A stretch of DNA of 64,000 bases from Bacteroidales bacterium (GTDB taxonomy: Bacteria; Bacteroidota; Bacteroidia; Bacteroidales; JAADJA01). Positions 1 to 64,000 of this stretch are shown in pieces. Position 1 is the first letter of the stretch; each line of letters starts with the position of its first letter. The notes beneath the pieces are model-generated. The model ran no database searches, was not told where the DNA came from, and was given only the letters and a program-made list of their open reading frames with translations. The position numbers were made by a program, and so were the translations under genes. Where the stretch lies: contig JAUVJI010000002.1 in NCBI GenBank assembly GCA_030596605.1, positions 2,904 through 66,903 on the forward strand. Direction: 5' to 3'.

Positions 1-1
1 T

Positions 2-883
2 ATCCTGTTGAAATATAATCCTTCGGGAAATCTCTTGTGGGATGCGAGGTGGGATCATTTTAATTATCTCAACGACCACCCTTTCGATTTTGACATGGGA
101 CCTGATGGCAATATTTATATTTGTGGTACAAGTGTAAAAAGCTGTTATCCCTGGGAATTTATTACAGTTGTAAAGTATAATACGCAAGGTGAGTTAATTT
201 GGAATGTTTGTATTCCGGATTTATACGGAACACCATGGGAGATTGCCGTAATTGATAATGACGAATTTGTAGTTGCAGCAGGTTCGTATGATACTATCAT
301 GGTGAAAGATGCAACAACCATTAAATACGATAATTCAAATCCGGGTTTTTATGAAAATGATATTATTGATATTTATTTTGATTCGCAAATCGCGCCTCCA
401 ATAATTGATTATGAAAATCATACGGTAATTGCCACGGTCAGCGATACAACTGACCTCCAATACCTCGTTCCTTATATCACCATTTCCGAATATGCCTGTA
501 TGTACCCTGACGATGAAGACACAACCAGTTTTGTAGTTCCTGTATGGTACAATGTAACCTCCTTCGATAATGTTGAACAATGGTGGTATGTGATAGTGGA
601 GGGGGGATACGTTGGAAATAATGAATACGAAACTAATAATTTTGTAATTTACCCAAATCCGGCAAAGGAAAAGTTTGAAGTTCGAAGTTCGAGATTTGAA
701 GTTGAACATTGCAGAATTGAACTTTATGGTTTGTTGGGGGGGAAAATGGAAGTTTTGTTTGAAGGAAAATCTATATCTGATCATTTGGAATTTGATGTAA
801 GCAATCTCACTCCGGGGGTTTATATATGCCGACTTCATTCAGAAAATCAACAAATTTCGAAAAAACTAATCATTCAAAAATAA
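2..883 (+). CDS. T9SS-sorted secreted protein, N-terminus cut by the window edge
   Basis: The frame is open from base 2; the TTG at 8 is only the first start-like codon. Repeated YNPSGNLLW / YNTQGELIW strands suggest a propeller-type fold. The C-terminus IYPNPAKEKF...GVYICRL...KKLIIQK fits the type-A T9SS C-terminal sorting domain pattern. Confidence 0.7.
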   Translation: MLLKYNPSGNLLWDARWDHFNYLNDHPFDFDMGPDGNIYICGTSVKSCYPWEFITVVKYNTQGELIWNVCIPDLYGTPWEIAVIDNDEFVVAAGSYDTIMVKDATTIKYDNSNPGFYENDIIDIYFDSQIAPPIIDYENHTVIATVSDTTDLQYLVPYITISEYACMYPDDEDTTSFVVPVWYNVTSFDNVEQWWYVIVEGGYVGNNEYETNNFVIYPNPAKEKFEVRSSRFEVEHCRIELYGLLGGKMEVLFEGKSISDHLEFDVSNLTPGVYICRLHSENQQISKKLIIQK

Positions 884-889
884 GATGTT

Positions 890-1882
890 ATGAAAACCTA
901 CTTTTTACTTTTTACTTTTACCTTTTTACTTTTTATATGCTCCTGGAGTCAGGAATATGCAACATTCACATTGACTGGTGTTCATCAGGGAACCGGAACA
1001 TTTACCAATGCAGTATTATCAGATTTTACATGGGTAGTTGAGGGTACATTATACGGAGAAGTTCAAATTTTAGATGACGAAGTTTTTGATGACGGAAATG
1101 AATTTGAAAACATATTCGGTCAAGCAGATTTTGCTCAAAACTTAAGGATAAAGGTCTTTGAAAACGGCGCCGGTACCAGCGGACAACCCATTACTTCACA
1201 AGCTACTTTAACCATCGACTTCGATCAGGATACCCCTTCTGAAGGTTGGGGATTTTGCCTGGTTGACATTGATGTAGAAAATGCCCTCATTTCTGCGATT
1301 GATGAAAATGATAACGAAGTTTCGCATGAAATTATTGACAACTGGTTGATTGAACTCTTTGATGCAAACCTCTTTGAAAATGGTATAAACATTCCTAAAT
1401 GGGATTCGATAAATTCGGCATTATTGGGTTCGGATACGCCGGAAACTTATGTGGTTTATAACAACCTGGTAATTGGAGGTATGCCTTCCAGTGAAGCCCC
1501 GGCCGCTTTTTTTATGCCTGACATACCACTTAAATCGCTGATCATTGATTTTGAAAACCTTCAGGAGAATTACAATACATCGTACCATTTCTATTTAGCA
1601 TCATTGAATGCCACTGGAGTTTTTGATAATCAAGATTTAAATTTTGCTATTTATCCCAATCCAACTAAAAACAAGTTCGAAGTTCGGAGTTCAGAGTTCG
1701 AAGTTGGGCATTGCAAAATTGAACTCTCTGATTTGTTTGGGAAACCAGTGGTACTTTTATTTGAAGGGAAATTAGCTACTGATCAACTTGAATTTAATGT
1801 AGGGTATTTAAAGGCTGGGATTTATTTCTGCCGATTAAGAATAGATAATAAAAGTGTAACTAAGAAATTAATTATAAAATAG
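890..1882 (+). CDS. Secreted protein of unknown function with T9SS C-terminal sorting domain
   Basis: Signal peptide MKTYFLLFTFTFLLFICSWSQ. The C-terminus IYPNPTKNKF...GIYFCRL...KKLIIK is paralogous to the CTD of the preceding gene. Only 6 nt separate it from the upstream stop, so co-transcription is likely. Confidence 0.75.
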   Translation: MKTYFLLFTFTFLLFICSWSQEYATFTLTGVHQGTGTFTNAVLSDFTWVVEGTLYGEVQILDDEVFDDGNEFENIFGQADFAQNLRIKVFENGAGTSGQPITSQATLTIDFDQDTPSEGWGFCLVDIDVENALISAIDENDNEVSHEIIDNWLIELFDANLFENGINIPKWDSINSALLGSDTPETYVVYNNLVIGGMPSSEAPAAFFMPDIPLKSLIIDFENLQENYNTSYHFYLASLNATGVFDNQDLNFAIYPNPTKNKFEVRSSEFEVGHCKIELSDLFGKPVVLLFEGKLATDQLEFNVGYLKAGIYFCRLRIDNKSVTKKLIIK

Positions 1883-1962
1883 CAGAATACAAGGGGAACT
1901 TCTCATACCTCTTGTATCATGCTTTTTGCTCAACACACCTTGCTCCAAACTCCCTGCTCTTT

Positions 1963-2016
1963 GCAAATAATAATTCATCCCCGGCGAATAATAATTTACC
2001 ACAAATAATCCAAACC
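1963..2016 (+). repeat. Degenerate GCAAATAATAAT / CGAATAATAAT / ACAAATAATCCAAA motif cluster upstream of the LytTR gene
   Basis: TTTGCAAATAATAATTCATCCCCGGCGAATAATAATTTACCACAAATAATCCAAACC aligns with 11609-11650. Confidence 0.45.
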
Positions 2017-2063
2017 GCTGGCAGTACTTTTACTTTACCTATTTTGGATTTATTGGTACTTTA

Positions 2064-2561
2064 ATGGAGAGAATCATTATCATAGATGATATGAACTGCA
2101 AGAAAGGCCTTCAGGAATTCCTTGAAGCCAATAAGGAGCATATTCGATACAGCACAACGATTGACAACTTAAAAAATACAACAAAGTTTTTCATTGATGA
2201 ATTAACCGGTAATTATGAATCCGAAAACAAGCTCGCTGTAAATACCGACAAACAAATCAATATCATCCATACCCATGAAATAATTTACCTTGAAGCATCA
2301 GGCAAAAAAACTAAACTACATCTGAGTAATAATAAATGTGTTGAAGCAATAAACAGTATCGATTCTTACGGCAAAAAGCTTATTAGTGCAAATTTCATAA
2401 GAGTCCACGAACAATATATTGTAAACCTTGAGTATTTCTCAAAATTCAATTTTAAAAATAAACTGGAACTTGAACTCCACAATGGGATTACCATTCCAGT
2501 TGATACTAATAAAAAAGACTTACTAATAAATTATATTGAAAACATAAGTGATAAAATTTAA
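2064..2561 (+). CDS. LytTR-domain DNA-binding regulator with truncated or degenerate receiver remnant
   Basis: The C-terminal ~100 aa (IIHTHEIIYLEASGKKTKLHL...FIRVHEQYIVNLEYF...ITIPV) has the LytTR pattern. The N-terminal ~60 aa starts like a receiver (RIIIIDD) but is far too short for a full REC domain. No histidine kinase gene is present in the window. Confidence 0.75.
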   Translation: MERIIIIDDMNCKKGLQEFLEANKEHIRYSTTIDNLKNTTKFFIDELTGNYESENKLAVNTDKQINIIHTHEIIYLEASGKKTKLHLSNNKCVEAINSIDSYGKKLISANFIRVHEQYIVNLEYFSKFNFKNKLELELHNGITIPVDTNKKDLLINYIENISDKI

Positions 2562-2570
2562 TTAAAACAA

Positions 2571-5500
2571 ATGTTTATTAACCTTAAAATTTTTTATGTT
2601 ATGAAAGACAATTTACATTTTCGAGCAGTTACGAAAGGATTGCTTTTGGGATTAATCTCCCTAGTACTTTTGGGCTATAACAGCAACGCCCAGGTATCGT
2701 TTACACAAACCCTTAATGCCGATTTCTACAAAGGGGTCTATAATGACCTTCTCGTAGGATCGGATAACGTTTATCTGCCATACCAGGCAACCGATGTTAA
2801 CACCTGGCTAACAACTACTATTTTGCCACAAACTCTTGAAGGGCATAAAACAGCAACATGGAACAATCGTTATGTTTATGTTGTTGGAGGTTACAATGAT
2901 GTATCCTACTCAAGTTCTGTGTACCGGGCAACATTAACAACCGGAGGTATCAGCAGTTGGACAACAGAAAACTCCTTACCCGTTGGTTTAAGGGATCATG
3001 CAGTAGTTATAGGAACGAACACCATATATGTTATGGGGGGACGTGACGATACTAATATTTATGATGAGATCTATGCTGCGACAATTAACAGTGACGGTTC
3101 TCTTGGAACATGGGATTTATTATCAGTAACATTACCGGAAACATTATGGGGGCATACTGCAGCATATTGCGGTGGATATATTTATGTTGTAGGTGGATCG
3201 AATATAATGAGTAGTACATATGCAGTACCTGGCGTTTATTATTCAGAGGTTCAGGCTGATAATTCCTTAACATCATTTGCCACTAATGAAGCCATGTTCC
3301 AAGGTAGAAACGGGCACTCAATGGTTGTACACGGAACTACCTTTTATATTATAGGAGGATATGATGATTTTGGAAATAAAAAGAACACTGTCCTGTATAA
3401 TACTTCACAACTTAATGGCCAGCTTACTGCCTGGTCGTACGCGACAAGTTTGCCAATTGCAATAAGCAACCATTCTTCGGTTATTATGAATGGTTTAATT
3501 ACCGTTTTAGCTGGTGAAAGCGGAGGAACCTTAAGCAACAGTGTTTATTATGCTGATATTAATACTTCTCCATTGGTTTGGAACCTAGCTACTAATGTCA
3601 TATACGACAGGACAAAAGACGGAGCTGCTTTTGCAACAACTTTTGCAACAAATGGATGGATTGGATATTGCGGTGGTGAAAACCTTTCGGGTACCCCAAT
3701 CCATAATTCGCGTTATGCAAACCTCACGTTATCGGCTGATTATGAAAAAAACGGGTTCTTTGTTTCCAACCCGTTTTATGAATTAGGTGCCGAACGAGAG
3801 ATCACAGAATTAACCTTCTCGGCTTCAAATCCTGCCGGGTCAAACACAGAAATTGCATACCGTACTGCCGGTGAAGATCTTGATTGGGATAACTGGACTG
3901 CACTGACTTCTACCAGTCCGGTTGTAATTGGAATAACAGACCGTTATCTTCAATATAAGATAGTTTTTACAGGTGATGGCTCAGTAACCCCAACTTTCCA
4001 TGATATGAACCTTTGGACACCGGGAACAGAGCTTGCCGGCAATCTGAATGGCTGGACAACATTTGATTTTGCCAGCAGCCCCTATTGGGTTACTGCTGAT
4101 ATTTCATTTACCGGCGGTACACATACATTTGATGCGGGCGTTGAATTAAACTTCCTGCCTCAAACGGGAATGACTGTAAGCACAGCAAATATAATCTGTA
4201 ACGGAACTGTAACGGATTCGGTTAGGTTCAGAGGCTATACAAGTGAAATTGGTTTGTGGGATGGTATTTATTTTGATCCGAACAGTGACAATGGCGTTTC
4301 ATCCCAATTTTACTATACGGTTATTGAAGGCGCCGGCTATGGAAGCTGGAATGCTAATTTATATTGCAATAGTACCAATGAACCATTGTTGATGCATAGT
4401 AGTTTAAGAGGGGCGGATGGGCATGGTTTAAATTTAAACGCCTCTCATTTAACTATTGAAGAAACCTTTTTTGGAGGAAACACAGAAAGTGGTGTTTATC
4501 ATAACAATTCGAATCCATCATTCCTTAATTGTGAAATGTCGGATAACCAGTTTGCCGGTATTTACCTTTCTTCTGTTGCATCGGAACCCAATTTCTATAC
4601 AGTTCTGTCAGCAAATAATACCTATGCAATGTATTATCCATCACCTAACTTTACTATTCTTCCTCCCAACGGAAGTAACCTGACCTTTACAAACAACACT
4701 TACGATGGTATTTGTTTTGAAGCGGGAGTTGTTTCACAGAGTCAGGTTTGGAATTCTGTTGCTTATGATTATATATTATTAGGGGATGTTTTTGTCCGGG
4801 CTAATTCTTCAACACCACGCCTGACCATTGAACCGGGAAATACAATAAAAACAATACAGGGTTCCAAACTGCAAATCGGAGATTATACAGGTTATCCGGG
4901 TCAAGGCGGTGAATTGTATGCCATTGGAACAGTCGATAGTCTTATCACTTTTACATCATGGAACAGTACCGTTGGCGGATGGGAAGGTATTTATTTTCAT
5001 AATTACAATGATTCCTGGGGAGGGGTATCTGTAATGGATTACTGTGTAATCGAAAACGGGAATGATTACAATATGTTATGCGATCAATCAACCCAACCTG
5101 CAATCAGTAATTCTATAATAAGGGATGCGGTAACTGATGGAATACGGTTCAACGACTCTTATGGTTCTGTTGCCTCCTCTGTTTTTTCTAATTTTGGACG
5201 CTACCCGATATATTTTACAGATTGGAAAGCATCCCCAACTTTGAGTGGCAACACTTATTCAGCGAAAGGCATTAACCTGATCGCACTTGAAGCAGGTGAT
5301 TATTCATCTGACAGGACTTTATACAATGATGGTATTGATTATCTGGTGTTAAATACTATCCGTGTTATGGCTAATAGTAGTACCCCAATGTTAACAGTTG
5401 AAGCAGGACTAACCCTGAATTTTGCTTCGGGTACTATCCTCCAGCTTGCCGGCTATGATGGTTATCCTGGCCAGGGAGGCGAATTATATGCAGTTGGTAG

Positions 5501-7787
5501 TTTAGGGAATGAAATCACATTTAAACCTTATTCTGATATTGCAGGTGATTGGGAGGGTATTTATTTCCATGATTATAGCGATGTCTGGAGCGGAACTTCT
5601 ACTATGGAGTATTGTGTAGTGGATAAAGGGAATGAATATAATGTTTACACTTCATCTACCACTCAACCTTCTATTGACCATTGTACATTTAGCAATGCTG
5701 TTCAATATGGGATTAAAGAAAACAATTCATCACCCCAAATCCATAATTCCCAGTTTTTAAGTAATGGTAGCTATCCGATATATTATGCTAACTGGTCATG
5801 TAACTCCCATTTATTTGGCAATACTTATTCTGGCAACAATCCGGATTTAATTGCTTTGGAAGGTGGGGATTATAGCGCAGACCAAACATTTTATAATGAT
5901 GGTATAGAGTACCATGTCCTGAATACAATAAGAGTCGTTAAAACTTCTGATCCCCGTACCTTAACTTTAAAACCAGGGGTAACCTTAAATTTCGATCCGG
6001 GCACCAGGTTGCAGATTGCTGCATACGATGGATATCCTGGCCAGGGTGGTATGTTAATTGCAAATGGGAATATCGACAGTTTGATCACATTTAAGCCGTA
6101 CAACGATATTGCAGGTGGTTGGGAAGGGATCTACTTCCATGACCGTAGCGATAGTTGGAGCGCTGTGTCATCAATGAAATTCTGCCATGTTGAAAAAGCA
6201 AATAGTTATAATATTCATTTCGAATCGACTAACCAACCTGCAACTTTTGAAAATTGTGAAATAATTGATGCGGTTGGTAATGGATTATATTTTAATAGTG
6301 CAACACCGATTATTGTAAGTTCATCCATTACAAACAATGGAGGTCATGGTATATATCTTGATGGAACAAGTAATCCTGTTATTGGAAATAATACATCTTC
6401 AACTTGTAATATTTTTGGGAACGGGCCTTATGATGTTTACAACAATACGGCAAATGATATTGATGCCCGCAACAACTACTGGGGAACCGGCGACTCTGCC
6501 ATGATCGCTTCCCGGATTTATGATTATTATGATAATACTGCCAAAGGGATTGTCATCTTCGAGGACTTTGCACAGATTCCATCCATACCTACAGCAACTA
6601 CTTTATTAAGCGGTAACGTTTGGTACAATAATGCTTCTTCAACAGATATGGAGGATGCCCTGATGGAGATCTTTGATTTTGGAGGATCGCCTATATCCAG
6701 CACAAATACTAATACTTCCGGTTATTATTCATTCAGTTCCTTTGCTTCAGGAAACTACACATTGGACATTACACCTGATGATGTCTGGGGAGGTGCAAAC
6801 TCAACGGATGCCCTATTGATCCTGAGACATTTTGCTCATCTTGATACACTGGAGGGTATGGAATACGCTTCTGCTGATGTTAATTACAGTCAAACAATTA
6901 ATGGAACAGATGCATTGTTTGTATTGAAACGTTTTGCAGGCATGATCACATCCTTCCCGTCAGGTGACTGGCTTTATAATACCGAAAATCTTACCATTAA
7001 TGGCAACCAGGTTGTAAATGATTTTGCCATGTTGTGTTTTGGTGATGTAAATTCAAATTACATGGAGCCACCAAAGGATGATAATTCTGTTAATCTTGTT
7101 TATGAAGGAACCCAGATTATTCAGTCATTCACTGCTTTTGATTTGACGATTTCAATAAAGGATATGATTGAAGCAGGTGCTATTTCACTTGGTCTTATCT
7201 ATCCTGAAGAATATATAGAGATTACCGGAGCCGAATTAATAAATACAAATGGTAATGCAATTTACACAGTTGAAGACGGATTATTCCGAATTGCTTTTGC
7301 TGACCCTAATGGTGTGAATTATGCTGCCGGGGATGAAATGTTAGTTATAAATTGTGTGGCTAAAGATTTGTCATACATGCAGGAACCGATTCTTGTTGAG
7401 CTCTATGAAGATAGTGAATTCGCTGACCCAATGGCTCAGGTTATCAATGATGTTACTCTTTCAACACCTGAATTAACTACACTTGCCGTTGGAATTAACA
7501 ACCAAATTGCTGATGGATTATGGCTAAGTGATAACTATCCGAATCCATTCAATAAATCAACAACAATTCACTACCAGATTCCTGAATTCGGCTATGTGAA
7601 TATTAAAGTATTTGACATTACTGGTACAATTGTCACCGAGCTAGTGAATAGTAATCAAAAAGGAGGTGAATATACCGTCGAATTTAAATCAGATGATCTT
7701 GAGCCTGGAATCTATTTCTATAAACTTGAATTCAGAAATTCTGAAAATCATAATAGTTTGATAAATAAAATGAGTGTAACACGTTAA
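2571..7787 (+). CDS. Giant modular surface protein: Kelch-like repeats, three 190-aa parallel-beta-helix-type repeats, dockerin-like segment, cohesin-like module, T9SS CTD
   Basis: 1738-aa ORF. A signal-like segment follows the alternative ATG at 2601 (MKDNLHF...LLGYNSNAQ). Kelch-like VVGGY/VMGGR/VVGGS/IIGGY repeats cover ~2800-3750. An exact 570-nt periodicity spans 4677-6386. STDALLILRHFA...GTDALFVLKRFAG lies at ~6780-6945. A cohesin-like AISLGLIYPEEYIEITG block lies at ~7085-7480. The protein ends with YPNPFNKSTTIHY...GIYFYKL. Confidence 0.85.
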   Translation: MFINLKIFYVMKDNLHFRAVTKGLLLGLISLVLLGYNSNAQVSFTQTLNADFYKGVYNDLLVGSDNVYLPYQATDVNTWLTTTILPQTLEGHKTATWNNRYVYVVGGYNDVSYSSSVYRATLTTGGISSWTTENSLPVGLRDHAVVIGTNTIYVMGGRDDTNIYDEIYAATINSDGSLGTWDLLSVTLPETLWGHTAAYCGGYIYVVGGSNIMSSTYAVPGVYYSEVQADNSLTSFATNEAMFQGRNGHSMVVHGTTFYIIGGYDDFGNKKNTVLYNTSQLNGQLTAWSYATSLPIAISNHSSVIMNGLITVLAGESGGTLSNSVYYADINTSPLVWNLATNVIYDRTKDGAAFATTFATNGWIGYCGGENLSGTPIHNSRYANLTLSADYEKNGFFVSNPFYELGAEREITELTFSASNPAGSNTEIAYRTAGEDLDWDNWTALTSTSPVVIGITDRYLQYKIVFTGDGSVTPTFHDMNLWTPGTELAGNLNGWTTFDFASSPYWVTADISFTGGTHTFDAGVELNFLPQTGMTVSTANIICNGTVTDSVRFRGYTSEIGLWDGIYFDPNSDNGVSSQFYYTVIEGAGYGSWNANLYCNSTNEPLLMHSSLRGADGHGLNLNASHLTIEETFFGGNTESGVYHNNSNPSFLNCEMSDNQFAGIYLSSVASEPNFYTVLSANNTYAMYYPSPNFTILPPNGSNLTFTNNTYDGICFEAGVVSQSQVWNSVAYDYILLGDVFVRANSSTPRLTIEPGNTIKTIQGSKLQIGDYTGYPGQGGELYAIGTVDSLITFTSWNSTVGGWEGIYFHNYNDSWGGVSVMDYCVIENGNDYNMLCDQSTQPAISNSIIRDAVTDGIRFNDSYGSVASSVFSNFGRYPIYFTDWKASPTLSGNTYSAKGINLIALEAGDYSSDRTLYNDGIDYLVLNTIRVMANSSTPMLTVEAGLTLNFASGTILQLAGYDGYPGQGGELYAVGSLGNEITFKPYSDIAGDWEGIYFHDYSDVWSGTSTMEYCVVDKGNEYNVYTSSTTQPSIDHCTFSNAVQYGIKENNSSPQIHNSQFLSNGSYPIYYANWSCNSHLFGNTYSGNNPDLIALEGGDYSADQTFYNDGIEYHVLNTIRVVKTSDPRTLTLKPGVTLNFDPGTRLQIAAYDGYPGQGGMLIANGNIDSLITFKPYNDIAGGWEGIYFHDRSDSWSAVSSMKFCHVEKANSYNIHFESTNQPATFENCEIIDAVGNGLYFNSATPIIVSSSITNNGGHGIYLDGTSNPVIGNNTSSTCNIFGNGPYDVYNNTANDIDARNNYWGTGDSAMIASRIYDYYDNTAKGIVIFEDFAQIPSIPTATTLLSGNVWYNNASSTDMEDALMEIFDFGGSPISSTNTNTSGYYSFSSFASGNYTLDITPDDVWGGANSTDALLILRHFAHLDTLEGMEYASADVNYSQTINGTDALFVLKRFAGMITSFPSGDWLYNTENLTINGNQVVNDFAMLCFGDVNSNYMEPPKDDNSVNLVYEGTQIIQSFTAFDLTISIKDMIEAGAISLGLIYPEEYIEITGAELINTNGNAIYTVEDGLFRIAFADPNGVNYAAGDEMLVINCVAKDLSYMQEPILVELYEDSEFADPMAQVINDVTLSTPELTTLAVGINNQIADGLWLSDNYPNPFNKSTTIHYQIPEFGYVNIKVFDITGTIVTELVNSNQKGGEYTVEFKSDDLEPGIYFYKLEFRNSENHNSLINKMSVTR
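4677..6386 (+). repeat. Three in-frame tandem coding repeats of exactly 570 nt (190 aa)
   Basis: The landmark GG(T/A)TATCC(G/T)GG(T/C)CA(A/G)GG(C/A/T)GG recurs at 4890, 5460 and 6030. GGCAA(C/T)ACTTATTC recurs at 5247 and 5817. The protein repeat reads ...GYPGQGGELYA.G....ITF......GGWEGIYFH...D.W......YC...... Confidence 0.9.
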
Positions 7788-7798
7788 AATCTGTAATT

Positions 7799-10700
7799 AT
7801 GAAAACGAAATTTATAATAATCATTTCGGCGCTTTTCATAATTACCTGGCCGGTTTTGCTGCAAAGTCAAACGATAGTAACCACAGCCGGGTCACCATCA
7901 GAGTGTCCCGGGGAAATTGTGGTTCCTATTACAGTGACCAATTGCAACGGGGTCGGAGCCATTTCACTTGTCTTTCAACACGATACCGGGATCCTGACTT
8001 ATATGAACTATGAGAATGTTCATGCAGATTTATCCACAGGACTCCTTATCGTTAATCAGACCGGTGATAAAGTGATCATAAGCTGGGCTTCGACTACTGC
8101 TGCCAATATCGGAAGCGGAACCCTGATGGACATCCGTTTTTCAGGGGTTACCGGAAACAGCAGTTTAACGTGGGACACACAAACACCAGGTAATTGTGAA
8201 TATAGCGATTCAAACGGAAATATTCTTCCGTCTTCTTATACCAACGGCACGGCTACGATTTATCAAGTGCCGGAGGTACTTGATCATCCAGATGATGTTA
8301 CGGCCCTTGTGAACGATGATGTAAGCTTTAGCGTAAATGCCCTAAGCACAGGTATCAGCAGATTATGGTACAGGAGTACGGATGGAGGAACAAACTGGTT
8401 TTCAACCGGAGTAACCTCAGCAACATTGAATGTTTATGATGTAACATTGGACATGGATGGATATTTATACCGCTGCGAGATCAGTGGCACATGCAGTCCA
8501 ATAGCAATCTCTGATGAGGCAGAGTTAACGGTGATTCAACCGTTGATTACATCATTTGATGTGCAGGATGTTTGTCCGGGAAATATTACAATCCCAATCC
8601 TGACATCCAATTTTACGGATGTCGCTTCCCTGTCATTGGCATTTAGCTATAATACCTCAACTTTAACCTATTCGGGTTATCAGAATGTAAATTCCCTGTT
8701 GCCCGGAAACTTTGTATGTAATGAAGTGGGTGGAATGGTATATATGACATGGTCAACTACTTCACCTGTAACTTTTGGAACTGATACAACGCTAGTTGAA
8801 ATTCAATTTACAGGAGCAACCGGAAGCAGTAACCTGACATGGGACTTGACAACACCGGGAAATTGCGAATACACCTATTTGAATGCAGATCAAATTGTTT
8901 CTGTTTTCCAGGACAATTCGTTTACCATTTACCAGGTGCCGCAAATCAATGTTCAACCTGTTGATAAGCTGATCCCGGAAAATACCGGAACTAGCTTTAG
9001 TGTGTCAGCCGTAGCTTCAGGAATTAATTATCAATGGCAGATAAGTACTGATGATGGTGGAATTTGGACAGACATGATCAATGGTGGCCAATACAGTGGT
9101 GTGACATCAGCCACCCTTAACATTTCCAGTGCCTCGCTCTCAATGAGTGGTTATTGGTATCGTTGTATTGTAGGTGGGTATTGTTTACCTGATGCTATTT
9201 CTGATCCCGCCGAATTGATTGTCCTGCCAAGAATAACAGCAATTGCAGGAAATGTTTCTGATTGTCCGGGGACTATTACAGTACCTATTGATGTTACCCA
9301 TTTTATCAATGTTGCAGCCTTTTCCTTAACACTTAATTTTGATGAGGCCATATTAACCTTTGATAATTATCAATCGTTACATAGTAACCTATCAGGTGGA
9401 AGCTTTGCTTTAAATGCTGTTGATGGAAAAGTTTACATGACATGGACTTCAACCACGCCGGCTACCATCGGCGATGACCTTTTGATAGAATTGTTATTTA
9501 CCGGTATCACCGGAAGCAGTTCATTGAACTGGAATAATAGTGTTGAAGGAGCCTGTGAATTCAGCGACCTTGATGGAAATATCATTTTCGATAATTATAT
9601 AAATGGCAATGTCACTGTCTATCAACCTCCGATAATAACCGGTGATCCATCAAATCAAACGGCACCTGAAGGTACTGGAACAAGTTTTTCCGTTTCAGCA
9701 ACAGGAACGGGATTAAGTTACCAATGGCAGGAAAGTGACGATGATGGAAACAACTGGAATAATTTGTCGAACATCGCACCTTATTCAGGAGTAAATACTG
9801 CAACATTACAAATCAATCCAGTTGACCAAACAATGGATGCTTATCAATACAGGTGCAGGGTGTCAGGAACATGTCCGCCGCTGGTTTATTCAAGTTCTGC
9901 AATATTGAATGTGATACCTCCTGTTATTCATACTTCAGCTGGAGATATTTCAAATTCCTGTACAGGCAACATTACTGTACCTATAGGCGTGAGTAATTGT
10001 AATAATGTCGGGGCTATTTCTTTGGCTGTGAATTATGATAATACCAAACTGACTTATGAAGGTTATCAGTCACCAAACAGCGAATTAAGTGGAGGTATGT
10101 TAATTATAAATGCAACAGCAACACAGATTATACTCAGTTGGGCTTCGGTTAATCCGGCGGATATAGGTTTTGGAACTTTGATAGAATATAAATTTAAGGC
10201 CAATGCCGGAACTTCAACAACACTAATCTGGGATACACAGACACTTGGAAATTGCGAATACAGCGACCCTGACGGAAATATTTTTGCCATGGCATTTAAC
10301 ACCGGTGATATTTCTATCGCAGCCAATGCTTTGGTTGTAGATGCCGGAAGTGATGAAACAATAAGTCCGGGAGGGTCAGTCCAGTTAAATGGTTCGGCAA
10401 CAGGTGGTACTTTGCCTTATGGGATACAATGGACACCAACAAACTGGCTGACAGATCCAAATATTTTAGATCCTATAGCTGATCCACCAACTACAACCAC
10501 TTATACTTTAACAGTAATGGATAACCTGGGATGTTCAGGATCTGATGAAATGACGGTTAATGTGACTACAGCTGGAATTGACCTGGAATTGAAAGCTTTC
10601 CTGGAAGGTCCATTCAGCGGAACAACAATGGGAACAGAATTAAATAGCAATAATCTGATTCCACATAATCATCCTTACTCAGGGGCGCCATGGAATTATT

Positions 10701-11245
10701 CAGGATCGGAATATGTAACATGCATTCCAAATACTAATATTACTGACTGGGTAATGGTAGAATTAAGAGAGACAAGTGGCGGAGCTTCAACGGCAACCGG
10801 AGGAACAATGATCGTGCAGCAAGCAGGATTTATCCTGAATGATGGAAATATTGTGGATACAAATAGTACTAACATGATGCATTTTGATGTATTCATTACA
10901 CAAAATCTTTATGTTGTTATCTGGCATAGAAATCATCTGGCTATTATGTCATCCGGACCATTGACAAATGTGGGGGCAACATATTCCTGGGACTTTACAA
11001 CAGGTTCAGGACAGGCTCATGGAACAGATGCCCAGAAAATCCTTGGAGGAGTTTACGGCATGTATGCCGGAGATGGTGATGCCAATGGTACTGTTGAAAC
11101 AGCTGATAAAAGTGCAGTTTGGGGCTCACAGGTTGGAATGAAAGGTTATTACTCAGGTGATTTTGATATGAACGGCCAGGTGATGAACCAGGATAAAAAT
11201 GATGTTTGGTTAGGTAACTTTAATGAACAAACACAGATACCATAA
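7799..11245 (+). CDS. Scaffoldin-like secreted protein: 4 x (cohesin-like + Ig-like) modules, SprB/PKD-like segment, C-terminal LEGPF/HRNHL module with dockerin-like loops; no T9SS CTD
   Basis: Signal peptide MKTKFIIIISALFIITWPVLLQSQ. There are four ~230-aa repeats. Each has a CPG.I.VPI.V......AISL.F.YD...LTY...W.....G..TL block (cohesin-like). Each also has a YQWQ.S.DGG..W......YSGV.SATL.I......GY.YRC block (Ig-like). The C-terminus ends ...NEQTQIP. Confidence 0.85.
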   Translation: MKTKFIIIISALFIITWPVLLQSQTIVTTAGSPSECPGEIVVPITVTNCNGVGAISLVFQHDTGILTYMNYENVHADLSTGLLIVNQTGDKVIISWASTTAANIGSGTLMDIRFSGVTGNSSLTWDTQTPGNCEYSDSNGNILPSSYTNGTATIYQVPEVLDHPDDVTALVNDDVSFSVNALSTGISRLWYRSTDGGTNWFSTGVTSATLNVYDVTLDMDGYLYRCEISGTCSPIAISDEAELTVIQPLITSFDVQDVCPGNITIPILTSNFTDVASLSLAFSYNTSTLTYSGYQNVNSLLPGNFVCNEVGGMVYMTWSTTSPVTFGTDTTLVEIQFTGATGSSNLTWDLTTPGNCEYTYLNADQIVSVFQDNSFTIYQVPQINVQPVDKLIPENTGTSFSVSAVASGINYQWQISTDDGGIWTDMINGGQYSGVTSATLNISSASLSMSGYWYRCIVGGYCLPDAISDPAELIVLPRITAIAGNVSDCPGTITVPIDVTHFINVAAFSLTLNFDEAILTFDNYQSLHSNLSGGSFALNAVDGKVYMTWTSTTPATIGDDLLIELLFTGITGSSSLNWNNSVEGACEFSDLDGNIIFDNYINGNVTVYQPPIITGDPSNQTAPEGTGTSFSVSATGTGLSYQWQESDDDGNNWNNLSNIAPYSGVNTATLQINPVDQTMDAYQYRCRVSGTCPPLVYSSSAILNVIPPVIHTSAGDISNSCTGNITVPIGVSNCNNVGAISLAVNYDNTKLTYEGYQSPNSELSGGMLIINATATQIILSWASVNPADIGFGTLIEYKFKANAGTSTTLIWDTQTLGNCEYSDPDGNIFAMAFNTGDISIAANALVVDAGSDETISPGGSVQLNGSATGGTLPYGIQWTPTNWLTDPNILDPIADPPTTTTYTLTVMDNLGCSGSDEMTVNVTTAGIDLELKAFLEGPFSGTTMGTELNSNNLIPHNHPYSGAPWNYSGSEYVTCIPNTNITDWVMVELRETSGGASTATGGTMIVQQAGFILNDGNIVDTNSTNMMHFDVFITQNLYVVIWHRNHLAIMSSGPLTNVGATYSWDFTTGSGQAHGTDAQKILGGVYGMYAGDGDANGTVETADKSAVWGSQVGMKGYYSGDFDMNGQVMNQDKNDVWLGNFNEQTQIP
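7871..10325 (+). repeat. Four tandem ~690-nt coding repeats (cohesin-like + Ig-like module)
   Basis: Module boundaries are marked by ...IYQVPE (about 8263), ...IYQVPQ (about 8935), ...VYQPP (about 9625) and ...ISIAAN (about 10325). Confidence 0.8.
10577..11242 (+). other. LEGPF/HRNHL module copy A (domain I could not match to a named family, with two dockerin/EF-hand-like loops)
   Basis: IDLELKAFLEGPF...DWVMVELRETSGGAS...HRNHLAIMS...GDGDANGTVETAD...GDFDMNGQVMNQDKND...QIP. Confidence 0.8.
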
Positions 11246-11545
11246 AATCGGGATAATTCATCCGATGACTTCGAGTCATCGGATGAATCTCTACTTATTC
11301 GTCTGATCACTGTCCATGTGTATGCCTTGCACGCAGTGGTCTGACGAATAATAAAAGGAAAAAACACAGGTTATGAATTAATTGTAAGTTCATTGAAATT
11401 TAAAATATACATAAGAAAGGAGGCAATAAGTTTATTGATCTTTGTAAACCAAAATTTACGAACTTGCTATTTTAGAAAGGAACTTTAATCTTCGCAAATA
11501 TTATCCAAATGAGGGCCCCGTTTTAGCTTACGGGGTTCTTTTTTA
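11246..11545 (+). repeat. Conserved structured non-coding element, copy 1 (two long hairpins, conserved blocks, GCAAATA-TATCCAAA motif, intrinsic terminator); candidate ncRNA or structured 3-prime UTR
   Basis: Hairpin 1 at 11257-11287 is TTCATCCGATGACT-TCG-AGTCATCGGATGAA, a perfect 14-bp stem. Hairpin 2 at 11297-11349 is ATTCGTCTGATCACTG...CAGTGGTCTGACGAAT. It has a homolog at 17096-17391. Confidence 0.6.
11513..11545 (+). terminator. Intrinsic terminator-like hairpin plus T-run
   Basis: GGGCCCCGTTTTAGCTTACGGGGTTCTTTTTT. Confidence 0.6.
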
Positions 11546-11608
11546 TATAGTTAGTGATTCCGAAACATAGATTTATCTCAGAAACTTCTACTTTGTTATA
11601 GGTTATCT

Positions 11609-11650
11609 TCGCAAATAATAATCCAACCCCGGCAAATAATAATTCATGTC
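11609..11650 (+). repeat. GCAAATAATAATCCAA-CCCCGG-CAAATAATAATTC motif pair upstream of the 11749 gene
   Basis: CTTCGCAAATAATAATCCAACCCCGGCAAATAATAATTCATG belongs to the same family as 1963-2016, 11493-11510, 17341-17358 and 18551-18567. Confidence 0.45.
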
Positions 11651-11748
11651 ATATTTATCAGATTTGTATATTTAGTTTTACAATATTAAATCCGGTATGA
11701 ATTTAACTTCTGTTAATAACAATAAATATGTAACTAAAACTTATCACA

Positions 11749-14529
11749 ATGAAAACAAAATTATTCATCCCGAAAGCTTTCGGGATCAAATCAATCATCT
11801 TCGGTGTCCTGTTTTTTGGGTTATTATTAAGCCACAGTGCAAATGCCCAGCCCAACCTATGGGGAATGACTTCCTTTGATTATTCGGGTCATTATGGCGT
11901 AATATACTGCTATAACGCAAGTACGGACATTTATACCGTAAAACATTTTTTCGACGAAACAGACGGTGGTCAACCAAGCTATGGATTAATACAGGCTTCT
12001 GACGGGCTGTTATATGGAGTGACAGATTTAGGAGGTGATAATGATGCAGGTGTAATCTTTAAAATTGACCCGGCTAACGGTAATTTTACCAAAATTCACG
12101 ATTTTTATTGGTGGACTGGTACATGGCCTTCAGGTACCTTATTGCAGGCTTCTGACGGGCTGTTATATGGAATGACGAATGGAGGAGGGGACAATGGCTA
12201 TGGTGTTATCTATAAAATCGACCCAAATAATAATGATTTTACCAAAATACATGATTTTAATGGAATGGATGGGGGTTATACAATGGGAGGCTTAATGCAG
12301 GCTTCTAACGGGCTATTATATGGAATGACGTATGAAGGAGGGGACGATGACTGTGGTGTTATCTTTAAAATTGACCCAACTAATAATGATTTTACCAAAA
12401 TACACGATTTTGATTGGACAGACGGAATATGGCCAATAAACAATCTAATACAAGCTTCAAACGGGTTGCTATATGGAATGACATATGATGGTAATTATTA
12501 TGGAGTTATTTTTAAAATTGACCCGGCTGACGATACTTTCACAAAAACATACGATTTTAATTCGGAGGGCAGAAGTCCGTGTGGTGGTTTATTTGAGGCT
12601 TCTGACGGGCTGCTATATGGAATGACGTATGAAGGAGGAGACAATGACTGTGGTGTTCTCTTTAAATATGAACCGCTTAACGATACTTACACCAAAATTG
12701 CCGATTTTAACGGAACAAACGGGGCTAATCCATACAGCACTTTAATGCAGGCTTCCGATGGACTTTTATATGGCTACACAACTGATGGAGGCTCTACCAG
12801 TGATGGCAATATATTTAAATATGACATCACCACCGGGATTCTGACAGGTATTTATGATTTTGACGGAACAAACGGAAATGATCCTTTTTTTGGTAGTTTG
12901 GTAGAGGTAAGTACAAGTGTCACTGTAAGCTGCACTACTCCTGTAACTCCGTTAAATGCAACAACCGGTATAAGTGTTAACACCTCTCTGGAATGGAATA
13001 GCGTACCGGAGGCTGATGCATACCTGTTATACTTCGGAACTGATAATCCGCCAACAAACATTGAAGATGAATTGGATGTGGGAAATGTTACATCATACAC
13101 TCCATGTATAGCATTGGGTTATGACCAAACATATTATTGGCAGGTTATACCTTATAATTCAACCAACACGGCTTTAGGATGTGATATTTGGTCGTTTACA
13201 ACAGAAGACAACAGGATTGATCTTGACCTTACAGTTTATCTCGAAGGGCCATACGATGGCACCGATATGGATACGGATCTTAATCCCGAACTCATCCCTT
13301 TATCCCAACCTTATAACGATCCTTTGAAATGGGATTACCAGGGAATGGAAATTGTTGATAGTATTCCGAATGTGAATGTGGTTGACTGGGTGTTGATAGA
13401 ATTAAGGGAAACCACTGGGGATGCATCAACTGCCCGGCCCGGCACTATGATTGCAAGGCAAGCTGCTTTCCTGTTGAATGATGGGTCTGTTGTTGGTTTG
13501 GATGGTACAGACAACGCATGCGTTGTCTCGTCCCCCATTACCAACAATCTGTTCGTTGTAATCTATCACCGCAACCACCTCGAAATAATGTCAGCCAATC
13601 CATTATCCGAATCAGGAGGGGTTTATACTTACGATTTTACAACACCTGAAGGACAGGCTTATGGAACAGATGCACAGAAAAACCTCGGTGGAAATTACGG
13701 GATGTATGCCGGAGATGGTGATGCCAATGATACTGTTGAAATCGCAGATATAAACAACACCTGGAATTTGCAGGCTGGGAAGAATGGTTACTATTCCGGT
13801 GATTTTGATATGGACAGTGAGGTTAATAATATTGACAAAAATGATGTTTGGTTAAATAATATTGGTATGGCTTGCCAGATGCCGGTTGAAATCCCTGTTA
13901 TTTGTGGTGATCCGTTCACAGATTACCGAGACGGGCAAAGTTATAACACAGTACAAATAGGCACACAATGCTGGATGTCCGAATACCTGAACATTGGTAC
14001 TATGGTAAACGGCAACTGCAACCAAAGCAATAACAGCACTATTGAAAAATACTGTTATGGCAACAACACAAGCAATTGTGATACCTATGGCGGCCTGTAC
14101 CAATGGAATGAGATAATGCAATATGTCACAACACCAGCTGTACAAGGTATTTGCCCTGCCGGCTGGCATTTACCGACTGATGATGAATGGAAAACTATGG
14201 AAATGCATCTCGGTATGACACAAGCCCAGGCTGATGCGACAGGTTGGCGAGGTACTGATGAAGGGGGCAAGCTCAAAGAATTTGGTACAGATCATTGGAC
14301 TTCACCCAATACAGGGGCAACAAATTCGAGTGGTTTCACAGCCTTACCGACTGGTCACCGTAACATCAACGGAAATTTCTGGAATCTCACGAATAACGGC
14401 CAATGTTGGTCATCAAGCGAGAACGGTTATGCCGCATGGAACAGATACCTGGAACATGTTAGCGCACAGGTGTGGCGGAGCGCCAACAACAAGATGGACG
14501 CCTTCGGGGTACGTTGTGTGCTGGATTGA
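11749..14529 (+). CDS. Secreted protein: GloVer-type (Gloeo_Verruco-like) repeat propeller, FN3-like domain, LEGPY/HRNHL module, C-terminal FISUMP (Fibrobacter succinogenes major paralogous) domain
   Basis: Signal peptide ...LLLSHSANAQ. About six to seven ~51-aa repeats read QASDGLLYGMT..GG..G.GVIFKIDP....FTKIHDF. The LEGPY...HRNHLEIMS...GDGDANDTVEIAD...GDFDMDSEVNNID module spans 13216-13896. The C-terminal CGDPFTDYRDGQSYNTVQIGTQCWM...CPAGWHLPTDDEW...GVRCVLD matches the FISUMP signature. Confidence 0.85.
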   Translation: MKTKLFIPKAFGIKSIIFGVLFFGLLLSHSANAQPNLWGMTSFDYSGHYGVIYCYNASTDIYTVKHFFDETDGGQPSYGLIQASDGLLYGVTDLGGDNDAGVIFKIDPANGNFTKIHDFYWWTGTWPSGTLLQASDGLLYGMTNGGGDNGYGVIYKIDPNNNDFTKIHDFNGMDGGYTMGGLMQASNGLLYGMTYEGGDDDCGVIFKIDPTNNDFTKIHDFDWTDGIWPINNLIQASNGLLYGMTYDGNYYGVIFKIDPADDTFTKTYDFNSEGRSPCGGLFEASDGLLYGMTYEGGDNDCGVLFKYEPLNDTYTKIADFNGTNGANPYSTLMQASDGLLYGYTTDGGSTSDGNIFKYDITTGILTGIYDFDGTNGNDPFFGSLVEVSTSVTVSCTTPVTPLNATTGISVNTSLEWNSVPEADAYLLYFGTDNPPTNIEDELDVGNVTSYTPCIALGYDQTYYWQVIPYNSTNTALGCDIWSFTTEDNRIDLDLTVYLEGPYDGTDMDTDLNPELIPLSQPYNDPLKWDYQGMEIVDSIPNVNVVDWVLIELRETTGDASTARPGTMIARQAAFLLNDGSVVGLDGTDNACVVSSPITNNLFVVIYHRNHLEIMSANPLSESGGVYTYDFTTPEGQAYGTDAQKNLGGNYGMYAGDGDANDTVEIADINNTWNLQAGKNGYYSGDFDMDSEVNNIDKNDVWLNNIGMACQMPVEIPVICGDPFTDYRDGQSYNTVQIGTQCWMSEYLNIGTMVNGNCNQSNNSTIEKYCYGNNTSNCDTYGGLYQWNEIMQYVTTPAVQGICPAGWHLPTDDEWKTMEMHLGMTQAQADATGWRGTDEGGKLKEFGTDHWTSPNTGATNSSGFTALPTGHRNINGNFWNLTNNGQCWSSSENGYAAWNRYLEHVSAQVWRSANNKMDAFGVRCVLD
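11950..12900 (+). repeat. Tandem ~153-nt coding repeats (GloVer-type blades)
   Basis: CAGGCTTCTGACGGGCTGTTATATGG-like cores start at 11992, 12145, 12298, 12451, 12595 and 12748. Spacing is 153 nt, with one step of 144. Confidence 0.85.
13216..13896 (+). other. LEGPF/HRNHL module copy B (internal, followed by the FISUMP domain)
   Basis: IDLDLTVYLEGPY...DWVLIELRETTGDAS...HRNHLEIMS...GDGDANDTVEIAD...GDFDMDSEVNNIDKND...EIP. Confidence 0.8.
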
Positions 14530-14581
14530 TTTGAGTAAATTTGTAATAAAAATAATAAATATACCTTAAAAATAAATCATC

Positions 14582-17095
14582 ATGAAAAATCTCATTCTAA
14601 TTAACTTTTTAGTTTTGTTTCTAATTACTTTTTTAACAGGCCAGGTTATTTCTGATTTTGAAATTGAAGATGATACTGAAAATTGGCATTCCGAAGGTGA
14701 TGGCAATTATGGTTGGGAATCAGGCACAGGAAACCCTGGTGGATGTTTTCGTGTAAATGATTATGCCACAGGAGATATGAACCGTGCTTATGCGCCGGTG
14801 AAATTTCTTGGTGACTGGTCATCCGCCACAACAAGTGATTCTATTTCCGCTGACATTTTTCTACATGACATGGGCGGAGGGTATGTAAATCCTAATTTTG
14901 TATTCAGGATTGTTGGCCCGGGAGGTTCTGCTATTGCTATATATGATCCTATACCTACGCCACCACATGATACCTGGATCACCTATTCTGTAAACCTAAT
15001 TGAAAATGATTGGTTTGTTGAATACGGCACATGGGCTGATATTCTTCAACATGTTAGCACATTTATCGTTACAATGGAATATATCAGTGGTGATGAATAT
15101 AATTTGTTAGACAATGTAACTCTTTCTTTTACGCCCATTGCAGTTCCCATTACTCCTGTTCTGTGTTCAGATTTTGAAAGCGGCTTATTTGAAGGATGGT
15201 CGGTAAATGATGCCGGGAGTGCTTCAATAGCAAGCACCGGTGGTAACCCTGGGAAATATCTTAAAATTAATGATGGCACCGGGAATTCAATAGCTGTGCC
15301 TTCATCTATCTATCACGGTGACTGGTCATTACTTGACGGCCATAATGCAGAGATCCATATAGACTATCTGATTACAGATATTAACGGGCCAACCTATTTA
15401 CATGATTTTTTTGTGAAAATTGCAGGTCCGGGGGGCGAAGCAACATATCCCATTGATAACAATATTGAGTTGGCTTTTAACAAATGGCATTCATTTGGTA
15501 TTCCAATTGAGCAAGCAGGCTGGATAATTTTAAGTGGCGATTGGAATTCGTTGATGGATTTTGTGGACGACATCCAAATTGTTGCCGAATTTATCTCTGG
15601 GGATGAAACCGTCGGGATTGATAATTTTTGCATTTCCAATTTACCGCCTTCAACGGAATTTATGGCTGAAAAGATATTTGTCTATTTGGGTGAAACAGTG
15701 CAGTTTTTCGATCAAACAACATCAGCACCGCAAACCTGGAATTGGGATTTTGGCGATTCCGGATCGAGCACAGAAGTTAATCCTTCTCATCAGTACCTTG
15801 CCCCGGGATTATATACAGTATCTTTAACTACAACCAACTACTTCGGTAATAGCACTGAAACAAAAACAGGATACATTGAAGTATATCCGGTTGATCAGTG
15901 TTTAAAGTTTGAAGATGATTTTGACGATAATATTATTCATCAAGCCTGGTCTTTTAAAAATGGGACTTGGAACGAAACATCCGGATTGATGAGGCAATCT
16001 TCAAATCATTATGTATCTGGTAATTACTTGGAAGGCTGTTTTGCTATTACAGGCAGTTTATTGTGGAACGATTATATTGTTTCCTGTGATTTCCGGTCAA
16101 CTGACAATGATATAATTGGTTTTGTTTTTAACTACCAGGATGAACAAAACATGTATATGTTCAGATGGAGGTTGAATCCTTTATACAGATCACTGTTTAA
16201 ATATGAAAACGGAGTTGAAACAGAACTTGCAACTGATAATGTCGGATATATTGAAAACGACTGGTACCATGCTGACATATACTCTTTAGACGGTAATATC
16301 GTGCTTGCTATTAATGGGGTGGAAATTTTTAGTGTTTTTGATGATACATTTACAAATGGGAAAGTTGGGTTGTATTGCTTTGGTAACCAATCCAGTTATT
16401 ATGATAATTTCAAGGTGGAATGTCCGGGGACACCTGTTGAGCTTAAAGTATTTTTAGAAGGGCCTTTTACAGGGTCTGAAATGACCACCGGCTTAAATGA
16501 CCAGAATATTCTTGCATTAAACAATCCCTATCCTAACGCTCCCTGGAATCATACCGGAACAGAAGGAGTGCTTTCATTTTCCAATCCGGATGTAACTGAC
16601 TGGGTGCTGGTAGATTTCAGGGATACTACATCGGCAAGTGCGGCACTACCCGCCTCTTCTATTGGAACCAAAGCAGCGTTGTTATTAAAAAACGGTCAAG
16701 TTATTTCACCTTATGGAGGATTGCCATTGTATCTTAATGCCACCATTAATAATAATCTTTATATTGTTATTCAGCACAGGAACCATTTGGGAATCTTGTC
16801 AGCAAATCCGGTAACAGAAGCCGGCGGAATGTATTCGTATGACTTTACAAACGGATCAGGACAGGCTTATGGAACAAATGCACAGAAAAATCTCGGTGGA
16901 ATTTATGGAATGTATGCCGGAGATGGTGATGCCAATGGAACTATTGAAGTGTCCGATATAAACAACATCTGGGGTTCACAGGTTGGAAAGATAGGATACT
17001 GGTCTGGTGATTTTGATATGAACGGGCAAGTGATGAATCAGGATAAAAATGATGTGTGGTTTTTGAATATAAACGAACAAACACAGATACCATAA
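14582..17095 (+). CDS. Secreted protein: two ~170-aa N-terminal repeats, PKD domain, LamG/concanavalin-like (DUF1080-like) domain, C-terminal LEGPF/HRNHL module; no T9SS CTD
   Basis: Signal peptide MKNLILINFLVLFLITFLTGQ. PKD signature WNWDFGDSGSSTEVNPSHQYLAPGLYTVSLT. A LamG-like block reads FEDDFDD...GFVFNYQDEQNMYMFRW...GKVGLYCF. The C-terminal module spans 16436-17092 and ends ...NEQTQIP. Confidence 0.85.
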   Translation: MKNLILINFLVLFLITFLTGQVISDFEIEDDTENWHSEGDGNYGWESGTGNPGGCFRVNDYATGDMNRAYAPVKFLGDWSSATTSDSISADIFLHDMGGGYVNPNFVFRIVGPGGSAIAIYDPIPTPPHDTWITYSVNLIENDWFVEYGTWADILQHVSTFIVTMEYISGDEYNLLDNVTLSFTPIAVPITPVLCSDFESGLFEGWSVNDAGSASIASTGGNPGKYLKINDGTGNSIAVPSSIYHGDWSLLDGHNAEIHIDYLITDINGPTYLHDFFVKIAGPGGEATYPIDNNIELAFNKWHSFGIPIEQAGWIILSGDWNSLMDFVDDIQIVAEFISGDETVGIDNFCISNLPPSTEFMAEKIFVYLGETVQFFDQTTSAPQTWNWDFGDSGSSTEVNPSHQYLAPGLYTVSLTTTNYFGNSTETKTGYIEVYPVDQCLKFEDDFDDNIIHQAWSFKNGTWNETSGLMRQSSNHYVSGNYLEGCFAITGSLLWNDYIVSCDFRSTDNDIIGFVFNYQDEQNMYMFRWRLNPLYRSLFKYENGVETELATDNVGYIENDWYHADIYSLDGNIVLAINGVEIFSVFDDTFTNGKVGLYCFGNQSSYYDNFKVECPGTPVELKVFLEGPFTGSEMTTGLNDQNILALNNPYPNAPWNHTGTEGVLSFSNPDVTDWVLVDFRDTTSASAALPASSIGTKAALLLKNGQVISPYGGLPLYLNATINNNLYIVIQHRNHLGILSANPVTEAGGMYSYDFTNGSGQAYGTNAQKNLGGIYGMYAGDGDANGTIEVSDINNIWGSQVGKIGYWSGDFDMNGQVMNQDKNDVWFLNINEQTQIP
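16436..17092 (+). other. LEGPF/HRNHL module copy C
   Basis: VELKVFLEGPF...DWVLVDFRDTTSAS...HRNHLGILS...GDGDANGTIEVSD...GDFDMNGQVMNQDKND...QIP. Confidence 0.8.
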
Positions 17096-17391
17096 AATCG
17101 GGATAATTCATCCGATGACTTCGAGTCATCGGATGAATCTCTACTTATTCGTCTGACCACTGCCGGTGCGTATGCTTGGGGCGCAGTGGTCTGACGAATA
17201 CTAAAGAAAAAATACACGTTCCTTATTAATTGTAAATTCAGAAAAATTAAAATAATAGTAAGAAAGGAGGAAAACCACTTTACAATCTTTGCAAACCAAA
17301 ATTATTGAATTTGCAATTTTAGAAAGGAACTATAAATCTTCGCAAATAATATCCAAATAAACCCCTGTTAAAAAAATCAGGGGTTTTTTTA
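17096..17391 (+). repeat. Conserved structured non-coding element, copy 2
   Basis: The first ~64 nt after the stop codon are identical to copy 1. Hairpin 1 spans 17107-17137 and hairpin 2 spans 17147-17199 (17-bp stem with one T-T mismatch). Shared blocks are TTAATTGTAA, TAAGAAAGGAGG, ATCTTTGCAAACCAAAATT and TTTTAGAAAGGAACT. It ends with CTTCGCAAATAATATCCAAAT and a terminator. Confidence 0.6.
17360..17391 (+). terminator. Intrinsic terminator-like hairpin plus T-run
   Basis: AACCCCTGTTAAAAAAATCAGGGGTTTTTTT. Confidence 0.65.
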
Positions 17392-17575
17392 GTTGGGCTG
17401 TACAACTTTTGTGGAGTGGAATTTATTAACGACCAAAAAGTAAATTTCCGTTAATTTAGATAATTATATCCACTTGATTAACGTATTTTGTATTTCTATA
17501 GTTAATTTGTGTGTTATTATTTGTAGTTTTAACTTTTTGTTTGTAGTTTTGCGTTAATTTATTAATTTATATACC

Positions 17576-18448
17576 ATGGGAAAAGCAAATAATATTTCCG
17601 GAAAGCTGGCTTCTTTACGCGAAAGATATTTTAAATATGCTTTTAAAAAAGCTTCATTATTAAATATTTTAAGCGAAGCAGAGGTATCAGAGCAGGTATA
17701 CAATTCCAATGCAATTGAAAACAGTACCTTAACATTTGATGAAACTCAAAAGATTTTACAGCAGATAGATTTGGACAGATTTATTTCGGAAAGAGAGTTG
17801 TTCGAAACTAAAAACCTGTCTCGTGTAATTGGCTATCTAAATTCCAAAGCAAAAGAAAAGGAACTGGACATAGAAATGACCTTATTGCTCCATAAAATGC
17901 TGATGTCGAACATCAATGATAAAATTGCCGGAAGATTCAGGAACGACACAGAATGGGTCAGGGTGGGCAATCATATTGCTGTTGATCCAAAACAGGTTTA
18001 TGACAGTATGGAAGAAATGCTTATAAAATATTATTCAACAGCCCATCTCAGTATTGTGAAAAGAATTGTCTTTTTACATTTAACATTTGAGCACATTCAT
18101 CCCTTTGTGGATGGCAATGGCCGAATTGGCAGGGTGATAAACAATTACTTTTTGATCCGTGAGGGTTATGTTCCCATTAACATTAAGTTTATCGACCGGG
18201 CGTTGTATTATGATGCATTCAGCGAATTTGACAGTAGTGGTAATACTACTATTATGGAAGATATCGTTGGAAAAGCCCTTACTAACAGTTACCATAAAAG
18301 GCTGGCTTACCTTGAAGAAAAACAAATTATAAGTTTAATTGAATATGCCAGATTAAAAAACACCTCTCACTCCAACATTATAAATAAAGCCAAAAGGCAA
18401 AGCATTGAGGCATTTACTGAAAAAGGCGTATGGAAAATTGGGGCTTAG
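17576..18448 (+). CDS. Fic family protein (AMPylase-type), with N-terminal inhibitory-helix-like motif
   Basis: Fic active-site motif HPFVDGNGRIGR fits HxFx(D/E)GNGRxxR. N-terminal SNAIEN fits the (S/T)xxxE(G/N) auto-inhibition motif. The C-terminal ~45 aa may form a small HTH-like tail. Confidence 0.85.
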   Translation: MGKANNISGKLASLRERYFKYAFKKASLLNILSEAEVSEQVYNSNAIENSTLTFDETQKILQQIDLDRFISERELFETKNLSRVIGYLNSKAKEKELDIEMTLLLHKMLMSNINDKIAGRFRNDTEWVRVGNHIAVDPKQVYDSMEEMLIKYYSTAHLSIVKRIVFLHLTFEHIHPFVDGNGRIGRVINNYFLIREGYVPINIKFIDRALYYDAFSEFDSSGNTTIMEDIVGKALTNSYHKRLAYLEEKQIISLIEYARLKNTSHSNIINKAKRQSIEAFTEKGVWKIGA

Positions 18449-18468
18449 TTAAAAAGGTTACATAGTTT

Positions 18469-18607
18469 ATTCATCGGACCACTGTCTGTGTATATGCCAT
18501 GCGCGCAGTGGTCTGACGAATATACGGGTTACTGCCGGTGCAAATGCCCTGCAAATAATAATCCAAAGAAAAATCCCGTCCTGATGGAAATCGAAACGGG
18601 ATTTTTC
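18469..18607 (+). repeat. Compact third copy of the hairpin-2 / GCAAATAATAATCCAAA / terminator element
   Basis: ATTCATCGGACCACTG...CAGTGGTCTGACGAAT spans 18469-18521. A partial second arm ACTGCCGGTGCAAATGCC follows. GCAAATAATAATCCAAAG spans 18551-18568, and a hairpin terminator spans 18571-18607. Confidence 0.55.
18571..18607. terminator. Bidirectional terminator between the convergent Fic gene and P1
   Basis: AAATCCCGTCCTGATGGAAATCGAAACGGGATTTTT has an A-run upstream and a T-run downstream of the ATCCCGT/ACGGGAT stem. Confidence 0.6.
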
Positions 18608-18631
18608 ATTTTATCAAATAACTTTATCCAG

Positions 18632-20509
18632 CTATTCCACAATCATCTTCTTTGTAATAGCAGCCTCACCAGCTTTTACTGTGTAGAAATAAATACCAGG
18701 TGTGAGTTTGGTTCCATCTATGATTATTTTATTCATCCCGGGCTGAGCAATTCCTGCATCAGCAGAATATACCATTTGTCCCATCATGTTTACAACTTCC
18801 AGTGTTAAAGGAGTTGTATGCCTCACATTCACTTTTACCGTTGAATTTTCTGTGAATGGATTAGGGTAGTTTTGCAATACATCATAATCAAATATAGCTG
18901 TATTGTCTTCATCCCCTACCCATACTTCAAGAATATCAGCTTTCATAAACCTGATGAAGTTTTCACCGTACGGATCTTCGTCACCCCTTACAGCAAGGCC
19001 GGGCTCAGTATCCGTTTGGTAAATCAGGTAATAATAGTCATCTGAGGTTGAAGCTATACTTGGGAATACACACTCATCAAAAATATGAATAAGATCGGAT
19101 GTCAAATCTGTAAAAGGGCCCCAGAAATCTCCGTACCCTGAAAAACGGCTCCACATATGACGGTAACTTTGTGTACCATTGTCATATGTTTCAGTTACAG
19201 AGGTGAAAACAATATAAATATTGTCATCTTCAGTAATTGTAATTTGAGGCATGCTTGAAAATCCGAGATAATATGTTCCCCAGTCATCCAAAACATCAAT
19301 GGTTCCATTGTTGTTAATATCCTGGGTCCAGCCAATCAAGCTGTAATCTTCCACAAGTTCAGAGTAAGAGCAATTATCATACAGAGGACAAAGGGCATCC
19401 ATGTCATTTGAAAAAGTGGGCCTGTTCTCATTCCAGTATCCTATACCACCTACACCCGGAAACCAAAAGGAGCCTGTGCCATCAGAATAAGACCTGTTAA
19501 TACCAAAAACAACATGTATCATACCCTCGCTGTCGTAAGCAAGGTGATGTGAGCCATCCACGCAATAGAATGTATCGGTGGGTGTTGGCTGGGCAGGATT
19601 GAACATCGGATATGGGTTCTCCCAGATCACTGTTTTCTCCCAGGTATCTCCCCCATCATCTGATTTCATCAAAATAAAATCGATCCATGAGTCACCCACC
19701 AAAAATGCAATGTTATCATCATCTGTTGCAGCCCATTCATACATATCGGCGCTAAAACCAACATAGTCGGCAGAAGAGAGCCCATCCAAAATAGCATGCT
19801 CGGGATCCCAGGTTGTTCCGCCATCTGTTGATCTTGAATATAACACTGCTCCATCCAGACCTTGATATATCGGTCCGCCATTGGCCTCCGGCCATGTAAT
19901 ACATAATGTTTGGATTACATTATTGTTAATCCCAGAAGTGGTTGACCTGTTCCAAGATATGGGTGTTGCGGCAGGTCCTTCAAAAACATCTTCTGACCAG
20001 GTTCCTGTTCCTTTTTCCTCTCTGATGAGATAAATAAGCTCTCCGGCACCAAAATCATGAGAAACGACAAGTTCACCATTTTCTCCATAAGGAGCATAAG
20101 AAGGCCATCCGGTTCTTAAGCTTTCAATTCTTTCCGTTGGCCAAGGTCCCCAGGTATTTCCGTCATAATAATTGTAACCTGTACCCCTGTCACCGGCAAA
20201 ATTTGGAAAATCCAAACCAAAAGTCCAGACACCGGCCATGGTTCCATCGGGATAAACATGAAAACGGTTCTGGTTACCAGTGTTGGATTGCAGGTCGTAA
20301 AAAGTATTACCGATGATCTCTTCCTCAGGTGTAAAATCTGCCTTATAAGAAGGAATAATCGGTGATTTGCTAAAATCTGACGGTGATTTAGAATGACGGG
20401 CTTTTCTAATGGAATAATCCCTTAGTTCCTTAGAAACAGTTGCCCGGTTTTGTGAAAATCCTGAGATGGCTATTCCCAGAATTAAAACGAAAAGTAATAG
20501 ATTTTTCAT
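18632..20509 (-). CDS. Asp-box (BNR) beta-propeller protein with T9SS CTD, paralog P1
   Basis: Signal peptide MKNLLLFVLILGIAISGFSQ. Asp-boxes YSRSTDGGTTW and MKSDDGGDTW. Conserved EF-hand-like loop DINNNGTIDVLDD. CTD YPNPFTENSTV...GIYFYTVKAGEAAITKKMIVE. Confidence 0.85.
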   Translation of the reverse strand: MKNLLLFVLILGIAISGFSQNRATVSKELRDYSIRKARHSKSPSDFSKSPIIPSYKADFTPEEEIIGNTFYDLQSNTGNQNRFHVYPDGTMAGVWTFGLDFPNFAGDRGTGYNYYDGNTWGPWPTERIESLRTGWPSYAPYGENGELVVSHDFGAGELIYLIREEKGTGTWSEDVFEGPAATPISWNRSTTSGINNNVIQTLCITWPEANGGPIYQGLDGAVLYSRSTDGGTTWDPEHAILDGLSSADYVGFSADMYEWAATDDDNIAFLVGDSWIDFILMKSDDGGDTWEKTVIWENPYPMFNPAQPTPTDTFYCVDGSHHLAYDSEGMIHVVFGINRSYSDGTGSFWFPGVGGIGYWNENRPTFSNDMDALCPLYDNCSYSELVEDYSLIGWTQDINNNGTIDVLDDWGTYYLGFSSMPQITITEDDNIYIVFTSVTETYDNGTQSYRHMWSRFSGYGDFWGPFTDLTSDLIHIFDECVFPSIASTSDDYYYLIYQTDTEPGLAVRGDEDPYGENFIRFMKADILEVWVGDEDNTAIFDYDVLQNYPNPFTENSTVKVNVRHTTPLTLEVVNMMGQMVYSADAGIAQPGMNKIIIDGTKLTPGIYFYTVKAGEAAITKKMIVE

Positions 20510-20610
20510 AGTACTGATTTTTAATTATTTAATTATTAATTTATAAATCATTAAATGTTTGTTGCAAGTTTAACGATAAAGATAGCCAAAATTATAAAAA
20601 ATCCTGAAAT

Positions 20611-20646
20611 AAACCAGCTAACGGTAAAATCAAATCAGTTAACGGT
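20611..20646 (-). promoter_or_regulatory. Candidate LytTR-type operator upstream of P1 (two 15-mers, 21-bp register)
   Basis: Gene-strand sequence: ACCGTTAACTGATTT (exact, 20632-20646), then ACCGTTAGCTGGTTT (20611-20625). Lies 102-137 nt upstream of the start codon. Confidence 0.6.
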
Positions 20647-20720
20647 AAAAAAGTCCACCTTCGCTAAAGCTTCGGAGGACAAGTAAAGTTAAAAGTATAA
20701 ATGTTAATTGGAAATTCAGC

Positions 20721-22583
20721 TTATTCCACTATCATCTTCCTGGTAACAGCAGCCTCACCCGCCTTCACCGTATAGAAATACAATCCCGGATTAAGTCCTT
20801 CCACATCAATTGTAATATTGTGAACTCCTGCCTGAAGATACCCTTCTTTAATTCCCAAAACTTTCTGGCCGGTAAGGTTGATAATTTCAAGGGAAATATT
20901 ACAAGATTCTGTTAATTCGATTTGCACTAAAGTTTCGTCACTAAACGGATTTGGAACATTCTGGCTTACTTTAAGATTTTTAACAGGTTCCATATTTTTT
21001 GCAATTCCTGTAATTACATCCACTGCCATAAAACTGATAAAATTTTCAAAAAATGGATCATTATCTCCTCTCACTGCCATTCCAGGTTCGGGATCATATT
21101 GAAATGTTAAATAATAGTTGAGCCAGCCATCGGAATAGGTTGCCAGGGATGGGAATACATTTTCATGCATACAATGACATAAATCGTTGGTTAAATGCAA
21201 AAATGAACTCCAGGTATAACCATCTAATGAATAACGGCCCCAAAGGTGCCGGTAGTTTTGTATACCATTATCATATGTTTCCGTAACGGATGAGTATACC
21301 ACAAATATCCTGTTCATATCATCAACAACAATCTGTGGCATACTTGAGAAACCAAGATAATAAGTACCCCAGTCATCCAGAAATTCAAGTTGTCCGTTTC
21401 CGTTAATATCCTGTGTCCAACCTATTAAACTATAATCTTCCTCAAGCTCAGAATCAGGATGGCCATAAGGACTTAAAGCATTCAAATTATTTGAGAAAGA
21501 AGGCCTGTTTTCATTCCAGTATCCTATTCCCCCAACGGCCGGAAACCAGTAAGTTCCTGCTCCGTCGCAAACAGTCCTGTTAATACCAAACACAACGTGA
21601 ACAATTCCTTCATCATTGAAATCCAAACTATGGGCGCCATCAGCACAATAGAAAGTATCAGTCGGGAACATATTATTGAAATTCCACATTGGATAGGGGT
21701 GCTCCCAAATTATTGTCTTTTCCCAGGTATTCCCGCTATCTGTTGATTTTAATAATAACAAATCAATCCATGGTGAGCCAATTAAAATGCCGACAATGTC
21801 ACCTTCGGCTTTAATGTCATAAGTATCCCCATCAAATCCAACATAATGGGTGTTATCAATCTCAGGGAAAACATAATTCTCAGGATTCCATGTACTTCCT
21901 CCATCCATAGACCTTGAATACAAAATGGCCGATATTTGCCCTTGATAGGGATTATATGGTTTTGTAACTGCCAACAAATGGATAACTGAATTATTCACAC
22001 CTCCGGTTGCCATCCTTGGAAATATAATATCCTCAAACAATTGGGGGCCAGTAAAATTCCACTCTTCCCAATCGCCCACACCCTTGTTGATCCTTTTATT
22101 AAACAAAAGACCATCAATATCAGCCCCGGACAGGTGAGATACAATAAGTTCTCCGTTTTCACCCAAGGGAGCATATGAAGCCCAGCCCGAACGCTGGCTT
22201 TCAATCCTCTCTGTTGGCCAGAGCTGCCATGCAGTTCCATCAAAATAGTTGTATCCGGTTCCCCTGTCATCCATAAAATTAGGATAATCATAACCCATTG
22301 TCCACACAGTTCCTATTGTGCCATCATCAAAAACATGAATCCTTTGTTGTGTGCTGTAATTGGTCTGCAGGTCGTAATATGTTGTTCCAATATCTTCTTC
22401 AAAATAACAGCTGCTTTTATAGGGAGCTTGTATATTGTGATTTTCCCGGGTTTGGTTATAAGATTCATCTACCTTAACTCCATAATCCTGCAATTCTTTT
22501 GAGATTTTTACCCTTTGCTGGGAAAAGCCGATTGTACAGATTAGTATTAATGTGAAAGTGATAACAATACTTTTCATGATCAA
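20721..22583 (-). CDS. Asp-box (BNR) beta-propeller protein with T9SS CTD, paralog P2
   Basis: Collinear with P1 and P3-P6. Asp-boxes YSRSMDGGSTW and LKSTDSGNTW. CTD VPNPFSDETLV...GLYFYTVKAGEAAVTRKMIVE. The start could be the second ATG at 22577. Confidence 0.85.
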   Translation of the reverse strand: MIMKSIVITFTLILICTIGFSQQRVKISKELQDYGVKVDESYNQTRENHNIQAPYKSSCYFEEDIGTTYYDLQTNYSTQQRIHVFDDGTIGTVWTMGYDYPNFMDDRGTGYNYFDGTAWQLWPTERIESQRSGWASYAPLGENGELIVSHLSGADIDGLLFNKRINKGVGDWEEWNFTGPQLFEDIIFPRMATGGVNNSVIHLLAVTKPYNPYQGQISAILYSRSMDGGSTWNPENYVFPEIDNTHYVGFDGDTYDIKAEGDIVGILIGSPWIDLLLLKSTDSGNTWEKTIIWEHPYPMWNFNNMFPTDTFYCADGAHSLDFNDEGIVHVVFGINRTVCDGAGTYWFPAVGGIGYWNENRPSFSNNLNALSPYGHPDSELEEDYSLIGWTQDINGNGQLEFLDDWGTYYLGFSSMPQIVVDDMNRIFVVYSSVTETYDNGIQNYRHLWGRYSLDGYTWSSFLHLTNDLCHCMHENVFPSLATYSDGWLNYYLTFQYDPEPGMAVRGDNDPFFENFISFMAVDVITGIAKNMEPVKNLKVSQNVPNPFSDETLVQIELTESCNISLEIINLTGQKVLGIKEGYLQAGVHNITIDVEGLNPGLYFYTVKAGEAAVTRKMIVE

Positions 22584-22620
22584 TTTTTTAGGAAATGTTT
22601 ATAAAAATAAAAACAGGTTT

Positions 22621-22628
22621 CAAATATA
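22621..22628 (-). promoter_or_regulatory. Bacteroidota -7 box-like element (TATATTTG) upstream of P2
   Basis: The gene-strand sequence TATATTTGAAACCTGTTTTTATTTTTATAAA is shared almost verbatim with the P3 upstream region. It matches the TAnnTTTG consensus and lies ~40 nt upstream of the ATG. Confidence 0.45.
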
Positions 22629-22721
22629 ATCATTTGATATGTTATATGCAAGAATGATATTCTAAGATATTGGACTGTAGGCGTATGAAGTTAAAATTTA
22701 ACTTTATACCCAATTGCAAAT

Positions 22722-24581
22722 CTATTCCACTATCATCTTTTTTGTAATCTTTTCTTCACCGGCATTCACCGTATAGAAATACAATCCCGGATTAATTCCA
22801 ACTGCATTAATTGAAATATTGTGAACACCCGGCTGAAGATTACCTTTGCTTATATCCAAAATTTTCTGGCCGGTCAGGTTGGTAACTTCAAGTGATACAT
22901 TGCAGGCATCAAACAGATCAATTTGTACCAATGTTTCCTTACTAAACGGATTTGGAACATTCTGGCTTACTTTGAGATTTTTAACAGGTTTTTGATTTTC
23001 AGGTATTCCCACATAAAAATCAGTATTCATAAAAGTTACGAAGTTTTCACCATAAGGATCTTCATCACCTCGAACTGCCATACCTGGTTCATTATCCCTT
23101 TGAAAGGTCAAATAATAATTTACTGTATTATCAGAATAATTTGCAAGTGAAGGAAATACGCATTCGTCAAATATGTGTGCCGGATGACCAGTTAAATCAT
23201 CAAATGAACCCCAATAATCTGGATCATTTGCCCGCCTCGACCAAATATGCCGATAATTTTGAACACCATTATCAAAAGTTTCTGTTACAGATGAATAAAC
23301 CACAAAAATTTCGTTGTAAGAATCATTACAATAAATCTGTGGCATACTTGAAAAGCCAAGATAATATGTTCCCCAATCGTCAAGTATATCAAGCTGTCCG
23401 TTTTGATTGATATCCTGTGTCCAACCAATAAGGCTGTAGTCCTCTTCCAGATCTGAGTCAGGATGTCCATAAGGGTTTAATGCATTCAGGTTGTTTGAAA
23501 ATGATGGCCTGTTTTCATTCCAGTATCCTATTCCACCAACGGCCGGAAACCAAAAAGTTCCTGCACCATCACAATAAGTCCTGTTTATACCAAACACAAC
23601 GTGGGCAATTCCGTAGTCATCAAAATCGAGACTATGAGCACCATCGACACAATAGAAAGTATCAGTCGGGTACATATTGCTGTAATTCCACATTGGATAG
23701 GGGTGCTCCCAAATGATCTTTTTTACCCAGGTACTTCCACCATCTGTTGATTTTAGTAATAGCAAGTCAATCCATTTTGAGCCAATCAGGATGCCTACAA
23801 TGTCCCCTTCGGCTTTAATATCATAAGTATCCCCCATAAAACCATTATAAAAATTGCTGTTTATCTCAGGAATCACATAATTTTCAGGATTCCAATTAAC
23901 TCCCCCATCAATAGACCTTGAATATAGAATAGCATAATCTTGTAACTGATATGGCCAGATTGCAGCTGATACAGCCAACAAATGGATCACACTGTGATTA
24001 ACACCTCCAGTTGCCATTCTTGGCCATATAATCTCTTCATAATTAGGAGGGCCTGAAAAATTCCATTCCTCCCAATCCCCAATACCTTTGTTTTCTCGTT
24101 TTAGTAGAGTTAGTCCATCTTCCTCAGCACCTGCCAAATGAGAAACAATGATCTCCCCGTTTTCACCAAAAGGTGCATATTCAGGCCAGCCAGAACGATC
24201 TGACTCTAATCGTTCTGATGGAAATGGGGCCCAGTTTTCTCCATCAAAATAATTGTATCCAGACCCTCGGTCATCCGAAAAGTTAGGGTAATCATAACCC
24301 AAAGTCCAGACAACTCCTATTGTCCCATCATCAAATACATGGATCCGTTTTTGAATGCTGGCCATAGTTTGCAGGTCATAATAGGTCATACCAATATCAA
24401 AAAAACAGGTGCTTTTATAGGGTGGTTTTGATTGGTAGGTTTCTAAGGATTGATAATAGGAGTCATCTATCCTAACTCCATAATCTTGCAATTCTTTAGA
24501 AATTATTACCCTCTCTTGAGAGAAGGCAGTTAGGCAGGTAAATGCTAATAAACATGCGATAGCAATACTTTTCATGATCAA
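22722..24581 (-). CDS. Asp-box (BNR) beta-propeller protein with T9SS CTD, paralog P3
   Basis: Closest paralog of P2; both begin MIMKSI.. and share upstream DNA. Asp-boxes YSRSIDGGVNW and LKSTDGGSTW. CTD VPNPFSKETLV...GLYFYTVNAGEEKITKKMIVE. Confidence 0.85.
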   Translation of the reverse strand: MIMKSIAIACLLAFTCLTAFSQERVIISKELQDYGVRIDDSYYQSLETYQSKPPYKSTCFFDIGMTYYDLQTMASIQKRIHVFDDGTIGVVWTLGYDYPNFSDDRGSGYNYFDGENWAPFPSERLESDRSGWPEYAPFGENGEIIVSHLAGAEEDGLTLLKRENKGIGDWEEWNFSGPPNYEEIIWPRMATGGVNHSVIHLLAVSAAIWPYQLQDYAILYSRSIDGGVNWNPENYVIPEINSNFYNGFMGDTYDIKAEGDIVGILIGSKWIDLLLLKSTDGGSTWVKKIIWEHPYPMWNYSNMYPTDTFYCVDGAHSLDFDDYGIAHVVFGINRTYCDGAGTFWFPAVGGIGYWNENRPSFSNNLNALNPYGHPDSDLEEDYSLIGWTQDINQNGQLDILDDWGTYYLGFSSMPQIYCNDSYNEIFVVYSSVTETFDNGVQNYRHIWSRRANDPDYWGSFDDLTGHPAHIFDECVFPSLANYSDNTVNYYLTFQRDNEPGMAVRGDEDPYGENFVTFMNTDFYVGIPENQKPVKNLKVSQNVPNPFSKETLVQIDLFDACNVSLEVTNLTGQKILDISKGNLQPGVHNISINAVGINPGLYFYTVNAGEEKITKKMIVE

Positions 24582-24617
24582 TTTATTAGGTAATTTTTAT
24601 AAAAATAAAACAGGTTT

Positions 24618-24625
24618 CAAATATA
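24618..24625 (-). promoter_or_regulatory. Bacteroidota -7 box-like element (TATATTTG) upstream of P3
   Basis: Gene-strand TATATTTGAAACCTGTTTTATTTTTATAAA lies ~40 nt upstream of the ATG at 24581 and is a duplicate of the P2 upstream block. Confidence 0.45.
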
Positions 24626-24719
24626 GTCATTTGATATTGTAAATGCAAGAGTTAATCAGTTTGTGGTAAGTTACCCCCTCCCTTTCTCCCCCCCTGGAGG
24701 GGGAGGGTTGGGGTGGGGG

Positions 24720-26591
24720 TTATTCAACCATCATCTTCTTTGTAACAGCTGCTTCCCCCGCATTCACCGTGTAAAAATACAATCCCGGATTAATTCCAAC
24801 TGCATCAATTGTGATATAATGAACGCCCGGCTGAAGATAACCTATATTTATTTCTATAACTTTCTGGCCTGTAAGGTTAGTAACCTCCAAAAAAACATTG
24901 CAATCATCGAAAAGCTCAATTTGTATCACTGTTTCAGAAGTAAACGGATTTGGAATATTCTGGCTTACTTTAAGGCTTTCATCTGGAGATTTATTTTCAA
25001 AAATTCCTACACCTTTATAAACTTTCATAAACCGAATAAAGTTTTCACCATATGGATCTTCATCACCTTTTATAGCCATTCCGGGTTCAGTATCAGCTTG
25101 ATAAACAAGATAAAACCAATCATCAGAAAAAGATGCGACAGAAGGAAAAACACATTCATCAAAAATATGGATCAGGTCGGAGGTCAGGTCATAAAAAGGA
25201 CCCCAGAAATCTCCATTAAATGACCAACGAGCCCATAGATGACGATAACTTTGTGTACCGTTGTCATAGGTTTCTGTAACTGATGAATAAACAACATAAA
25301 TGTTGTTGAGTTCATCAATAATGATCTGTGGCATACTTGATAATCCCAGGTAATATTTTGCAATATCATCCCATAGGATATCAATCGTACCATTTTGATT
25401 AATATCCTGGGTCCAGCCAATCAAACTGTAATCTTCAACAAGTTCTGAGTAAATACAATCTGCAAAAGGGCATAATGCATTCAAATCATTCGAAAAAGTT
25501 GGCCTGGTTTCATTCCAGTATCCAATCCCTCCAACTCCGGAAAACCAGAATGTTCCTTCACCATCACTATGTGCCCTGTTGATCCCGAATACAATGTGAA
25601 CCATACCATCCTGATCGAAAGCAAGGCCATGAGCACCGTCAGCACAATAGAAAGTGTCTGTCGGATACATATTATTGGGATCCCACATTGGATAAGGATG
25701 TTCCCAGATAATGGTTTGTGTCCATGTGTCACCTCCATCAGTAGATTTTAAAAGTCCGAGATCCTGCCAAAATTCACCATAAAGAATAGCAACATTGTTT
25801 CCATCTGCCTGAACTTCATAAGTGTCGCCGGAGAAAGCCAGATAATTAGCGCTGTTTAATTCATCAAAGAGTACATCTTGCATATCCCAGGTATCACCAC
25901 CATCAGGTGACCTGGAATATAACAATGCACCGTCAATTCCCTGATAAAGTGAGCCACCATTTGCAATTGGAAGGGTTAAAGCAATTTGATGAACAATACT
26001 GTGATTAATCCCTCCTGTTGTCATCCTGGGCCAAACCATTTCATTGCCTACAGGTGTCAGGTAATCTATTAGGGTCCAATCGCCAGTTCCCTTTTCTGAC
26101 CTTCTGGCATATACCAAACCATCAATGGCAGCACCTGAATAGTGTGCAACATTGATCTCACCATTTTCACCCCAGGCTGCGTATGCCGGCCAACCGGTAC
26201 GGTCCTCCTCTAATATTCCCGATGGATATGATCCCCAATCGCTGCCATCAAAATAGTTATAACCGGTACCCCTGTCATCGAAATTCGGAAAATCAAATCC
26301 CATAGTCCATACCCCACCAATAGTACCATCATCATATACAAAGATCCTGTTCTGCATACTTGCATTACTTTGCAGGTCAAAATAGGTGCTACCAATAATA
26401 TCTTCATCAACATAAACAAAATCTTGTGGTGAGGATGGTAAAGCTTCGTGACTGAAATTCATTGTTTCAAGCACTGGTGGAACTTTTTTTTCCGCAAAAT
26501 TCCGATGGTATTCTGAGATTGTCACCCTTTGCTGTGCAAATCCTGCCATAACTAATGCCAGGACTAAGCTTAAAAGTAAAAGTCTTCTCAT
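24720..26591 (-). CDS. Asp-box (BNR) beta-propeller protein with T9SS CTD, paralog P4
   Basis: The ORF is open to 26717, but the signal peptide MRRLLLLSLVLALVMAGFAQQ starts at the ATG at 26591 and aligns with the P5 start. Asp-boxes YSRSPDGGDTW and LKSTDGGDTW. The CTD is of the P2/P3 type. Confidence 0.8.
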   Translation of the reverse strand: MRRLLLLSLVLALVMAGFAQQRVTISEYHRNFAEKKVPPVLETMNFSHEALPSSPQDFVYVDEDIIGSTYFDLQSNASMQNRIFVYDDGTIGGVWTMGFDFPNFDDRGTGYNYFDGSDWGSYPSGILEEDRTGWPAYAAWGENGEINVAHYSGAAIDGLVYARRSEKGTGDWTLIDYLTPVGNEMVWPRMTTGGINHSIVHQIALTLPIANGGSLYQGIDGALLYSRSPDGGDTWDMQDVLFDELNSANYLAFSGDTYEVQADGNNVAILYGEFWQDLGLLKSTDGGDTWTQTIIWEHPYPMWDPNNMYPTDTFYCADGAHGLAFDQDGMVHIVFGINRAHSDGEGTFWFSGVGGIGYWNETRPTFSNDLNALCPFADCIYSELVEDYSLIGWTQDINQNGTIDILWDDIAKYYLGLSSMPQIIIDELNNIYVVYSSVTETYDNGTQSYRHLWARWSFNGDFWGPFYDLTSDLIHIFDECVFPSVASFSDDWFYLVYQADTEPGMAIKGDEDPYGENFIRFMKVYKGVGIFENKSPDESLKVSQNIPNPFTSETVIQIELFDDCNVFLEVTNLTGQKVIEINIGYLQPGVHYITIDAVGINPGLYFYTVNAGEAAVTKKMMVE

Positions 26592-26670
26592 GATCGTTTT
26601 TTTTAAGTTAGTAATATTTTTTTTAAGTGAATTCTCAAATATAAAAAGATTATATATTAAAGTCAAGGAT

Positions 26671-26706
26671 AAATCAGTTAACGGTGGGGAAAAGTAAGAA
26701 TTCGGT
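26671..26706 (-). promoter_or_regulatory. Candidate LytTR-type operator upstream of P4
   Basis: Gene-strand sequence: a degenerate ACCGAATTCTTACTT (26692-26706), then an exact ACCGTTAACTGATTT (26671-26685) 21 bp away. The proximal copy ends 27 nt before a TATATTTG -7-box-like element. Confidence 0.55.
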
Positions 26707-26772
26707 ATTTTTTTCAATTCTTAAAATTCTACTCTTCTGCTCTTTCGGATTTAAGGGAAGGCTAAGGTGTGG

Positions 26773-26878
26773 GATAATCCGAAAGCCTGTAACAGGGGAT
26801 TTTCCCGTAGGACCCGAGGGGATTCCTACGGGAGATGGCTATGCCAAGATTCCCCATTTAAATCCCGTCCGGATTATC
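26773..26878. repeat. ~105-nt multi-stem palindromic element between P5 and P4
   Basis: Outer stem GATAATCCG (26773-26781) / CGGATTATC (26870-26878). Middle stem GGGGATTT / AAATCCCG. Inner perfect 10-bp hairpin TCCCGTAGGA (26803-26812) / TCCTACGGGA (26824-26833). Confidence 0.55.
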
Positions 26879-26933
26879 ATCTTCACTGCCCATAGCATAA
26901 ATCCGGACAAGCTGTATAGCAGAAAAAATTTAC

Positions 26934-26966
26934 ATAAAAAAAAGACCGGTCAAATTGACCGGCCTC
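26934..26966 (-). terminator. Intrinsic terminator of P5
   Basis: The minus strand reads GGCCGGTCAATTTGACCGGTC followed by a T-run, about 30 nt after the P5 stop. Confidence 0.65.
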
Positions 26967-26991
26967 TTTTAGTATATAGTTTCGTAAAATA

Positions 26992-28875
26992 TTATTCTAC
27001 GATCATCTTCTTGGTAACAGAAGTTTCACCGGCTTTTACTGTATAGAAATAAACGCCTGATGTTAGTTTTGTACCATCAATGATTATTTTGTTCATTCCC
27101 GGTTGTGCAACTCCTGCATCAACTGTCTGAACGATCTGTCCCATCATGTTCACAACTTCCAGTGATAAATTGGTAGTAGTACGAACATTTACCTGTACAG
27201 TTGAAGTACCGTTGAATGGATTAGGATAGTTTTGCATTACATCATAATCGTGTATTGCAGTGTTATCTTCAATACCTACCCATAATTCCATCTTGTCAAT
27301 TTTCATATACCTGATGTCGTTATTACCAAAAGGATCTTCATCACCCCTTACAGCCATTCCCGGCTCAGTATCGGTTTGGTAAACCAGGTAGAGATTGTCA
27401 TCAGTTGTGGATGCCACAGACGGGAAAACACACTCGTCGAAAATGTGGATCAGGTCGGACGTCAGATCAACAAAAGGACCCCAGAAATCGCCGTATCCTG
27501 AATAACGTCCCCACAAGTGACGATAACTTTGTGTACCGTTGTCATAAGTTTCAGTAACGGATGAAAATACCATATAAATATTGTTCACATCATCAATAAT
27601 GATTTGTGGCATACTTGAAAATCCTAAGTAATAAAGGCCCCAGTCATCAAGGACATCAATAGTTCCGTTATTATTTATATCCTGTGTCCATCCGATCAAA
27701 CTGTAATCGTCAACAAGCTCTGAATAAACACAATCAGAATAAGGACATAAAGCATTCATATCATTAGAGAAAGTAGGCCTGTTTTCGTTCCAGTAACCAA
27801 TTCCACCCACTCCGGGGAACCAGAAGCCACCTGCCCCATCACTATGGGCCCTGTTTATACCGAACACAACGTGTACCATACCGCTTTGGTCAAAAGCAAG
27901 GCCATGAGCGCCGTCAGAACAATAGAAGGTGTCTGTTGGATACATGGCATTGGGATCCCACATTGGATATGGGCACTCCCAGATAATAGTTTGTGACCAT
28001 GTGTCACCGCCATCAGTTGATTTTAAAAGGCCGAGATCAGTCCATGATTCACCATAAAGGATAGCAACGTTTTCGCCCTGTGCCTGAACTTCATAAGTGT
28101 CGCCTGCGAAGTGGAGGTAATTACTGCTGTTCACTTCATCAATAAGTATATCCTGCATATTCCAGGTGTCACCACCATCCGCTGACCTGGAATACAATAA
28201 TGCGCCATCAATTCCCTGGTAAATTGAACCGCCATTAGCTACAGGCCGGGTTAATGCAATTTGATGAACAACACTGTGATTAACACCACCGGTTGTCATC
28301 CTTGGCCAAACCATTTCGTTGCCTACCGGAGTTAAGTAATCAATAAATGTCCAGTCGCCTGAGCCTTTATCTGCCCTTCTGGAATAAGCCAGTCCATCAT
28401 AAGCAGCTCCGGAATAGTGTGCAAGGTTGATTTCACCATTTTCTCCCCATGCTGAATAAGCAGGCCATCCGGTACGGTCGGCTTCTAATTTTTCTGTTGG
28501 AATAGGCCCCCAGTCATTTCCGTCAAAATAGTTGTAGCCTGTACCACGGTCAGTTGCAAAGTTTGGAAAATCATAACCAATCGTCCAAACAGCGCCAACG
28601 GTACCATCATCATACACAAAAATCCTGTTTTGCATACTTGAATTGCTTTGCAAGTCATAAAAGGTAGTGCCAATAATATCTTCTTCAGGTGTAAGTAAAT
28701 CCTGAGAGGAATAAGGTAGCGCCTCGTGACTGAAATTATTAGTTTCAATTACGGGCTGAATTTTTTTAACTGCGAAATTTCGCAAGTCATTTGAAACTGT
28801 AGCCCTTTGCTGGGCAAATCCTGCCATAACAAATGCCAGGACAAAACTTAAAAGTAAAAGTCTTTTCATGATCAT
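26992..28875 (-). CDS. Asp-box (BNR) beta-propeller protein with T9SS CTD, paralog P5
   Basis: Signal peptide MIMKRLLLLSFVLAFVMAGFAQQ. Asp-boxes YSRSADGGDTW and LKSTDGGDTW. CTD YPNPFNGTSTV...GVYFYTVKAGETSVTKKMIVE, of the P1 type. Confidence 0.85.
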   Translation of the reverse strand: MIMKRLLLLSFVLAFVMAGFAQQRATVSNDLRNFAVKKIQPVIETNNFSHEALPYSSQDLLTPEEDIIGTTFYDLQSNSSMQNRIFVYDDGTVGAVWTIGYDFPNFATDRGTGYNYFDGNDWGPIPTEKLEADRTGWPAYSAWGENGEINLAHYSGAAYDGLAYSRRADKGSGDWTFIDYLTPVGNEMVWPRMTTGGVNHSVVHQIALTRPVANGGSIYQGIDGALLYSRSADGGDTWNMQDILIDEVNSSNYLHFAGDTYEVQAQGENVAILYGESWTDLGLLKSTDGGDTWSQTIIWECPYPMWDPNAMYPTDTFYCSDGAHGLAFDQSGMVHVVFGINRAHSDGAGGFWFPGVGGIGYWNENRPTFSNDMNALCPYSDCVYSELVDDYSLIGWTQDINNNGTIDVLDDWGLYYLGFSSMPQIIIDDVNNIYMVFSSVTETYDNGTQSYRHLWGRYSGYGDFWGPFVDLTSDLIHIFDECVFPSVASTTDDNLYLVYQTDTEPGMAVRGDEDPFGNNDIRYMKIDKMELWVGIEDNTAIHDYDVMQNYPNPFNGTSTVQVNVRTTTNLSLEVVNMMGQIVQTVDAGVAQPGMNKIIIDGTKLTSGVYFYTVKAGETSVTKKMIVE

Positions 28876-28983
28876 TTTTTTAAGGTTAGTAAATCTATGA
28901 TTAATTTAAAAAATTGTTTAGTAAACCTAAAATTTTACACAAAGAAACACAAATTTATTAAAAAAAAATATTTTACCAAGCCT

Positions 28984-29019
28984 AAATCAGTTAACGGTTG
29001 AAATAAATCAGTTAACGGT
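28984..29019 (-). promoter_or_regulatory. Candidate LytTR-type operator upstream of P5 (two exact 15-mers)
   Basis: AAATCAGTTAACGGT occurs at 28984-28998 and 29005-29019 on the plus strand. This is ACCGTTAACTGATTT twice on the gene strand, with starts 21 bp apart. The proximal copy ends 26 nt before TAAATTTG. Confidence 0.65.
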
Positions 29020-29212
29020 AAACTATAACGAATGCTAAATCAGGACTTAAAGTACAGGGTTATGGAAATGAAGGCAAAAAATAAACAGGTCGGTTGAATA
29101 CTATATAATAATATAAACAATATTTACCCATTCACCTTATGCGATATATAAATTACATACATCCAAACCTTAATAGTGCAAATAAAAAAGGTACATACAC
29201 TTTAATCTTATA

Positions 29213-30685
29213 ATGTCGTTATCTTTGCGATTAACTTATTGGAGAATTTATAATTTGGTGAAAAAAGTATACCTGTTAGTAATAAAATCTTACCTCGGGC
29301 CATTGGTCATGACCTTTTTTATATCATTGTTTATCCTTCTGATGCAATTTTTATGGAAGTATATTGATGATCTGGTGGGAAAAGGACTTGAATGGTACAT
29401 CATAGCAGAGCTTTTATTTTATGCATCATCTACTTTTGTTCCGCTAGCACTTCCACTGGCCATTTTGCTTTCATCACTAATGACTTTTGGGAATCTTGGT
29501 GAACATTATGAACTGGTTGCCATGAAGGCCGCCGGTATTTCATTAAGGAGAATTATGCTCCCGCTTATTATTATGTCAATTTTTATAAGTGGTATTGCCT
29601 TTTATTTTTCTAATAATGTACTACCCATTGCCAATTTGAAATTCAAATCATTACTTTATGATGTAAGGGAACAAAAACTTGCCCTGGATATTAAGGAGGG
29701 TGTTTTTTATACCGGAATTGATGGATTTGTCATCAGGGTTGGTAAAAAGGATAAAGACGACCAAACCATAAGGGATGTGATGATTTATGACCACAGGAGT
29801 AAAAAAGGAAATGTAAATTTAACTGTGGCTGATTCAGGAAGAATGGAACTTACTTCCGATGGTTTAAACCTAGTATTTATGCTTTACAATGGATTCAATT
29901 ATTTGGAAAAGACCGATCAGAAGAATTATAAAAAAACCAATCCTTATCAAAGAACTAAATTCAGAGAGGAAATACGTAAATTTAATTTGATGGACTTTGA
30001 ATTAGAACGAACTAACGAAGATCTCTTTAAGAGTAATTATTCAATGCTTAATTTGCGTCAGTTGAGGAATGCAGAAGATTCATTGATTGCCCAGATAAAC
30101 GAAAAAAAAGACAAAAACCCTGCTTCAACCCTGAATAAATTCAATTTCTATTCTAAAATAGATTCAAGTAAATTAGTAAGCTTTGAATCAGACAAACCTT
30201 ATATTACAGATCTATTACAAGAGTTTAAGGATTATGAAAAGGTTAATATCATTGAGGAGGCAACAAACAGGCTAAGAAGGGACCGACAAACTTTACAGAA
30301 TCATAAAACGGAAATCGAACTCAAAAAAAAGCTGGTTTTCAGGCATCAGGCTGAGTGGCACAGAAAATTTACTCTCTCATTTGCCTGCTTTGTCCTGTTT
30401 TTCATCGGCGCCCCCCTTGGCGCCATCATTCGACGAGGAGGATTAGGATTACCGGTTGTAGTTTCTGTATTATTTTTTGTATTGTTCCACATCATTTCAA
30501 TTACAGGCGAAAAATCTGTAAAATCGGGTGTAGTTGATGCAAACATAGGCATGTGGATCGCTCCGGTTGTCCTCTTGCCTTTAGGGATATTCCTTACAAT
30601 AAAAGCCACAACCGATTCACCAATTCTGGATGCTGACTCATGGATAAAGATGTATAGCAGGATTTTTAAAAAAAGAATGGATTGA
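29213..30685 (+). CDS. LptF/LptG (YjgP/YjgQ) family permease
   Basis: Family-typical N-terminus ...IKSYLGPLVMTFF...LMQFLW.YIDDLVGKGL and MKAAGISLRRIMLPLII. A large periplasmic loop is followed by C-terminal TM helices. The true start may be internal, near 29255-29270. Confidence 0.75.
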   Translation: MSLSLRLTYWRIYNLVKKVYLLVIKSYLGPLVMTFFISLFILLMQFLWKYIDDLVGKGLEWYIIAELLFYASSTFVPLALPLAILLSSLMTFGNLGEHYELVAMKAAGISLRRIMLPLIIMSIFISGIAFYFSNNVLPIANLKFKSLLYDVREQKLALDIKEGVFYTGIDGFVIRVGKKDKDDQTIRDVMIYDHRSKKGNVNLTVADSGRMELTSDGLNLVFMLYNGFNYLEKTDQKNYKKTNPYQRTKFREEIRKFNLMDFELERTNEDLFKSNYSMLNLRQLRNAEDSLIAQINEKKDKNPASTLNKFNFYSKIDSSKLVSFESDKPYITDLLQEFKDYEKVNIIEEATNRLRRDRQTLQNHKTEIELKKKLVFRHQAEWHRKFTLSFACFVLFFIGAPLGAIIRRGGLGLPVVVSVLFFVLFHIISITGEKSVKSGVVDANIGMWIAPVVLLPLGIFLTIKATTDSPILDADSWIKMYSRIFKKRMD

Positions 30686-31887
30686 TGAAAGTATTGTTTC
30701 TGTGCAATAAATCTCCATATCCACCCAGAGAAGGTGGCCCCATGGCAATGAATGCCAATATCGAGGGACTTATTAATACTGGTCACATAGTAAAAGTACT
30801 TGCCCTTAATACAAATAAATATTTTATCGACTCTAAGGAGATTCCCGGGAAGTATAAAAAAGAAACAGGTATTGAATTGATCTATAAAGATCTGTCTGTA
30901 AAACCAATTGAAGCATTTATAAACCTTTTCTCAAAAAAATCATATCACGTGGAAAGGTTCATTTCCAAAGAATTTGAAAATAAAATCATCGAAGTACTAT
31001 CCAGGAAAAATTTTGACATTGTACAATTGGAAATGCTTTACATGACTCCGTACATTGAAACAATAAGGAAATATTCAGATGCGAAAATAATCCTAAGATC
31101 ACACAATATCGAACACTTAATATGGAGCAGGATCACGTCTTCCACAAATAATCCATTTAAAAAAAAATACCTTGAACATTTAACGGGCAAACTAAAAGCG
31201 TATGAGTTGGCAACCATGAATAATGTCGACGGAATTGTTGCTATAAGCAATAAGGATGCTGATTATTATAAACAACAAGGTTGCCGGATTCCTGTTACGG
31301 ATATCCCATTTGGTGTTGATATTAGCAAATATAACTTGTCAGGTTCAGACTATGAGTTCCCTTCATTGTTTCATTTAGGTTCAATGAACTGGATGCCCAA
31401 CGAAGAAGGGATTAAATGGTTTTTGGATAATGTTTGGGATAGGATAAATAAAAAATTTCCCGTATTAAAATTTTATCTTGCCGGTAGAATGATGCCCTCC
31501 TGGCTGTTAAAAATAAATCTGGCCAATGTTGAAGTTCTGGGCGAGGTAGATAATGCAAAGAAATTTATTCAATCCAAAGGTGTTATGATTGTGCCATTGT
31601 TCTCAGGAAGTGGTATCAGGATAAAAATTATTGAAGGTATGGCATTGGGAAAAACTATTATTTCAACTAAAATCGGCGCTGAAGGAATTAACTACACGAA
31701 TGGAAAAAACATCATAATTGCCGATACACCGGATGAATTTCTCGATGCTATAGAAAAGTGTGTTCAAAATAAAGTGTATTGTGAACAACTTGGACAAAAT
31801 GCCAAAAAACTAATTGAACAAAATCACAATATTGAAAGTACTACTCAAAAACTAGTAGGTTTTTATAATAAGCTTTTGGAAAATTGA
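30682..31887 (+). CDS. Glycosyltransferase, GT4-like (group 1)
   Basis: GT-B C-terminal motif ...PLFSGSGIRIKIIEGMALGKTIISTKIGAEGI. The ATGA start/stop overlap with the permease gene suggests an operon. Confidence 0.75.
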   Translation: MMKVLFLCNKSPYPPREGGPMAMNANIEGLINTGHIVKVLALNTNKYFIDSKEIPGKYKKETGIELIYKDLSVKPIEAFINLFSKKSYHVERFISKEFENKIIEVLSRKNFDIVQLEMLYMTPYIETIRKYSDAKIILRSHNIEHLIWSRITSSTNNPFKKKYLEHLTGKLKAYELATMNNVDGIVAISNKDADYYKQQGCRIPVTDIPFGVDISKYNLSGSDYEFPSLFHLGSMNWMPNEEGIKWFLDNVWDRINKKFPVLKFYLAGRMMPSWLLKINLANVEVLGEVDNAKKFIQSKGVMIVPLFSGSGIRIKIIEGMALGKTIISTKIGAEGINYTNGKNIIIADTPDEFLDAIEKCVQNKVYCEQLGQNAKKLIEQNHNIESTTQKLVGFYNKLLEN

Positions 31888-31931
31888 CTTATTTTTGAGC
31901 CTTTCAATAATAACAAAGGTTTAACAGCTGC

Positions 31932-33098
31932 ATGAAAATTTTTGTACTTTTACCACGTTTCCCTTATCCCCTTGAAAAAGGCGATAAACTAAGGGCTTAC
32001 AACCAAATCAGGCAGCTTTCGGTAAAAAATGAAATTTTCCTTTGCACATTAAGTGACATTAAAATAAAACCCGAATATATTAAAGCATTAGAGCCTTATT
32101 GCAAATCAATCACCAATTTCAATATTTCGAAAATTTCTATAATCATCAATGTTTTTTTGGCCTTTTTTAATGGTAAACCATTCCAGGTTGGATATTTCTA
32201 CAATTCAGGCATTAATAAAAAGATTGACAAGTTGATATACAAAATACAACCCGACCATATTTATTGTCAACTCATTCGGGTTGCAGAGTATGTGAAGAAT
32301 AAAAAAATTCCAAAAACGCTTGATTACCAGGATGTTTTTTCAAAGGGTGTGGAACGAAGGCTCAAAACTTCTCCCTTTTATCTCAAACCGGTTTTAAAAT
32401 CAGAATATAAACGGCTATTAAAATATGAGGCCGATATATTTGATTATTTTGACAATAAAACCATCATATCCAAGCCCGATCGGGATCTTATTCAGCACAA
32501 GGATAAAGATGATATTAGGATTGTCATCAATGGAGTAGATACAGAATATTTTAAACCTATGGAAATTACCAAAGAATATGAGTTGGTATTCATCGGGAAT
32601 ATGGGTTATCCTCCAAATGTAAATGCTGCCGAATATTTGGCTAAAGAGATTTTACCCATTGTTCATAAGCAAAAGCCAAACATAAAGTTAGTATTGGCTG
32701 GGGCATCGCCACATGCTAAAGTTACAGCATTAAAATCCGACAATGTAGAAATAACAGGTTGGGTGGAGGATATCAGAGAATGTTATGCAAAAGCAAAAAT
32801 TTTTATTGCCCCTATGCAAATCGGCACAGGTTTGCAAAATAAGCTTTTGGAGGCCATGGCCATGAAAATTCCATGTATTACTTCGCCCTTAGCCAATGAA
32901 GCACTCGAAGCAAAAGATGGTGTAGAAATTTTGGTTGGAGCAACAACTGAAAATTTTGCCAATCACATCATTAATTTGCTTGATAAAAAAGAATTGGCAG
33001 AGGAACTGGCTTTGAATGGATATAATTTTGTCCATCGTAATTTTAACTGGACTGCCGCGACAAGTGAACTGGATAGATTAATGCAAACCAATGGTTAG
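31932..33098 (+). CDS. Glycosyltransferase, GT4-like (group 1)
   Basis: C-terminal motif ...APMQIGTGLQNKLLEAMAMKIPCITSPLANEAL. Same strand as, and adjacent to, the previous GT gene. Confidence 0.75.
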   Translation: MKIFVLLPRFPYPLEKGDKLRAYNQIRQLSVKNEIFLCTLSDIKIKPEYIKALEPYCKSITNFNISKISIIINVFLAFFNGKPFQVGYFYNSGINKKIDKLIYKIQPDHIYCQLIRVAEYVKNKKIPKTLDYQDVFSKGVERRLKTSPFYLKPVLKSEYKRLLKYEADIFDYFDNKTIISKPDRDLIQHKDKDDIRIVINGVDTEYFKPMEITKEYELVFIGNMGYPPNVNAAEYLAKEILPIVHKQKPNIKLVLAGASPHAKVTALKSDNVEITGWVEDIRECYAKAKIFIAPMQIGTGLQNKLLEAMAMKIPCITSPLANEALEAKDGVEILVGATTENFANHIINLLDKKELAEELALNGYNFVHRNFNWTAATSELDRLMQTNG

Positions 33099-33120
33099 TA
33101 TTATATTTAACCACTAAAGA

Positions 33121-33180
33121 TCACACATAATTCTCAGAGAACACAGAAGGTCTGTGCATATCCGTGGGTTCTGTGTGAAA
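33121..33180. repeat. Palindromic CACAGA-word element after the GT gene (same word family as 37378-37465)
   Basis: ...CAGAGAACACAGAAGGTCTGTGCATATCCGTGGGTTCTGTGTG. Its reverse complement CACACAGAACCCACGG resembles CACAAAGAGCCACGG at 37430-37444. Confidence 0.5.
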
Positions 33181-33214
33181 AAATAAACTCTAAATTCACA
33201 TCAATTTTTAACTG

Positions 33215-33397
33215 ATGAAAACTGTAATGTTGGTTTTAATAGGTTTGTCATTTTTAGGTTTTATTGTTGGCCTGGCAGGGAAAAGTGTGGCTGTAAAGAA
33301 AAAAACCCTTAAAAAAAGCGAAATTTATAACCGGATAACCATTCTTTTTCTAATTTTAATGTTTGCTTTTGCAATTACTTATTCATTTGTTAATTAA
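33215..33397 (+). CDS. Small two-TM membrane protein (hypothetical)
   Basis: 60-aa ORF with two hydrophobic helices flanking a KKKTLKKSE loop. It is intergenic, on the same strand as its neighbours, and has no recognised homology. Confidence 0.35.
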   Translation: MKTVMLVLIGLSFLGFIVGLAGKSVAVKKKTLKKSEIYNRITILFLILMFAFAITYSFVN

Positions 33398-33408
33398 TTT
33401 CAATCAAT

Positions 33409-33765
33409 ATGGATCAAACAAACCAGCAAGTAAGGGATGAGAGAATGTGGGGCATGTTTTGTCATTTAAGCGCTTTTGCCATGTATTTTATTCCATTTGG
33501 CAGTGTAATAGGGCCTTTGATTATCTGGTCCATCAAAAAAGATGAATTTCCTTTTGTCAATGAACAAGGAAAAGAAGCCCTGAATTTTCATATATCGATG
33601 ATCATTTACTATATCATTGCCGCAATTTTAATAATAATTGTCATTGGCATTGCACTACTGATCGCCCTATGGGTATTTCAAATGATTATGATAATTCTTG
33701 CCTCCATCAAAGCAAATAATGGAGAAACATTCAGGTACCCCCTTTCCATCAGGTTTATAAACTGA
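33409..33765 (+). CDS. DUF4870-like membrane protein
   Basis: MWGMFCHLSAFAMYFIPFGSVIGPLIIWSIKKDEFPFVNEQGKEALNFHIS is the characteristic DUF4870 signature. Confidence 0.7.
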   Translation: MDQTNQQVRDERMWGMFCHLSAFAMYFIPFGSVIGPLIIWSIKKDEFPFVNEQGKEALNFHISMIIYYIIAAILIIIVIGIALLIALWVFQMIMIILASIKANNGETFRYPLSIRFIN

Positions 33766-33838
33766 AAATTCGATTTTCCTAAAAAATAATTTCATTTACT
33801 TTTGCATCACTTATTAAGTTGAATTTTAGACTTTGAAG

Positions 33839-35209
33839 ATGGCTCAAAAACCTTCGATACCGAAAGGGACCCGCGATTTTTCTCCAACTGAAATGGTGAG
33901 GAGAAATTACATTTTTGATACAATTAAATCTGTTTTTCAGCTGTATGGCTATCTGCCCATTGAAACTCCGGCTATGGAGAATCTATCAACTTTATTGGGA
34001 AAATACGGTGAAGAAGGTGATAAGTTGTTATTCAGGATTTTAAATTCAGGAGATTATTTAAACAAAATTCCAAAAGAAAAATTCCAATCCCGATGGCTAT
34101 CGGGACCAAGTACAAGTGAAATATCACCCTTTATTTCGGAGAAAGGCCTGCGATATGATCTTACCGTACCATTTGCCCGTTATGTTGTTCAGCACAGAAA
34201 TGACATCACCTTTCCTTTCAAACGTTATCAAATACAGCCTGTCTGGCGCTCCGACCGGCCGCAAAAAGGGAGATACCGCGAATTTTATCAATGTGATGTG
34301 GATGTAATCGGAAGTGATTCCTTACTAAATGAAGTGGAGCAAATCCAAATTATTGATGAGGTTTTTAAGGAACTTGGTATCAAGGTTTCTATCAAAATAA
34401 ATAACCGAAAGATACTATACGGAATTGCTGAAGTAACAGGAGAAACAGATAAATTTAAAGATATTACTACAGCTATTGATAAATTAGATAAAATCGGAAT
34501 AAATGGTGTTACTCCTGAACTCCAAGCAAAAGGAATTTCTAATGACACTATTTATAAATTGATGTCAATACTTGACTCTGGTCCAGATAGAGTTTCATTA
34601 TCGCAATTTTATGATATTCTGAAAAACTCTGAAATAGGGATGAAAGGTGTTAATGAAATTCAAACTATTTTGGGTTATTGTGATGATTTGTTAATATCTA
34701 ATGAAATACGCTTTGTCCCAATTTTAGCTCGTGGACTTAATTACTATACAGGAACAATCATTGAAGTAACTGCAAATGATGTTAAAATGGGTAGCCTTTG
34801 CGGTGGAGGAAGGTATGATAACTTAACAGGCATCTTCGGGTTACCAAATGTTTCAGGAATGGGAGTATCTTTTGGCGCTGACAGGATTTATGATGTGATG
34901 CTCGAAAAAAACCTATTCCCTAAGGACACTCAGGAAACAACACAAGTGATGTTTGTTAACTTCGGTGAAAAAGAACAGAAATATTGTCTGCCACTGGTTC
35001 ATCAATTAAGATCATCTGGAATTAACGCGGAACTTTTCCCGGAATCTGCAAAACTTAAAAAGCAGATGAATTATGCCAACAATAAAAATATACCTTTTGT
35101 TGTGTTAGTGGGCGATAATGAAATGGAAGGAGATTATTTGACTGTTAAGAATATGAACTCAGGTGAGCAAAAACAAATGTCACTGGAAGAAATCATCGGC
35201 CAATTCTAA
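33839..35209 (+). CDS. hisS: Histidine--tRNA ligase
   Basis: [16 protein letters not shown]..., the class II motifs ([44 protein letters not shown]) and a C-terminal anticodon-binding domain. The ATG at 33839 is preferred over the TTG at 33833. Confidence 0.92.
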
Positions 35210-35538
35210 TCACTTTTAAATAATAGATCATAAACTCTTTTAATCGAATGATACATTTCGTCAGTTGAAATATACTTGCTAAACCTTTTATACTCCTTTC
35301 CTTCAAAAAATACCAGTATGGCCGGATTGGCAAAAACATGATATTGTGCAGGCATTTCAGGATGTTTTTTTGAATTAATCCAGTTCAATTTCATTTTCGG
35401 GAATTCATTATTAATAAGTGTTTCAACCTTTGGTCTGAGGCTGAGACAAGGAGGACAATCATCATTGTAGAAATAAAGAAGAAGTGCGTTTTCATTTTTT
35501 ATTAAAAATTGCAGTTCTGATAAATTTTCCGGAATCAT
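35206..35538 (-). CDS. Thioredoxin-fold protein (CPPC motif)
   Basis: 110 aa with [15 protein letters not shown] and the downstream thioredoxin-like ...[12 protein letters not shown]. Convergent with hisS with a 4-nt overlap. Confidence 0.7.
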
Positions 35539-35758
35539 TATAAATAAATTGCGAATAAACAGGGATTTATTAAAAATTTATACTTTTACCCCGAAAATTT
35601 TCAAAGGTATGATTAATTGGAATTTAAAATTCAAAATCAGCATCAATCGCACTGCACTCTTTAATTAAAACTTGCTCTTCTGCAGGGTTTTGCAGGAATA
35701 TAATTAACTTATCAAAATTAATAAATCTAAAGTCTAATATTTAAAATCTAAAATAAAA

Positions 35759-37282
35759 ATGACATATATAGTAACAGGTGCGGGTTTAACAATCGAAGAT
35801 GTTGTTAATGTTGCCCGAAATAATGAAAAAATTGAATTGCATCCAGATGCATTAAAGCAAATAAAAAAATGCAGGGCGATGGTGGAAAAAAAGATAGATG
35901 CAAAAGAAATAATGTACGGTGTTAATACCGGCATTGGTGAATTTTCTGAAGTAGTATTAACAGATGATCAGGTCGGGGAATTTCAAAAGTACCTGATCTA
36001 TAATCATGCAGCGGGAATAGGCGAGCCCATGCCTTTGGATTATGTTAGGGGAGCCATGCTTGGCCGTGTCAATGTTCACGCCCATGGAAATTCAGGTGTA
36101 AGGCATGAAATTACACTAACTTTAGTGGCGATGCTTAATAAAGGGGTTACTCCGTGGGTGTGCCGGAAAGGTTCTGTCGGAGCATCAGGTGACCTTGCTC
36201 CCATGTCGCAGATCGCGCTGCTTTTGATGGGAGAAGGTAAAGCATATTATAAAGGTGAACTTTATCCGGGGAAAGAAGCAATGGATAAAGCAGGAATAGA
36301 GATTCCCGGATTAAAAGCAAGAGACGGACTGGCGACCATCAATGGCTCCAACGTACTTACTGCCATGAGCGCCCTATTTTTGTATGATGCTAATCGTTGG
36401 CTGAAACAGGCTGAAATTGCTGCATCTATGTCGCTTGAGGCTTTAAAGGCAAACATGCGGCCCTATACAGCCAAGCTTCATGAAGCTCGTGGATTTAAAG
36501 GCGCTGTTCGTAGTGCCAATGCAATAAATAGAATGGTTAAGGGTGGCGATTTAAAAGAAGGAAGGGTTCCGCATAAAGTTCAGGATGCATATTCAATGCG
36601 GTCAACACCACAGGTTATTGGAGCTGCACATGATGCTTTGGCATATGCCAGATCACAGGTGGAAATTGAGTTAAACGGCGTTGGCGATAACCCGGTATTC
36701 TTCCCTGATGAAAACATTCAGTTATCAGGCGCTAATTTCCAGGGAACACCTGTCTCGTTACCGATGGATATGGCAGGCATTGCCATTACCATGGTAAGTG
36801 TGATGTCGGAAAGAAGAATGAACCGGCTGAATAATCCTGCTTTGAGTGTTGGATTACCTGCATTTCTTACCAAAGGGGCAGGAATGTTTTCAGGTTTAAT
36901 GCTGAGCCAGTATACCGCAGACATGCAAATCGTAGAACAAAGAATTTTGTCCACGCCGGCTTCAATCCAGTCAATACCGGCTGCTGCCGACCAGGAAGAT
37001 TTTGTTTCGATGGGAATGAATACGGCCATTAAAAATTTCCAGATATTGGACAATGCTTATGGTATTCTTGGAATTGAGCTTATGGCTGCTGCCCAGGCAT
37101 TGGATTTCCGTGAGTACAATTTCGGCAAGGGTGTTACAAAGGCCAAAGAAATAATCAGAAAATATGTTGAATTTTTGGATATTGACAGACCCCTTTATGA
37201 CGATCACAATAAAATGAAAGACCTGGTTGAATCTTGCGAAATTCTTGAGGAGGTAGAGAAAGAGGTAGGAAGCTTAGAATAA
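35759..37282 (+). CDS. MIO-dependent aromatic amino acid ammonia-lyase family, histidine ammonia-lyase-like
   Basis: GSVGASGDLAPMS carries the Ala-Ser-Gly MIO-forming triad, and YGVNTGIGEF is present. LIYNHAAGIG has His at the position where HAL has S-H, which is more HAL-like than PAL/TAL. No hutU or hutI is nearby. Confidence 0.75.
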   Translation: MTYIVTGAGLTIEDVVNVARNNEKIELHPDALKQIKKCRAMVEKKIDAKEIMYGVNTGIGEFSEVVLTDDQVGEFQKYLIYNHAAGIGEPMPLDYVRGAMLGRVNVHAHGNSGVRHEITLTLVAMLNKGVTPWVCRKGSVGASGDLAPMSQIALLLMGEGKAYYKGELYPGKEAMDKAGIEIPGLKARDGLATINGSNVLTAMSALFLYDANRWLKQAEIAASMSLEALKANMRPYTAKLHEARGFKGAVRSANAINRMVKGGDLKEGRVPHKVQDAYSMRSTPQVIGAAHDALAYARSQVEIELNGVGDNPVFFPDENIQLSGANFQGTPVSLPMDMAGIAITMVSVMSERRMNRLNNPALSVGLPAFLTKGAGMFSGLMLSQYTADMQIVEQRILSTPASIQSIPAAADQEDFVSMGMNTAIKNFQILDNAYGILGIELMAAAQALDFREYNFGKGVTKAKEIIRKYVEFLDIDRPLYDDHNKMKDLVESCEILEEVEKEVGSLE

Positions 37283-37377
37283 TAAACTTATGCTTGTATT
37301 TGAATTAAAAATATCAATTCGGCTAAATATTATTTTAATGTGTTGGGGATTGTTTGCAGAATCTGAATATGTTATCC

Positions 37378-37465
37378 CTTTGTGTAACTCTGTGGATTCT
37401 TTGTGTAACTCTGTGATATAGCTATTGCACAAAGAGCCACGGAGAAGACTCAAAGTTACACAAAG
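37378..37465. repeat. Nested palindromic element with 21-bp-spaced direct repeats
   Basis: CTTTGTGTAACTCTGTG occurs at 37378-37394 and 37399-37415. Inverted copies are CACAAAGAGCCACGGAG (about 37429-37445) and AGTTACACAAAG (37454-37465). Confidence 0.6.
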
Positions 37466-37499
37466 AAAAAACAAATATTATGATTTAAGAAGTAAATAT

Positions 37500-37934
37500 A
37501 TGGAAAACCTAAATTTTCCACAAATTACCGAATCTCAAAAAAAGCGGCCGGATTTACTAACAATATTGTGTATACTGACTTTTATCGGTAGTGGTATGGC
37601 TGCTTTTTCAAACCTTTTTATTTATTTGTCCTTTGACGAGGTGATGAACATATTGGGGGAATTTGAGATTGATTTTCCTGAGTTCAAAATGATCATGTCT
37701 GGCGGAAAAAAATTCTTCCTTACCGGATTTATATTTTATACGATATCCCTGGCCGGGGCGATGCAAATGTGGAAACTCAGGAAAATTGGATTCCACCTGT
37801 ACACAGGAGCACAGGTATTTATCTTATTGTTACCTTTGGTATTAATTGAGAACTTCCAGTTTTCTTTTTTGAGTTTATTTGTTACTGCTGCATTTATTAT
37901 TGCATATGCTTCAAATCTTAAATATATGTCATAA
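37500..37934 (+). CDS. Small polytopic membrane protein (hypothetical), paralog 1
   Basis: The ATG at 37500 follows the palindromic element. The earlier TTG-type start at 37425 would read through that element. Shares RPDLLTILCILTFIGSG... and MWKLRKIGFHLY with the next gene. Confidence 0.6.
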   Translation: MENLNFPQITESQKKRPDLLTILCILTFIGSGMAAFSNLFIYLSFDEVMNILGEFEIDFPEFKMIMSGGKKFFLTGFIFYTISLAGAMQMWKLRKIGFHLYTGAQVFILLLPLVLIENFQFSFLSLFVTAAFIIAYASNLKYMS

Positions 37935-37946
37935 ATAATAAATAAA

Positions 37947-38345
37947 GTGCAAAAAAATAAGAATACACCACAAAGGCCTTTTTTTCTTTCGATACTATGT
38001 GTTATTGTATTTGTGTATTCAGCTTTATTCATTTTAATGTTTATATCTGTTGTCCTGTTTCACAATTGGATAACAACAATACTCAATGATTTTTTATCGG
38101 GTGAAGGTTTTAATGATCAATTTATTTTTATTCTGAGCCTGGCAGGGACACTCCTTTATGGCCTGTCATTTTTAGGGGCCTATTTCATTTGGAAACTAAA
38201 ACGATTTGGATTTTATTTATATGCACTTAGTTCAATAGCTTTAATTACAGCGCCTTACTTTTTCAATCTGGGAAGTATAATCAGTTCGATTATTCTAATT
38301 GTATTGATACTCTCCTTTGCTCTCTATTACAAAAAATTGAATTAA
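37947..38345 (+). CDS. Small polytopic membrane protein (hypothetical), paralog 2
   Basis: GTG start. RPFFLSILCVIVFVYS... and IWKLKRFGFYLY parallel the preceding gene. Confidence 0.55.
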   Translation: MQKNKNTPQRPFFLSILCVIVFVYSALFILMFISVVLFHNWITTILNDFLSGEGFNDQFIFILSLAGTLLYGLSFLGAYFIWKLKRFGFYLYALSSIALITAPYFFNLGSIISSIILIVLILSFALYYKKLN

Positions 38346-38661
38346 TTGATGGATATATGAATTAATAATACTTATATTTGCAATAAGATTGCTTAAATGT
38401 ATTGGGCTAATTAACAATATAATGTAACTCGAAAAACTCGGATGATAGCATTAATGAATGAAGTTATTAAAAAATAATTGTTAATTTAAAGTTAATTTTT
38501 ACTTCTTTTGTATATTCGTTCTTTCTATTTTGCAATCAATTTATGCAGGATTAAAAGTATTTCAGTTATAAATTATAGCAATATTTTAATTTTAAGTACA
38601 ATTAATAATTCAAATATATAGGACAAATAATATTAATATTTACTAACCAAATTCTTATGTT

Positions 38662-41600
38662 ATGAGAAAATTTACTCTTTTTATTGCATTTTTATTTTTT
38701 GTAGGGATGCAAGTTTTACAAGCTCAAGACAGGGAAATAACGGGTACTGTCACCAATCCGGATGACGGTCAACCTATCCCTGGCGTTCAGGTTGTTGTTA
38801 AAGGTACCACAGTAGGTACTGTAACCGACCTCAACGGTAATTATTCACTAAACGTTCCGCCCAGTGCAGAAATTCTGGTATTTAAATATATCGGGTTCCA
38901 GGAACAGGAGATCACTATTGGAGACCAGAAGTCTATTAACGTCGAATTATCGGAGAGTATGACGGCCCTGGATGAAATTGTTGTCACCGCGCTGGGTGTC
39001 ACAAGGGAGAAAAAGGCCCTTGGCTACTCTGTGCAGGATGTTAGCGGCGATGAAATTAATAAGGCACGCACGCCGGATGTAATCAACAGTCTGTCAGGTA
39101 AAGTATCAGGCATTCAAGTTACATCCTCCGGAAATCTTGGTGGTTCATCAAGGATCCTTATCAGGGGAGCTTCATCAATTACCGGTGAAAATCAGCCACT
39201 GTTTGTTGTGGATGGTGTTCCTGTTGATAATGCTAATTATTCGGAGGCTAATACAAATAGAGGCGCCGGTGGTTATGACTACGGATCAATGGGATCCGAC
39301 ATTAACCCGGATGACGTTGAATCTGTTTCCATACTAAAAGGTCCTGCCGCATCTGCACTTTATGGCTCCAGAGCAGCCAATGGTGTTATCCTCATTACTA
39401 CCAAAAAAGGTAAAGTGAGTACAAAAGAAGGTAAAAGAGGAATAGGCGTTAGCTATAATTTCGGGTATACCTGGGAAACTCCTGCTATTTTACCTGAGTA
39501 CCAAAATGAGTATGGCGGAGGATATGGATTTGATACTTTATGGGCACAGCCGAACGATCCCGATTGGATGGCAAAATATATGCCCAATGGTAGTGGCCAT
39601 TACACTGCGCCTAATGGACAAACATATGACTTAATGGCTCAATATGCTGTTGATGAAAGCTGGGGACCGAAATTGGAAGGACAAATGTACCGCCCCTGGT
39701 ACTCATATGAACCTCAAATCGGTGAATATTTCGGAGCAAGTGTTCCCTGGGAGGCACATCCTGATAATGTAAAAGATTTCTATCAAACCGGCCACACCAT
39801 GACCAATAATGTTGCTTTGACCGGTGGTAGTGAAACTGCATTCTTCAGGTTGTCATATACCAATCTGAAACAACAGGGCATCATGCCTAACAGCGAGTTG
39901 AAAAAGAACACGATAAATTTTAACGGTTCAACTAAACTTGGAAAAAAACTCACTGCATTTACAAGCATTAATTATGTAAATCAAGCAGCTACAGGCAGGC
40001 CAAAAACAGGTTACGACGGTGATAACGTTATACAACAGTTTAATCAGTGGAGCCAGCGTCAGTGGGATCAGGAGGTCATGGAAGAGTACTGGCAGAATCC
40101 TGATGGAACTCAAAATACATGGAACAGAACATCTTATAGCAATGCATTTCCAAAATATACTGATAACCCGTATTGGACCAGGTATATGAATTACCAAAAT
40201 GATGGTCGCGACAGGTTATACGGTAACGTTGGTTTAACTTACCAGTTACTTGACTGGCTATCGGTTACAGGAAGATATGGACTGGATACTTATACTGACA
40301 GGAGAGAGGAAAGAATTGCAGTAGGTTCCAATAATATTTCGGAATATATGGAAGCCATCAGGACATTTTCAGAAAGCAATATGGAATTCTTAGTCCAGGC
40401 TAAAAAGAATTTAACTGAAGATCTTTCATTAGAAGTTGACTTTGGCGGTAACCGCAGAACAAATATTTATCAGCGGAATCAAGGAAGTACAAATGGTGGA
40501 CTGCCAATTCCTGAATTTTACAGCCTTACCAATACCACCAACCCGATAAGTGTTATTGATTATAAAGAAAAATACCAGGTTAACAGTTTATATGGAAGGG
40601 TATCTTTCGGATTTATGAGTATGTTATACTTAGATGTTACATTGCGTAACGACTGGTCATCAACATTACCCGAAGATAATAATTCCTATTTGTACCCATC
40701 AGTAAACTTTAGTTATGTATTCTCAGAAACACCCGGATTAGAAAGCCTGGATTGGCTTTCTCTCGGTAAAATCAGGTTTGGCTGGGCACAGGTAGGTAAC
40801 GATACCGATCCTTATCGTATTTACGGCACATATCGTGGTAAGGAGAATTTCGGAACAAACCCGGTTTATACAGTTCCTAATCCACTCAATAATGATGATC
40901 TGAAACCTGAAAAAACAACTTCATGGGAAGTTGGTGCCAATTTGGTATTCTTTAAAAATAACAGGTTAGGATTGGATATTACCTATTACGACATGAAAAC
41001 TGTTGACCTTATCTTCCCTGTAACCCTTTCAGGCGCTACAGGTTATCAGTCCACGATCATAAATGCGGGAGAGATGACAAACAAAGGTATTGAAGTGTTA
41101 TTAACAGGGTCACCGGTAAAAAATAAAAATTTCACCTGGGACATCATCGTGAACTGGGCAAAAAATAACAACAAACTTGTTGAACTGGACGAAGGTATTG
41201 ATAACTTACGTTTGGCAAATGCACCTTTCTCTGTATCTGTTAATGCTTTTGTTGGCGATCCTTATGGAACAATATTAGGATATGATTATACAATGGTTGA
41301 TGGCGAAAGATTGGTTGGCGCAAACGGAATGTATACCCGTTCTGACGAGATTGTACCCATAGGTACTGTTCAACCGGATTGGACAGGAGGTCTTGCAAAC
41401 AGCTTTACCTATAAAAACTGGAATTTGTACTTTTTGTTTGATATGAGGCAAGGTGGCCAGGTTTTCTACACATCTTACATGTGGGGTATGTACAGCGGTA
41501 TGTTAGAAGAAACTGTTGAAGACAATATCCGTGAGGATGGAATCGTACTCGAAGGAGTGATGGAAGATCCGAATAACCCCGGAACTTATATTACCAATAC

Positions 41601-41910
41601 TACTGTTCTCGATGCCGGAACTTATGGCTTGAACCACTACTATGTTAATTCCATGAATGTTTTTGATGCCGATTATATCAAACTTCGTGAGCTAAGTTTA
41701 GCATATACTTTACCAAATAAAGTATTGGAAAATACTCCCTTTACCAACTTAAGGATTGCTTTTATAGCTCGTAACTTATGGACATTTGGAACAGATATCA
41801 AGCATTTTGATCCTGAGCATGTTACCAACTCAGGTAATGTACAGGGTATTGAAGGAGGTCAGGTTCCAAGTACAAAGTCATACGGTCTCAATTTAAATGT
41901 TAATTTTTAA
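38662..41910 (+). CDS. SusC/RagA family TonB-dependent outer-membrane receptor
   Basis: Signal peptide. A carboxypeptidase-regulatory-like N-domain (ITGTVTNPDDGQPIPGVQVVVKGTTVGTVTDLNGNYSL). A plug domain (DEIVVTALGV...GASSI...PLFVVDGVP) and a long beta-barrel ending ...YGLNLNVNF. No STN/anti-sigma signalling extension. Confidence 0.92.
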   Translation: MRKFTLFIAFLFFVGMQVLQAQDREITGTVTNPDDGQPIPGVQVVVKGTTVGTVTDLNGNYSLNVPPSAEILVFKYIGFQEQEITIGDQKSINVELSESMTALDEIVVTALGVTREKKALGYSVQDVSGDEINKARTPDVINSLSGKVSGIQVTSSGNLGGSSRILIRGASSITGENQPLFVVDGVPVDNANYSEANTNRGAGGYDYGSMGSDINPDDVESVSILKGPAASALYGSRAANGVILITTKKGKVSTKEGKRGIGVSYNFGYTWETPAILPEYQNEYGGGYGFDTLWAQPNDPDWMAKYMPNGSGHYTAPNGQTYDLMAQYAVDESWGPKLEGQMYRPWYSYEPQIGEYFGASVPWEAHPDNVKDFYQTGHTMTNNVALTGGSETAFFRLSYTNLKQQGIMPNSELKKNTINFNGSTKLGKKLTAFTSINYVNQAATGRPKTGYDGDNVIQQFNQWSQRQWDQEVMEEYWQNPDGTQNTWNRTSYSNAFPKYTDNPYWTRYMNYQNDGRDRLYGNVGLTYQLLDWLSVTGRYGLDTYTDRREERIAVGSNNISEYMEAIRTFSESNMEFLVQAKKNLTEDLSLEVDFGGNRRTNIYQRNQGSTNGGLPIPEFYSLTNTTNPISVIDYKEKYQVNSLYGRVSFGFMSMLYLDVTLRNDWSSTLPEDNNSYLYPSVNFSYVFSETPGLESLDWLSLGKIRFGWAQVGNDTDPYRIYGTYRGKENFGTNPVYTVPNPLNNDDLKPEKTTSWEVGANLVFFKNNRLGLDITYYDMKTVDLIFPVTLSGATGYQSTIINAGEMTNKGIEVLLTGSPVKNKNFTWDIIVNWAKNNNKLVELDEGIDNLRLANAPFSVSVNAFVGDPYGTILGYDYTMVDGERLVGANGMYTRSDEIVPIGTVQPDWTGGLANSFTYKNWNLYFLFDMRQGGQVFYTSYMWGMYSGMLEETVEDNIREDGIVLEGVMEDPNNPGTYITNTTVLDAGTYGLNHYYVNSMNVFDADYIKLRELSLAYTLPNKVLENTPFTNLRIAFIARNLWTFGTDIKHFDPEHVTNSGNVQGIEGGQVPSTKSYGLNLNVNF

Positions 41911-41931
41911 TATTATAAAAACAACATAAAG

Positions 41932-43557
41932 ATGAAAACAATGAAAATATCAAATAAAAAGATAATTGGATTTGGATTTGTGCTGCTCTTCCTTGTATTT
42001 GGTTGTACGAAGAACTTTGAAGAGTTGAATGTAAATCCAAATGAACCTGTTGAAGTTCCTACATCGTACTTGCTAACTGATGGCCAGAAAGGTTTAATGT
42101 CATTTGTATGGGATGAATGGTGGAATGGCCGTTTTGGAATGTTATATTCACAATACTGGTCACAAGCATCCTATACAGATGAAAGCAGGTTTAAGCCCAG
42201 GGAAGGTGTTAACAATAACTACTGGATTTATTTTTATGCAGGCCGAGATGTAAATCCACCCGATGGTGAATTGAATGGTGGAGGCATGATGAGCCTGCAG
42301 CGAATCATAGAGTTAAATGAAGACCCTGAAACTGCAACAAAAGCATCTGTTTACGGTTCAAACAATAACCAGATCGCTGTTGCCAGGATATTAAAAGCAT
42401 GGATGTTCCAGATGTTAACGGATATCTGGGGATATATCCCTTATTCTCAGGCTTTAAATATTGCAGAGTATACGCTCCCGGCCTATGACAGCCAGGAGGA
42501 TATTTATTATGCACTTCTTGATGAACTTACAGCAGCTGTTGATCAGATAGATGACGGTGCAGGCCCTTCGGGAGATATGATTTATGGTGGCAATATGGCT
42601 AAATGGAAAATGTTTGCCAACTCCCTGAAATTGAGGATTGCTATAAGAATGTCTAAAGTAGCTCCAGGCGATGCAACAGCAGCAATTAATGACGCTGTGG
42701 CATCAGGAGTATTTGAAAGCAATGCTGATAACGCACAGTTAATATTCGAAATGGGGAAACCTAATAACAATCCATTGAACGAAAACCAGAAAACACGTTC
42801 GGATTTTGGAGTAAGTAAAACATTTATTGATTTTCTGTTAGCTCATAACGATCCGAGAATTGATTTTTATGCCAATAAACCGCTTAATAATACTGAGCAT
42901 GTTGGTTTTCCTTATGGGATGACAAATGGCGATGCAACACCAATTCTTGTTGATGAAGTGTCGATGCCGGGCAATGTTATATATGCACCCCAGGCACCGG
43001 GATTCTATATGAACTATGCTGAAGTATGTTTTATAATGGCAGAAATCGGTAATGATCAGGTATGGTATGAGAAAGGAATAGAAGCATCTATGAACATGTG
43101 GAATGACATTCTATCCACGACACCTACCGGATGGTACAGGATTGATAATAATCCTACTGATGTATTGCCAGCTCCTATTGACCAAACAGCTATTGATACA
43201 TATAAAGCCGATCCGATGGTAGCATGGGGTGGCGGTGTAGATCAATCAAAACTGATTGCCGAGCAAAAATATATTGCATTGTATCCCCAGGGATTACAAG
43301 CATGGTTTGAGTGGCGCAGAACCGGTTATCCGGAAGAACTGATAAAAGTAGGAGATGTTATTACCTATACAGTTGGCGCTGTTTCAGGAGAATATGAATT
43401 CACCTCATTGGCTCCAGCTCCAATAACAGCCGGAATTCCTGTAAGGATGACTTACCCGACAGACGAGCAAACACTGAATGGAAGCAGCAATGCCGATGCT
43501 GTGACCGCTCAGGGTGAAGACTACTTTAACACCAGGACATGGTGGGATATTGACTAA
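41932..43557 (+). CDS. SusD/RagB family nutrient-binding lipoprotein
   Basis: Lies immediately downstream of SusC. Lipoprotein signal ...LLFLVFGCTKNFEELNVNPN. A C-terminal W.EWRRTGYPE motif is typical of SusD-like proteins. Confidence 0.88.
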   Translation: MKTMKISNKKIIGFGFVLLFLVFGCTKNFEELNVNPNEPVEVPTSYLLTDGQKGLMSFVWDEWWNGRFGMLYSQYWSQASYTDESRFKPREGVNNNYWIYFYAGRDVNPPDGELNGGGMMSLQRIIELNEDPETATKASVYGSNNNQIAVARILKAWMFQMLTDIWGYIPYSQALNIAEYTLPAYDSQEDIYYALLDELTAAVDQIDDGAGPSGDMIYGGNMAKWKMFANSLKLRIAIRMSKVAPGDATAAINDAVASGVFESNADNAQLIFEMGKPNNNPLNENQKTRSDFGVSKTFIDFLLAHNDPRIDFYANKPLNNTEHVGFPYGMTNGDATPILVDEVSMPGNVIYAPQAPGFYMNYAEVCFIMAEIGNDQVWYEKGIEASMNMWNDILSTTPTGWYRIDNNPTDVLPAPIDQTAIDTYKADPMVAWGGGVDQSKLIAEQKYIALYPQGLQAWFEWRRTGYPEELIKVGDVITYTVGAVSGEYEFTSLAPAPITAGIPVRMTYPTDEQTLNGSSNADAVTAQGEDYFNTRTWWDID

Positions 43558-43583
43558 GATTTTTTTAATTGATTTAAAAAAGC

Positions 43584-43616
43584 AAAGGCTGATCAAAATG
43601 ATCAGCCTTTGTTGTT
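43584..43616 (+). terminator. Hairpin after SusD
   Basis: AAAGGCTGATC-AAAAT-GATCAGCCTTT is a perfect 11-bp stem followed by GTTGTTT. Confidence 0.6.
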
Positions 43617-43636
43617 TAAATGGGAAGCCAGATTTA

Positions 43637-44890
43637 ATGAGGTTAGTATTAGTAGCATTTTCGGTTTTATTATTATCAATTACCGGCCTTTGCCAACGTG
43701 AACAGGCAACAGGTAAAACCGTTCCCGTTATGAGCCTTTATGACCTGGGCAGGGTGGGTTATGATCTCGCTGATAAGAAAAACCTGATTTATGATACAAC
43801 CTACATTCCTTACTGGATTGAAAAATATACTGATTCGATTATATCAACCAATCAATTTGCTTCACTTTATCCGGAAAGTGAAATCCTGGATGAAGAAATA
43901 ACAATTATACCACCTGATTTAGATGATGCTATTGATGCAATAGTGATCATGTGGTATTTACAAAATCTATCATCATCAGAAGGGATCGTTAATTTGATGA
44001 TATTAACATTAAACACCGATTCACTTATTTATTATCATACCGATATAAATAATAATCGAAACTTCAACGATGATGGACCGCCGTTTACTTTCACCGATAA
44101 ACAGCGGGATAAGCTTATCACCATTATTGACAACAATACTGTATATGAATTTCAGGTTAATAACATTAGCTATAAAGCTTCCGGATATTATTCACTGAAG
44201 CCTGGTGAAAAAGACTTTATCTGGAAATTCAATGATAAAAAACCTTCTCTATCTTTTTCCTTCTCTATATCCACCGGAAAAGGAGATCCTGAAATGCACT
44301 ATAGTCCAAGATCACCTTCTGATACAACAGAAGTAGTTTACACTTGCTCTGTTTTTTCTTCTTTCAATTTTGAATCCTTACTTGGTGTTTCGTACTACAG
44401 GTTTTATTTAAACCTGTTTGTTGCTTATGAAAAAGAAGAAACCGGATCAAATTTCGAATACATATATATCAACAAACCTGAATCGAATGATATCGAAAAA
44501 AGACATCGTACAAATACCGGGGCATGGCCGGAGTATAAGCTATTCTACGGAGGATTACTTGCTTATGATATACCGATCTTCAGACCTTTTAGAATATCCC
44601 CATATATTGGAATTGGCAGTTGGATATATTTAAAAGATCATCCCTTTTTGAAAAGAGATGACTATGAAAATAGATACATTGATGAATATTTTAAAAACAA
44701 GATCTATTATACCTTTGGTCTTGATTTAAAATACCTGCTTTCAAAAAAAAGTACATTATTCGTTCATTCAGGCTATAAAATGCTAAAGTACGATGCCTCA
44801 GAATATTTTATTAATGCAGACCCACAATCATTTGAATTAAAATACGACTTGTGGTATATAGGAGCCGGGGTCTCATTTCGGTTAAATTAA
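43637..44890 (+). CDS. Hypothetical secreted or outer-membrane protein (beta-barrel-like C-terminus)
   Basis: The start at 43637 (MRLVLVAFSVLLLSITGLCQ) lies after the SusD terminator hairpin. Earlier in-frame starts overlap SusD or the hairpin. The C-terminal alternating pattern ends ...YIGAGVSFRLN. Confidence 0.6.
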   Translation: MRLVLVAFSVLLLSITGLCQREQATGKTVPVMSLYDLGRVGYDLADKKNLIYDTTYIPYWIEKYTDSIISTNQFASLYPESEILDEEITIIPPDLDDAIDAIVIMWYLQNLSSSEGIVNLMILTLNTDSLIYYHTDINNNRNFNDDGPPFTFTDKQRDKLITIIDNNTVYEFQVNNISYKASGYYSLKPGEKDFIWKFNDKKPSLSFSFSISTGKGDPEMHYSPRSPSDTTEVVYTCSVFSSFNFESLLGVSYYRFYLNLFVAYEKEETGSNFEYIYINKPESNDIEKRHRTNTGAWPEYKLFYGGLLAYDIPIFRPFRISPYIGIGSWIYLKDHPFLKRDDYENRYIDEYFKNKIYYTFGLDLKYLLSKKSTLFVHSGYKMLKYDASEYFINADPQSFELKYDLWYIGAGVSFRLN

Positions 44891-44949
44891 TAGACCTATA
44901 TACCCAATTTACTTTTTAACTTTTAACCTTATTCCCCCTTACTTAATTT

Positions 44950-44985
44950 ACCGTTAACTGATTTCATGCAACCGCTAACTTACTT
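44950..44985 (+). promoter_or_regulatory. Candidate LytTR-type operator upstream of P6
   Basis: ACCGTTAACTGATTT (44950-44964, exact) and ACCGCTAACTTACTT (44971-44985), 21-bp register. Lies 155-190 nt upstream of the start at 45140. Confidence 0.6.
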
Positions 44986-45139
44986 GGTCTTGTTTTTTAA
45001 TTTCAATTTATGTAATTTGCGATGTTTTTAAATTTAGAGTTGTAATGTATATTAATTAAGTATTTTTGTAATATTTAATTTACCTCTTAAATAGAAATTT
45101 ATAAAATAATAATTTGTTTAATTTTAAAAAAAATCAACT

Positions 45140-46993
45140 ATGAAGAAAATTTTACTTTTTGCAATCGTGTTAAGCTTTGGATTGTATGTTATTGCCCAGG
45201 AGAGGGCGGTAATTCCCAAAGCAAAAAGAGATGTTGCCGTTAAAAAACCGGCTAAACCAATTAAAGATGTAGGTAATACATTAGGAGAATATGTTCCGGG
45301 AATGAAAGGTGCGAGTTTATTGGAAGATGAGGAAATCGGTCAAACTATTTACGACCTGCAAACCAATGCATCAACACAAAACAGGTTATATCTGTATGAT
45401 GATGGATCAATAGGCGGTGCGTGGACTATGGGATTTGATAATCCCAATTTTTCACAAAGAGGAACCGGATACAATTATTATGATGGAAATAATTGGGGAC
45501 CTCCTCCGGCCGAAAAAATTGAACCCTATAAAACCGGATGGCCGTCGTATACACCCTATGGTGAAAATGGAGAAATGTTCGTATGCCATCATATGCTTGA
45601 CGGACTTGCATACGGCATCCGTGAAGAAAAAGGTACAGGAGACTGGACTATGGCTATTCAGGCTGGTCCTCCATCAGCAGTTGATATTTCCTGGCCACGT
45701 GGTATAACTACCGGACCTACAAATAATATTATCCATTTTTTATCTGTTACCTATGCTACATATAATGGGCAGGATAATGCAGTATTGTATTCAAGGTCTC
45801 AAGATGGAGGCAGCACATGGGATATTGAGAATCACTTTTTTGATGAACTTGGTCCTGACAATTATACCAATTTTGGTGGAGATGTTTATGAATTTGCAGA
45901 GCCCAAAGATGGTATTCTTGCTTTCCTCGCAGGAGAGGCATGGACAGACCTGGTATTGATGAAATCAACAAATGATGGAGATACATGGGAACAAACTATC
46001 ATCTGGGAGTGTCCATATCCGTTGCATGTTACCGGAGAAGTAACAGATACATTTTATACTTGCGACGGATCGCATCATCTCGCCATTGATAATTCCGGAT
46101 TGATCCATGTAGTTTTTGGGATCAACAGGTCAGTTGCTGATGAAGGCGGTGAATACTGGTTCCCGGGTGTTGATGGTGTTGCATACTGGAATGAAAATAT
46201 GCCGGCTTTCTCAGATGACATGGATGCATTGTGCCCTTATGACGATTGTGGTTATTCTGAACTTGTTGAAGATTACAACCTTATTGGATGGTCGCAGGAT
46301 ATCAATGGTAACGGGCAATTAGACATTCTGGATGACTGGGGGACATACTATCTCGGACTGTCCAGTATGGTGCAGATCAGCATTGATGAGCTAAATCAAA
46401 TATTTGTAGTTTACTCATCTGTGACCGAAACATATGATAACGGAACTCAAAGTTACCGCCATGTGTGGACAAGGACTTCCCCCGATGGCGGCACCTCATG
46501 GGGCACATTTTATGATTTAAACAGCGACTTGATCTATATTTTTGATGAGTGTGTATTTCCGTCTATTGCAGCTAATTCTGACGAAAACATCTATTTCATT
46601 TACCAGGCTGATACTGAACCAGGGCTTGCAGTTAGGGGAGATGAAGATCCTTATGGCGATAATTTCATTAGGGTGATGAATGTTTTGAAAGAGGATATTA
46701 TCAACGCTGTGGATGAAAACCAACAGTTGATCAAAAACGAAAATGTATCCCAGAATTATCCCAATCCTTTTAATGAAACATCAACTGTTTATGTTTTATT
46801 AGATGAACCGGCCAGTCTTAGCCTCGAAGTTCATAATTTAATGGGCCAGTTGATATACTCAATTCCTGAAAGGCCATACAACACCGGTAAAGTTGAATTC
46901 ATGATCGATGGATCAGGATTAACTTCAGGCATTTATTTTTATTCTGTTAAAGCAGGAGAAACTGCTGTAACAAAGAAAATGATTATTGAGTAG
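45140..46993 (+). CDS. Asp-box (BNR) beta-propeller protein with T9SS CTD, paralog P6
   Basis: Collinear with P1-P5. Asp-boxes YSRSQDGGSTW and MKSTNDGDTW. Loop DINGNGQLDILDD. CTD YPNPFNETSTV...GIYFYSVKAGETAVTKKMIIE. Confidence 0.85.
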   Translation: MKKILLFAIVLSFGLYVIAQERAVIPKAKRDVAVKKPAKPIKDVGNTLGEYVPGMKGASLLEDEEIGQTIYDLQTNASTQNRLYLYDDGSIGGAWTMGFDNPNFSQRGTGYNYYDGNNWGPPPAEKIEPYKTGWPSYTPYGENGEMFVCHHMLDGLAYGIREEKGTGDWTMAIQAGPPSAVDISWPRGITTGPTNNIIHFLSVTYATYNGQDNAVLYSRSQDGGSTWDIENHFFDELGPDNYTNFGGDVYEFAEPKDGILAFLAGEAWTDLVLMKSTNDGDTWEQTIIWECPYPLHVTGEVTDTFYTCDGSHHLAIDNSGLIHVVFGINRSVADEGGEYWFPGVDGVAYWNENMPAFSDDMDALCPYDDCGYSELVEDYNLIGWSQDINGNGQLDILDDWGTYYLGLSSMVQISIDELNQIFVVYSSVTETYDNGTQSYRHVWTRTSPDGGTSWGTFYDLNSDLIYIFDECVFPSIAANSDENIYFIYQADTEPGLAVRGDEDPYGDNFIRVMNVLKEDIINAVDENQQLIKNENVSQNYPNPFNETSTVYVLLDEPASLSLEVHNLMGQLIYSIPERPYNTGKVEFMIDGSGLTSGIYFYSVKAGETAVTKKMIIE

Positions 46994-47014
46994 TAATAAT
47001 ATTTAAATATTAAA

Positions 47015-47045
47015 GGGTTGATCAATACCGGTCAGCCCTTTTTTA
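47015..47045 (+). terminator. Intrinsic terminator of P6
   Basis: GGGTTGATCAATACCGGTCAGCCC (stem with two G-U pairs) followed by TTTTTTATTT. Confidence 0.6.
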
Positions 47046-47122
47046 TTTCAGTAAATTTTATATCTTTGACAACCATACAATTTATCAGGGATGTAGAAAA
47101 CAATTAAAAAAAAGGAGGGCAT

Positions 47123-48034
47123 ATGATTGAAACAATTAAAATAGGGACACTACGATGGCATCATATTCTAAACCCCTCTGATGAAAACCTTGAATACCTC
47201 AAAGATAATTTCCATTTTCACCCCCTGGATATTGAAGACTGTAAAGAAGAATATAATCAGCGTCCTAAGGTTGATGTTTATGATGATTATTATTTTATGA
47301 TCTTGCACTTTCCCTTTTTCGACCGTTATAATAAATTTCTCCGTACACGGGAAGTTAAAATTTTCTGGGGTGAGGATTATGTTATAACAATTGGAAAGTC
47401 GCATTGGGTGGTTACTGAAATGTTTAAGGAAGGCAAAGAACAGGAAGCCCAAAGTGAAACTTTTGAGATTGGGACCAGTGATGCATTACTCTATGCCATT
47501 TTGGAAAGGTTAATGAAAGCAACCCAGATAATCATCAAAAAAATTGGAGATGATGTGGATTCCATAAACCGTGCTTTATTTGATATAAAAGCAGAAAGAA
47601 CAATTGAAAAAATTTCAATCATCAGGAAAAACATTATCCTGCTCAACACCATGTTTAAACCCCAGCTTCCTTTATTAGCAAGGTTTGAATCAGGGCAAAT
47701 TGAAGGATATGCCAACAACATGGAAGATTACTGGGGCAATATCCTCGACTATTACAAACAAATGTGGGATATGACTGAAGATTACGCCGAGTTGATCGAA
47801 GGTTTATCTCAAACGTTCGATTCATTACAGGCAAATCGTACCAACGAGATCATAAAAATCTTAACATTGATTTCCTCTATTCTGCTACCGTTAACCTTTT
47901 TAACCGGTTTGTACGGAATGAATGTCAATTTACCCCTTAAAGACGATCCGCGAGCTTTCTGGATTGTTATTGCAGCCATGCTTTTGATTGTTATAAGCAT
48001 GTACATTCTTTTTAAGCGAAAGAAATGGATGTAA
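47123..48034 (+). CDS. corA: CorA family magnesium/cobalt transporter
   Basis: Cytoplasmic N-domain plus two C-terminal TM helices with the signature LTGLYGMNVNLP (GMN motif). Confidence 0.85.
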   Translation: MIETIKIGTLRWHHILNPSDENLEYLKDNFHFHPLDIEDCKEEYNQRPKVDVYDDYYFMILHFPFFDRYNKFLRTREVKIFWGEDYVITIGKSHWVVTEMFKEGKEQEAQSETFEIGTSDALLYAILERLMKATQIIIKKIGDDVDSINRALFDIKAERTIEKISIIRKNIILLNTMFKPQLPLLARFESGQIEGYANNMEDYWGNILDYYKQMWDMTEDYAELIEGLSQTFDSLQANRTNEIIKILTLISSILLPLTFLTGLYGMNVNLPLKDDPRAFWIVIAAMLLIVISMYILFKRKKWM

Positions 48035-48097
48035 TTTGATCACTATACCTTTTCTCATTCTGTATTAAATCAATAGTTTCATATCACCAACTAGCGG

Positions 48098-48248
48098 GGG
48101 TGTACGACAAATTTCTTAATCGAACGCAGATAACACAGATATTTATGATTTTCGCAGATATTTTTTATATTTATCAGCGATTATTCGCTTAATCAGTGTC
48201 ATCTGTGTTCCATTTTATATTTTAGTATTGGAAATTTGTCGTACACCC
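48098..48248. mobile_element. MITE-like element with perfect 18-bp terminal inverted repeats; no ORF
   Basis: GGGTGTACGACAAATTTC (48098-48115) is the exact reverse complement of GAAATTTGTCGTACACCC (48231-48248). An internal inverted pair AACACAGAT / ATCTGTGTT is present. The element lies between corA and the OMP gene. Confidence 0.55.
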
Positions 48249-48305
48249 ATTAGTGGGTTATTGGACTTTTAATTATATCTTTGCTTCAAATATCTAAAAT
48301 AATCA

Positions 48306-48989
48306 ATGATGAAGAACATACTCATTATTTTATTATGTGCAATTGCCATTAATGGTTTTGCTCAAGTTATTGATGAAGAAACCAAAAAGAAGTTTACTAT
48401 CGGGCTTGATGTTTTTACCGATATTTGGCAGGATGTACCGGAAGAACAAATTAAAACTGGCACCATAAACCCGGGGGTAAATATATTTGGAACTTACAAC
48501 TTTATATTCGGTGAGAGTAATATCAGCTTTTCCCCGGGATTGGGAATAGGTGTGCATAATATGTTTAACCATTCATTAGTACGAACAACACATGACTCTA
48601 CTTTTTTTGTTCCAATTAAAGATACGCTTCCTGGTGTTGATTATAGAAAATCCAAATTTGTTCTTACATACCTTGATATACCCTTGGAGTTACGCTATAA
48701 ATCGGAGGGTGGACTCAGGGTTGCTATTGGTTTTAAATTTGATTTTCTAATTCAGAGCCATACCAAGTATAAAGGACCTGATTACATTGAGACTACCCAT
48801 AATGACCTGGTAATTTATAAAAAAACCAAAATTAAATACCTAGAAACAAACAGGTATGGGTTTACTGCCCGCATAGGTTATAAATGGCTGAATTTGTGGG
48901 GATATTACCAGCTTTCTACATTATTTGAAAAGGGAAAGGGCCCTGAGATGTATCCAATTTCTGTCGGTTTAACAATAATTCCATTTTAA
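48306..48989 (+). CDS. Outer-membrane beta-barrel (porin-family / PorT-like) protein
   Basis: Signal peptide MMKNILIILLCAIAINGFAQ. Alternating hydrophobic beta-strand pattern. C-terminal ...ISVGLTIIPF. Confidence 0.6.
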   Translation: MMKNILIILLCAIAINGFAQVIDEETKKKFTIGLDVFTDIWQDVPEEQIKTGTINPGVNIFGTYNFIFGESNISFSPGLGIGVHNMFNHSLVRTTHDSTFFVPIKDTLPGVDYRKSKFVLTYLDIPLELRYKSEGGLRVAIGFKFDFLIQSHTKYKGPDYIETTHNDLVIYKKTKIKYLETNRYGFTARIGYKWLNLWGYYQLSTLFEKGKGPEMYPISVGLTIIPF

Positions 48990-48990
48990 T

Positions 48991-49599
48991 TCAGAGGATG
49001 TAAATCCCTGCCATAAATAAAAATCCCAATAAATACCCGGTATAGATCTGAATTGGCTGATGTGATTTTAATTTCAATCGTGCATAGCCGATAAATCCGG
49101 CAAGTAGAATAACAAAAGAAATCAATAGTACAAAATCGAGGTTTACACGAATCGAAATTCCTGTTAAAGCTCCAGCCATACCACCTATTCCAACCATGTG
49201 AATACTAATTTTTGAGAAAAAATTAATCAGCAATGAAAGAAATACCAGGATAGTTATTCCCAATAAAAAAAGGTGATAAACTTCAGAAATCTGGATTTGT
49301 TTTAGCATATAATAAGATAAGAAGAAAAATATACCGGTTAATAAAAAAGGATAAACACGCTCCTCTTTGGATTCCATTTGAAGAGATTTAATTAGTCCTC
49401 TGCGTTTCATAATCAATATTAATAATGATGGGAAAAGAAATGTGGTAATAAATACCAAAGAAAAGATTAAAAATTTAGCCGTAGTGGGGATTAAAAGCGC
49501 CACGTAACTGTTCATATTGAAAACAAAAATAAACAGGTATGATGGAATTAGTAAGGGGTGAAACACTACTGAAATTATTTTGGAGATTTTTTCTTGCAT
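48991..49599 (-). CDS. Polytopic membrane protein (possibly PAP2-superfamily-like)
   Basis: About six predicted TM helices. Lies 12 nt downstream of rpoN on the same strand. No firm motif was recognised. Confidence 0.5.
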   Translation of the reverse strand: MQEKISKIISVVFHPLLIPSYLFIFVFNMNSYVALLIPTTAKFLIFSLVFITTFLFPSLLILIMKRRGLIKSLQMESKEERVYPFLLTGIFFFLSYYMLKQIQISEVYHLFLLGITILVFLSLLINFFSKISIHMVGIGGMAGALTGISIRVNLDFVLLISFVILLAGFIGYARLKLKSHQPIQIYTGYLLGFLFMAGIYIL

Positions 49600-49611
49600 T
49601 CAGTTGCTTTA

Positions 49612-51099
49612 TTACAATTCTTTTCTCAGCCTTGCAACCGGAATGCTAAGCTGTTCGCGGTATTTAGCAACTGTTCGCCTGGCAATATTATATCCTTTTT
49701 CTTTTAAGATTCTCGTAAGCTGTTCATCCGTAAGGGGTTTATTTTTATCCTCCGAATCAATGCAATCTGACAAAATTTTCTTAATTTCCCTTGTTGAAAC
49801 CTCTTCACCGTTTTCGGTCAGCATCGACTCTGAGAAGAAGCTTTTTAACAAAAGAGTCCCAAATGGTGTTTGAACATATTTGCTGTTAGCTACCCTTGAA
49901 ATAGTTGAGATATCCAAATTTACAATTTCAGCGATATCTTTGAGGATCATAGGCCTCAAGGTGACTTCATCACCGGTGAGAAAATATTCACGTTGATAGT
50001 TCATAATGGCATTCATGGTTATCATCAGCGTGTTTTGTCTTTGTTTGATCGCATCGATAAACCATTTGGCCGAATCTATTTTTTGTTTTACAAAGGTTAT
50101 GGCATCCCTGTGCTTGCTTTTATCCTTACTGTTTGAATAAGTTTCAAGCATATCAACATAAGTACGGTTGAGCCTTAACTCAGGTGCATTTTTAGAATTT
50201 AACTGCAGTTCAAGATCACCATTGTTGTTGTAAATTACAAAATCAGGAAGAATATAGTGATTCGTTTTTGATGTTTCACTTAATGAATTTCCGGGTTTTG
50301 GATTCAATTTTAATATTTCTTCGATTGCTTCTTTAAGGTCATTTTCTGATATCTTCGCTTTTTTGATGATCTTTTCATAATGCTTTTTGGTAAACTCATT
50401 AAAATATCTTTCAATCAGCAACTTTGCCAGTTCAGTTGAACCATTTGAATTCTCCGTTTTCTTTAATTGGATCAAAAGACATTCCTGTAAGTTTCGGGCT
50501 CCCACACCTGCCGGGTCAAACTCCTGGATAAGTTGAAGCAGTTCAAGAATTTCCTCTTTTGTAGTCTGAATATTCTGAACGAATGCCAGGTCGTCAACCA
50601 TGGATGTAATTTCCCGGTTCAGGTATCCTGATTCATCAAGATTACCAATGATATAAGAGGCAATCAGGTATTGACGTTCATCAAGGCTGCGAAGTCCTAA
50701 CTGCGAAAGCAACAAATCATTGAAAGAAGTACCTGAAACGAATGGGATTTCCCTTCTTTCATCATCAGCGCTTGAATTATTGGAACTTAACTTATAGGAA
50801 GGTGTTTCGTCATCATCCATATAATCTCCAATGTCAAACTCGTCGTCACTATTCTTAGTTTCGAATTCTTCCTCTGTTTCTCCTTCATTCTCATCAGCTC
50901 CTACAGGCTCATCATAATCTTGTTCCTGTTCAGTGGTTTCATCTGTGTCGCTGGTTTCATCCAGGGCCGGGTTTTCTTCTATTTCCTGTTTTATTCTTTG
51001 TTCGAGTGCAATAGACGGAATCTGCAACAATTTCATCAGCAAAATTTGCTGGGGAGACAGCTTCTGTAGAAGTTTTTGTTGTAACCGTTGATTTAACAT
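49612..51099 (-). CDS. rpoN: RNA polymerase sigma-54 factor
   Basis: N-terminal MLNQRLQQKLLQKLSPQQILLMKLLQ, an acidic region II, and a C-terminal HTH plus RpoN box ...ARRTVAKYREQL. Confidence 0.93.
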   Translation of the reverse strand: MLNQRLQQKLLQKLSPQQILLMKLLQIPSIALEQRIKQEIEENPALDETSDTDETTEQEQDYDEPVGADENEGETEEEFETKNSDDEFDIGDYMDDDETPSYKLSSNNSSADDERREIPFVSGTSFNDLLLSQLGLRSLDERQYLIASYIIGNLDESGYLNREITSMVDDLAFVQNIQTTKEEILELLQLIQEFDPAGVGARNLQECLLIQLKKTENSNGSTELAKLLIERYFNEFTKKHYEKIIKKAKISENDLKEAIEEILKLNPKPGNSLSETSKTNHYILPDFVIYNNNGDLELQLNSKNAPELRLNRTYVDMLETYSNSKDKSKHRDAITFVKQKIDSAKWFIDAIKQRQNTLMITMNAIMNYQREYFLTGDEVTLRPMILKDIAEIVNLDISTISRVANSKYVQTPFGTLLLKSFFSESMLTENGEEVSTREIKKILSDCIDSEDKNKPLTDEQLTRILKEKGYNIARRTVAKYREQLSIPVARLRKEL

Positions 51100-51200
51100 G
51101 CAAACTCTTTTTCTAAATTACCCTCTAATTGTTTCAGACAAATATCAACCTTTTTAATCAAATATCAAAATTTTTATTGTACTATTTTAAACGTCCAAAT

Positions 51201-52652
51201 TTAAAATTCGGCGTTTTGTGGCGATCTTGGAAATGGAATAACATCCCTTATATTTCCCATACCCGTGATAAACAGCATCATTCTTTCAAATCCCAATCCA
51301 AAACCGCTATGTGGCACAGTGCCAAATTTTCTGGTTTCAAGATACCACCATAAATCTTTTTCTGGTACGTTCATTTCACGCATTCGTTTCAAAAGCAGGT
51401 CATAATTTTCCTCTCTCTGCGAACCTCCAATAATTTCACCGATCTGTGGAAAAAGAACATCCATGGCCCGCACCGTCTTACCATCATCATTCATTTTCAT
51501 ATAAAATGCTTTGATTTCTTTTGGGTAATCTGTTACAATAACGGGTTTTTTGAAATGCTTTTCAACCAGATATCTCTCATGTTCCGATTGAAGATCAACC
51601 CCCCAGCCTTCTATCAGGAACTGGAATTTCTTCTTTTTATTGGGTTTTGAATTTCTTAAAATTTTAATGGCATCTTCATAGGTAATTCTTTCAAAATCGC
51701 TTTCCAATACAAAAAGTAGCTTCTCGTTTAATTCCATTGGAGACCGATCTTCCTGTTTTTTGGTCTTTTCTTCATCTAACAAACGCTTGCTCAGAAAGTT
51801 CAAATCATCAGCGCAATTATCAATAGCATATTTAATAACAAACTTCAGCATTTCTTCTGCCAGGTCCATGTTATCATTGTTGTCATAGAAAGCCATTTCC
51901 GGCTCTATCATCCAAAACTCAGCGAGATGCCTGGAGGTATTGGAATTTTCAGCCCTGAAAGTTGGTCCGAAAGTATAAACTTCTGATAATCCAAGTGCAG
52001 CAAGTTCAGCCTGCAGCTGACCAGAAACAGTAAGATTGGTTTCTTTGCCAAAAAAGTCTTCGTTAAAATTTACCGATCCATCTTCATTAAGAGGTGGGTT
52101 TTTCGGATCAAGAACCGAAACCCTGAACATTTCCCCAGCGCCCTCTGCATCCGAGCCGGTAATAATTGGAGTATGGATATTATAAAATCCTTTATCGTTA
52201 AAAAATTTGTGAATGGCAAAGATCATGGCATGTCTCACCCTGGTGATCGCTCCAAAAGTATTGGTCCTGAATCTCAGGTGAGATTTTTCACGAAGAAATT
52301 CCAGGGAATGCTTTTTGGGTTGAAGCGGATATTCAGCAGGATCAGCTATTCCTAAAATCTCAATTGATTTTGCACTGATTTCTACTTTTTGACCGCTTCC
52401 CTGCGATTCAATGATTTCACCGGTAATTGAAAGTGCAGCTCCGCTATGAACATTTTGAATTTCTTCTTCTTTGATTGAGATATGGTCTATAACTATTTGT
52501 ATGTTTTTTATTGTAGAGCCATCATTTAAAGCAATAAATGAAACATTTTTGCTTCCTCGTTTGGTTCTTACCCAACCTTTAACATTGACAACCTTTCCAA
52601 ACTTCTCTGATTTAAGCAGGTCAATGATCTTTATCCTTTTCAATTCACTCAT
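51201..52652 (-). CDS. asnS: Asparagine--tRNA ligase
   Basis: An OB-fold N-domain and class IIb motifs. ...[12 protein letters not shown]...[27 protein letters not shown]...IPFPR is the AsnRS signature. The ATG at 52652 (MSELKRIKI...) is preferred over the upstream start at 52679. Confidence 0.92.
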
Positions 52653-52781
52653 TTTTCGCGGAATGTAATATCGCTGCAAAAGTAGCTACTTTTTTAATTT
52701 GAAATCGATGAAAAAATATAAATATGACTTTTTAAATATATAATTATTTTGTATTGAAAATGAGTAATTTTGCGAGACATC

Positions 52782-53876
52782 ATGGCAATAAACCTGAACA
52801 TATTACCGCTGAATAAATGGCTTGATATTAAAGAATCTCCTTTGGTCATCAGCGGTCCGTGCAGTGCTGAATCGAAAGACCAAATATTACAAACAGCCAA
52901 AGATATTTCTCAGATTCCCCAGGTGAAAATTTTCAGGGCCGGTATTTGGAAACCCAGAACACGACCAGGTTTGTTTGAAGGAGTTGGTGAAAAAGGATTG
53001 GAGTGGCTCCGGAATGTAAAGGAACAAACTGGTTTAAAAACTGCCATTGAAGTTGCCAATCCTGCACATGTTGAAACTGCCTTACAGTACAATATTGATA
53101 TATTATGGATAGGCGCCCGAACAGTAGTTAACCCTTTTTCACTTCAGGAACTGGCAAATGCACTTAAAGGAGTAGATGTTCCAGTTATGGTTAAAAATCC
53201 GGTTAATCCCGATTTAAACTTATGGATAGGCGCCCTTGAACGTATAAACTTATCCGGGATCAATCGAATCGCTGCCATTCATCGGGGTTTTTACTTCTTC
53301 GATAAAACACCTTACAGGAATGCTCCTATGTGGGAAATACCCATTGAATTAAAAAGACTCATTCCAAATCTTCCTGTAATTTGTGATCCCAGCCATATTT
53401 GTGGGGAACGAAGCATGCTGTTGGATGTAGCTCAAAAAGCGCTGGATTTGGAAATGGATGGATTAATGATTGAATCACATTTCGATCCTGATAATGCATT
53501 GACCGATCCTCAACAACAAATTAAACCGGATGAATTGTCCAAATTAATATCTTCTCTGGTAGTAAGAAGGGAAGAAGGAAGCATAGAATTTGCCGGGAAG
53601 CTGGAAGAGTTAAGAACTGAAATTGATAAAATTGATGCTGAGTTGATCAATATTTTATCACGCCGGATGGAATTGATCGATGAGATCGGCAAGTACAAAA
53701 GGAATCATAATATTACTATCCTGCAATTAAAAAGATGGAGTAATATTGTTAATGACAGGTTAAAAACGGGTTTGGATTCCGGTTTGCAAAAAGAATTTCT
53801 TCAAAAGCTGCTTGAGGTTGTTCATAATGAATCTATAAAACGCCAAACCGATATATACAGCGGGAAGGAAGAGTGA
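52782..53876 (+). CDS. Bifunctional 3-deoxy-7-phosphoheptulonate (DAHP) synthase / chorismate mutase
   Basis: N-terminal KDO8PS-like class I-beta DAHP synthase (ISGPCSAES...FRAGIWKPRT...CDPSH). C-terminal AroQ-type chorismate mutase helix bundle (LEELRTEIDKIDAELINILSRRMELIDEIGKYK). The ATG at 52782 is preferred over the TTG at 52770. Confidence 0.85.
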   Translation: MAINLNILPLNKWLDIKESPLVISGPCSAESKDQILQTAKDISQIPQVKIFRAGIWKPRTRPGLFEGVGEKGLEWLRNVKEQTGLKTAIEVANPAHVETALQYNIDILWIGARTVVNPFSLQELANALKGVDVPVMVKNPVNPDLNLWIGALERINLSGINRIAAIHRGFYFFDKTPYRNAPMWEIPIELKRLIPNLPVICDPSHICGERSMLLDVAQKALDLEMDGLMIESHFDPDNALTDPQQQIKPDELSKLISSLVVRREEGSIEFAGKLEELRTEIDKIDAELINILSRRMELIDEIGKYKRNHNITILQLKRWSNIVNDRLKTGLDSGLQKEFLQKLLEVVHNESIKRQTDIYSGKEE

Positions 53877-53985
53877 TATCCAAAAATTGTTTTTAGTTTT
53901 TTATTTACTTTTGTTCATAATTCTGTGTATAGGAATTTTTTGTTTATAAATCAATTTGTAAATTTGACAGATCAAAATTATAGTT

Positions 53986-54669
53986 ATGGTAATTAATTAT
54001 ATAATTTCTTTAATTCTGGCTCCCCTGATTGCAGGGATTATTATTGCTATCATCTGGAAGAAACGAGGAAAAGACCGGTATCCCGGGCTTATTTCAAGTT
54101 TTGTCCTGGGAATGTTTAGTATTGTTGTAGTATTACTATTTCAATATATTGCAAGACGTTTTGGATTAGAATTTTTTACCAATATAAGAAGGATCATTTT
54201 CTACTCCTTTGTTATTATGGGATTTGGATCTGAATTCGGAAAGTATTTAATTCTAAGGTATTATAACTACCCTAAAAGCAGCTATAACGGACCACTTGAT
54301 GGTATTGTGTATACCACCATGATCTCCATGGGATTCGCATTTATCGGGAATATCCTTTATTTTGTTTTGCCCGTTTATGAAGCAATAGATTTCCTGTATG
54401 CGATAACAGTGGTATTTGCAAATCTTTTCTTTGCTGTTATTCTCGGATTCTTTCTGGGTATGGCAAAAACCCGTGAAAATAAATTTGTTGATTCCATGAC
54501 AGGCTTATTTGGCGCATCCTTTTTCCATGCGCTGTATAATTTCTGTTTTTTAACCGAAGATTATCGTTTGTTGTTATTCCTAAGTATAGGCGCTTTTATT
54601 ATTGTAATCATGCTTTATTATAAGGCTTTTGAACTAAATGAGGAGTTTAAAAGAATTAAAAAAGAGTAG
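53986..54669 (+). CDS. PrsW-like intramembrane protease family membrane protein
   Basis: Seven to eight TM helices with GSEFGKYLILR and FFHALYNF motifs that resemble the PrsW E-E-x-x-K / H-x-x-x-D/N pattern. The match is imperfect. Confidence 0.45.
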   Translation: MVINYIISLILAPLIAGIIIAIIWKKRGKDRYPGLISSFVLGMFSIVVVLLFQYIARRFGLEFFTNIRRIIFYSFVIMGFGSEFGKYLILRYYNYPKSSYNGPLDGIVYTTMISMGFAFIGNILYFVLPVYEAIDFLYAITVVFANLFFAVILGFFLGMAKTRENKFVDSMTGLFGASFFHALYNFCFLTEDYRLLLFLSIGAFIIVIMLYYKAFELNEEFKRIKKE

Positions 54670-54682
54670 TATAACTAAGAAA

Positions 54683-55771
54683 CTAAAGGCATTTATACAT
54701 TTTTCCAGGCAAACTTTTTATAACACCGTCAAATTCAAGATTCAGGAGTATTGCAGCTATATTACTGGGCGAGAGTTTTGATTTAAGCACAATGTAATCG
54801 ACGCTTGTTTCATTGTTTTCTTTTAAGATGTTAACAATCAATTCTTCTTCAGGAGATAATTCTTTAAATAGTTTTTGTTGTTTGGGTGATTTATCAGTAT
54901 TCGATTCCCACTGCATAATGTATTTCACATCCCTTGCTGACTGTATAAGCGCTGCACGATTTGTTTTAATAAGAAAATTGCATCCTTCAGAATATTTGTC
55001 ACTTATTTTACCAGGGACTGCAAACACATCCCGGTCATAAGAGTTTGCTATATTAGCTGTGATCAAAGCGCCACCTTTTATTGCAGATTCAATTACTATG
55101 ATGGCATCTGCTATACCTGCCACAATTCTGTTTCGCTTAGGAAAATTTTCCCTGTCGGGATTGGTTTTACTCATAAAATCGGTTAGCAAACCGCCATTTA
55201 AAACCATTTTCTCTGCGAGGGATTTATTTGCCTGGGGATATATCCGGTCAAGACCATGAGCCAATATTCCAATTGTAGCTAAATCATTTTTTAGCGAAGA
55301 TTTGTGAGCATGGGTATCAATTCCATAAGCCAACCCACTTACAACAACTACATCCAAATCAGCCAGATCTTTAACAAATTTTGCACAAATTTCTTTTCCA
55401 TATTCCGAAGCCGTTCTTGTACCAACAATACTGATGATCCGTGGAGAATTTAAATCAGTATTGCCCATATAATAAAGCATCATGGGGCCATCAATACAAT
55501 GTTTTAATCGCTGAGGGTATTTCTTGTTCGTGTAAAACAAGGGAGTAACATTGTATTTATCAATAAAAGATATCTCCTTCTCTGCCCTATTCAATACTTT
55601 TTGAGACAGTATAGAATTTACCGTAGATAAACCTATACCCGGTATTTTCATTAATGCCTGTTTCTTTTCTTTAAAAACAGCTTCAGTACCGCCGCAATAA
55701 GATACCAGTTTTTTACCATTGACATCTCCAATGCCAGGTATTAATGTTATTCCTATTTGATAGATCAGCAA
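54683..55771 (-). CDS. dprA: DNA-processing protein DprA (Smf)
   Basis: N-terminal SAM-like LIPGIGDVNGKKL, a Rossmann-like core VVSGLAYGIDTHAHKSSL...GGALITANIANSYDRDVFAVPG, and a C-terminal winged-helix tail. The start codon is TTG. Confidence 0.88.
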   Translation of the reverse strand: MLIYQIGITLIPGIGDVNGKKLVSYCGGTEAVFKEKKQALMKIPGIGLSTVNSILSQKVLNRAEKEISFIDKYNVTPLFYTNKKYPQRLKHCIDGPMMLYYMGNTDLNSPRIISIVGTRTASEYGKEICAKFVKDLADLDVVVVSGLAYGIDTHAHKSSLKNDLATIGILAHGLDRIYPQANKSLAEKMVLNGGLLTDFMSKTNPDRENFPKRNRIVAGIADAIIVIESAIKGGALITANIANSYDRDVFAVPGKISDKYSEGCNFLIKTNRAALIQSARDVKYIMQWESNTDKSPKQQKLFKELSPEEELIVNILKENNETSVDYIVLKSKLSPSNIAAILLNLEFDGVIKSLPGKMYKCL

Positions 55772-55807
55772 AATTTTGAATTTGGTGATTCAAAAATAAG
55801 ATATTTT

Positions 55808-56974
55808 ATGAATAAGAAGTATGAAGAATCATATTTTGGTAAATTTGTGAACTTACATTGCAATTCAGGCTTGAAAAACAAACCTAATATTTTAGTATGC
55901 CCACTGGACTGGGGTATCGGACATGCAACCCGTTGTGTTCCGATAATCAATGAGTTAATTGAGCAGAATACCAATGTGATTATAGGTGCAGATAATCGTC
56001 CTTTAGCTTTCTTGAAGCAAGAATTTCCCTCACTACAGTTCGTTCAGTTCCCCGGTTATAAATTTTCATATCCCGGTAAAGGAAGTATGGCCTTTAAAAT
56101 GGCAAGGCAGGCTCCAGCCATCTTTAAAGGAATTAAAGAAGAAAAATCACTATTAGAAAAAATAATCCAGGAGCACAATATCAACGCTGTAATTTCTGAC
56201 AATCGGTATGGTCTTTCCTCAAATACTATTCCCAGTATTTTTATAACCCATCAGGTTATGATCAAAGTGCCAGCCCACTTGAAGTTTCTTGAAACAAAAC
56301 TTTATAAAAAAAATATAGCTTACATATCAAAATTCAATGAATGCTGGATACCTGACTTCGAAAATGAAATAAATCTTTCAGGCGACCTTTCACATAAAAA
56401 ACCCTTGCCACCAAAATCCTATTATATTGGACCATTGTCGAGGTTTGCAAATAAAAGATCATCTCCAGCCAAAAGTGATATTAAAGACAAATATAAATAT
56501 GATTTATTGGTTATGTTATCCGGCCCTGAACCACAAAGAACAATATTGGAGAAAAAGATAATAAATGAATTATCAAGAATGAATTTGAAAAGCATTGTGG
56601 TTTGTGGTAAACCCGAAAAGCTTGAAGATAGGATTATTGAAGATAAGATTATTATACATTCACATCTGGATAGTAAAAGTTTGGAGAAGATTATAGAAGA
56701 AAGTAGAATAGTCATATCCCGTCCAGGCTATTCCACAGTCATGGATATTGTAGCACTAGGCAAGAAAGCCATTTTCATTCCCACACCAGGCCAGACTGAA
56801 CAGGAATATCTTGCCGAACATTACCATAATAAAAGGTTCTATTTTAAAATGAATCAAAAAGAATTCAATCTTACCAAAGCATTGTCTGAAGCAACTGAAT
56901 TTTCAGGCATAAAATTGGAATTCGATCAGACTAAACTCAAAAAAAGAATTTGGAAATTCCTGGATAGCATTTAA
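55808..56974 (+). CDS. Glycosyltransferase, GT28/MurG-like (UDP-glycosyltransferase family)
   Basis: N-terminal LDWGIGHATRC and C-terminal ...ISRPGYSTVMDIVALGKKAIFIPTPGQTEQEYLAEH. The ATG at 55808 avoids overlap with the divergent dprA; the TTG at 55757 is the alternative. Confidence 0.7.
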   Translation: MNKKYEESYFGKFVNLHCNSGLKNKPNILVCPLDWGIGHATRCVPIINELIEQNTNVIIGADNRPLAFLKQEFPSLQFVQFPGYKFSYPGKGSMAFKMARQAPAIFKGIKEEKSLLEKIIQEHNINAVISDNRYGLSSNTIPSIFITHQVMIKVPAHLKFLETKLYKKNIAYISKFNECWIPDFENEINLSGDLSHKKPLPPKSYYIGPLSRFANKRSSPAKSDIKDKYKYDLLVMLSGPEPQRTILEKKIINELSRMNLKSIVVCGKPEKLEDRIIEDKIIIHSHLDSKSLEKIIEESRIVISRPGYSTVMDIVALGKKAIFIPTPGQTEQEYLAEHYHNKRFYFKMNQKEFNLTKALSEATEFSGIKLEFDQTKLKKRIWKFLDSI

Positions 56975-57042
56975 GCATTTTCAAATCCCATAAACTTCCC
57001 TTCATCTCCTTTTGTATATTTGCCGACTCAAATTAATCTTCA

Positions 57043-57831
57043 ATGATATTAAATTCAATTATCTGGGATGTCAATCCTGAAATTTTCCGAATTGGAAGTT
57101 TTGCCATCCGCTGGTATGGCCTTTTGTTTGCAATGGGGTTTGTTTCAGGTTATATCATTCTTGGCCAAATATTCAAGAAAGAAAACATTCCTTCCAAGCT
57201 GCTTGATACTGTTACCACATATATGGTAATTGCAACAGTGATTGGCGCCAGGTTGGGCCACTTCCTGTTTTACGAACCTGAATATTTTTTGCAAAATCCG
57301 ATCCAAATTCTGAAAATCTGGGAAGGTGGCCTCGCCAGTCATGGAGCTGCAATAGGTATACTAATTGCTTTGTATATATTTTCACGAAAAACTAATAAAC
57401 CATACTTCTGGACTTTAGATAGAATTGCTATCGTTGTTGCCCTTGCCGGATTTTTTATTAGAATTGGAAATTTAATGAACTCGGAAATATATGGCATAGA
57501 AACCGGTTTGCCCTGGGGATTTATTTTCGTGCTATGGGGAGAAACAGTTCCAAAACATCCGACACAGATTTATGAAGGATTATCATATTTGATTATATTC
57601 TTTATCCTGCATTCAATATATTTAAAGAAAGGAACCCAATTAAAACATGGGTATTTATTTGGACTATTCATGATTTTACTTTTCAGTGTTAGATTTTTAA
57701 TTGAAATTATAAAAGAGCCACAGGTTGGCTTTGAAGAAAATATGATATTAAACATGGGACAATTACTCAGTATTCCCTTTATACTGATAGGGATATTTAT
57801 AATGCTCCGAGCCCGGAAAAAATCAGATTAA
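57043..57831 (+). CDS. lgt: Prolipoprotein diacylglyceryl transferase
   Basis: IRWYGLLFAMGF..., GARLGH, W.GGLASHGAAIG, IRIGNLMNSEIYG and PTQIYE are the Lgt family signatures. Confidence 0.9.
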   Translation: MILNSIIWDVNPEIFRIGSFAIRWYGLLFAMGFVSGYIILGQIFKKENIPSKLLDTVTTYMVIATVIGARLGHFLFYEPEYFLQNPIQILKIWEGGLASHGAAIGILIALYIFSRKTNKPYFWTLDRIAIVVALAGFFIRIGNLMNSEIYGIETGLPWGFIFVLWGETVPKHPTQIYEGLSYLIIFFILHSIYLKKGTQLKHGYLFGLFMILLFSVRFLIEIIKEPQVGFEENMILNMGQLLSIPFILIGIFIMLRARKKSD

Positions 57832-57867
57832 ACGCCATTTTTTATATGTAAACAAATATTGAGTCCA

Positions 57868-58005
57868 CTCCGAAAAGTCATTTTTGATAGAATAATGGTA
57901 TAATGCCCGCCTGAACGGACGGGCAGGGAAATTTGGAATGCTGGAATAATGGGGGAGCCAATATTCCATTCTTCCAATATTCCAAAGCGATGGACTTTTT
58001 AAAGT
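57868..58005. repeat. Palindrome-rich spacer between convergent lgt and DUF2723 genes (TGGAATA / TATTCCA words, GC hairpin)
   Basis: GCCCGCCTGAACGGACGGGC hairpin. GGAATGCTGGAATAAT ... AATATTCCATTCTTCCAATATTCC inverted words. Probably a bidirectional terminator or REP-like element. Confidence 0.4.
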
Positions 58006-58016
58006 AAGCTCAATAT

Positions 58017-61000
58017 TTATTGTTTAAAGCTGCTCATAAAAACGCTATCAATTTTATTATGCAGCTCAGTCTGATCATTAATTTGTGCCATCATGGATAA
58101 TCTTTGCAGGACACCAAGAGCCTGTTCATAATCAGATTTATAATATTGTGATAGTCTGCTATTGAGGCGGTTGTAATAATCAATATTTTGTGAATAAATT
58201 TCAAAAATCCTTTCTGTAATGGCATTTCCTTTTTCTATTGCCCCCGCTTCGTAATATACATCAGCAAAAGGAATCATATACATATCATATGTGAATTTAC
58301 TTTCAGGAAATTCTTCGAGACAGCGGTCAAGCAACTCAATGGCCTTTTCTTTTTCTCCTTTTTTTACCAATGCCTCGGCTACACGCATAAAATTTTGTTT
58401 CGGGATAATTGAATTTCTTGCACTTTCACGATCGACATACACATTGGGATCTTTTAAGTTACCCCACGAACACTTGTTCATAAAAACGTCATAGCAAACT
58501 TCAGCATGAATACCCCCAACTCCTGAAATAAAATTCTCAGATTTTACCGGCATAAATTTATAAACCATTCCTTCTAAATGACAATACTGCTCAATCCCAA
58601 GTACCTTATTGATGGAACTTGGATTGGCAAAATAGATTGGCCGTTCCCAATTATTGGTTGCAATTATATCCAAAAGCATTAAATCGTTTTTATACAGGTA
58701 ATTCTGCTTTACATCCCAATTTATTGATGAAACTATTTTATCAGTCAATTGTTCAGGGACAGCACCTTTTGCAATAATATCTGCCGAATCAATGATTAGT
58801 CTGAATTTTTTCGTTGGCGAAAAATTGATCTTTTCACCGCTTGTCAAGGTAAGTTTTGTTCGTTCGTTTTCACTTGCAATAAAATCAACAACCTGGTCTA
58901 ATTCAGCATAACCTTGCAGGTTGGTACTATAAAAAACCACGGCATTATTCACACCATTTTGATATTGATCGTACGAAAGTGTAAATGGCAATGGTTCCGA
59001 TTCATATGCCTTATTCATCATTTGGTGAATATACCAATGGCCGGAAGCGAGCATAAAATTCACCACCCTTACATCTGTTCTTATTCCTTCAACTTCCTGG
59101 GCATACCATAATGGGAATGTATCATTATCACCATTTGTAAATAATATAGCATTGGGTTCACATGAATTGAGATAATTAGCAGCAAAATCGCGTGCAGCAT
59201 ATTTACCTGACCGGTCATGATCATTCCACCCTTCTTTGGCCATAATCGTTGGCACAAGTAAAAGAGAAAAGGCAGTTACAGCAATTGCAGCAATTTTGGG
59301 GTTCATTCTTTTTTGAAGTATATTAAAAAGTGCCAGCACACCAAAACCTATCCAAATCGCAAATGCATAAAATGAGCTTGCATAAGCATAATCCCTTTCC
59401 CGTGGTTGATAAGGATACTGATTAAGGTATACTGTAACAGCTATACCTGTCATTAAAAACAGCAGGGCAACAACAAGGGTATCTTTTTTATTGCTGTTCA
59501 AATGATAAAACAATCCTAACAAACCAAGCAAAAAAGGAAGCATAAAAAATTCATTTCGTGCCGGATTATGGATACTATCAGGTAAATTATCCTGTGGCCC
59601 TAAACCAAGTATATTTTCATCAAACCAGTTGAAACCTGTTAACCAGTTTCCATGCTCAATTTCTCCCTGGCTTTCAATATCATTCTGCCGCCCTGAGAAA
59701 TTCCACATAAAATACCGGAAATACATATGTCCTATTTGATAAGTGAAGAAAAACCTGAGATTTTCACCAAATGTGGGTTTCATTTTAACATCTGCGGTCC
59801 CATCATTCTTTTGCACTTCCATCGGGATGCCCTTGATTTTTCCGTATTGCTTATACATTTGAATGTGAGCAGGTTTCTGACTGCTCCACATCCGCGGGAA
59901 AAGCGTTGTAAACCTTGGATCATAAACCGGAATAGCACCCTTGCGATCATCGGTGATTACATACTTTTCCTTTTTTGTATCTTTTACATATATAGGATTG
60001 CCATCCTTTAAATCAACAGTTGGAGCATTATAATATTGACCATACAAAATAGGCCAGTCGCCATATTGCTCACGGGCTAAATACGATAATAAACTAATCG
60101 CATCTTCAGGGCTGTTTTCATCTATTGGAGGATCGGCGCTGGAACGGATAATGATCATAAAAAAGGAAGAATACCCGATAAGGATAAAAGTAAAGCTCAA
60201 TAAAATCGTATTCCATAAAACCTTTTGCTTTTTCCTGGTATAATGAAGTCCCCAGATGATCAATCCTATAAGCAAAACGAAATAAAAGGCGGTACCTGAA
60301 TTAAAAGGTAGTCGAAACGAATTTACAAAAAGTAACTCAAATAAACTTGACAATTTCACTATCCAGGGAATTATACCGTTCATTATAATTCCTAAAAACA
60401 CAACTGAAATAATACCTGTCAGAATTACTCCTTTTGTAGTTGGTTTATATTTCTTGAAATAATACACAAAAGCAATAGCAGGGATTGCAAGTAAGTTAAG
60501 AAGGTGCACCCCGATGGAGAGGCCTATTAAAAAGGCTATTAGTAATATCCACCCGTTGGCATGAATTCCGTCTGCTTCATCTTCCCATTTTAATATAGCC
60601 CAGAAAACAACAGCGGTAAACAAAGAGGACATGGCATATTCTTCACCTTCAGCAGCTGAGAACCAAAAGGAATCTGAGAATGTAAAAGCTAAAGCTCCCA
60701 CTACTCCACTACCCAAAACTGCATACATTTTACCATCAGACACTTCACCTGATTGCAACATAATCTTCTTTGCAAGGTGTGTTATCGTCCAGAAGAGAAA
60801 CAGGATGGTAAAACTACTGCTAAGGGCAGACATAATATTAACCATCAAGGCTACATTGGAAACATCACCGAAAGCAAATAGTGAGAAAAACCTGCCGATC
60901 AATTGGAACAATGGCGCCCCCGGAGGATGCCCAACTTGCAGTTTATAGGCAGTAGCGATATACTCGCCGCAGTCCCACCAACTGGCTGTAGGTTCAACGG

Positions 61001-61076
61001 TAAGAAGATAAACGATTGATGCAATGGCAAAAACAATCCAACCGGTAATGCTGTTTAACTTTTTGTATAATTCCAT
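58017..61076 (-). CDS. DUF2723-family large polytopic membrane protein (glycosyltransferase-C-like) with C-terminal TPR-like region
   Basis: N-terminal TASWWDCGEYIATAYKLQVGHPPGAPLFQLIGRFF is the DUF2723 hallmark. More than ten TM helices, then a soluble C-terminal half. Confidence 0.8.
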   Translation of the reverse strand: MELYKKLNSITGWIVFAIASIVYLLTVEPTASWWDCGEYIATAYKLQVGHPPGAPLFQLIGRFFSLFAFGDVSNVALMVNIMSALSSSFTILFLFWTITHLAKKIMLQSGEVSDGKMYAVLGSGVVGALAFTFSDSFWFSAAEGEEYAMSSLFTAVVFWAILKWEDEADGIHANGWILLIAFLIGLSIGVHLLNLLAIPAIAFVYYFKKYKPTTKGVILTGIISVVFLGIIMNGIIPWIVKLSSLFELLFVNSFRLPFNSGTAFYFVLLIGLIIWGLHYTRKKQKVLWNTILLSFTFILIGYSSFFMIIIRSSADPPIDENSPEDAISLLSYLAREQYGDWPILYGQYYNAPTVDLKDGNPIYVKDTKKEKYVITDDRKGAIPVYDPRFTTLFPRMWSSQKPAHIQMYKQYGKIKGIPMEVQKNDGTADVKMKPTFGENLRFFFTYQIGHMYFRYFMWNFSGRQNDIESQGEIEHGNWLTGFNWFDENILGLGPQDNLPDSIHNPARNEFFMLPFLLGLLGLFYHLNSNKKDTLVVALLFLMTGIAVTVYLNQYPYQPRERDYAYASSFYAFAIWIGFGVLALFNILQKRMNPKIAAIAVTAFSLLLVPTIMAKEGWNDHDRSGKYAARDFAANYLNSCEPNAILFTNGDNDTFPLWYAQEVEGIRTDVRVVNFMLASGHWYIHQMMNKAYESEPLPFTLSYDQYQNGVNNAVVFYSTNLQGYAELDQVVDFIASENERTKLTLTSGEKINFSPTKKFRLIIDSADIIAKGAVPEQLTDKIVSSINWDVKQNYLYKNDLMLLDIIATNNWERPIYFANPSSINKVLGIEQYCHLEGMVYKFMPVKSENFISGVGGIHAEVCYDVFMNKCSWGNLKDPNVYVDRESARNSIIPKQNFMRVAEALVKKGEKEKAIELLDRCLEEFPESKFTYDMYMIPFADVYYEAGAIEKGNAITERIFEIYSQNIDYYNRLNSRLSQYYKSDYEQALGVLQRLSMMAQINDQTELHNKIDSVFMSSFKQ

Positions 61077-61303
61077 GGGTAAGTGAATTATTTTCAGATT
61101 AGCTGGCGAAATTAAGCATTTTAAGATTTATAAATAAATCGGTTAAAAAATATTAACTTAAATTAACAAAGGTTTAGTGGGATAATTGCAATGAATTTAT
61201 AATTTATACTTGGATGATATAAAATAATTTATAATTTTGCACCCCTTAAAGACAACGTTCTTTAAAGTCTGAAATCTACAATCAATAAAATCTCATATAT
61301 GAT

Positions 61304-61374
61304 TGTCCTATGGTGTAAAGGTAGCACTGCAGATTTTGGTTCTGCCGGTCTAGGTTCGAATCCTAGTGGGACAA
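61304..61374 (+). tRNA. tRNA-Gln (anticodon TTG)
   Basis: Folded by hand. Acceptor TGTCCTA/TGGGACA with one T-G pair. D-arm GTGT-AAAGGTA-GCAC. Anticodon arm GCAGA-TTTTGGT-TCTGC with TTG at positions 34-36. T-arm CTAGG-TTCGAAT-CCTAG. Discriminator A. CCA is not encoded. Confidence 0.9.
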
Positions 61375-61380
61375 CAAAAA

Positions 61381-61415
61381 AGCTCTGACAATTAAATTGT
61401 TCAGGGCTTTTTTTA
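61381..61415 (+). terminator. Terminator-like hairpin after tRNA-Gln
   Basis: AGCTCTGACAATTAAATTGTTCAGGGC followed by TTTTTTT. Confidence 0.55.
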
Positions 61416-61459
61416 TATTTCTTGAATGCATGTCAAAAAAAGACCCTCAATCACTAGGA

Positions 61460-62206
61460 TTACTGAGTCCTTATCCCGCTATGGGCAATCCTGGCAGTAC
61501 TTGTCTGCGCTCTTTTGAAAGCTCCGCTCAAATAATAGGTTATTCCAATACTTAAGTATGTATAATAATCAAAATCGTTATTTTTAACCAGGTTATCCAA
61601 TTTGTCATTTTGTAGCTGATGCAGGTTTAAATCAGCAGTAATTCCAATCCTTTCGGTTACTTTATAGTAAATACCCGCACCGAAAGAATATACAAATTCA
61701 GGTACGGCAGCCGTATGTTCTTTTATGATTGGCGGCCCTTCATTAAATTCAAAAGTTGTGACATTAAATAAAAGTTGTCCAATTCCTGCACTTCCTATTA
61801 TTCCAAAATTTGATCGATTATCCGGCCAAAATAGATTGATGAAATCAATTCTTGCCTGGAGATTGTATTCGATCAAATCAGTTTTAAATGTAATATTATT
61901 ATTACCTCCCTTTAGCTTTCCATAAAATAGTTGTCCGGATAAACCCAACCACTTTGTTACATCCTTGGTTAGCATAATTCCGTATGCAGCGCCACTTTCG
62001 CTCGACAATTTCTCTACCACATCGTTATCATAATAACTCATGTCCCCAAAATAGGATGTATAACCAACATTGGCATTTATCGACCAGTTTTTTATAAATC
62101 TTGAACCGTGTTCATTCCCTCCCCACTTCTGAGCTTTTAATAAAAGCGGAGATGAGTAAATAAAAATCAATAAGATTATGGTTAATAGTATACTTTTCCT
62201 TTTCAT
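61460..62206 (-). CDS. Outer-membrane beta-barrel protein (hypothetical)
   Basis: Signal peptide MKRKSILLTIILLIFIYSSPLLLKAQ, then alternating beta-strand pattern (INANVGYTSYFGD..., GAGIYYKV, ITADLNL). Confidence 0.6.
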   Translation of the reverse strand: MKRKSILLTIILLIFIYSSPLLLKAQKWGGNEHGSRFIKNWSINANVGYTSYFGDMSYYDNDVVEKLSSESGAAYGIMLTKDVTKWLGLSGQLFYGKLKGGNNNITFKTDLIEYNLQARIDFINLFWPDNRSNFGIIGSAGIGQLLFNVTTFEFNEGPPIIKEHTAAVPEFVYSFGAGIYYKVTERIGITADLNLHQLQNDKLDNLVKNNDFDYYTYLSIGITYYLSGAFKRAQTSTARIAHSGIRTQ

Positions 62207-62793
62207 ATGCTTAAAATTTAATTAGCTATTATGTTGAATAAAAATCATGCCCAATTAGAAATTTTGCCAAGAATCAATACTTGAAACACATATCATAAAT
62301 GATATTTTTAACAAAATTCCCATCAAACAAGGACACGTTACAACAAAGAACTTTTGTTTTTGTTTACCTTCATAAGTCAATTTCCCAGTATTTTAAGTTT
62401 TGATAATTAAAAACGATTATTTGAAATCTAAAAATTTTCATGATAGATATCCGCTCTGTTAGATGCTAAATTAATTCAGAACTTTCCGGATTGGTGTTAA
62501 CTAAATGTTAAATCCCATATTGGGAAGAAAGTTTAATATTTGGAAATTTTATCAATAAGAAACAGGGTCAAATTCAACACCTCTCTATAACTGTTTAATA
62601 TCATACATTTAGAGAGATTATATATGTGAGGGGTTTTTAATATTATCAAATAAATCAGTATAAAAATATTTGAAGTAAAGCTGGATTTTTCTATATATGG
62701 ATGTTAAATAAATGTTAATAAAAGAAGAGCTATCAACAGAATTAGCCAAATTAAATCTATTTCTGTGGAAAATTATATTGAAAAATAGTGGAA

Positions 62794-64000
62794 TTAGTCT
62801 GGTACCTGGTATTCAAAATCCAGATTTTTTAACCAATTTTCGTTTTTATCGAAATTATCAACCTGGCCATTCAGATTAAAATCCCCAATTAGATATCCTT
62901 GCTTTCCGGATTGTGTGCCCCATATGCTTTTATCTTCAAAATTAACGATCCCATCTGTATTACCATCTGCTGATACCATTCCCCAGACATTGGTTATAAT
63001 TTCCTTGTATCCTGCTTCAAAACCATAAACCTGGTATTGATCCAAAGAAAAATCAAACGAATAATGACCATTATTAACGACAACCGGAACCGAAGTCATA
63101 ATATCAAGGTGATTCCTGTGACGTACGATTATGTATAAATCGTTGCTAACCGGCAAATCAAAAATTGGAATATTTATTTGATCCTGACTTACAATTATCC
63201 CATCCTTTAGCAGAAAACAAGCCTCCTTCAAAATTGTTGAATCAGGGATCGCACTTGAGGCATCGCCACTGGTCTCTCTTAATTCAACCAGCACCCAATC
63301 TACAATATCAGGGTTTTGAATAGATGTAACAGATTCATCGCCAAAATAATTCCATGGTGGTTGATTATAAGGTTGTACCAATGGGAAATTGGTTAAACCG
63401 GTTAAATCGGTGTTCATTTCGTTTCCATCAAATGGGCCTTCAAGAAAAACTTTCAGGTCGAGGAAATATTCTGAAGGTACAATTGAGGATTGAACCTCAA
63501 TATTACAAATAACCGGTAAATGATCGGACATGTAATAGAGAGCCTGCAAAACAGAATCGGGAACAGATGTATTCACAGGAGCATCAATCAATGACATGTT
63601 AAAATGATTCCCGTCATTTCCGAGAGCGTAACATGAATTATTGATATATTTTACACCATTGTTTCCATTTAATACATCATTGCTAAAAAGTATAAAATCG
63701 AACCTATCGTCCATTCCACCGGTCGCACCGCCACCGAATTGCGATGTACGTGTACTCTGTGAATGAATCATTGAATATAAATCATTATTATGCCAGTTAG
63801 CAGCCGGTAGCGGATCATTCAATGGGTATAGCCCATCATTGATCAATGATTGATATGCTGGTTCAGAACTTGTATAGACATTAAAATCCCCACCGAAGAA
63901 TATATTTTTCGCATTGGGTTTATTATCAATGTGATCTTTGTACTCCAATACTTCGGCGAGACGTTTTTGCGCATTTGTGGAACCCGAACTGGCTTTTAGG
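62794..64000 (-). CDS. Endonuclease/exonuclease/phosphatase (EEP) family domain fused to the LEGPF/HRNHL module; N-terminus beyond window edge
   Basis: The frame stays open upstream of the TTG at 63948 to base 64000. GGDFN and MSDHLPV are EEP motifs. A C-terminal LDLKVFLEGPFDG...DWVLVELRETSGDAS...HRNHLDIMT...GDFNLNGQVDNFDKN module ends ...EYQVPD. Confidence 0.8.
   Translation of the reverse strand, partial: LKASSGSTNAQKRLAEVLEYKDHIDNKPNAKNIFFGGDFNVYTSSEPAYQSLINDGLYPLNDPLPAANWHNNDLYSMIHSQSTRTSQFGGGATGGMDDRFDFILFSNDVLNGNNGVKYINNSCYALGNDGNHFNMSLIDAPVNTSVPDSVLQALYYMSDHLPVICNIEVQSSIVPSEYFLDLKVFLEGPFDGNEMNTDLTGLTNFPLVQPYNQPPWNYFGDESVTSIQNPDIVDWVLVELRETSGDASSAIPDSTILKEACFLLKDGIIVSQDQINIPIFDLPVSNDLYIIVRHRNHLDIMTSVPVVVNNGHYSFDFSLDQYQVYGFEAGYKEIITNVWGMVSADGNTDGIVNFEDKSIWGTQSGKQGYLIGDFNLNGQVDNFDKNENWLKNLDFEYQVPD
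62797..63462 (-). other. LEGPF/HRNHL module copy D (on the EEP enzyme)
   Basis: LDLKVFLEGPF...DWVLVELRETSGDAS...HRNHLDIMT...ADGNTDGIVNFED...GDFNLNGQVDNFDKN...QVPD. Confidence 0.8.

Follow-up and report, generated by a model that had tools for sequence, protein, structure and literature searches.

Gene content of the locus

The window, by which we mean the whole 64,000-nt stretch of DNA analysed here, is part of contig C48 of an uncultured Bacteroidales genome and starts at C48:2904. Near its left end lies a small LytTR gene, which we call S, followed by a gene for a giant surface protein and a gene for a cohesin/Ig scaffold-like protein. S is preceded by a LytTR-type operator of direct repeats and a candidate -7 box (Table 1).

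Table 1 Features of the S locus, further operator copies and the second repeat family
Feature	Position	Strand	Description
LytTR-type operator of the S promoter	1963..1996	+	Direct repeats GCAAATAATAATT and GCGAATAATAATT, 21 bp start to start
Candidate Bacteroidota -7 box	2025..2032	+	TACTTTTA, TAnnTTTA type; 29 nt past the second repeat and 32 nt ahead of the ATG
Small LytTR gene S	2064..2561	+	165 aa; ATG at 2064, stop 2559-2561
Half receiver of S	2064..2198	+	Residues 1-45: β1 (RIIIIDD), α1, β2, α2; hhalign, AlphaFold2
LytTR DNA-binding domain of S	2229..2525	+	About residues 56-154; Pfam PF04397 and Foldseek
Giant gene	2571..7787	+	1738 aa; Kelch, β-helix, weak dockerin, T9SS C-terminal domain (Pfam)
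Cohesin/Ig scaffold-like protein	7799..11245	+	1148 aa; Pfam Cohesin, Ig_3; third gene of the conserved trio
Second operator copy	11613..11643	+	Before the Fib_succ_major gene 11749-14529 (Pfam)
Third operator copy	C94:29608-29638		Directly after the RR gene
ACCGTTAACT repeats	20611-20646, 28984-29019, 44950-44985; G000:C123:32628-32658		Three copies in the window, one on contig C123 of the same genome

Pfam assigns Kelch, Beta_helix, a weak Dockerin_1 and Por_Secre_tail to the giant protein; the cohesin domains that a first-pass annotation of this DNA had placed there lie in the next gene. The giant gene is called from 2571, 9 nt past the stop codon of S, with the ATG at 2601 as the likelier start, and no terminator-like site was seen in the intergenic gap. 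Giant directly follows S in the window and in loci L017, L018-20, L021, L029, L031, L035, L039, L042 and L075, with gaps of 9-63 nt. S and the giant gene are probably co-transcribed, as first proposed, and their order is kept in more than ten independent loci. In relatives with enough contig, S is followed by an orthologue of the giant gene (~1715 aa) and then by a cohesin/Ig protein gene (~1150 aa).

Giant-gene homologues also occur in six other genomes, from other families, and these have no S, operator or associated response regulator (RR, described below) in up to about 7 kb of upstream sequence. An obligate partnership between the two is thereby ruled out: the giant gene does not require S in general, and the linkage is clade-specific. 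Directly after the surface-protein cluster, the window carries a gene for a 290-aa Fic/DOC-family protein (17576-18448).

The N-terminus of S and its LytTR domain

S ends in a LytTR DNA-binding domain, as initially annotated. Residues 64-154 match Pfam LytTR (PF04397; E=1.8e-13; 51 bits, cut-off 22.6), as do all 48 of the 48 S family members analysed. In NCBIfam, the LytTR halves of LytR and BtsR matched below threshold and nothing else did. In an AlphaFold2 model built from a 48-sequence alignment (mean pLDDT 81; 85-94 in the LytTR domain), N-terminal helices at residues 13-22 and 33-47 precede a β-rich domain (56-147) and a C-terminal helix. Foldseek searches with the C-terminal domain retrieved AgrA (4g4k, 3bs1 and 4xqj) and 3d6w, with target TM-scores of 0.78-0.83 and rmsd of 1.6-2.5 Å. 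By model and structure search alike, the domain fits the ten-stranded β fold of AgrA_C.

Only ~55 residues lie ahead of the LytTR domain, and a complete (βα)5 receiver (about 115-120 aa) is not present; S lacks the phospho-acceptor Asp along with the Thr/Ser of β4 and the Lys of β5. The first-pass annotation had described a truncated receiver here, and two kinds of search agree with it. At E<=10 Response_reg (PF00072) matched none of the 48 family members and not the window protein either, and the S N-terminus gave no family match in Pfam or NCBIfam. When a profile of the first 55 S residues was compared by hhalign with a profile of 115 Bacteroidota REC-LytTR regulators, S residues 1-43 aligned with receiver positions 1-44, in register from Met1 (Prob 93%, P=2.4e-7). 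The score of 38.9 compares with 10.1±1.7 (maximum 16) for 100 column-shuffled controls; with a smaller profile, of 13 regulators from this genome only, the match was marginal (P=0.011).

The aligned stretch keeps the acidic pair after β1, with D8-D9 conserved. Homology to the receiver stops just ahead of β3, where the linked response regulators carry an invariant LLD55 acceptor motif for which S has no equivalent. On this profile evidence, the N-terminus of S is a true receiver fragment comprising about the first third of the domain. Since the fragment ends before the phospho-acceptor Asp, canonical phosphorylation of S is precluded. Judged by sequence identity, the half receiver is also the best-conserved part of S: orthologues that share only 42-46% identity with the window protein in the LytTR domain still share 70-83% over residues 1-30.

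A mis-set start codon or a frameshift hiding a full receiver was considered and is ruled out. The frame upstream of the S ATG contains two stop-codon pairs and no alternative start, the remaining two frames of the 181-nt spacer 5' of S hold no receiver-like sequence, and MERIIIIDD begins all orthologues.

Distribution and evolution of the S family

S belongs to a family of uniform layout. A word-index search recovered 11 homologues of 146-171 aa with 44-88% identity, and an exhaustive search of representatives added about 40 further clusters at 50% identity, matching the profile end to end (148-171 aa, with one of 214 aa). The family shares the N-terminal motif M-x-R/K-I-I-I-I-D/N-D-x-x-C-x-x-E-L-x-x-F-L-x-x-N-x-x-H-I. 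Of the 29 species-level genomes in the genus, 21 carry S as a single copy, among them nine of the ten high-quality ones, and a 251-genome sample of the order yielded full-length matches in three other genomes only, each from a different family. Against two closer orthologues, dN/dS of S was 0.30 and 0.10, falling to 0.21 and 0.06 in the N-terminal 55 codons. By these measures S is under purifying selection and represents a conserved family, not a one-off truncation.

These observations bear on the reading that S is a functionless pseudogene, the decaying and internally deleted remnant of a duplicated response regulator. S is clearly derived from a REC-LytTR regulator and evolves much faster than its linked regulator, and two damaged copies are known (an in-frame TAG in genome G021 and a C-terminally altered 146-aa copy in the rearranged locus L022). 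Decay would not be expected to leave a length that stays within 156-171 aa in about 40 clusters and in several families of the order, a single copy in most genomes of the genus, dN/dS of 0.10-0.30 with the truncated N-terminus as the most conserved part, and a conserved promoter. We regard loss of function across the family as extremely improbable. A recent duplication of the neighbouring regulator is also ruled out: the LytTR domains of S and of the linked regulator are only 24-26% identical. Of the receiver of its REC-LytTR ancestor, S has kept β1-α1-β2-α2 alone, fused to LytTR.

Three individual copies deserve description. Between the window (2064-2558) and L027:2649-3143, dS is 0.035 in the first 55 codons and 0.28 in the LytTR part, about 8-fold higher, which suggests intragenic recombination or extra constraint on the 5' nucleotides. 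The orthologue at L022:6335-6775 is 76% identical over residues 1-138 and then has a changed C-terminus; it adjoins resolvases and BrnT/BrnA and Gp49/HTH toxin-antitoxin genes, keeps the operator and lacks the giant gene downstream, and this rearranged locus is probably decaying. In G021 (C19:18733-19059, minus strand), the TAG falls after residue ~109 of an orthologue that is likely a pseudogene in this one species, where RR and three operator copies are present.

Linkage to a kinase and a full-length regulator

In relatives, S is part of a larger module whose order is a TPR/LytS-type kinase, a REC-LytTR response regulator (RR), S, the Kelch/β-helix T9SS giant gene and the cohesin protein gene. 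The complete five-gene order was found in L017/L030, L021, L029, L031 and L075/76, and a partial one in L028, L042, L040, L077 and L079. The ~705-aa TPR LytS-type kinase (PF06580) and the 245-aa RR are encoded upstream of S on the same strand, 0.1-7.5 kb away, in L017/L030, L021, L028, L029, L031, L075/76 and L077, likewise in two other families of the order (L040 and L042), and also on L079, a distant, GC-richer metagenomic contig.

Across the 29 genomes of the genus, an RR orthologue occurs in 22, S in 21 and the operator, before S or after RR, in ~20; five genomes are without all three. RR and S share a contig and strand at 0.1-7.5 kb in 11 genomes and sit on separate long contigs in G010, and one genome (G006) has an RR orthologue with S and the operator absent.

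The first-pass annotation had called S an orphan and had reported no sensor kinase in the 64-kb window. The second statement is accurate, with no HATPase_c or His_kinase (PF06580) match on contig C48. The first is superseded by the module conserved in more than ten independent loci and by a search for a cognate kinase elsewhere in this genome, which found a kinase-RR pair on contig C94. This pair is orthologous to that of the relatives, and its RR is 75% identical to the RR of L017.

The two contigs appear to meet. The last 1261 nt of C94 and the first 1258 nt of C48 are 93% identical, the match reaches both contig ends exactly, and no third copy of the overlap sequence was found in the assembly. 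The gene in which the overlap falls encodes a repetitive secreted protein of ~641 aa; over 419 aa, the partial ORFs of the two contigs share 90.7% identity. In L028 and L029, RR and S have homologues of this gene between them, and L018 has one behind a further operator copy. The simplest reading is that C94 and C48 are adjacent and that strain variation caused the assembly to break within one gene; S would then lie ~5.4 kb downstream of RR, and the kinase would fall just past the left edge of the window. The contig ends might also represent two recent paralogues rather than one broken gene, as the identity of 93%, not 100%, would allow. S looked like an orphan because the window and the contig boundary hide the kinase and RR, and 'orphan' calls near contig ends in general need an end-to-end overlap check.

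LytTR regulation as such is not what sets S apart. It had been described as unusual for Bacteroidota, yet this genome has 16 LytTR and 13 LytS-type kinase matches, so LytTR control of secreted proteins is not unusual here; the unusual feature is the half-receiver architecture only. Two further LytTR proteins of this genome are of other kinds. A 111-aa LytTR-only ORF of BlpS-like architecture (G000:C203:15302-15574, minus strand) lies ~2 kb downstream of another LytS-kinase/LytTR-regulator pair (C203:17561-18864) and is a second, different kind of receiver-less LytTR protein alongside S. A 278-aa LytTR protein (G000:C101:4311-4604, plus strand) has a hydrophobic, membrane-like N-terminal region in place of the receiver and no adjacent kinase domain.

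A candidate operator

The operator of the S promoter consists of two units of AAATAATAAT, a pattern with only three copies in the 4.3-Mb genome. Its sequence and position are kept upstream of S in 14 related loci, its core and position are identical across 16 aligned promoters, and the repeat pair, with a CC(C/A)GGC-type spacer, is present upstream of S in all related loci examined. In the relatives the operator also occurs after the RR gene and before each intervening surface-protein gene. The only conserved block between operator and start codon in the 16-promoter alignment is TAnnTTTA. The published Bacteroidota -7 consensus is TAnnTTTG, and we take the TAnnTTTA block of the S promoter to be the -7 box on this basis.

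S had been proposed to head the cluster as an autonomous factor, a view that sits poorly with a promoter bearing the same operator that directly follows the RR gene. The S operon is most likely a target of the linked two-component system and, given the operator after the RR gene and before other surface-protein genes, phosphorylated RR (RR~P) most likely switches it on.

Two departures from the common pattern were seen. In L032/L038 (G001:C202, ~4215-4264) and L036 (G011:C77), the operator is a variant of three phased repeats with a T-to-C change, AATAATCA, and this variant sits upstream of a divergent 'MDKIIII' subgroup of S. In the distant TPR-kinase/RR/S module of L079, the sequence between RR and S (L079:2386-2457) is taken up by three 24-nt repeats in tandem, CCTGTCCTGAGCTTGTCGAAGGAA, which may be a different operator or an unrelated repeat.

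A second family of 21-bp-phased repeats, ACCGTTAACT(GATTT), precedes propeller and T9SS cargo genes in the window. These repeats mark a large regulon: loose matching gives 13 copies here and as many as 16 in related genomes. The first-pass annotation had predicted sites for S in front of T9SS cargo genes, but these repeats do not track S. They are present without S in G006, G013, G015, G016, G026 and G027 and absent despite S in G023 and G025, a phyletic pattern independent of S that rules them out as S sites. One copy directly follows the gene of a LytTR regulator on contig C123, and the repeats belong to another two-component system.

Divergence of the predicted recognition residues

Rates of change were compared in ten genomes where RR and S occur as a pair. 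Across them the LytTR domain of RR has a mean identity of 77%, and 69-85% to the RR of the window genome. The LytTR domain of S averages 39% and falls to 24%, while the operator is unchanged. Positions that we equate with the AgrA base contacts H169, N201 and R233 were located by manual alignment to the AgrA sequence, anchored on C199/C228, with the residue names confirmed in the literature. The H169 equivalent is Thr in nine of the ten S proteins and in all RRs. At the equivalents of N201 and R233, the RRs have an invariant Q200 and R233, and the S proteins are hypervariable (E/Y/H/K/D/R/N and N/D/P/A/S/I/Q, respectively), often with acidic residues or Pro/Ala. A PDB sequence search with the S profile matched 3d6w only; with the RR profile, AgrA was not among the 60 matches listed, essentially all of which were receiver domains.

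A constant operator, a conserved RR LytTR domain with invariant contacts and a diverged S together lead us to assign the operator primarily to RR. Hypervariability in S of positions that are invariant in RR speaks against S recognising this operator as RR does.

The same data bear on S as an autonomous, constitutive activator, one that would dimerise through its half receiver, bind AAATAATAAT, autoregulate and drive the operator genes without any kinase. The operator does stand in the promoter of every S gene examined. Two genomes, G001 and G017, have S and the operator or its variant, with no RR orthologue found at E<=1e-85. The exposed hydrophobic β1 strand (IIIII) in the model would need a partner strand, which would suit dimerisation. 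Weighing against such an activator, the operator is invariant although S LytTR domains retain only 24-31% identity and two of three AgrA-type contact positions are unconserved, and it is the linked RR that keeps 69-85% identity with these positions invariant. The operator also directly follows the RR gene where other genes separate RR from S, G013 and G027 show RR plus operator at contig ends, and G017 is only 71% complete. We consider kinase-free activation by S quite improbable.

S might instead control a separate set of sites, for instance those of dockerin-bearing cargo of the cohesin scaffold, in a feed-forward chain from kinase to RR to S to targets. This would suit a gene that comes first behind an RR-type promoter, invariably accompanies the giant and cohesin genes within the clade, and has recognition positions that differ from those of RR and shift between lineages, as if co-evolving with targets. 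A second conserved repeat family attributable to S was not found, however; the window has one further 21-bp-phased repeat, ACCGTTAACT, which occurs independently of S and stands behind the C123 regulator gene. A separately regulated promoter would also find no space in the 9-63 nt that part S from the giant gene. A regulon of its own for S is accordingly rated as doubtful, at about the same level as kinase-free activation.

Relation to known systems

The closest parallel is BlpS of Streptococcus gallolyticus and S. pneumoniae, a LytTR-only anti-activator of BlpH/BlpR that is encoded with BlpRH and represses by binding BlpR's own operator (PMC8545106). Like S, BlpS is a small, non-phosphorylatable LytTR protein at the locus of a kinase and a REC-LytTR regulator, and a member of the regulon that its two-component system controls through direct-repeat operators, as predicted for S. 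The kinase and RR accompany S in more than ten independent loci, and here through the C94/C48 overlap. BlpS differs in being 108 aa long, essentially LytTR alone, and in being encoded upstream of blpRH and co-transcribed with it; S has an extra conserved receiver fragment of 45-55 aa and is encoded downstream of RR, as the first gene of the target operon. The low identity between the LytTR domains of S and its RR is a further contrast with BlpS, and simple competition of the BlpS type is uncertain for S.

Stand-alone LytTR factors that act independently of phosphorylation are also known from the LytTR Regulatory Systems HdrRM and BrsRM of Streptococcus mutans (PMC6193735). These are co-transcribed with a small membrane inhibitor and have no kinase. 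No gene for a small transmembrane inhibitor lies directly downstream of S in the window or in relatives; the next gene there encodes the secreted Kelch/β-helix/Por_Secre_tail protein (1738 aa in the window), and a kinase/RR pair is linked.

Pseudo-receiver response regulators have been reviewed (PMC12632262), an example being CmrT of the C. difficile cmrRST locus (PMC12548384). They resemble S as second regulators without phospho-acceptor chemistry beside a kinase and a true response regulator. They have the complete (βα)5 fold and are recognised by receiver domain models, unlike S, in which the fold stops after α2 and the receiver model matches no family member. The text of the review (PMC12632262) does not mention LytTR or partial receivers.

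The linked kinase and RR conform to a familiar plan. AgrC/AgrA and, in E. coli, BtsS/BtsR and YpdA/YpdB are canonical LytS/LytTR systems with direct-repeat operators. The TPR-kinase/RR pair shares their pattern, including 21-bp-phased repeats of 10 bp just upstream of the core promoter, and the LytTR domain of S has the AgrA fold. What differs is that S is without a functional receiver, that the sensor has a TPR input domain, and that the targets are T9SS, cohesin and dockerin-type surface proteins. Our literature search found no paper on a LytTR protein with a partial receiver or on LytTR control of T9SS genes.

A proposed three-component circuit

We think it fairly probable, if well short of certain, that S is the third component of a kinase/RR/S module in which RR~P activates the operon and S feeds back. 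The TPR kinase would phosphorylate RR, and RR~P would bind the phased AAATAATAAT repeats, activating the S/giant/cohesin operon, together with two or more further surface-protein genes, from an operator placed ~29 nt upstream of the -7-like box, as would suit an activator. The level of S would be set by transcription, not phosphorylation, and S would be made only with the system on. Once made, S would most likely modulate the same circuit, either by competing or cooperating at the operator, as BlpS does at its own, or through contact of the half receiver with the receiver of RR or with the kinase. For the first route, BlpS is a precedent with experimental support, in which competition at the operator gives negative feedback. 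Because its recognition positions look degenerate and its half receiver is better conserved than its DNA-binding domain, a protein-protein role is at least as strongly indicated.

The most specific form of such a role would make the half receiver a protein-docking module. In receivers, α1 is the helix that docks on the kinase DHp domain, and β1 in S is stripped of its β3 neighbour. With α1 and an exposed β1 as its surfaces, S could act as a DNA-binding mimic of RR, plugging into the TPR kinase or pairing with the receiver of RR. We rate this form as unlikely. If it were true, the module would add to two-component systems a type of three-protein circuit that has yet to be described, and the switch-on of a cohesin/dockerin-type T9SS surface assembly would be self-limiting or bistable.

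LytTR-only proteins and pseudo-receiver regulators were already known, so S does not define a new category. Stand-alone LytTR proteins are common, with 15,409 of 80,096 in UniProt (PMC8545106), and few have a known role. New here are a conserved family that keeps a fixed receiver fragment as its best-conserved part, its constant genomic association with a TPR/LytS kinase and a complete regulator, and a clean candidate operator for the S/kinase/RR module. For annotation, S-type proteins should not be named response regulators. For the uncultured Bacteroidales that carry it, the module offers a three-component circuit, open to test, by which a cohesin/dockerin-like T9SS surface system may be controlled, and S raises the concrete question of what one third of a receiver domain can do.

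Follow-up and report, generated by a model that had tools for sequence, protein, structure and literature searches.

We propose that an uncultured Bacteroidales bacterium uses its type IX secretion system (T9SS) as the base of a non-cellulosomal cohesin-dockerin display system, a reading to which we give slightly better than even odds. The parts, known here from genes and predicted structures, look like those of a clostridial cellulosome transferred onto the T9SS of Bacteroidetes. In the 64,000-nucleotide stretch analysed (the window), protein A is a predicted Sec/T9SS substrate, and protein B a putative scaffoldin without a C-terminal sorting domain (CTD), carrying four cohesins and one XDoc-like module. 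This 222-aa module is common to proteins B, C and D (50-56% identity), and its fusion partners in C, D, the fifth XDoc protein of the window and many others are lectin-like, protease, nuclease-like and chitinase domains.

Organization of the locus

A sequence-only reading had described four consecutive giant genes dividing the roles of a surface assembly. The four same-strand ORFs were confirmed (Table 1), although their products are large rather than giant (837-1738 aa). In terms of domains, the roles are indeed divided between a protein combining dockerin, cohesin and CTD, a multi-cohesin protein, and CTD-less cargo-like proteins with a dockerin-type module. All four proteins have Sec-type N-termini, none of the four has a lipobox cysteine, and the likelier start of A is M11 (nt 2601). 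At least nine type-A CTD proteins are encoded in the window (A and at least eight others), indicating that the host has a T9SS.

Table 1. Features of the locus, in window coordinates.
Feature	Position (nt)	Strand	Remarks
34-bp box, GCAAATAATAATTCATCCCCGGCGAATAATAATT	1963-1996	+	two 12-bp direct repeats, 21-bp period; 68 bp 5' of LytTR start; candidate operator
LytTR-domain protein, 165 aa	2064-2561	+	PF04397 E 1.8e-13; ends 9 bp before A
Protein A, 1738 aa	2571-7787	+	signal peptide, Kelch propeller, beta-helix region, C-terminal cassette
A Kelch propeller	2820-3698	+	aa 84-376
A repeated right-handed beta-helix region	4068-6560	+	aa ~500-1330
A cassette, first half	6591-6950	+	SdrD_B/CarboxypepD_reg-like beta-sandwich (aa 1341-1402), then type-I-like dockerin (aa 1403-1460)
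A cohesin (CohA type)	7071-7490	+	aa 1501-1640; family profile, hhalign, AF2 model
A T9SS type-A CTD	7536-7784	+	aa 1656-1738; PF18962 E 7e-12; TIGR04183 36.3 bits, cutoff 23
Protein B, 1148 aa	7799-11245	+	signal peptide, four B-type cohesins, Ig-like domains, PKD-like, XDoc-like module; no CTD
B cohesins	7868-8272, 8540-8941, 9227-9631, 9920-10327	+	alternate with Ig-like domains
B PKD-like domain	10343-10564	+	
B XDoc-like module, 222 aa	10577-11242	+	~165-aa beta-sandwich and two Dx[DN]x[DN]Gx[IV]xxxD loop-helix repeats
53-bp palindromic element	11297-11349	.	directly 3' of B; more copies at 17147-17199 (after D) and 18469-18521 (after Fic)
Terminator-like hairpin between B and C	11511-11550	+	11-bp stem, 6 GC pairs, T-run
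34-bp direct-repeat box, copy 2	11611-11644	+	105 bp 5' of C
Protein C, 926 aa	11749-14529	+	signal peptide, GloVer, internal XDoc-like module, FISUMP; no CTD
C GloVer repeats, seven	~11851-12903	+	E 2e-98
C XDoc-like module, internal	13216-13884	+	aa 490-712
C FISUMP domain	13951-14526	+	E 2e-38
Protein D, 837 aa	14582-17095	+	signal peptide, PKD, ConA/LamG-like, C-terminal XDoc-like module; no CTD
D PKD	15665-15883	+	E 2e-14
D ConA/LamG-like region	15911-16417	+	TSP_C 31.4 bits (above GA); 3keto-disac_hyd below GA
D XDoc-like module, C-terminal	16436-17092	+	
Fifth XDoc protein	62794-63999	-	fused to endonuclease/exonuclease/phosphatase-like domain; XDoc ~62800-63462; gene runs past window end

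The C-terminal cassette of protein A

Protein A ends in a cassette of beta-sandwich, type-I-like dockerin, cohesin and T9SS type-A CTD. The CTD, whose family profile matches 8glj_D, is found in A alone among the four proteins, as the sequence-only reading had it. Taken alone, the dockerin-like segment is marginal in sequence (PF00404 20.7-22.6 bits; GA 22.9); its first Ca loop is degenerate (GGANSTD) and the second is DVNYSQTINGTD. At the level of the family, however, the predicted dockerin assignment is solid: PF00404 is matched by 38 of 60 homologues, and the family profile found PDB dockerins (4dh2_B, E 8e-8; CelS, 1.3e-6). Three helices are seen at this place in the AF2 model of the cassette.

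The module before the CTD has no Pfam match by itself. Its family profile, searched against PDB, gave the cohesin 2xdh as the best sequence match (E 1.6e-7) and matched all four B cohesins (E 4e-9 to 6e-7), and hhalign gave Prob 98.5 and E 3e-15. Its AF2 model aligned to known cohesins with TMt of 0.66-0.74 (5nrm_A 0.74, 2xdh 0.68, 1g1k 0.68), with 2w1n as the top Foldseek match. We concluded that this module is a cohesin, as had been proposed. The cassette model (pTM 0.76) would also fit a dockerin packed in cis on its own cohesin.

The XDoc-like module

The four cohesin-like modules that had been read in B were recovered by PF00963 (E 7e-20, four stretches), and no CBM was found on this scaffoldin. 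B, C and D had been given a dockerin-like tail and no CTD; the common module and the missing CTD stood, but the module is a two-part unit (~165-aa beta-sandwich and ~60-aa double Ca-loop/helix) rather than a bare dockerin, and in C it is internal. The GloVer and FISUMP domains of C and the PKD and ConA/LamG-like domains of D were found, while an FN3 domain in C was unconfirmed; ~340 aa of D had no family match.

The module is unrecognised by Pfam and NCBIfam, and the Pfam dockerin is absent even at E<=10. When the AF2 model of the B module (pLDDT 97.9, pTM 0.93) was compared with PDB by Foldseek, ranks 1-7, 9 and 10 were all type II X-dockerin chains (CipA, CipB, ScaA), the best being 4u3s_B (E 5e-4, prob 1.0). 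Against this assignment, the TM-scores are moderate (0.45 query-normalised, 0.60 target-normalised; rmsd ~6 Å), and a profile-profile comparison with A-type dockerins aligned a single Ca loop (Prob 29). Both Ca loops keep D1, D/N3, D/N5, G6, I/V8 and D12 in 54-57 of 57 sequences, and the top four matches of the profile among PDB sequences were dockerins, weakly (E 0.12-0.24).

In the wider family, one to four B-type cohesins with an XDoc form a common protein architecture. Cargo domains include Peptidase_C10 with CUB, EEP, Peptidase_C1 with lectin, M28 and GH18, and the cargo looks extracellular.

Conservation of the locus

LytTR, A and B are syntenic in three related species (L002-L004), where LytTR orthologues of 30-49% identity lie directly 5' of A. 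The A orthologues are 62-70% identical there and 89% identical in the closest relative, L001 (86-88% nucleotide identity); the B orthologues are 68-88% identical in L001-L004. In L001, A-B is kept but C, D and the Fic gene are missing, and B is followed directly by a BNR gene. Between the window and L001, C-D-Fic is an indel of ~7 kb with half-box repeats at its flanks. In L002-L004, other XDoc proteins, or transposase and TPR genes, stand 3' of B; among these genes, L004 has an EEP-XDoc gene similar to that of the fifth XDoc protein. Because C-D(-Fic) is absent from L001 and replaced elsewhere, the four-gene block is not a conserved unit by the synteny check that the sequence-only reading had itself put forward. 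The conserved core is LytTR-A-B, with C-D as an accessory unit of this genome.

Wherever the upstream DNA could be read, which was in 12 loci (the window, L001-L004, L024, L029, L068, L078, L080, L081 and L084), the gene for dockerin, cohesin and CTD lies 5' of the cohesin(n)-XDoc gene. Further XDoc proteins, proteases and a nuclease-like protein among them, differ from locus to locus, and XDoc enzyme genes are found within cohesin clusters. Certain clusters also hold a 2x cohesin-PKD-CTD gene, whose product would be an anchoring scaffoldin.

Regulatory elements

The LytTR protein has no receiver domain. The 34-bp bipartite box is identical 5' of the LytTR orthologues in L002, L003 and L004, where the surrounding DNA is unalignable, and so stands unchanged 5' of LytTR across four genomes. 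In 1.26 Mb scanned with at most 2 mismatches per half-site, the box was otherwise matched only by its second copy (11611-11644) and by one degenerate minus-strand site in L029 that is unrelated. The presence of a copy 5' of C as well as of LytTR suggests that LytTR-A-B and C are co-regulated, and the LytTR protein would probably control both transcription units through the common box. The earlier suggestion that LytTR is the regulator thus gains support from the box and from the synteny in three relatives. No LytTR gene was found in L024, L029 or L068, the loci covered by this check (L078-L084 lay beyond it), and the LytTR link is confined to the close clade. The arms of the 53-bp palindrome gave six matches, compared with 0.03 expected.

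Proposed display system and alternatives

Protein A would be exported by the T9SS and then attached to the surface via its CTD, and B and the XDoc cargo would be tied to this anchored layer by Ca2+-dependent cohesin-dockerin contacts. Because the cassette gene always adjoins the cohesin-XDoc gene, we favour cross-pairing, in which the A dockerin would bind B-type cohesins and XDoc would bind the cohesin adjoining the CTD; from our analysis, this assignment has about an even chance. It would parallel CipA, in which the XDoc does not pair with the cohesins of the same protein. Counting against display, B, C and D lack any known outer-membrane export signal, and T9SS export is considered to need a CTD (PMC9251779).

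It is rather unlikely that XDoc is instead a Ca2+-dependent binder of a non-cohesin target (e.g. surface glycan, LPS or substrate polymer), in which case each of B, C and D would act on its own as an adhesin or lectin, and the fusion to or neighbourhood of cohesins would concern a minority of the family. The family comprises ~13,400 clusters at E<=1e-10 (15,911 at E<=1e-3), and cohesins occur in only ~6-8% of sampled members; XDoc domains appear far commoner than cohesins, and many may therefore bind another partner. Consistent with such a target are also the missing Pfam dockerin signal, the tandem arrays of up to five modules (P0235) and N-terminal copies, and the helix residues (DKxxxW, DKNDxW) kept across phyla, as cellulosomal dockerin recognition residues tend to differ between species. 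Dockerins, however, far outnumber cohesins in cellulosomes too, the sole confident structural relatives of XDoc are cohesin-binding XDoc dyads (CBM and Calx-beta gave prob <=0.4), and the repeated fusions with B-type cohesins and the enzyme genes within cohesin clusters argue for a cohesin partner.

XDoc might also be, or contain, a novel signal for export or sorting at the outer membrane, alternative to type-A and type-B T9SS CTDs, with cohesins not the main partner, which would account for its standing in place of a C-terminal CTD. T9SS substrates with atypical CTDs exist, e.g. F. johnsoniae ChiA, every XDoc host recovered is a member of the FCB group (Bacteroidales, Chlorobiota/Ignavibacteria-like, Calditrichaceae), and the module is at the extreme C-terminus in 95 of 112 ORFs of the loci set and in 116 of 142 family representatives (the top-ranked ones matching the local XDoc profile). 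XDoc and type-A CTD are nearly exclusive, occurring together in 0/112 and 1/142, respectively, a pattern that also favours the display reading, in which XDoc would serve as another means of anchoring. We consider this reading decidedly improbable, since XDoc is internal in C, N-terminal or in tandem elsewhere and often followed by FISUMP (7 of 8 checked), P0237 joins an N-terminal XDoc to an ordinary type-A CTD, and ~222 aa with two end helices are unlike the ~80-aa beta-sandwich CTDs. Least probable is the original proposal of A-D as one dedicated, co-inherited assembly operon: the genes are adjacent, on the same strand and complementary in architecture, with the box 5' of both LytTR-A-B and C, but the indel in L001, the differing 3' genes in L002-L004 and the terminator-like hairpin 3' of B stand against it.

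Comparison with known systems

The proposed display system is close in its parts to clostridial type II XDoc/cohesin anchoring, in which the C. thermocellum CipA XDoc pairs with SdbA/OlpB/ScaC and the A. cellulolyticus ScaA XDoc with ScaB (PDB 2b59, 3kcp, 4fl4, 4u3s, 5g5d, 5m0y). As there, a beta-sandwich X module and a dockerin of two Ca-loop/helix repeats form a rigid fusion, the XDoc is C-terminal on a multi-cohesin scaffoldin (here B), and the anchoring protein has a cohesin adjoining its cell-attachment domain. The X part is larger here (~165 aa, compared with ~95-100 aa in CipA) and a Pfam dockerin match is absent. The host is a diderm, with attachment by a T9SS CTD instead of SLH repeats or sortase; XDoc is also on cargo and not on the scaffoldin alone, lectins, proteases and a nuclease-like protein make up the cargo in place of cellulases, and the scaffoldin is without a detected CBM.

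Non-cellulosomal pairs, which Peer et al. reportedly surveyed in 2009 (cited in PMC8542988), are represented in C. perfringens by the GH84C/NagJ cohesin (PDB 2w1n, 2ozn) and in Archaeoglobus fulgidus by cohesin 2xdh. They likewise have the cohesin fold apart from cellulose degradation, 2w1n and 2xdh being top matches of the A cohesin, and cohesin and dockerin within one polypeptide. Differences are the fixed cassette with a T9SS CTD, the second, XDoc-type dockerin family and the dedicated multi-cohesin scaffoldin.

For 'Ca. Stygibacter' (Cloacimonadota), a cellulosome-like complex was proposed with a 3755-aa cohesin/CBM scaffoldin bearing a T9SS-type CTD and enzymes with C-terminal dockerins (PMC8542988). 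Both cases combine a CTD-anchored cohesin carrier with signal-peptide-bearing, dockerin-containing, CTD-less proteins in an FCB-group diderm (PMC8542988); both were inferred from MAGs only, and in both the proteins without a CTD would need a route over the outer membrane. 'Ca. Stygibacter' has canonical InterPro/Pfam dockerins and a single giant scaffoldin with CBM2/CBM3 (PMC8542988), whereas our locus has an unannotated XDoc-like module, a dockerin-cohesin-CTD protein separate from the cohesin-XDoc scaffoldin, and, upstream, a LytTR gene preceded by the conserved box.

In standard T9SS anchoring, e.g. in P. gingivalis, the CTD is recognised and cleaved and the cargo joined to anionic LPS (reviews cited in PMC9251779). 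Protein A, with its bona fide type-A CTD, resembles such cargo, as do the other CTD proteins of the window. The CTD-less B, C and D, if at the surface, would instead be held non-covalently through protein-protein docking.

Gene layout and the C-terminal cassette of protein A

Four same-strand open reading frames, A to D, were found where the sequence-only reading had placed them (see the table). It had proposed that they encode a candidate T9SS-anchored cohesin/dockerin-like surface assembly, in which members without a CTD would dock onto A; our analysis upheld its observations in part, with the corrections described below, and its interpretation in part. Sec-type signal peptides were read directly at the N-termini of all four proteins, and none of these N-termini carries a lipobox cysteine. 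The annotated ATG of A at 2571 gives an odd N-terminus, and the alignment with orthologues begins only at aa 7-40; translation probably starts at 2601 (M11, MKDNLHF..., a typical signal peptide; window 2571-2603). The window also contains a SusC/SusD pair and at least nine proteins with a type-A CTD. Its source genome is that of a T9SS-using Bacteroidota, and its closest relatives in public databases are MAGs of uncultured Bacteroidales. Downstream lie five tandem paralogues of ~620-665 aa, and a sixth copy further on, each with a T9SS type-A CTD; the paralogue at 18632-20509 showed a sub-threshold BNR/Asp-box match, and a Ca-loop-like motif, 'DINxNGxLDxLDDWG', was matched in four of the five tandem paralogues and in the sixth copy.

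Positions of genes and DNA elements (window coordinates unless a locus is named)
Feature	Position	Strand	Remark
LytTR gene	2064-2561	+	directly upstream of A
A	2571-7787	+	ORF
B	7799-11245	+	ORF
C	11749-14529	+	ORF
D	14582-17095	+	ORF
Fic/DOC gene	17576-18448
Tandem paralogues (five)	18632-28875	-	type-A CTD
Sixth paralogue	45140-46993	+	type-A CTD
Fifth XDoc-like module, on EEP (endonuclease/exonuclease/phosphatase)-like protein	62794-63999	-	local profile; gene runs off window end
34-bp box, copy 1	1963-1996		68 bp upstream of LytTR
34-bp box, copy 2	11611-11644		105 bp upstream of C
34-bp box upstream of LytTR in relatives	L002 1418-1450; L003 1423-1455; L004 1420-1452		equivalent position
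Terminator-like hairpin	~11511-11540		after B
~53-bp palindromic element	11297-11349		just after stop codon of B
~53-bp palindromic element	17147-17199		just after stop codon of D
~53-bp palindromic element	18469-18521		just after stop codon of Fic

In protein A, a Kelch propeller is followed by a long region of repeated right-handed beta-helix and, at the C-terminus, by a cassette (Doc-Coh-CTD). Its aa ~380-590 matched no Pfam family, and window 3700-4070 (aa ~380-500) gave no match even at E<=1. The T9SS type-A CTD of A was detected clearly (PF18962, E 7e-12; TIGR04183, 36.3 bits, cutoff 23), and PF18962, PF13585, TIGR04183 and a local CTD profile found no match in B, C or D, in agreement with the earlier view that A alone of the four has a CTD.

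The dockerin-like segment proposed for A held at the family level, and in A's own sequence it fell just below GA: aa 1403-1460 scored 20.7-22.6 bits against the type I dockerin family PF00404 (Dockerin_1; GA 22.9). The first Ca loop is degenerate (WGGANSTD, without D/N ligands at positions 1, 3 and 5) and the second, DVNYSQTINGTD, read directly, is near-canonical; A does not have the two complete Ca-binding loops of a type I dockerin. When the 398-aa cassette was used as query, 814 database proteins matched at E<=0.001, many weaker matches covering the CTD only. Among 60 aligned members, the CTD was found in 59, Dockerin_1 in 38 (E<=0.01) and Cohesin PF00963 in 11. The family profile matched PDB dockerins (4dh2_B, E 8e-8; also CelS), the A. 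fulgidus cohesin 2xdh (E 1.6e-7), SdrD-B-type beta-sandwiches and the T9SS CTD 8glj_D, in this order along the profile.

The module just before the CTD of A had no Pfam match on its own sequence; its assignment as cohesin-like was nevertheless borne out by family profiles and structure. The profile of this module detected all four cohesins of B (E 4e-9 to 6e-7), and hhalign of the A-type cohesin family alignment against the B cohesins gave Prob 98.5 and E 3e-15. With the module of A as a single sequence against the four-sequence B profile, Prob was 2.4, which is not significant, so the relation between the two cohesins was established by the family alignment, not by the single sequence. The best single-domain Foldseek matches of the AF2 model of the cassette (pLDDT 92.9, pTM 0.76) were cohesins with TMt 0.66-0.74 (5nrm_A, 0.74; 1g1k, 2vn5, 6kgf and 2xdh, ~0.68), and the top match was 2w1n, a C. 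perfringens GH84C cohesin-FN3 construct. As each element was identified at the family level, the cassette was assigned as a beta-sandwich, a type-I-like dockerin with a degenerate first Ca loop, a cohesin and a type-A CTD.

Proteins B, C and D and their common module

B contains the four cohesin-like modules that had been noticed from the sequence (PF00963, E 7e-20, 72.1 bits, GA 24.1, in four stretches; four domains also by local hmmsearch). The second to fourth are 41-47% identical to the first; they alternate with Ig-like domains, and a PKD-like domain and then the XDoc-like module follow. Two invariant cysteines are present in all four cohesins (window 7868-10327; alignment positions 13 and 110), a pattern that would fit a disulfide bond and oxidising surroundings outside the cytoplasm. 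A homologue search with the B cohesin profile yielded only 20 short fragments and was uninformative on CTD frequency. Looking up the exact sequence of B gave no match, so the collection searched does not contain the source genome. FN3 had been listed among the domains of C and D, and Pfam found none in C. The first 340 aa of D matched no Pfam family, and window 14645-15660 (D aa 22-360) gave no match even at E<=1; D aa 22-360 resembles two ~165-aa internal repeats.

About 230 aa are common to B, C and D at 50-56% identity. What had been called a dockerin-like tail on these proteins is indeed a common module with two Ca-loop/helix repeats, but it is not a tail in C, where it is internal and followed by FISUMP. 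A fifth copy was found on an EEP-like protein at the end of the window, and L004, one of the related loci, has a comparable EEP+XDoc gene downstream of its B orthologue.

This 222-aa module was recognised neither by Pfam (2025, including PF00404 at E<=10) nor by NCBIfam (2026). AF2 with a 57-sequence alignment gave one compact model (pLDDT 97.9, pTM 0.93), a ~165-aa beta-sandwich followed by two helices. In the Foldseek search against PDB, ranks 1-7, 9 and 10 were type II X-module-dockerin chains; the best match was A. cellulolyticus ScaA (4u3s_B, E 5e-4, prob 1.0, TMt 0.60), and the other dyads were C. thermocellum CipA and CipB chains (2b59_B, 3kcp, 4fl4, 5g5d_B, 5m0y_B). Alignment to the XDoc chains was full-length with prob 0.97-1.0, and no other match exceeded prob 0.4. 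The beta-sandwich is thus predicted by the model to be an X module packed rigidly on the dockerin part.

The dockerin-like part is a duplication of 29 residues, each copy consisting of a 12-residue Ca loop and a helix (loop D166-D177, helix 175-185; loop D195-D206, helix 204-214). The loops follow the pattern D-x-[DN]-x-[DN]-G-x-[IV]-x-x-x-D, with ligand positions kept in 54-57 of the 57 members. The four best matches of the XDoc profile among PDB sequences were dockerins, all weak (E 0.12-0.24), and hhalign against A-type dockerins aligned a single loop (Prob 29); sequence homology to dockerins was not detectable by PF00404, hhalign or the PDB profile search. We call the module XDoc-like because its fold and motif support this name, while membership in the dockerin family is not established by sequence.

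Distribution of the XDoc-like family

When 1.84 billion cluster representatives (clusters at 50% identity) were scanned in full with HMMER, XDoc-like matches numbered 15,911 at E<=1e-3; of these, 13,447 reached E<=1e-10, and 6,605 reached E<=1e-30. At least 586 XDoc-like stretches were found in GTDB species representatives, with many copies per genome, and the hosts were Bacteroidales, Chlorobiota/Ignavibacteria-like and Calditrichaceae MAGs. Database records presumably call the family members hypothetical proteins or describe them only in part. The module is fused to C10, C1 and M28 peptidases, EEP, GH18, FN3/Ig, LamG, GEVED and FISUMP domains, and also to one to four B-type cohesins.

The module was C-terminal in 95 of 112 locus copies. 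Of the top-ranked family representatives, 142 gave a match to the local XDoc profile, and 116 of these had the module at the C-terminus. N-terminal and tandem copies also occur, up to five per protein (representative P0235), and FISUMP follows the module, as in C, in seven of eight internal or N-terminal cases examined. The XDoc-like module and the type-A CTD are nearly exclusive of each other: none of the 112 locus copies and one of the 142 top-ranked representatives had both. The exception, P0237, has an N-terminal XDoc-like module and a normal T9SS CTD. We rejected XDoc as an obligate C-terminal signal because of P0237, with its own CTD, and because of the copies that are internal, N-terminal or in tandem. 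Unusual architectures were seen among P0235, P0233, P0314, P0326, P0352 and P0237, including an N-terminal XDoc followed by three FISUMP domains.

Conserved gene pair and variable cargo

The order and strand of LytTR-A-B were kept in three Bacteroidales MAGs (L002-L004), with orthologue identities of 62-70% for A, 68-80% for B and 30-49% for LytTR. In the closest relative, L001 (86-88% nucleotide identity), A-B is followed directly by the BNR/CTD gene that the window has at position 18632. This makes the ~7-kb C-D-Fic segment an indel (window ~11420-18550, L001 4705-4719), so that the predicted synteny of the four-gene block was not conserved and a fixed four-gene operon was rejected. The indel junctions have short direct repeats, 'GCAAATAaTATCCAAA' / 'GCAAATA(A/T)TATCCAAA', resembling a half-site of the 34-bp box described below, which suggests that the segment may have been gained or lost by recombination at such motifs. 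The genes 3' of B in relatives vary: Peptidase_C10+CUB+XDoc, a 1109-aa XDoc protein, a 297-aa XDoc protein, EEP+XDoc, TPR or transposase.

A cassette-ending gene was located upstream, on the same strand, of a cohesin(n)-XDoc gene in all 12 loci with readable upstream DNA (the window, L001-L004, L024, L029, L068, L078, L080, L081 and L084). Because this operon pairing holds in every one, what is conserved is the pair of a cassette protein and a cohesin-XDoc scaffoldin; the XDoc cargo varies and is for the most part dispersed. The N-terminal parts of the upstream cassette proteins can be unrelated to A (tblastn: L024, L029, L068), and several loci have a 2x cohesin-PKD-CTD gene between the cassette gene and the cohesin-XDoc gene. 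Larger clusters of this system were seen in unrelated metagenome contigs (L078 3241-13260; L081 1232-9516; L083; L084). They comprise a cassette protein, 2x cohesin-PKD_6-CTD, adaptors that join XDoc to between one and four cohesins, and Peptidase_C1+lectin or Peptidase_M28 proteins with an XDoc module.

LytTR gene, conserved box and other DNA elements

The gene ending 9 bp before A encodes a 165-aa protein whose only match was a LytTR domain (PF04397, E 1.8e-13), with no receiver domain, and no kinase gene is adjacent. Upstream of it lies a 34-bp box, GCrAATAATAATyCAwyCCCGGCrAATAATAATT, made of two 12-bp direct repeats (GCrAATAATAAT) with a period of 21 bp. The box is invariant across the window and L002-L004, within otherwise unalignable intergenic DNA. 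In 1.26 Mb searched on both strands with <=2 mismatches per half-site, the sole further real occurrence was upstream of C; one degenerate, unrelated match was on the minus strand of L029. A TAnTTTTA-like (Bacteroidetes -7-like) motif is situated ~29 bp downstream of the box. Scanning for sigma-70 promoters did no better than chance (58 found, 62 expected), and its matches were not used.

Direct repeats at about 21-bp spacing are the typical layout of LytTR operators, e.g. that of AgrA. Since the repeat spacing fits this layout, we regard the box as a candidate LytTR operator and infer autoregulation of LytTR-A-B and co-regulation of C-D by the LytTR protein in this genome. The shared box is the sole functional connection between C-D and A-B.

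A strong terminator-like hairpin follows B. The ~53-bp palindromic element, present in three copies, has arms ATTCGTCrGAyCACTG / CAGTGGTCTGACGAAT (six arm matches, 0.03 expected), and could be a REP-like element or a terminator.

Possible wiring and export

In the mechanism that we propose, A would be exported and surface-anchored by T9SS, and B and the XDoc proteins would join the anchored A through putative Ca2+-dependent cohesin-dockerin contacts. If the A-type dockerin bound a B-type cohesin and XDoc bound the CTD-proximal cohesin, this cross-pairing would account for the obligatory pairing of A-like and B-like genes and avoid self-binding within one polypeptide, which is also avoided in CipA. 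It is possible instead that XDoc binds B-type cohesins and the dockerin of A binds the cohesin of A. Such self-type pairing would also fit the fairly rigid cassette model (pTM 0.76), and cohesin-XDoc proteins would then polymerise. We lean slightly towards cross-pairing.

The main gap is passage of the outer membrane, because B, C and D lack a CTD, which is regarded as required for T9SS export (PMC9251779). CTD-less proteins may piggy-back on the cassette protein, carry an unrecognised signal within XDoc, or use another route, e.g. vesicles. For piggy-backing, XDoc proteins would have to fold in the periplasm, dock with Ca2+ on the CTD-adjacent cohesin of a T9SS substrate such as A, and pass the SprA translocon as a complex, which we consider rather improbable. 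If this were nevertheless true, the Doc-Coh-CTD cassette would be a general export adaptor, and the XDoc family, with thousands of members, a second, indirect class of T9SS cargo.

Comparison with known systems

Gram-positive cellulosomes are organised by cohesin-dockerin assembly, which Bacteroidota are usually said not to have (e.g. PMC5831590). GH or CBM domains were not found in A-D, and the cargo in related loci was C10, C1 and M28 peptidases, EEP, lectins and one GH18; the combination of dockerin-bearing plant-cell-wall CAZymes with a CBM-bearing scaffoldin was not seen. The present system was therefore rejected as a cellulosome proper, having neither CAZyme cargo nor CBM.

Bacteroidetes genomes have been stated to lack cohesins and dockerins (PMC5831590), and our literature search found nothing relevant on XDoc modules in Bacteroidota or on T9SS hitch-hiking. 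New here are the XDoc-like family, which is unannotated, and its extent; the recurrent clustering of a Doc-Coh-CTD cassette gene with a cohesin-XDoc scaffoldin gene; and the LytTR gene with its conserved box. If the proposal is true, Bacteroidales of anoxic sediments and digesters and other FCB-group bacteria have a modular T9SS-anchored display system that recruits proteases, nucleases, chitinases and lectins via a plug module missed by current domain databases (~13,400 clusters). It would also raise a concrete question on T9SS, namely by which route CTD-less proteins reach the surface, and binding assays and the engineering of surface display in Bacteroidota could draw on defined reagents, namely the XDoc module, both cohesin types and the LytTR box.

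As known here from sequence and models, the A-B-XDoc system would function in the manner of the tier by which clostridial cellulosomes are anchored through type II XDoc and cohesin, and of the cohesin-dockerin pairs that occur outside cellulosomes. Among published concepts, the nearest is one proposed from MAGs for Cloacimonadota, in which a CTD-bearing cohesin scaffoldin is combined with dockerin enzymes (PMC8542988).

Follow-up and report, generated by a model that had tools for sequence, protein, structure and literature searches.

The open reading frame at positions 7799..11245 (plus strand) of the 64-kb window, the whole stretch of DNA analysed, encodes a 1148-residue protein whose ATG lies 11 nt downstream of the preceding stop codon. 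Its order is a signal peptide, four cohesins with Ig or PKD spacers, and a C-terminal domain termed X-Doc. The signal-peptide-like N-terminus (MKTKFIIIISALFIITWPVLLQSQ, 7799..7870, plus strand) was read off directly, as in an initial annotation of this DNA; it has no lipoprotein cysteine and is kept in the orthologs L003-L005. Profile searches detected no T9SS CTD in this ORF, as that annotation had also stated, although neighbouring ORFs do have one, and Pfam scans detected no CBM. Exactly four cohesins are found in 109 of 120 homologs. The host and all organisms carrying these proteins are represented by uncultured MAGs. Overall, the window contains five cohesins, four X-Docs and one canonical dockerin.

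The Pfam Cohesin model (PF00963) matches the whole protein at 72.1 bits (cutoff 24.1), and each module exceeds the cutoff when scanned alone: Cohesin 1 (7880..8290) at 24.2 bits, Cohesin 2 (8546..8959) at 24.9 bits, Cohesin 3 (9242..9649) at 27.3 bits and Cohesin 4 (9932..10342) at 35.1 bits, all on the plus strand. A family HMM scores the first three at 200, 171 and 191 bits, respectively. The four modules share 41-50% identity, and their family has a cysteine pair in which C12 is nearly invariant and C110 invariant. When a profile of these cohesins was searched against PDB sequences, all nine matches were cohesins. The best was 4ums_A, which the Foldseek table lists as the seventh type I cohesin of ScaB from P. 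cellulosolvens. In Foldseek, the AlphaFold2 (AF2) model of Cohesin 4 (pLDDT 91-96) pairs with cohesins of both the type I and the non-cellulosomal kind (TM 0.75-0.80), including the type I cohesins 4ums and 1g1k, CohA2 (6kgc_A; E 2e-11, TM 0.79, rmsd 2.2) and 2xdh (TM 0.80). The four cohesin-like modules of the initial annotation are thus borne out by the Pfam and Foldseek checks it had proposed: by the Pfam cutoff, the PDB profile search and Foldseek, the repeats are true cohesins of a type I-like kind.

The accompanying description of four cohesin-Ig repeats holds for the four cohesins and for three Ig modules; in place of a fourth Ig, Cohesin 4 is followed by a PKD-like module. Ig_3 matches the whole protein at 48 bits in two stretches (cutoff 30). 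The best stretch (residues 610-689) falls in Ig-like module 3 (9623..9913), which is 48% identical to module 2 (8933..9223), itself an Ig_3 match confirmed as an internal repeat by tblastn. Ig-like module 1 (8264..8533) is the most diverged of the three, with 46% identity to module 2 (tblastn E 2e-20) and only a weak Ig_7 match when scanned alone. The PKD-like beta-sandwich spacer (10343..10564; K319L-like_PKD 24 bits, cutoff 27) is all-beta in its AF2 model (pLDDT 85-93). All four spacers are on the plus strand.

Two C-terminal loops about 30 residues apart had been read as a dockerin-like tail. Both loops are present on the plus strand, Ca loop 1 (DGDANGTVETAD, residues 1092-1103, nt 11072-11107) and Ca loop 2 (DFDMNGQVMNQD, residues 1121-1132, nt 11159-11194), with a D1-to-D1 spacing of 29 residues. 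Instead of forming a free tail of ~70 residues, however, they make up the last third of a conserved 223-residue domain (nt 10574-11242), the X-Doc. Its N-terminal part is an X-module, a beta-sandwich of ~160 residues (10574..11053, plus strand), followed by a dockerin-type segment (11054..11242, plus strand) in which each of two 12-residue EF-hand-like loops precedes a helix; the C-terminus is a conserved Q-[VI]-P. The invariant residues of the X-Doc family, including an HRNH motif, are more numerous in the X-module than in the dockerin part. The X-module has no match in Pfam, NCBIfam or PDB sequences.

Modelled as one unit of 223 residues, the X-Doc reached a pLDDT of 97.8 and a pTM of 0.94, with two loop-helix units whose helices span domain residues 176-186 and 205-215. 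In a second AF2 run, on a shallower alignment that included five relatives without an X-Doc, the dockerin end was below pLDDT 50. Clostridial type II X-module-dockerin dyads account for all six of the best PDB matches of the X-Doc model (Foldseek probability 0.98-1.0), at marginal E values of 1.6e-3 to 2e-2. TM is ~0.6 for X-Doc-only chains when normalised to the target and only ~0.45 when normalised to the query, because the X-module is ~60 residues larger than its clostridial counterparts. A Coh4-PKD-X-Doc model aligns over 244-250 columns to the CipA Coh9-X-Doc fragment (3kcp_A, 4fl4); its pTM of 0.51 does not point to a cognate contact within the molecule.

Among 64 sequences of the family, D occupies position 1 of the two Ca loops in 60 and 63 cases and position 12 in 63; D or N (at position 5 also S) stands at positions 3 and 5 in 56-61. 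The symmetric K13/W17 of the paired loop-helix dockerin signature is kept. A profile of the tail ranks PDB dockerins (E 2e-6 to 2e-4) above calmodulins (E 0.002-0.03). The Dockerin_1 scan (PF00404) proposed by the initial annotation returned nothing for the tail itself, even at E<=10. The relatives nevertheless grade into sequences that pass this model (cutoff 22.9 bits): P0084, a distant family member, scores 35 bits, and short-X tails of homologous proteins 22.4 and 23.5 bits. The tail profile, the scores of the relatives, the model and the Foldseek matches identify the C-terminus as dockerin-type, in an X-module-dockerin dyad. Of the type I dockerin originally proposed, the dockerin character is retained and the type is not, the closest structures being type II X-Docs. 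On the Pfam, Foldseek and tail-profile results, ORF 7799 can fairly be described as a multi-cohesin protein with a dockerin tag of its own.

The gene immediately upstream (2571..7787, plus strand) encodes a 1738-residue partner with a Kelch beta-propeller (116 bits), right-handed beta-helix repeats (Beta_helix, 85 bits) and a 395-residue C-terminal cassette. The cassette consists of a CarboxypepD_reg-like module, a type I-like dockerin, a cohesin and a T9SS type A CTD (Por_Secre_tail, 46 bits). Its Dockerin_1 scores of 20.7-22.7 bits lie just below the cutoff of 22.9, and all 24 PDB matches of the dockerin profile are dockerins or dockerin-bearing enzymes (1ohz_B, E 1e-9). The cassette cohesin is homologous to those of ORF 7799 (hhalign probability 98.9%, E 2e-17). 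Judged by its sequence, the cassette holds a true dockerin and a true cohesin. The gene pair is kept in all five loci examined (the window, L001, L002, L082 and L083), with the same partner position and orientation and a gap of 11-13 nt in the latter four. An orphan LytTR DNA-binding protein (2064..2561, plus strand; LytTR, 51 bits) is encoded 5' of the pair and at the equivalent position in L001 and L002, where genes for a histidine kinase and a response regulator of the LytTR type come before it; it is a candidate regulator.

The X-Doc occurs four times in the window (tblastn and HMM). A strict regular expression for paired loops at 29-residue spacing recovered three X-Doc ORFs and no other site in the window. 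The fourth copy, with diverged loops, was found by HMM in the downstream ORF 11749 (11749..14529, plus strand), where an internal X-Doc (nt 13216-13884; 58% identity, 323 bits) lies between a GloVer repeat propeller (TIGR03803, 322 bits) and a FISUMP domain (Fib_succ_major, 133 bits). ORF 14582 (14582..17095, plus strand) combines PKD, TSP3-type Ca repeats and a LamG-like module with a C-terminal X-Doc (nt 16427-17092; 55% identity, 315 bits). A distant protein (62794..63948, minus strand) has a weakly Exo_endo_phos-like N-terminal part and a C-terminal X-Doc (nt 62800-63462, 288 bits).

At least 581 copies were found in species-representative genomes, in Bacteroidales-dominated MAGs with several copies each. 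In 76 of 89 carrier ORFs the X-Doc lies within 3 residues of the C-terminus, and in five it is internal; the N-termini are mostly signal-peptide-like. More than 45 different Pfam families are fused to it, including gingipain-type C25, C10, M14 and S8 peptidases, Exo_endo_phos and Metallophos enzymes, and lectin, CBM and FISUMP modules. Peptidases and phosphoesterases predominate in this tally, and no glycoside hydrolase is among the 25 commonest Pfam families of 58 X-Doc proteins. The cargo genes cluster by the scaffoldin gene in three loci of the X-Doc type: the window, and L001 and L002, where they lie directly 3' of it. Homologs in the same genomic slot as ORF 7799 carry a T9SS CTD (Por_Secre_tail) instead of the X-Doc, with ~14 switches on the tree against ~44 for a shuffled trait. 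These CTD-type relatives retain the four conserved cohesins, and no X-Doc cargo was found within 10 kb downstream of them. The ligand of the cohesins may therefore not be the X-Doc.

ORF 7799 is probably a secreted, non-catalytic scaffoldin of a putative non-cellulosomal cohesin-dockerin system. It appears to be the centre of a docking system organised like a cellulosome, one that would display proteases and nucleases rather than cellulases. The upstream protein would be exported and anchored on the outer membrane through its T9SS CTD, and Ca-dependent cohesin-dockerin binding to this neighbour would keep the scaffoldin on the cell surface. The contact might join the X-Doc to the cohesin of the upstream protein, or one of the four cohesins to that protein's type I-like dockerin, or both might form. 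The remaining cohesins could then recruit dockerin-tagged exoproteins into a surface multi-enzyme assembly acting mainly on proteins and nucleic acids, not cellulose. Counting against a surface scaffold, CTD-less X-Doc proteins also lack a lipoprotein signal, and the model fails if X-Doc proteins remain periplasmic.

Alternatively, the X-Doc could mainly be an export or sorting device in lieu of a T9SS CTD, either as a C-terminal T9SS signal of a new class or as a "hitch-hiker" tag that binds the cohesin of a CTD-bearing partner in the periplasm, the folded complex leaving through the T9SS translocon. Among the typical T9SS cargo of cultured Bacteroidota are C25 and C10 peptidases; here these carry an X-Doc and no CTD, as do M14 and S8 peptidases. 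The predominantly terminal position with its Q-[VI]-P ending, the repeated exchange with Por_Secre_tail, the concentration of invariant residues in the X-module and the cohesin directly beside the CTD in the conserved neighbour would also fit such a role. However, the X-Doc does not resemble the CTD models of type A or B, and no CTD structures are among its Foldseek matches. It is internal in the five carrier ORFs mentioned above, and it precedes FISUMP in ORF 11749. In L012 an internal X-Doc coexists with a terminal CTD, and its role is therefore distinct from that of the CTD. T9SS export in piggy-back fashion is not known to have a precedent. A mainly export or sorting role is considered unlikely.

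It is likewise improbable that ORF 7799 is a surface adhesin or matrix protein whose Ig modules and cohesin folds have ligands other than dockerins, for instance polysaccharide, cells of the host or of neighbours, or, through other surfaces, the giant Kelch/beta-helix partner, with the Ca loops only stabilising the C-terminal domain. Peer et al. 2009 (cited in PMC8542988 and PMC6487960) are reported to have found cohesin-like modules widely outside cellulosomes, in many cases with no dockerin partner demonstrated. Adhesins typically have such repeated Ig and PKD spacers and conserved cysteine pairs, and the CTD-type relatives without nearby X-Doc cargo would agree with this reading. Against it stand the density of cohesins, X-Docs and a canonical dockerin in one window, the cargo genes adjoining the scaffoldin gene, the conserved K13/W17 signature, and a modular tag spread over so many cargo families, which is the hallmark of a docking system. 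A genuine plant-cell-wall-degrading cellulosome as in clostridia is very improbable. The layout does resemble a cellulosomal scaffoldin, and a Pel9A-like beta-helix cargo protein in L002, CBM48-like and lectin-like modules in the cargo tally and the FISUMP domain of ORF 11749 could be read in its favour. Yet the scaffoldin has no CBM, and the cargo is mainly peptidases, phosphoesterases and lectin-like modules.

Among known systems, the closest analogue of this putative docking scaffoldin is a primary scaffoldin of the CipA kind (Coh_n-X-Doc), no less so than the adaptor scaffoldin originally suggested. CipA of Acetivibrio thermocellus (Clostridium thermocellum) has type I cohesins, an X-module and a type II dockerin, and docks onto SLH-anchored type II cohesin proteins; its gene adjoins that of a surface-anchored protein with a cohesin beside the anchor. 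ORF 7799 similarly has several type I-like cohesins followed by a C-terminal X-module-dockerin dyad, its models pair with 3kcp_A and 4fl4 (Coh4-PKD-X-Doc) and with 2b59_B and 5g5d_B (X-Doc), and it adjoins a gene for a predicted surface-anchored protein with a cohesin next to the anchor. The differences are considerable. The host is a diderm with T9SS-CTD rather than SLH/S-layer anchoring, Ig and PKD modules serve as spacers and CBM3 is absent, the X-module is ~160 rather than ~95 residues and unrelated in sequence, and the dockerin has no Pfam Dockerin_1 match. Cargo consists of peptidases and nucleases instead of cellulases, and the anchoring partner adds a dockerin of its own to a huge Kelch/beta-helix body. 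With adaptor scaffoldins (for example ScaB of A. cellulolyticus and P. cellulosolvens) ORF 7799 shares the dockerin-tagged multi-cohesin design and the top PDB match of its cohesin profile, 4ums_A from P. cellulosolvens ScaB. No scaffoldin hierarchy emerges here; the CTD- and X-Doc-ending forms share one slot in different lineages. The closest solved folds to Cohesin 4, the non-cellulosomal cohesins of Archaeoglobus fulgidus (2xdh) and C. acetobutylicum (CohA2, 6kgc), are 22-25% identical to it at TM 0.79-0.80; they are single modules in unrelated architectures and lack the C12/C110 pair.

The initial annotation knew of no such functional system in T9SS-bearing Bacteroidota, a caveat that still stands. 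Cohesins and dockerins have been noted in Bacteroidetes bins from rumen metagenomes (PMC6487960, PMC6071333), and a "cellulosome-like" complex targeting polypeptides and polysaccharides has been proposed in silico for Ca. Stygibacter (Cloacimonadota; PMC8542988); no functional test was found in these three papers. That lineage, too, has T9SS-type CTDs. It combines a scaffoldin of tandem cohesins with signal-peptide-bearing enzymes, S8 and C25 peptidases among them, that end in dockerins. Its scaffoldin (PMC8542988) differs from ORF 7799 in having 3755 residues, CBM2/CBM3 domains and its own CTD, and its dockerins are recognised by InterPro, whereas the X-Doc of ORF 7799 has no Pfam or NCBIfam match. 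For Ca. Stygibacter, the same paper mentions neither an X-Doc dyad nor a Doc-Coh-CTD partner gene, nor an exchange of CTD and X-Doc. The general idea has thus already been proposed in silico for Cloacimonadota, while the X-module and dockerin tail described here were previously unannotated.

The domain content and gene order of the locus show ORF 7799 (ORFs are named by their start in the window) to encode a predicted secreted, non-catalytic protein with four cohesins and a C-terminal X-module-dockerin unit (X-Doc), its gene coupled to that of ORF 2571, a giant upstream protein bearing a T9SS C-terminal sorting domain (CTD). ORF 7799 (7799-11245, + strand; 1148 aa) begins 11 nt past the stop of the 1738-aa ORF 2571, and its N-terminus, MKTKFIIIISALFIITWPVLLQSQ, reads as type I signal-peptide-like. 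Self-comparison resolved four cohesin-like modules (41-50% mutual identity) and only three Ig-like modules (46-48%; Ig_3 at 48 bits against a cutoff of 30); a PKD-like beta-sandwich follows cohesin 4 (K319L-like_PKD, 24 bits, under the cutoff of 27). The initial annotation had described four cohesin-Ig repeats: the four cohesins stand, and the PKD-like module takes the place of a fourth Ig. It was also right that the protein lacks a T9SS CTD, since type A (TIGR04183/PF18962) and type B (PF13585) models gave zero matches in ORF 7799 while matching ORF 2571, many neighbors in the window and same-slot homologs such as P0141. An NCBIfam scan of the protein gave no match and a Pfam search found no CBM; phmmer against PDB sequences, with the whole protein or its 221-aa tail, returned nothing useful, and profile searches alone worked.

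The surrounding genes make the Bacteroidota origin of the window clear, with a SusC/SusD pair (38662-43557) and many Por_Secre_tail proteins. This pair, a Fic/DOC family protein (17576-18448) and a TMEM260-like protein O-mannosyltransferase with TPR repeats (58017-61076, - strand) appear to be ordinary Bacteroidota context. The window also holds five tandem paralogous proteins of ~620 aa with T9SS CTDs (18632-28875, - strand) and a sixth similar ORF (45140-46993, + strand). These paralogs have one EF-hand-like loop each (DINxNGxxDxLD), and a Pfam scan of two of them returned a weak BNR match in one.

The assignment of the four modules as cohesins is borne out by both profile and structure searches. 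Pfam Cohesin (PF00963) scored 72.1 bits on the whole protein (cutoff 24.1) and 24.2, 24.9, 27.3 and 35.1 bits on modules 1-4 taken singly, modules 1 and 2 lying narrowly above the cutoff; the single-module alignments span profile positions 4-139 of 139. A profile of 26 family modules matched nine PDB sequences, all nine of them cohesins, with 4ums_A as the best match, aligned end to end (E 5e-4). An AlphaFold2 model was built for aa 700-1148, in which the fourth module (Coh4) is the sole cohesin (pLDDT 91-96). Foldseek searches of the PDB with this model returned only cohesins at ranks 1-45, consistent with the nine-stranded flattened beta-sandwich (jelly-roll) of cohesins, and a reading of the repeats as some other sandwich family is not borne out. 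Matches include C. acetobutylicum CohA2 (6kgc_A; E 2e-11, TM to target 0.79, rmsd 2.2 Å), the non-cellulosomal cohesin of A. fulgidus (2xdh; E 5.5e-11, TM to target 0.80), type I cohesins (4ums, 1g1k, 1aoh, 1ohz_A and others; E 6e-10 to 3e-7, TM 0.70-0.78) and type II/III cohesins (4wi0_A, 4fl4_K, 4n2o, 2zf9 and others; E 1e-8 to 9e-7, TM 0.53-0.63). By the TM ranking of this predicted structure, the ORF 7799 modules would be nearest to type I cohesins. A cysteine pair is kept in the family (C12 nearly invariant, C110 invariant) and may form a disulfide. The number of modules is also stable, 109 of 120 homologs carrying exactly four cohesins, like ORF 7799.

The last 223 aa of ORF 7799 (nt 10574-11242, + strand) form the X-Doc, which has zero matches in Pfam, NCBIfam and PDB sequences. 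Its 86 relatives in the protein collection all come from uncultured Bacteroidales/Bacteroidetes, and whatever source gives them a name labels them hypothetical. Modeled with AlphaFold2 from a 64-sequence alignment, the X-Doc is one compact domain (pLDDT 97.8, pTM 0.94) in which two helices (residues 176-186 and 205-215) come after a beta-sandwich, each starting within the end of its calcium loop. The top six PDB matches of this model in Foldseek are all type II X-module-dockerin dyads (probability 0.98-1.0), namely the A. cellulolyticus ScaA X-Doc (4u3s_B, 4wi0_B) and C. thermocellum X-Doc chains (2b59_B, 5m0y_B, 3kcp_A, 4fl4_L). All six alignments cover the whole query, at 9-14% sequence identity, E 1.6e-3 to 1.9e-2 and a TM to query of 0.43-0.46, which is low because the X-module here is ~60 aa larger than in the solved dyads. 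In the aa 700-1148 run (Coh4-PKD-X-Doc), whose shallower alignment included five fn3-type relatives without an X-Doc, pTM was 0.51 and the dockerin end fell below pLDDT 50, so that the high confidence of the first model depends on a diverse alignment. The predicted arrangement, an X-module packed N-terminal to a dockerin with a similar fold, is that of a type II X-module-dockerin dyad.

The calcium loops of ORF 7799 lie at aa 1092-1103 and 1121-1132 (D1, D3, N5, G6, D12), with a D1-to-D1 distance of 29 residues that agrees with the ~30 residues first reported. A dockerin was defined as two tandem 12-residue EF-hand-like loops with ligands at positions 1, 3, 5, 9 and 12 and a helix after each, and the tail contains such tandem loop-helix segments. 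Across 64 X-Doc family members, loop 1 and loop 2 respectively have D at position 1 in 60 and 63, D/N at position 3 in 58 and 56, D/N/S at position 5 in 61 and 61, V/I at position 8 in 60 and 57, and D at position 12 in 63 and 63. Conserved K13 and W17 after both loops make the two dockerin halves internally symmetric. When a tail-only profile was searched against the PDB, dockerins ranked first (2ccl_B, 4uyp_B, 1ohz_B, 2y3n_B; E 5e-5 to 2e-4) and calmodulin EF-hands were weaker (E 0.002-0.03); the dockerin alignments cover both repeats, for example 2vn6_B at positions 4-47.

Dockerin_1 (PF00404), in contrast to what a type I dockerin tail would predict, gave zero matches to the 221-aa and 70-aa C-terminal segments, even at E<=10. 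P0084, a remote relative within the family of the full 223-aa unit, passes the same model at 35.2 bits. Furthermore, 14 of the 55 (Coh-Ig)4 proteins with an X-Doc match align to a section of the X-Doc model only, as expected if their X-like module is shorter; three of these short-X tails were read and end in textbook dockerin repeats (GDVNQDGVIDTADM ... TDVNGDGIIDTADM), with Dockerin_1 as their top Pfam match (22.4, 23.5 and 17.1 bits; cutoff 22.9). Connected to canonical dockerins through P0084 and the short-X intermediates, the ORF 7799 tail is a diverged dockerin that, alone, falls short of the Dockerin_1 cutoff. We rejected the reading of a bare type I dockerin tail: conservation extends over all 223 aa, and the pTM 0.94 model gives this unit an X-Doc fold, so the loops lie inside it and not in a stand-alone module of ~60-70 aa. 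The two calcium loops of the initial annotation are thus retained, its type I dockerin tail is not, and with these refinements the feature is real and its interpretation largely correct.

Most X-Doc invariants lie in the X-module (10574-11053), including G12, M19, W59, G91 and R119-N120-H121 (the 'HRNH' motif), with fewer in the dockerin part, and nearly every family member ends in Q-[VI]-P. These invariant residues and the conserved end suggest that the X-module may have a function of its own.

The X-Doc behaves as a recurrent terminal tag. The window contains four copies, at the C-termini of ORF 7799 (+ strand), ORF 14582 and ORF 62794 (- strand) and inside ORF 11749. The latter (11749-14529) is unusual in joining GloVer 'choice-of-anchor' repeats (TIGR03803, 322 bits) to the internal X-Doc and a C-terminal FISUMP (Fibrobacter succinogenes major paralogous) domain. 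At least 581 X-Doc-coding stretches turned up in a scan with a single genome for each species; the genomes listed are all MAGs, mostly Bacteroidales, with a few labeled Chlorobiota, Ignavibacteriaceae or Calditrichaceae. Several copies per genome are typical, one MAG supplying 8 of the best 80 of these stretches. Of 89 carrier ORFs, 76 have the X-Doc no more than 3 residues from the C-terminus and 8 within 20 residues of it, and in 5 the domain is internal; complete carriers mostly have signal-peptide-like N-termini without a lipoprotein cysteine. The fused domains of 58 X-Doc proteins represent 45 Pfam families, led by Peptidase_C25 with propeptide (4 proteins), Exo_endo_phos (4) and Cohesin (3), followed by Peptidase_M14, Peptidase_C10, FISUMP, LTD, Recep_L, beta-helix, GEVED and Metallophos (2 each) and by S8, CotH, a CBM48-like module and a lectin-like module (1 each); the 25 most frequent families include no GH family. 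Three C25 peptidases and one M14 carboxypeptidase end in an X-Doc and have no T9SS CTD.

Comparison of homologs indicates that the X-Doc and the T9SS CTD are, judged from sequence, interchangeable in the four-cohesin gene. In a census of 121 proteins (120 homologs and ORF 7799; CTD calls from precomputed PF18962 flags), 41 end in a full X-Doc, 14 in a short-X with a canonical dockerin, 50 in a T9SS CTD and 16 in something else. The CTD-type homologs P0141 and P0155 take the position of ORF 7799 behind the giant gene, at a distance of 12-13 nt; housekeeping genes follow them, and X-Doc cargo sought there was not found. A quick NJ tree built from the cohesin core gives a rough estimate of ~14 changes of C-terminal type, against ~44 with the trait shuffled, so tail type is clustered by lineage, yet has been swapped several times. 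A third variant occurs in P0111, P0112, P0116, P0119 and P0122 (1190-1191 aa), which extend ~333 aa past the last cohesin with neither X-Doc nor CTD and match fn3 in four of the five. P0129, P0146 and P0163 are other variants that end ~156-159 aa after the last cohesin.

Genomic context ties the scaffoldin gene to its neighbor. The gene order of the window is kept in the orthologous loci L001 and L002 (66% and 81% identity), where LytTR regulators are followed by a ~1720-aa Kelch/beta-helix/Dockerin_1/CTD gene, the four-cohesin gene after an 11-nt gap, and X-Doc cargo genes, which encode an Exo_endo_phos protein in L001 and a Peptidase_C10/CUB protein and a Pel9A-like beta-helix protein in L002. 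An 85-aa ORF of L002 (19803-20057) matches the dockerin end of the X-Doc only (HMM positions 159-222, 73 bits) and may be a gene fragment or remnant. Directly upstream of the giant gene, and conserved in both loci, lies a 165-aa LytTR-only protein (2064-2561), preceded in L001 and L002 by a TPR histidine kinase and a LytTR response regulator; from this position it is likely a dedicated regulator of the locus.

The C-terminal 395 aa of ORF 2571 (6600-7784) form a cassette of CarboxypepD_reg-like, dockerin, cohesin and T9SS CTD modules. Its dockerin is type I-like: all 24 PDB matches of its profile are dockerins or dockerin-bearing enzymes, and 1ohz_B (E 1e-9) is covered over both helices. Its cohesin, missed when the family-specific cohesin HMM was run on the window and detected by hhalign and the cassette HMM, is homologous to those of ORF 7799 (hhalign probability 98.9%, E 2e-17; control 0.04%). 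Relaxing the threshold from E<1e-30 to E<1e-10 raises the cassette family from 744 to 21,425 representative clusters, and among 150 matches listed the cassette stands at the C-terminal end of proteins of up to 5695 aa. From their adjacency, its dockerin and cohesin could bind in cis or chain proteins in trans; we know of no study of adjacent dockerin and cohesin binding in one chain.

These data fit a model in which ORF 2571 would be exported and attached to the outer membrane via its CTD, the scaffoldin ORF 7799 would be held to it through cohesin-dockerin contacts, and free cohesins would take up enzymes with a dockerin tag, giving a surface assembly rich in peptidases and nucleases. Next to its CTD anchor the partner has a single dockerin and a single cohesin, X-Doc-tagged exoprotein genes surround ORF 7799, and two pairing schemes agree with the data. 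In one, the type I-like cohesins of ORF 7799 would bind the type I-like cassette dockerin, and the X-Doc the cassette cohesin; the former pairing would explain why the gene pair is kept in both CTD and X-Doc lineages. The X-Doc of CipA binds SdbA, and by analogy with such type II dyads the cohesin beside the ORF 2571 CTD is a candidate partner for the X-Doc. In the other scheme, X-Doc cargo would bind the four ORF 7799 cohesins, which would explain the clustering of cargo genes beside the scaffoldin gene.

Because the X-Doc proteins have neither a CTD nor a lipoprotein signal, a less probable rival is that the X-Doc itself serves for export or sorting, perhaps by riding on a cohesin protein that bears a CTD. 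This role is probably not that of a mere CTD substitute, since X-Docs also occur internally and one MAG protein (L012:1351-5376, SRP167671_co1_176) combines an internal X-Doc (aa 552-772) with a terminal Por_Secre_tail (aa 1266-1341), so that X-Doc and CTD can coexist in one protein. A more specific version, which we regard as improbable, is that the X-Doc is a T9SS piggy-back tag, CTD-less proteins binding the cassette cohesin in the periplasm and being co-exported and anchored with their carrier. If true, its clients would be the scaffoldin, gingipain-like peptidases and nucleases, and cohesin-dockerin pairing would serve as both secretion ticket and anchor in a diderm bacterium.

To our knowledge, the understanding of cohesin-dockerin assembly comes almost wholly from the cellulosomes and amylosomes of Gram-positive bacteria. 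The same logic now appears in T9SS-bearing Bacteroidales as a conserved two-gene core, together with an X-Doc family of at least 581 copies in species-representative genomes that is without annotation in any profile library searched. Some relatives are already labeled 'cohesin domain-containing protein' in databases, and cohesins and dockerins have been noted in Bacteroidetes bins of rumen metagenomes (PMC6487960, PMC6071333). A study of Cloacimonadota MAGs proposed a cellulosome-like complex in which a tandem-cohesin scaffoldin carries the CTD and C25 and S8 peptidases carry dockerins (PMC8542988). A search of the literature on X-dockerin or cellulosome-like systems in Bacteroidales/Bacteroidota found no specific description, and likewise nothing on the X-Doc family, on a partner with the Doc-Coh-CTD cassette, on a swap between CTD and X-Doc, or on an experimental test of these.

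The dominance of gingipain-type and other peptidases and of nucleases among the cargo points to 'proteolysome'-like surface complexes in anoxic sediment and digester Bacteroidales. The X-Doc/CTD interchange and the abundant Doc-Coh-CTD cassette raise the question of how exoproteins without a CTD get to the outer membrane and are retained there. In practice, the system could offer new orthogonal cohesin-dockerin pairs for protein display in Gram-negative bacteria.

A cellulosome was rejected on cargo, given the lack of GH among the most frequent families, and on a scaffoldin without CBM: the multi-cohesin scaffoldin is present, while CAZyme-dominated cargo and a cellulose-binding CBM are not. 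In architecture, the closest known system is the clostridial primary scaffoldin CipA (Coh_n-X-DocII), with adaptor scaffoldins second. The system described here departs from these in its diderm host with T9SS anchoring, its Ig/PKD spacers and its lack of a CBM; its X-module is larger and unrelated, its cargo is non-CAZyme, and its partner bears both a dockerin and a cohesin.

Follow-up and report, generated by a model that had tools for sequence, protein, structure and literature searches.

About 300 nt of non-coding DNA stand after each of two genes in a 64,000-nt stretch of the genome of an uncultured Bacteroidales bacterium (the window), and the likeness of the two flanks raises the question of why a 3' flank should seem better preserved than the coding sequence beside it. 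A preliminary description of the locus had proposed one selected structured RNA of ~300 nt. Our analysis instead favors, with a probability of about 0.72, a BIME-like mosaic: the 300 bp would be the 3' flank of a duplicated gene segment and not one RNA gene, and the region is most probably transcribed as a long 3' UTR. The structured-RNA idea is thereby largely explained away: a recent conversion tract and a spreading REP-like palindrome, layered with an old UTR, can explain the seeming over-conservation. The case also cautions that two paralogous copies by themselves are too slender a basis for naming a new structured RNA.

The genes preceding flanks A and B belong to a cluster on one strand (Table 1) and share a C-terminal module of ~210 aa with the dockerin-like calcium loops GDGDANGTV and GDFDMNGQV. 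The module paralogues are 70-80% identical in nucleotide sequence and 73% identical in amino acids over the last 115 codons. Other products of the cluster are a 1738-aa Kelch/beta-helix T9SS protein, a 1148-aa cohesin protein, a 926-aa Fib_succ_major protein and an 837-aa PKD protein, and a Fic gene is also present. Genes for LytTR proteins adjoin module genes in the window as well as in the metagenome contigs L029 and L046-L049. The best protein matches for the window were proteins of Bacteroidales MAGs, and a Logan contig from SRR18936874 was 100% identical to the window over 1.47 kb. To our knowledge, how clusters of cohesin/dockerin-like surface proteins are regulated in Bacteroidota is essentially unknown.

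Table 1 Features of the two flanks and their surroundings, in window coordinates.
Feature	Position	Strand	Other copies or remarks
Gene cluster	first 19 kb of window	+	
Candidate array, GCrAATAATAAT units at 1963 and 1984	1963-1995		same arrangement as at 11611; upstream of the LytTR-only gene
LytTR-only protein, 165 aa, no receiver domain	2064-2561	+	
3' end of ORF 7799-11245, dockerin-like module (GDGDANGTV...GDFDMNGQV...NEQTQIP, stop)	10878..11245	+	paralogous to 16728-17095 (ORF 14582-17095) and internal copy 13520-13819
82-nt run	11225..11306	+	100% identical to 17075-17156; longest identical run in the alignment
Hairpin 1, 15-bp perfect stem, 3-nt loop, no U-tract	11256..11288	+	second copy 17106-17138; TTCATCCGATGACT-TCG-AGTCATCGGATGAA at 11257-11287 and 17107-17137
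Hairpin 2, 53-nt palindrome ATTCGTCTGAyCACTG-loop-CAGTGGTCTGACGAAT	11297..11349	.	17147-17199, 18469-18521
Relic of ancestral gene end, GAAAAAACACAGGTTATGAATTAA	11358..11381	+	copy B 17206-17229; compare GAACAAACACATGTGCCCGATTAA in L029 (real stop)
Possible long-range helix in tail	11380-11391 / 11460-11471		
Old 3' UTR tail	11382..11489	+	copy B 17230-17337
Invariant SD-like TAAGAAAGGAGG in tail	11412-11423		
Two -7-box-like ATCTTyG units	11437-11444, 11487-11494		
Box CTTCGCAAATAWTATCCAAAT	11490..11510	+	copy B 17338-17358; variants 1959-1979, 11607-11627, 18547-18566
Intrinsic terminator, copy A, -17.8 kcal/mol	11511..11545	+	
Two GCAAATAATAAT units 21 nt apart, candidate LytTR operator	11611..11643	+	
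Intrinsic terminator, copy B, -13.2 kcal/mol	17359-17390		
Terminator after the Fic gene	18568-18607		

The homology between the two flanks is far beyond chance. Alignment of 11246-11510 with 17096-17358 by blastn gave 83.5% identity over 267 columns (E 1e-73), and a MAFFT alignment of the two 1-kb neighborhoods agrees, which bears out the earlier statement that the regions after the stops at 11245 and 17095 are homologous. According to the MAFFT alignment, homology starts well inside both genes and ends just before the terminators. Counted back from the stop, coding identity between the copies is 48% at -546 to -347, 70.5% at -346 to -201 and 80.5% over the last 200 nt; homology thus fades gradually upstream, and the duplicated unit is therefore the C-terminal module plus flank. 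Past the stop, identity is 100% at 11246-11296, 83% across hairpin 2 (62% in its loop), 74.5% in the middle part (11350-11489), 95% in the box (11490-11510), 46% in the terminator and 40% beyond it. Up to the box, all non-coding positions taken together are 82.7% identical, and the excess consists of one identical run of 82 nt and the 21-nt box, with the remaining flank matching the final 200 nt of CDS in divergence. The claim that the flank is conserved better than coding sequence thus holds for the run and the box but not elsewhere (82.7% vs 80.5%).

The identical run opens with the final 21 nt of the CDS and the stop codon, takes in hairpin 1 and a spacer, and closes 10 nt into hairpin 2. 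It had been noticed before as ~64 identical nt at the start of the flank; the run itself stands, but its extent does not, since it begins 21 nt inside the CDS and ends 61 nt past the stop. By our own arithmetic, an identical run of 82 at ~80% background identity has a probability of about 1e-6 over the alignment. Identity is 100% over synonymous sites, spacer, stem and loop alike, which argues for recent homogenization rather than structural selection, and the run looks like a recent gene-conversion or insertion tract. Hairpin 1, which had been described as a perfect 14-bp hairpin with a TCG loop and is indeed present in both copies, folds at -22.3 kcal/mol (z -6.5). It was found only in these two copies, and no tail homologue outside the window has it; contig L044, which derives from the same organism, breaks inside it. 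Related CATC(C/G)GATG palindromes follow module-gene stops in L002 and L045, and the one in L002 carries a T-run, making it a terminator.

It is unlikely that a recent conversion or duplication tract is all there is to the flank, with every similarity neutral and the flank devoid of function. Such an account is served by the 100% run, which spans coding and non-coding bases, and by the identity of the other non-coding parts (74-83%), which equals that of the adjacent CDS. However, the tail is conserved in other organisms, in one case after a different gene, and about eight distinct metagenome loci with unalignable flanks have kept the box unchanged. A recent conversion tract, which the preliminary description had named as its alternative, would account for the run that holds hairpin 1; tail and box are conserved beyond the window.

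Judged by its sequence and distribution, hairpin 2 is a dispersed REP-like palindrome. Its stem of 7 + 9 bp is interrupted by a T.T mismatch (GTCTGAC in either arm) that is present in nearly all copies, and the hairpin folds at -26 to -29 kcal/mol with z-scores of -4.6 to -5.8. The third copy in the window follows the Fic gene. An exact-pattern scan of one genome per species, run on fragmentary MAGs and with the window's own genome represented by 64 kb, yielded 25 loci. Of these, 24 belong to five MAGs, namely two from Bacteroidales (7 and 8 contigs), two from 'Chlorobiota' and one from 'Bacteroidetes'. MAG BS750m-G6 carries exact-arm copies on 7 contigs and MAG SMBSF25 on 8; the single Planctomycetia match was without the 5' arm and is probably due to chance. 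The loci have unrelated flanks and carry the palindrome in both orientations, in tandem arrays in L005, L006, L009, L011, L023, L025 and L027. A relaxed search raised the number of copies to 31 (window plus 27 loci; 28 copies lie outside the window), 25 of which lie between long ORFs, the remaining six being mostly in stop-free stretches that run to the contig end. The same IS end abuts the palindrome in L011 and L025, and the palindrome is followed by the box in window copies A, B and C as well as in L001, L012, L022 and L040. Neither hairpin 2 nor the box was found in the viral contigs searched, and a phage origin was rejected. Together the matches document what appears to be a REP-like repeat family common to uncultured Bacteroidales and 'Chlorobiota' MAGs.

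A second hairpin with a conserved stem, a differing loop and a T-G/C-G change had been taken as a sign of RNA-level selection. The structure is confirmed, and the difference T(11307)/C(17157) does exchange U.G for C.G in the stem, but the selection is not borne out. Across 32 aligned copies the outer stem was 95% paired with 0 compensatory pairs and no measure above shuffles, in a test limited by the 3' arm being fixed by the search pattern. Since hairpin 2 sits at unrelated sites and has no compensatory pairs in its outer stem, the single C-G to U-G change is no evidence of RNA-level selection.

REPs lie mostly downstream of ORFs, and CGTC-tagged REPs have been reported in Bacteroidetes and Chlorobi, with no dedicated transposase (PMC3733652). 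Hairpin 2 resembles REPs and BIMEs in being a short imperfect palindrome that forms a stable stem-loop and has many extragenic copies, mostly just downstream of ORFs, in forming tandem clusters, in having filled and empty sites across related genomes, and in the IS beside it; like the units of BIMEs, it is one component of mosaics that also contain other short motifs. ATTCGTC is found on both arms, one copy per strand. The four published CGTC families have stems of 8-9 bp and loops of 4-5 nt (PMC3733652), whereas hairpin 2 is a 53-nt unit with a 17-bp stem and a semi-conserved loop of ~21 nt, and its CGTC is base-paired within the stem instead of forming an unpaired tag. As these stem and loop sizes fall outside the published families, we call the element REP-like rather than a member. 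Pneumococcal BOX elements and the Correia-type repeats of Neisseria are intergenic elements of modular build that form hairpins at gene ends and may carry promoter- or terminator-like parts; the flank is likewise modular, hairpin-forming and placed at gene ends, but it has no sequence similarity to them, and no terminal inverted repeats were recognized around the inserted segment. An integron attC site was considered for hairpin 2 and rejected, as GTT/AAC cores are missing, the tandem arrays have no intervening genes and no integrase was among the window ORFs scanned. Readings of hairpin 2 or the box as dif/Xer or IHF sites do not fit in spacing or core motifs.

How the palindrome came to lie within the flank can be followed by comparing filled and empty sites. 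L029, a metagenome contig, represents an empty site, where the module gene ends ...GAACAAACACATGTGCCCGAT-TAA-TTGTAAG and leads straight into the tail with no hairpin, its real stop codon lying in GAT-TAA-TTGTAAG. The window block TTAATTGTAA, formerly listed as a single-stranded RNA block, aligns with this stop region and is therefore a fossil stop-codon region. In L001 hairpin 2 alone is found, 4 nt past the stop, while L012 and both window copies have an extra gene end and hairpin(s), followed by a degenerate copy of the older end. A 12-nt direct repeat (11225-11236 / 11358-11369, 11 of 12 positions identical) brackets the insert of ~120 nt, at the ends of which no terminal inverted repeats of the MITE type were seen. 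Repeat and insert could equally be the scar of an unequal recombination or the footprint of a transposition.

In the mosaic reading, the oldest layer is a 3' UTR of ~190 nt common to related organisms, composed in order of the stop codon region, an AU-rich segment, the 21-nt box and an intrinsic terminator. Before the duplication that gave rise to A and B, about 120 nt were placed between the gene and the old UTR; this DNA brought a new gene end together with hairpin 1 and one copy of the hairpin 2 repeat, and it left behind the 12-nt direct repeat and the relic stop codon. After the duplication, the stretch of 82 nt that includes the stop codon and hairpin 1 would have been homogenized. Each flank would be transcribed with its own gene up to the terminator. 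REP-type stem-loops serve elsewhere as exonuclease barriers or leaky terminators, and hairpins 1 and 2 may act in the same way, hairpin 2 presumably being present as a spreading repeat and not because the RNA needs it.

Downstream of the relic, a tail of ~130 nt is common to four contigs from other organisms. A profile search identified full-length tail homologues only in window copies A and B and in L001, L012, L029 and L035; in L035 both the tail and its box follow an unrelated Fib_succ_major gene. The segment TAAGAAAGGAG is invariant in all tail homologues. Two ATCTTyGCAAA units resemble the Bacteroidetes -7 box, and the second of them is preceded, at a distance of 20-21 nt, by a TTTG-like element. 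Candidate small ORFs within the tail were rejected on both strands, as their reading frames are not conserved between A and B. RNAalifold predicted a long-range helix in which AATTGTAAGTTC pairs with GAACTTGCTATT and GTTCC with GGAAC. This helix is 92% paired in 5/5 tails, compared with 29-51% when the partners are slid, and its G.U pairs favor the plus strand as the RNA strand. It does not rise above shuffles, includes one compensatory pair, draws on only 3-4 independent lineages and has an unfavorable RNAalifold covariation term. On this predicted fold the tail is possibly a structured 3' UTR.

The checks that the preliminary description had suggested bear directly on its central idea. Scanned against Rfam at gathering threshold, the whole window contained only tRNA-Gln. 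With Rfam 15 at E<=10, the regions 11150-11760 and 17000-18650 gave a best score of 27 bits against a threshold of 40 (C0465) and otherwise terminator look-alikes, so that no family matches the flanks. When covariation was examined, neither the outer stem of hairpin 2 nor the tail helix exceeded shuffles. A lack of further homologs would have spoken against the idea; homologues do exist in other organisms, and this objection accordingly falls away. Even so, we regard it as very unlikely that the whole ~300 nt form one selected structured ncRNA, be it a long 3' UTR or an sRNA, whose hairpins are kept by RNA-level selection. The entire region does fold much better than shuffles (z -6.7 and -9.2), and besides the homologues there are the one U.G/C.G difference in hairpin 2 and the helix present in every tail folded. 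The z-scores, however, stem from three separate hairpins, with the middle of copy A behaving like a shuffle (z -0.3, against z -3.6 in copy B). Moreover, hairpin 2 occurs at many unrelated loci and is missing from the L029 homologue, and hairpin 1 is missing from the tail homologues of other organisms. The failure to match Rfam, the absence of compensatory outer-stem pairs and the unfavorable covariation term count against it as well.

Among the parts of the flank, the box alone shows clear cross-lineage constraint when loci are compared. An exact search with CTTYGCAAATAWTATCCAAAT in metagenome contigs returned 15 loci, of which four are chance matches inside CDS of gut bacteria and L030 likewise looks like chance. 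The exact 21-mer is found in 11 non-coding metagenome contigs, corresponding to about eight distinct loci. The module proteins near these boxes are ~50% identical to those of the window, whereas the terminators and upstream spacers are unrelated. In L029, L032, L038, L039, L040, L043 and L046-L049, the last four located through protein search, the box lies 26-113 nt after the stop of a module gene, and in L012 it lies 214 nt after it; the sequence between stop and box is unrelated between loci. A gap of 2-9 nt separates the box from a terminator whose sequence differs by locus, and a hairpin (-16 to -28 kcal/mol for 60 nt) with a T-run occurs within 12 nt of the box in 11 of the 14 boxes at other loci. 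The same holds between the two window copies, in which intrinsic terminators that differ in sequence and keep their structure had been pointed out correctly. All boxes and variants in the window are on the + strand, the variant at 18547 following Fic, and in 14 of 16 instances the box comes after a stop codon of the same orientation. L031/L037 and L042 depart from this pattern, as 73-74 nt separate the box there from the start of a divergent gene; L038b has its box next to a tRNA gene, past another terminator. Neither box nor hairpin 2 invariably follows a module gene, since both are missing at the module-gene loci L045 and L050-L052.

In L038b and L022, hairpins of 12 nt and 36 nt, respectively, interrupt the box precisely at its central W, which fits a single-stranded (RNA) element more easily than a duplex operator with fixed spacing. 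Predicted accessibility rises modestly, with 0.60 of the box unpaired vs 0.45 upstream. Most likely, going by these sequence features, the box acts in single-stranded RNA beside the terminator, where a protein or an RNA would bind it or where it would be the seed of a terminator-proximal sRNA. In a bolder and less probable reading, the box would be a previously undescribed post-transcriptional signal that marks 3' ends in clusters of cohesin/dockerin-like secreted proteins of uncultured Bacteroidales and works alongside LytTR regulators bound to the related 21-bp-period GCrAATAATAAT arrays at the promoters of the cluster. As such a signal, it could be a site for binding or else the seed for terminator-proximal small RNAs that make up a multi-copy family. 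Enterobacteria have 3'-UTR-derived sRNAs of the CpxQ, SroC and DapZ type, and the box is comparable in being conserved, largely unpaired, ~20 nt long and directly 5' of a sequence-variable terminator at the 3' end of protein-coding genes. It differs in that it has no target in the window and that some boxes lie outside 3' UTRs; the search for complementary targets in the window returned only the boxes' own opposite strands at >=12 nt and otherwise chance 10-11-mers. We know of no Hfq in this phylum. With the terminator-proximal box and the 21-bp-period repeats by LytTR genes, two small, testable cis elements are tied to clusters of cohesin/dockerin-like surface proteins.

The repeats invite another interpretation of the box. 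The array at 11611..11643 is 15 nt upstream of the -7-like CAGATTTG (11659-11666) and 106 nt upstream of the start of ORF 11749. In L046/L047, three GCrAATAATAAT units stand upstream of a T9SS gene that is followed by a gene for a 162-aa LytTR-only protein. LytTR operators consist of at least two direct repeats of 9-10 bp with a 21-bp period (PMC2766830). This geometry is present in the arrays at 1963/1984, 11611/11632 and L046, and is not present in the single pre-terminator box. Given this spacing, the 21-bp arrays may be bound by LytTR regulators. They are similar to the operators of AgrA, ComE and SilA in that 21-bp-period repeats are placed just upstream of -7-like boxes, beside LytTR genes, but their sequence is unrelated to the known LytTR consensus and the regulator here lacks a receiver domain. 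A literature search for a link between LytTR and T9SS returned nothing relevant. Box and arrays share the core GCrAATAWTAT (GCAAATAWTAT in the box), and the site at 11607 resembles a box plus terminator minus its right arm, so that box and array elements are probably related by descent.

It nevertheless seems rather improbable that the box itself is a duplex-DNA operator for the LytTR regulators of these clusters, with the pre-terminator box as a single site and the arrays at 1963/1984, 11611/11632 and L046 as promoter-proximal activator sites. The common core, the canonical period of the arrays 11-15 nt upstream of -7-like boxes (PMC2766830) and the LytTR genes beside module genes are all in keeping with it, and the position of the box upstream of a gene start in L031 and L042 suits a DNA site. 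On the other hand, the pre-terminator box is single and not a 21-bp-spaced pair, and it hugs terminators, not promoters. Its strand bias relative to the upstream gene is strong, and variants carry hairpin inserts at its center. Moreover, since the site at 1959 is a homologue of the one at 11607, the window supplies a single independent observation of the 21-bp period, to which L046 is added.

It is doubtful, too, whether box and terminator form an independent tiny sRNA gene of ~45-55 nt. In that case nATCTTyG, at the left end of the box, would serve as a Bacteroidetes sigma-A -7 box, accompanied by a -33 TTTG 20-21 nt upstream, and transcription would start inside the box (~11499 / ~17347) and end at the terminator. 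The pattern (T/C)TT(G/A)-N20-21-(A/C)ATCTT(C/T)G is kept in 6/6 tails, the Bacteroidetes -7 box spans -12 to -5 (PMC9723704), a canonical local promoter is TATATTTGCAAAG (L029), and units of box plus hairpin outside 3' UTRs (L031, L042, L038b) would be accounted for. Yet T(-12) is usually missing and most copies have TTCG instead of TTTG. In L038, L043 and L046 the sequence is CCTCTTCG, and in L038b it is TTTCTTCG, with no -33 element. Conservation also peaks downstream of the putative -7 box, unlike in promoters. Readings of the box as a sigma-54 site, which requires GG-N10-GC where the box has N9, or as an ECF-sigma site, for which spacing or core motifs do not fit, were rejected.

Highly improbable is a minus-strand promoter in the reverse complement of the box (ATTTGGATAWTATTTGCGAAG), serving the downstream gene in L031/L042 and elsewhere an antisense RNA across module-gene 3' ends: it would unify all contexts, with the element always pointing leftwards, the hairpin always upstream on that strand and the ATG 73-74 nt away in two diverged homologous loci, but the element has TA-N3-TTTG instead of TAnnTTTG, a -33 element is precluded by the variable terminator stems at its position, and the G.U pairs of the tail helix speak for plus-strand RNA.

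On the plus strand, the preliminary description had suspected a TSS segment at ~17295-17325; a promoter-like TTTG-N21-AATCTTCG lies nearby, at 17310-17342.

Proteins with cohesin domains cluster together with proteins ending in a dockerin-like module, both in the window (7799-11245, 14582-17095 and neighbouring genes) and in the metagenome contigs L045 and L050. This clustering is a hint that these Bacteroidales may assemble proteins with a system resembling the cellulosome. A copy of the dockerin-like module also lies inside the ORF at 11749-14529, where it occupies 13520-13819, N-terminal to that ORF's Fib_succ_major domain. On the opposite strand, five paralogues share 60-80% DNA identity, and a T9SS C-terminal sorting domain was found in 18632-20509, the one paralogue of the five that was scanned.

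The box, a 21-nt conserved element beside an intrinsic terminator, occurs five times in the window, always on the + strand and within the first 19 kb. Flanked by two box-plus-terminator units and followed downstream by a copy of hairpin 2, the REP-like dispersed palindrome, the Fic gene has the look of a small cassette. In two different MAGs (L011, L025), an IS end directly adjoins hairpin-2 copies, which suggests that this element targets the palindrome. A further palindromic repeat, CTCTCCCTCC...GGAGAGGGCCGGGGTGAGG, lies in contig L038 (1800-1900, - strand), with a hairpin-interrupted box immediately downstream and a tRNA gene adjacent.

Within the tail, the old 3' UTR segment, one Shine-Dalgarno-like block is unchanged across all homologues. 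Neither a start codon nor a conserved ORF follows it in the window copies or the tail homologues; mRNAs of the host phylum normally lack Shine-Dalgarno sequences.

In the window and in contig L046, GCrAATAATAAT direct repeats recur with a period of exactly 21 nt, adjoined by small LytTR-only genes and followed a short distance downstream by -7-like promoter boxes. The repeats are candidate LytTR operators.

Coordinates of the features described (window unless another contig is named)
Feature	Position	Details
GCrAATAATAAT direct repeats	1963-1995; 11611-11643; L046 about 11049-11102	unit about CCCCGGCrAATAATAATT
TAAGAAAGGAG(G)	11412-11423; 17259-17270; all tail homologues	perfect Shine-Dalgarno-like match
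Tandem repeats in ORF 11749-14529	11931-12790	six, ~150 nt (about 50 aa) each
Fic gene	17576-18448	box-plus-terminator units at 17338 and 18547 (region 17338-18566)
Tandem paralogous genes	18632-28875	five, - strand, ~620-665 aa, BNR-like motifs
IS with 494-aa transposase gene	L011 970-2454 and flanks; also L025	end sequence AAGCACCCGGACAAAGAAGCAAATGTAACAT
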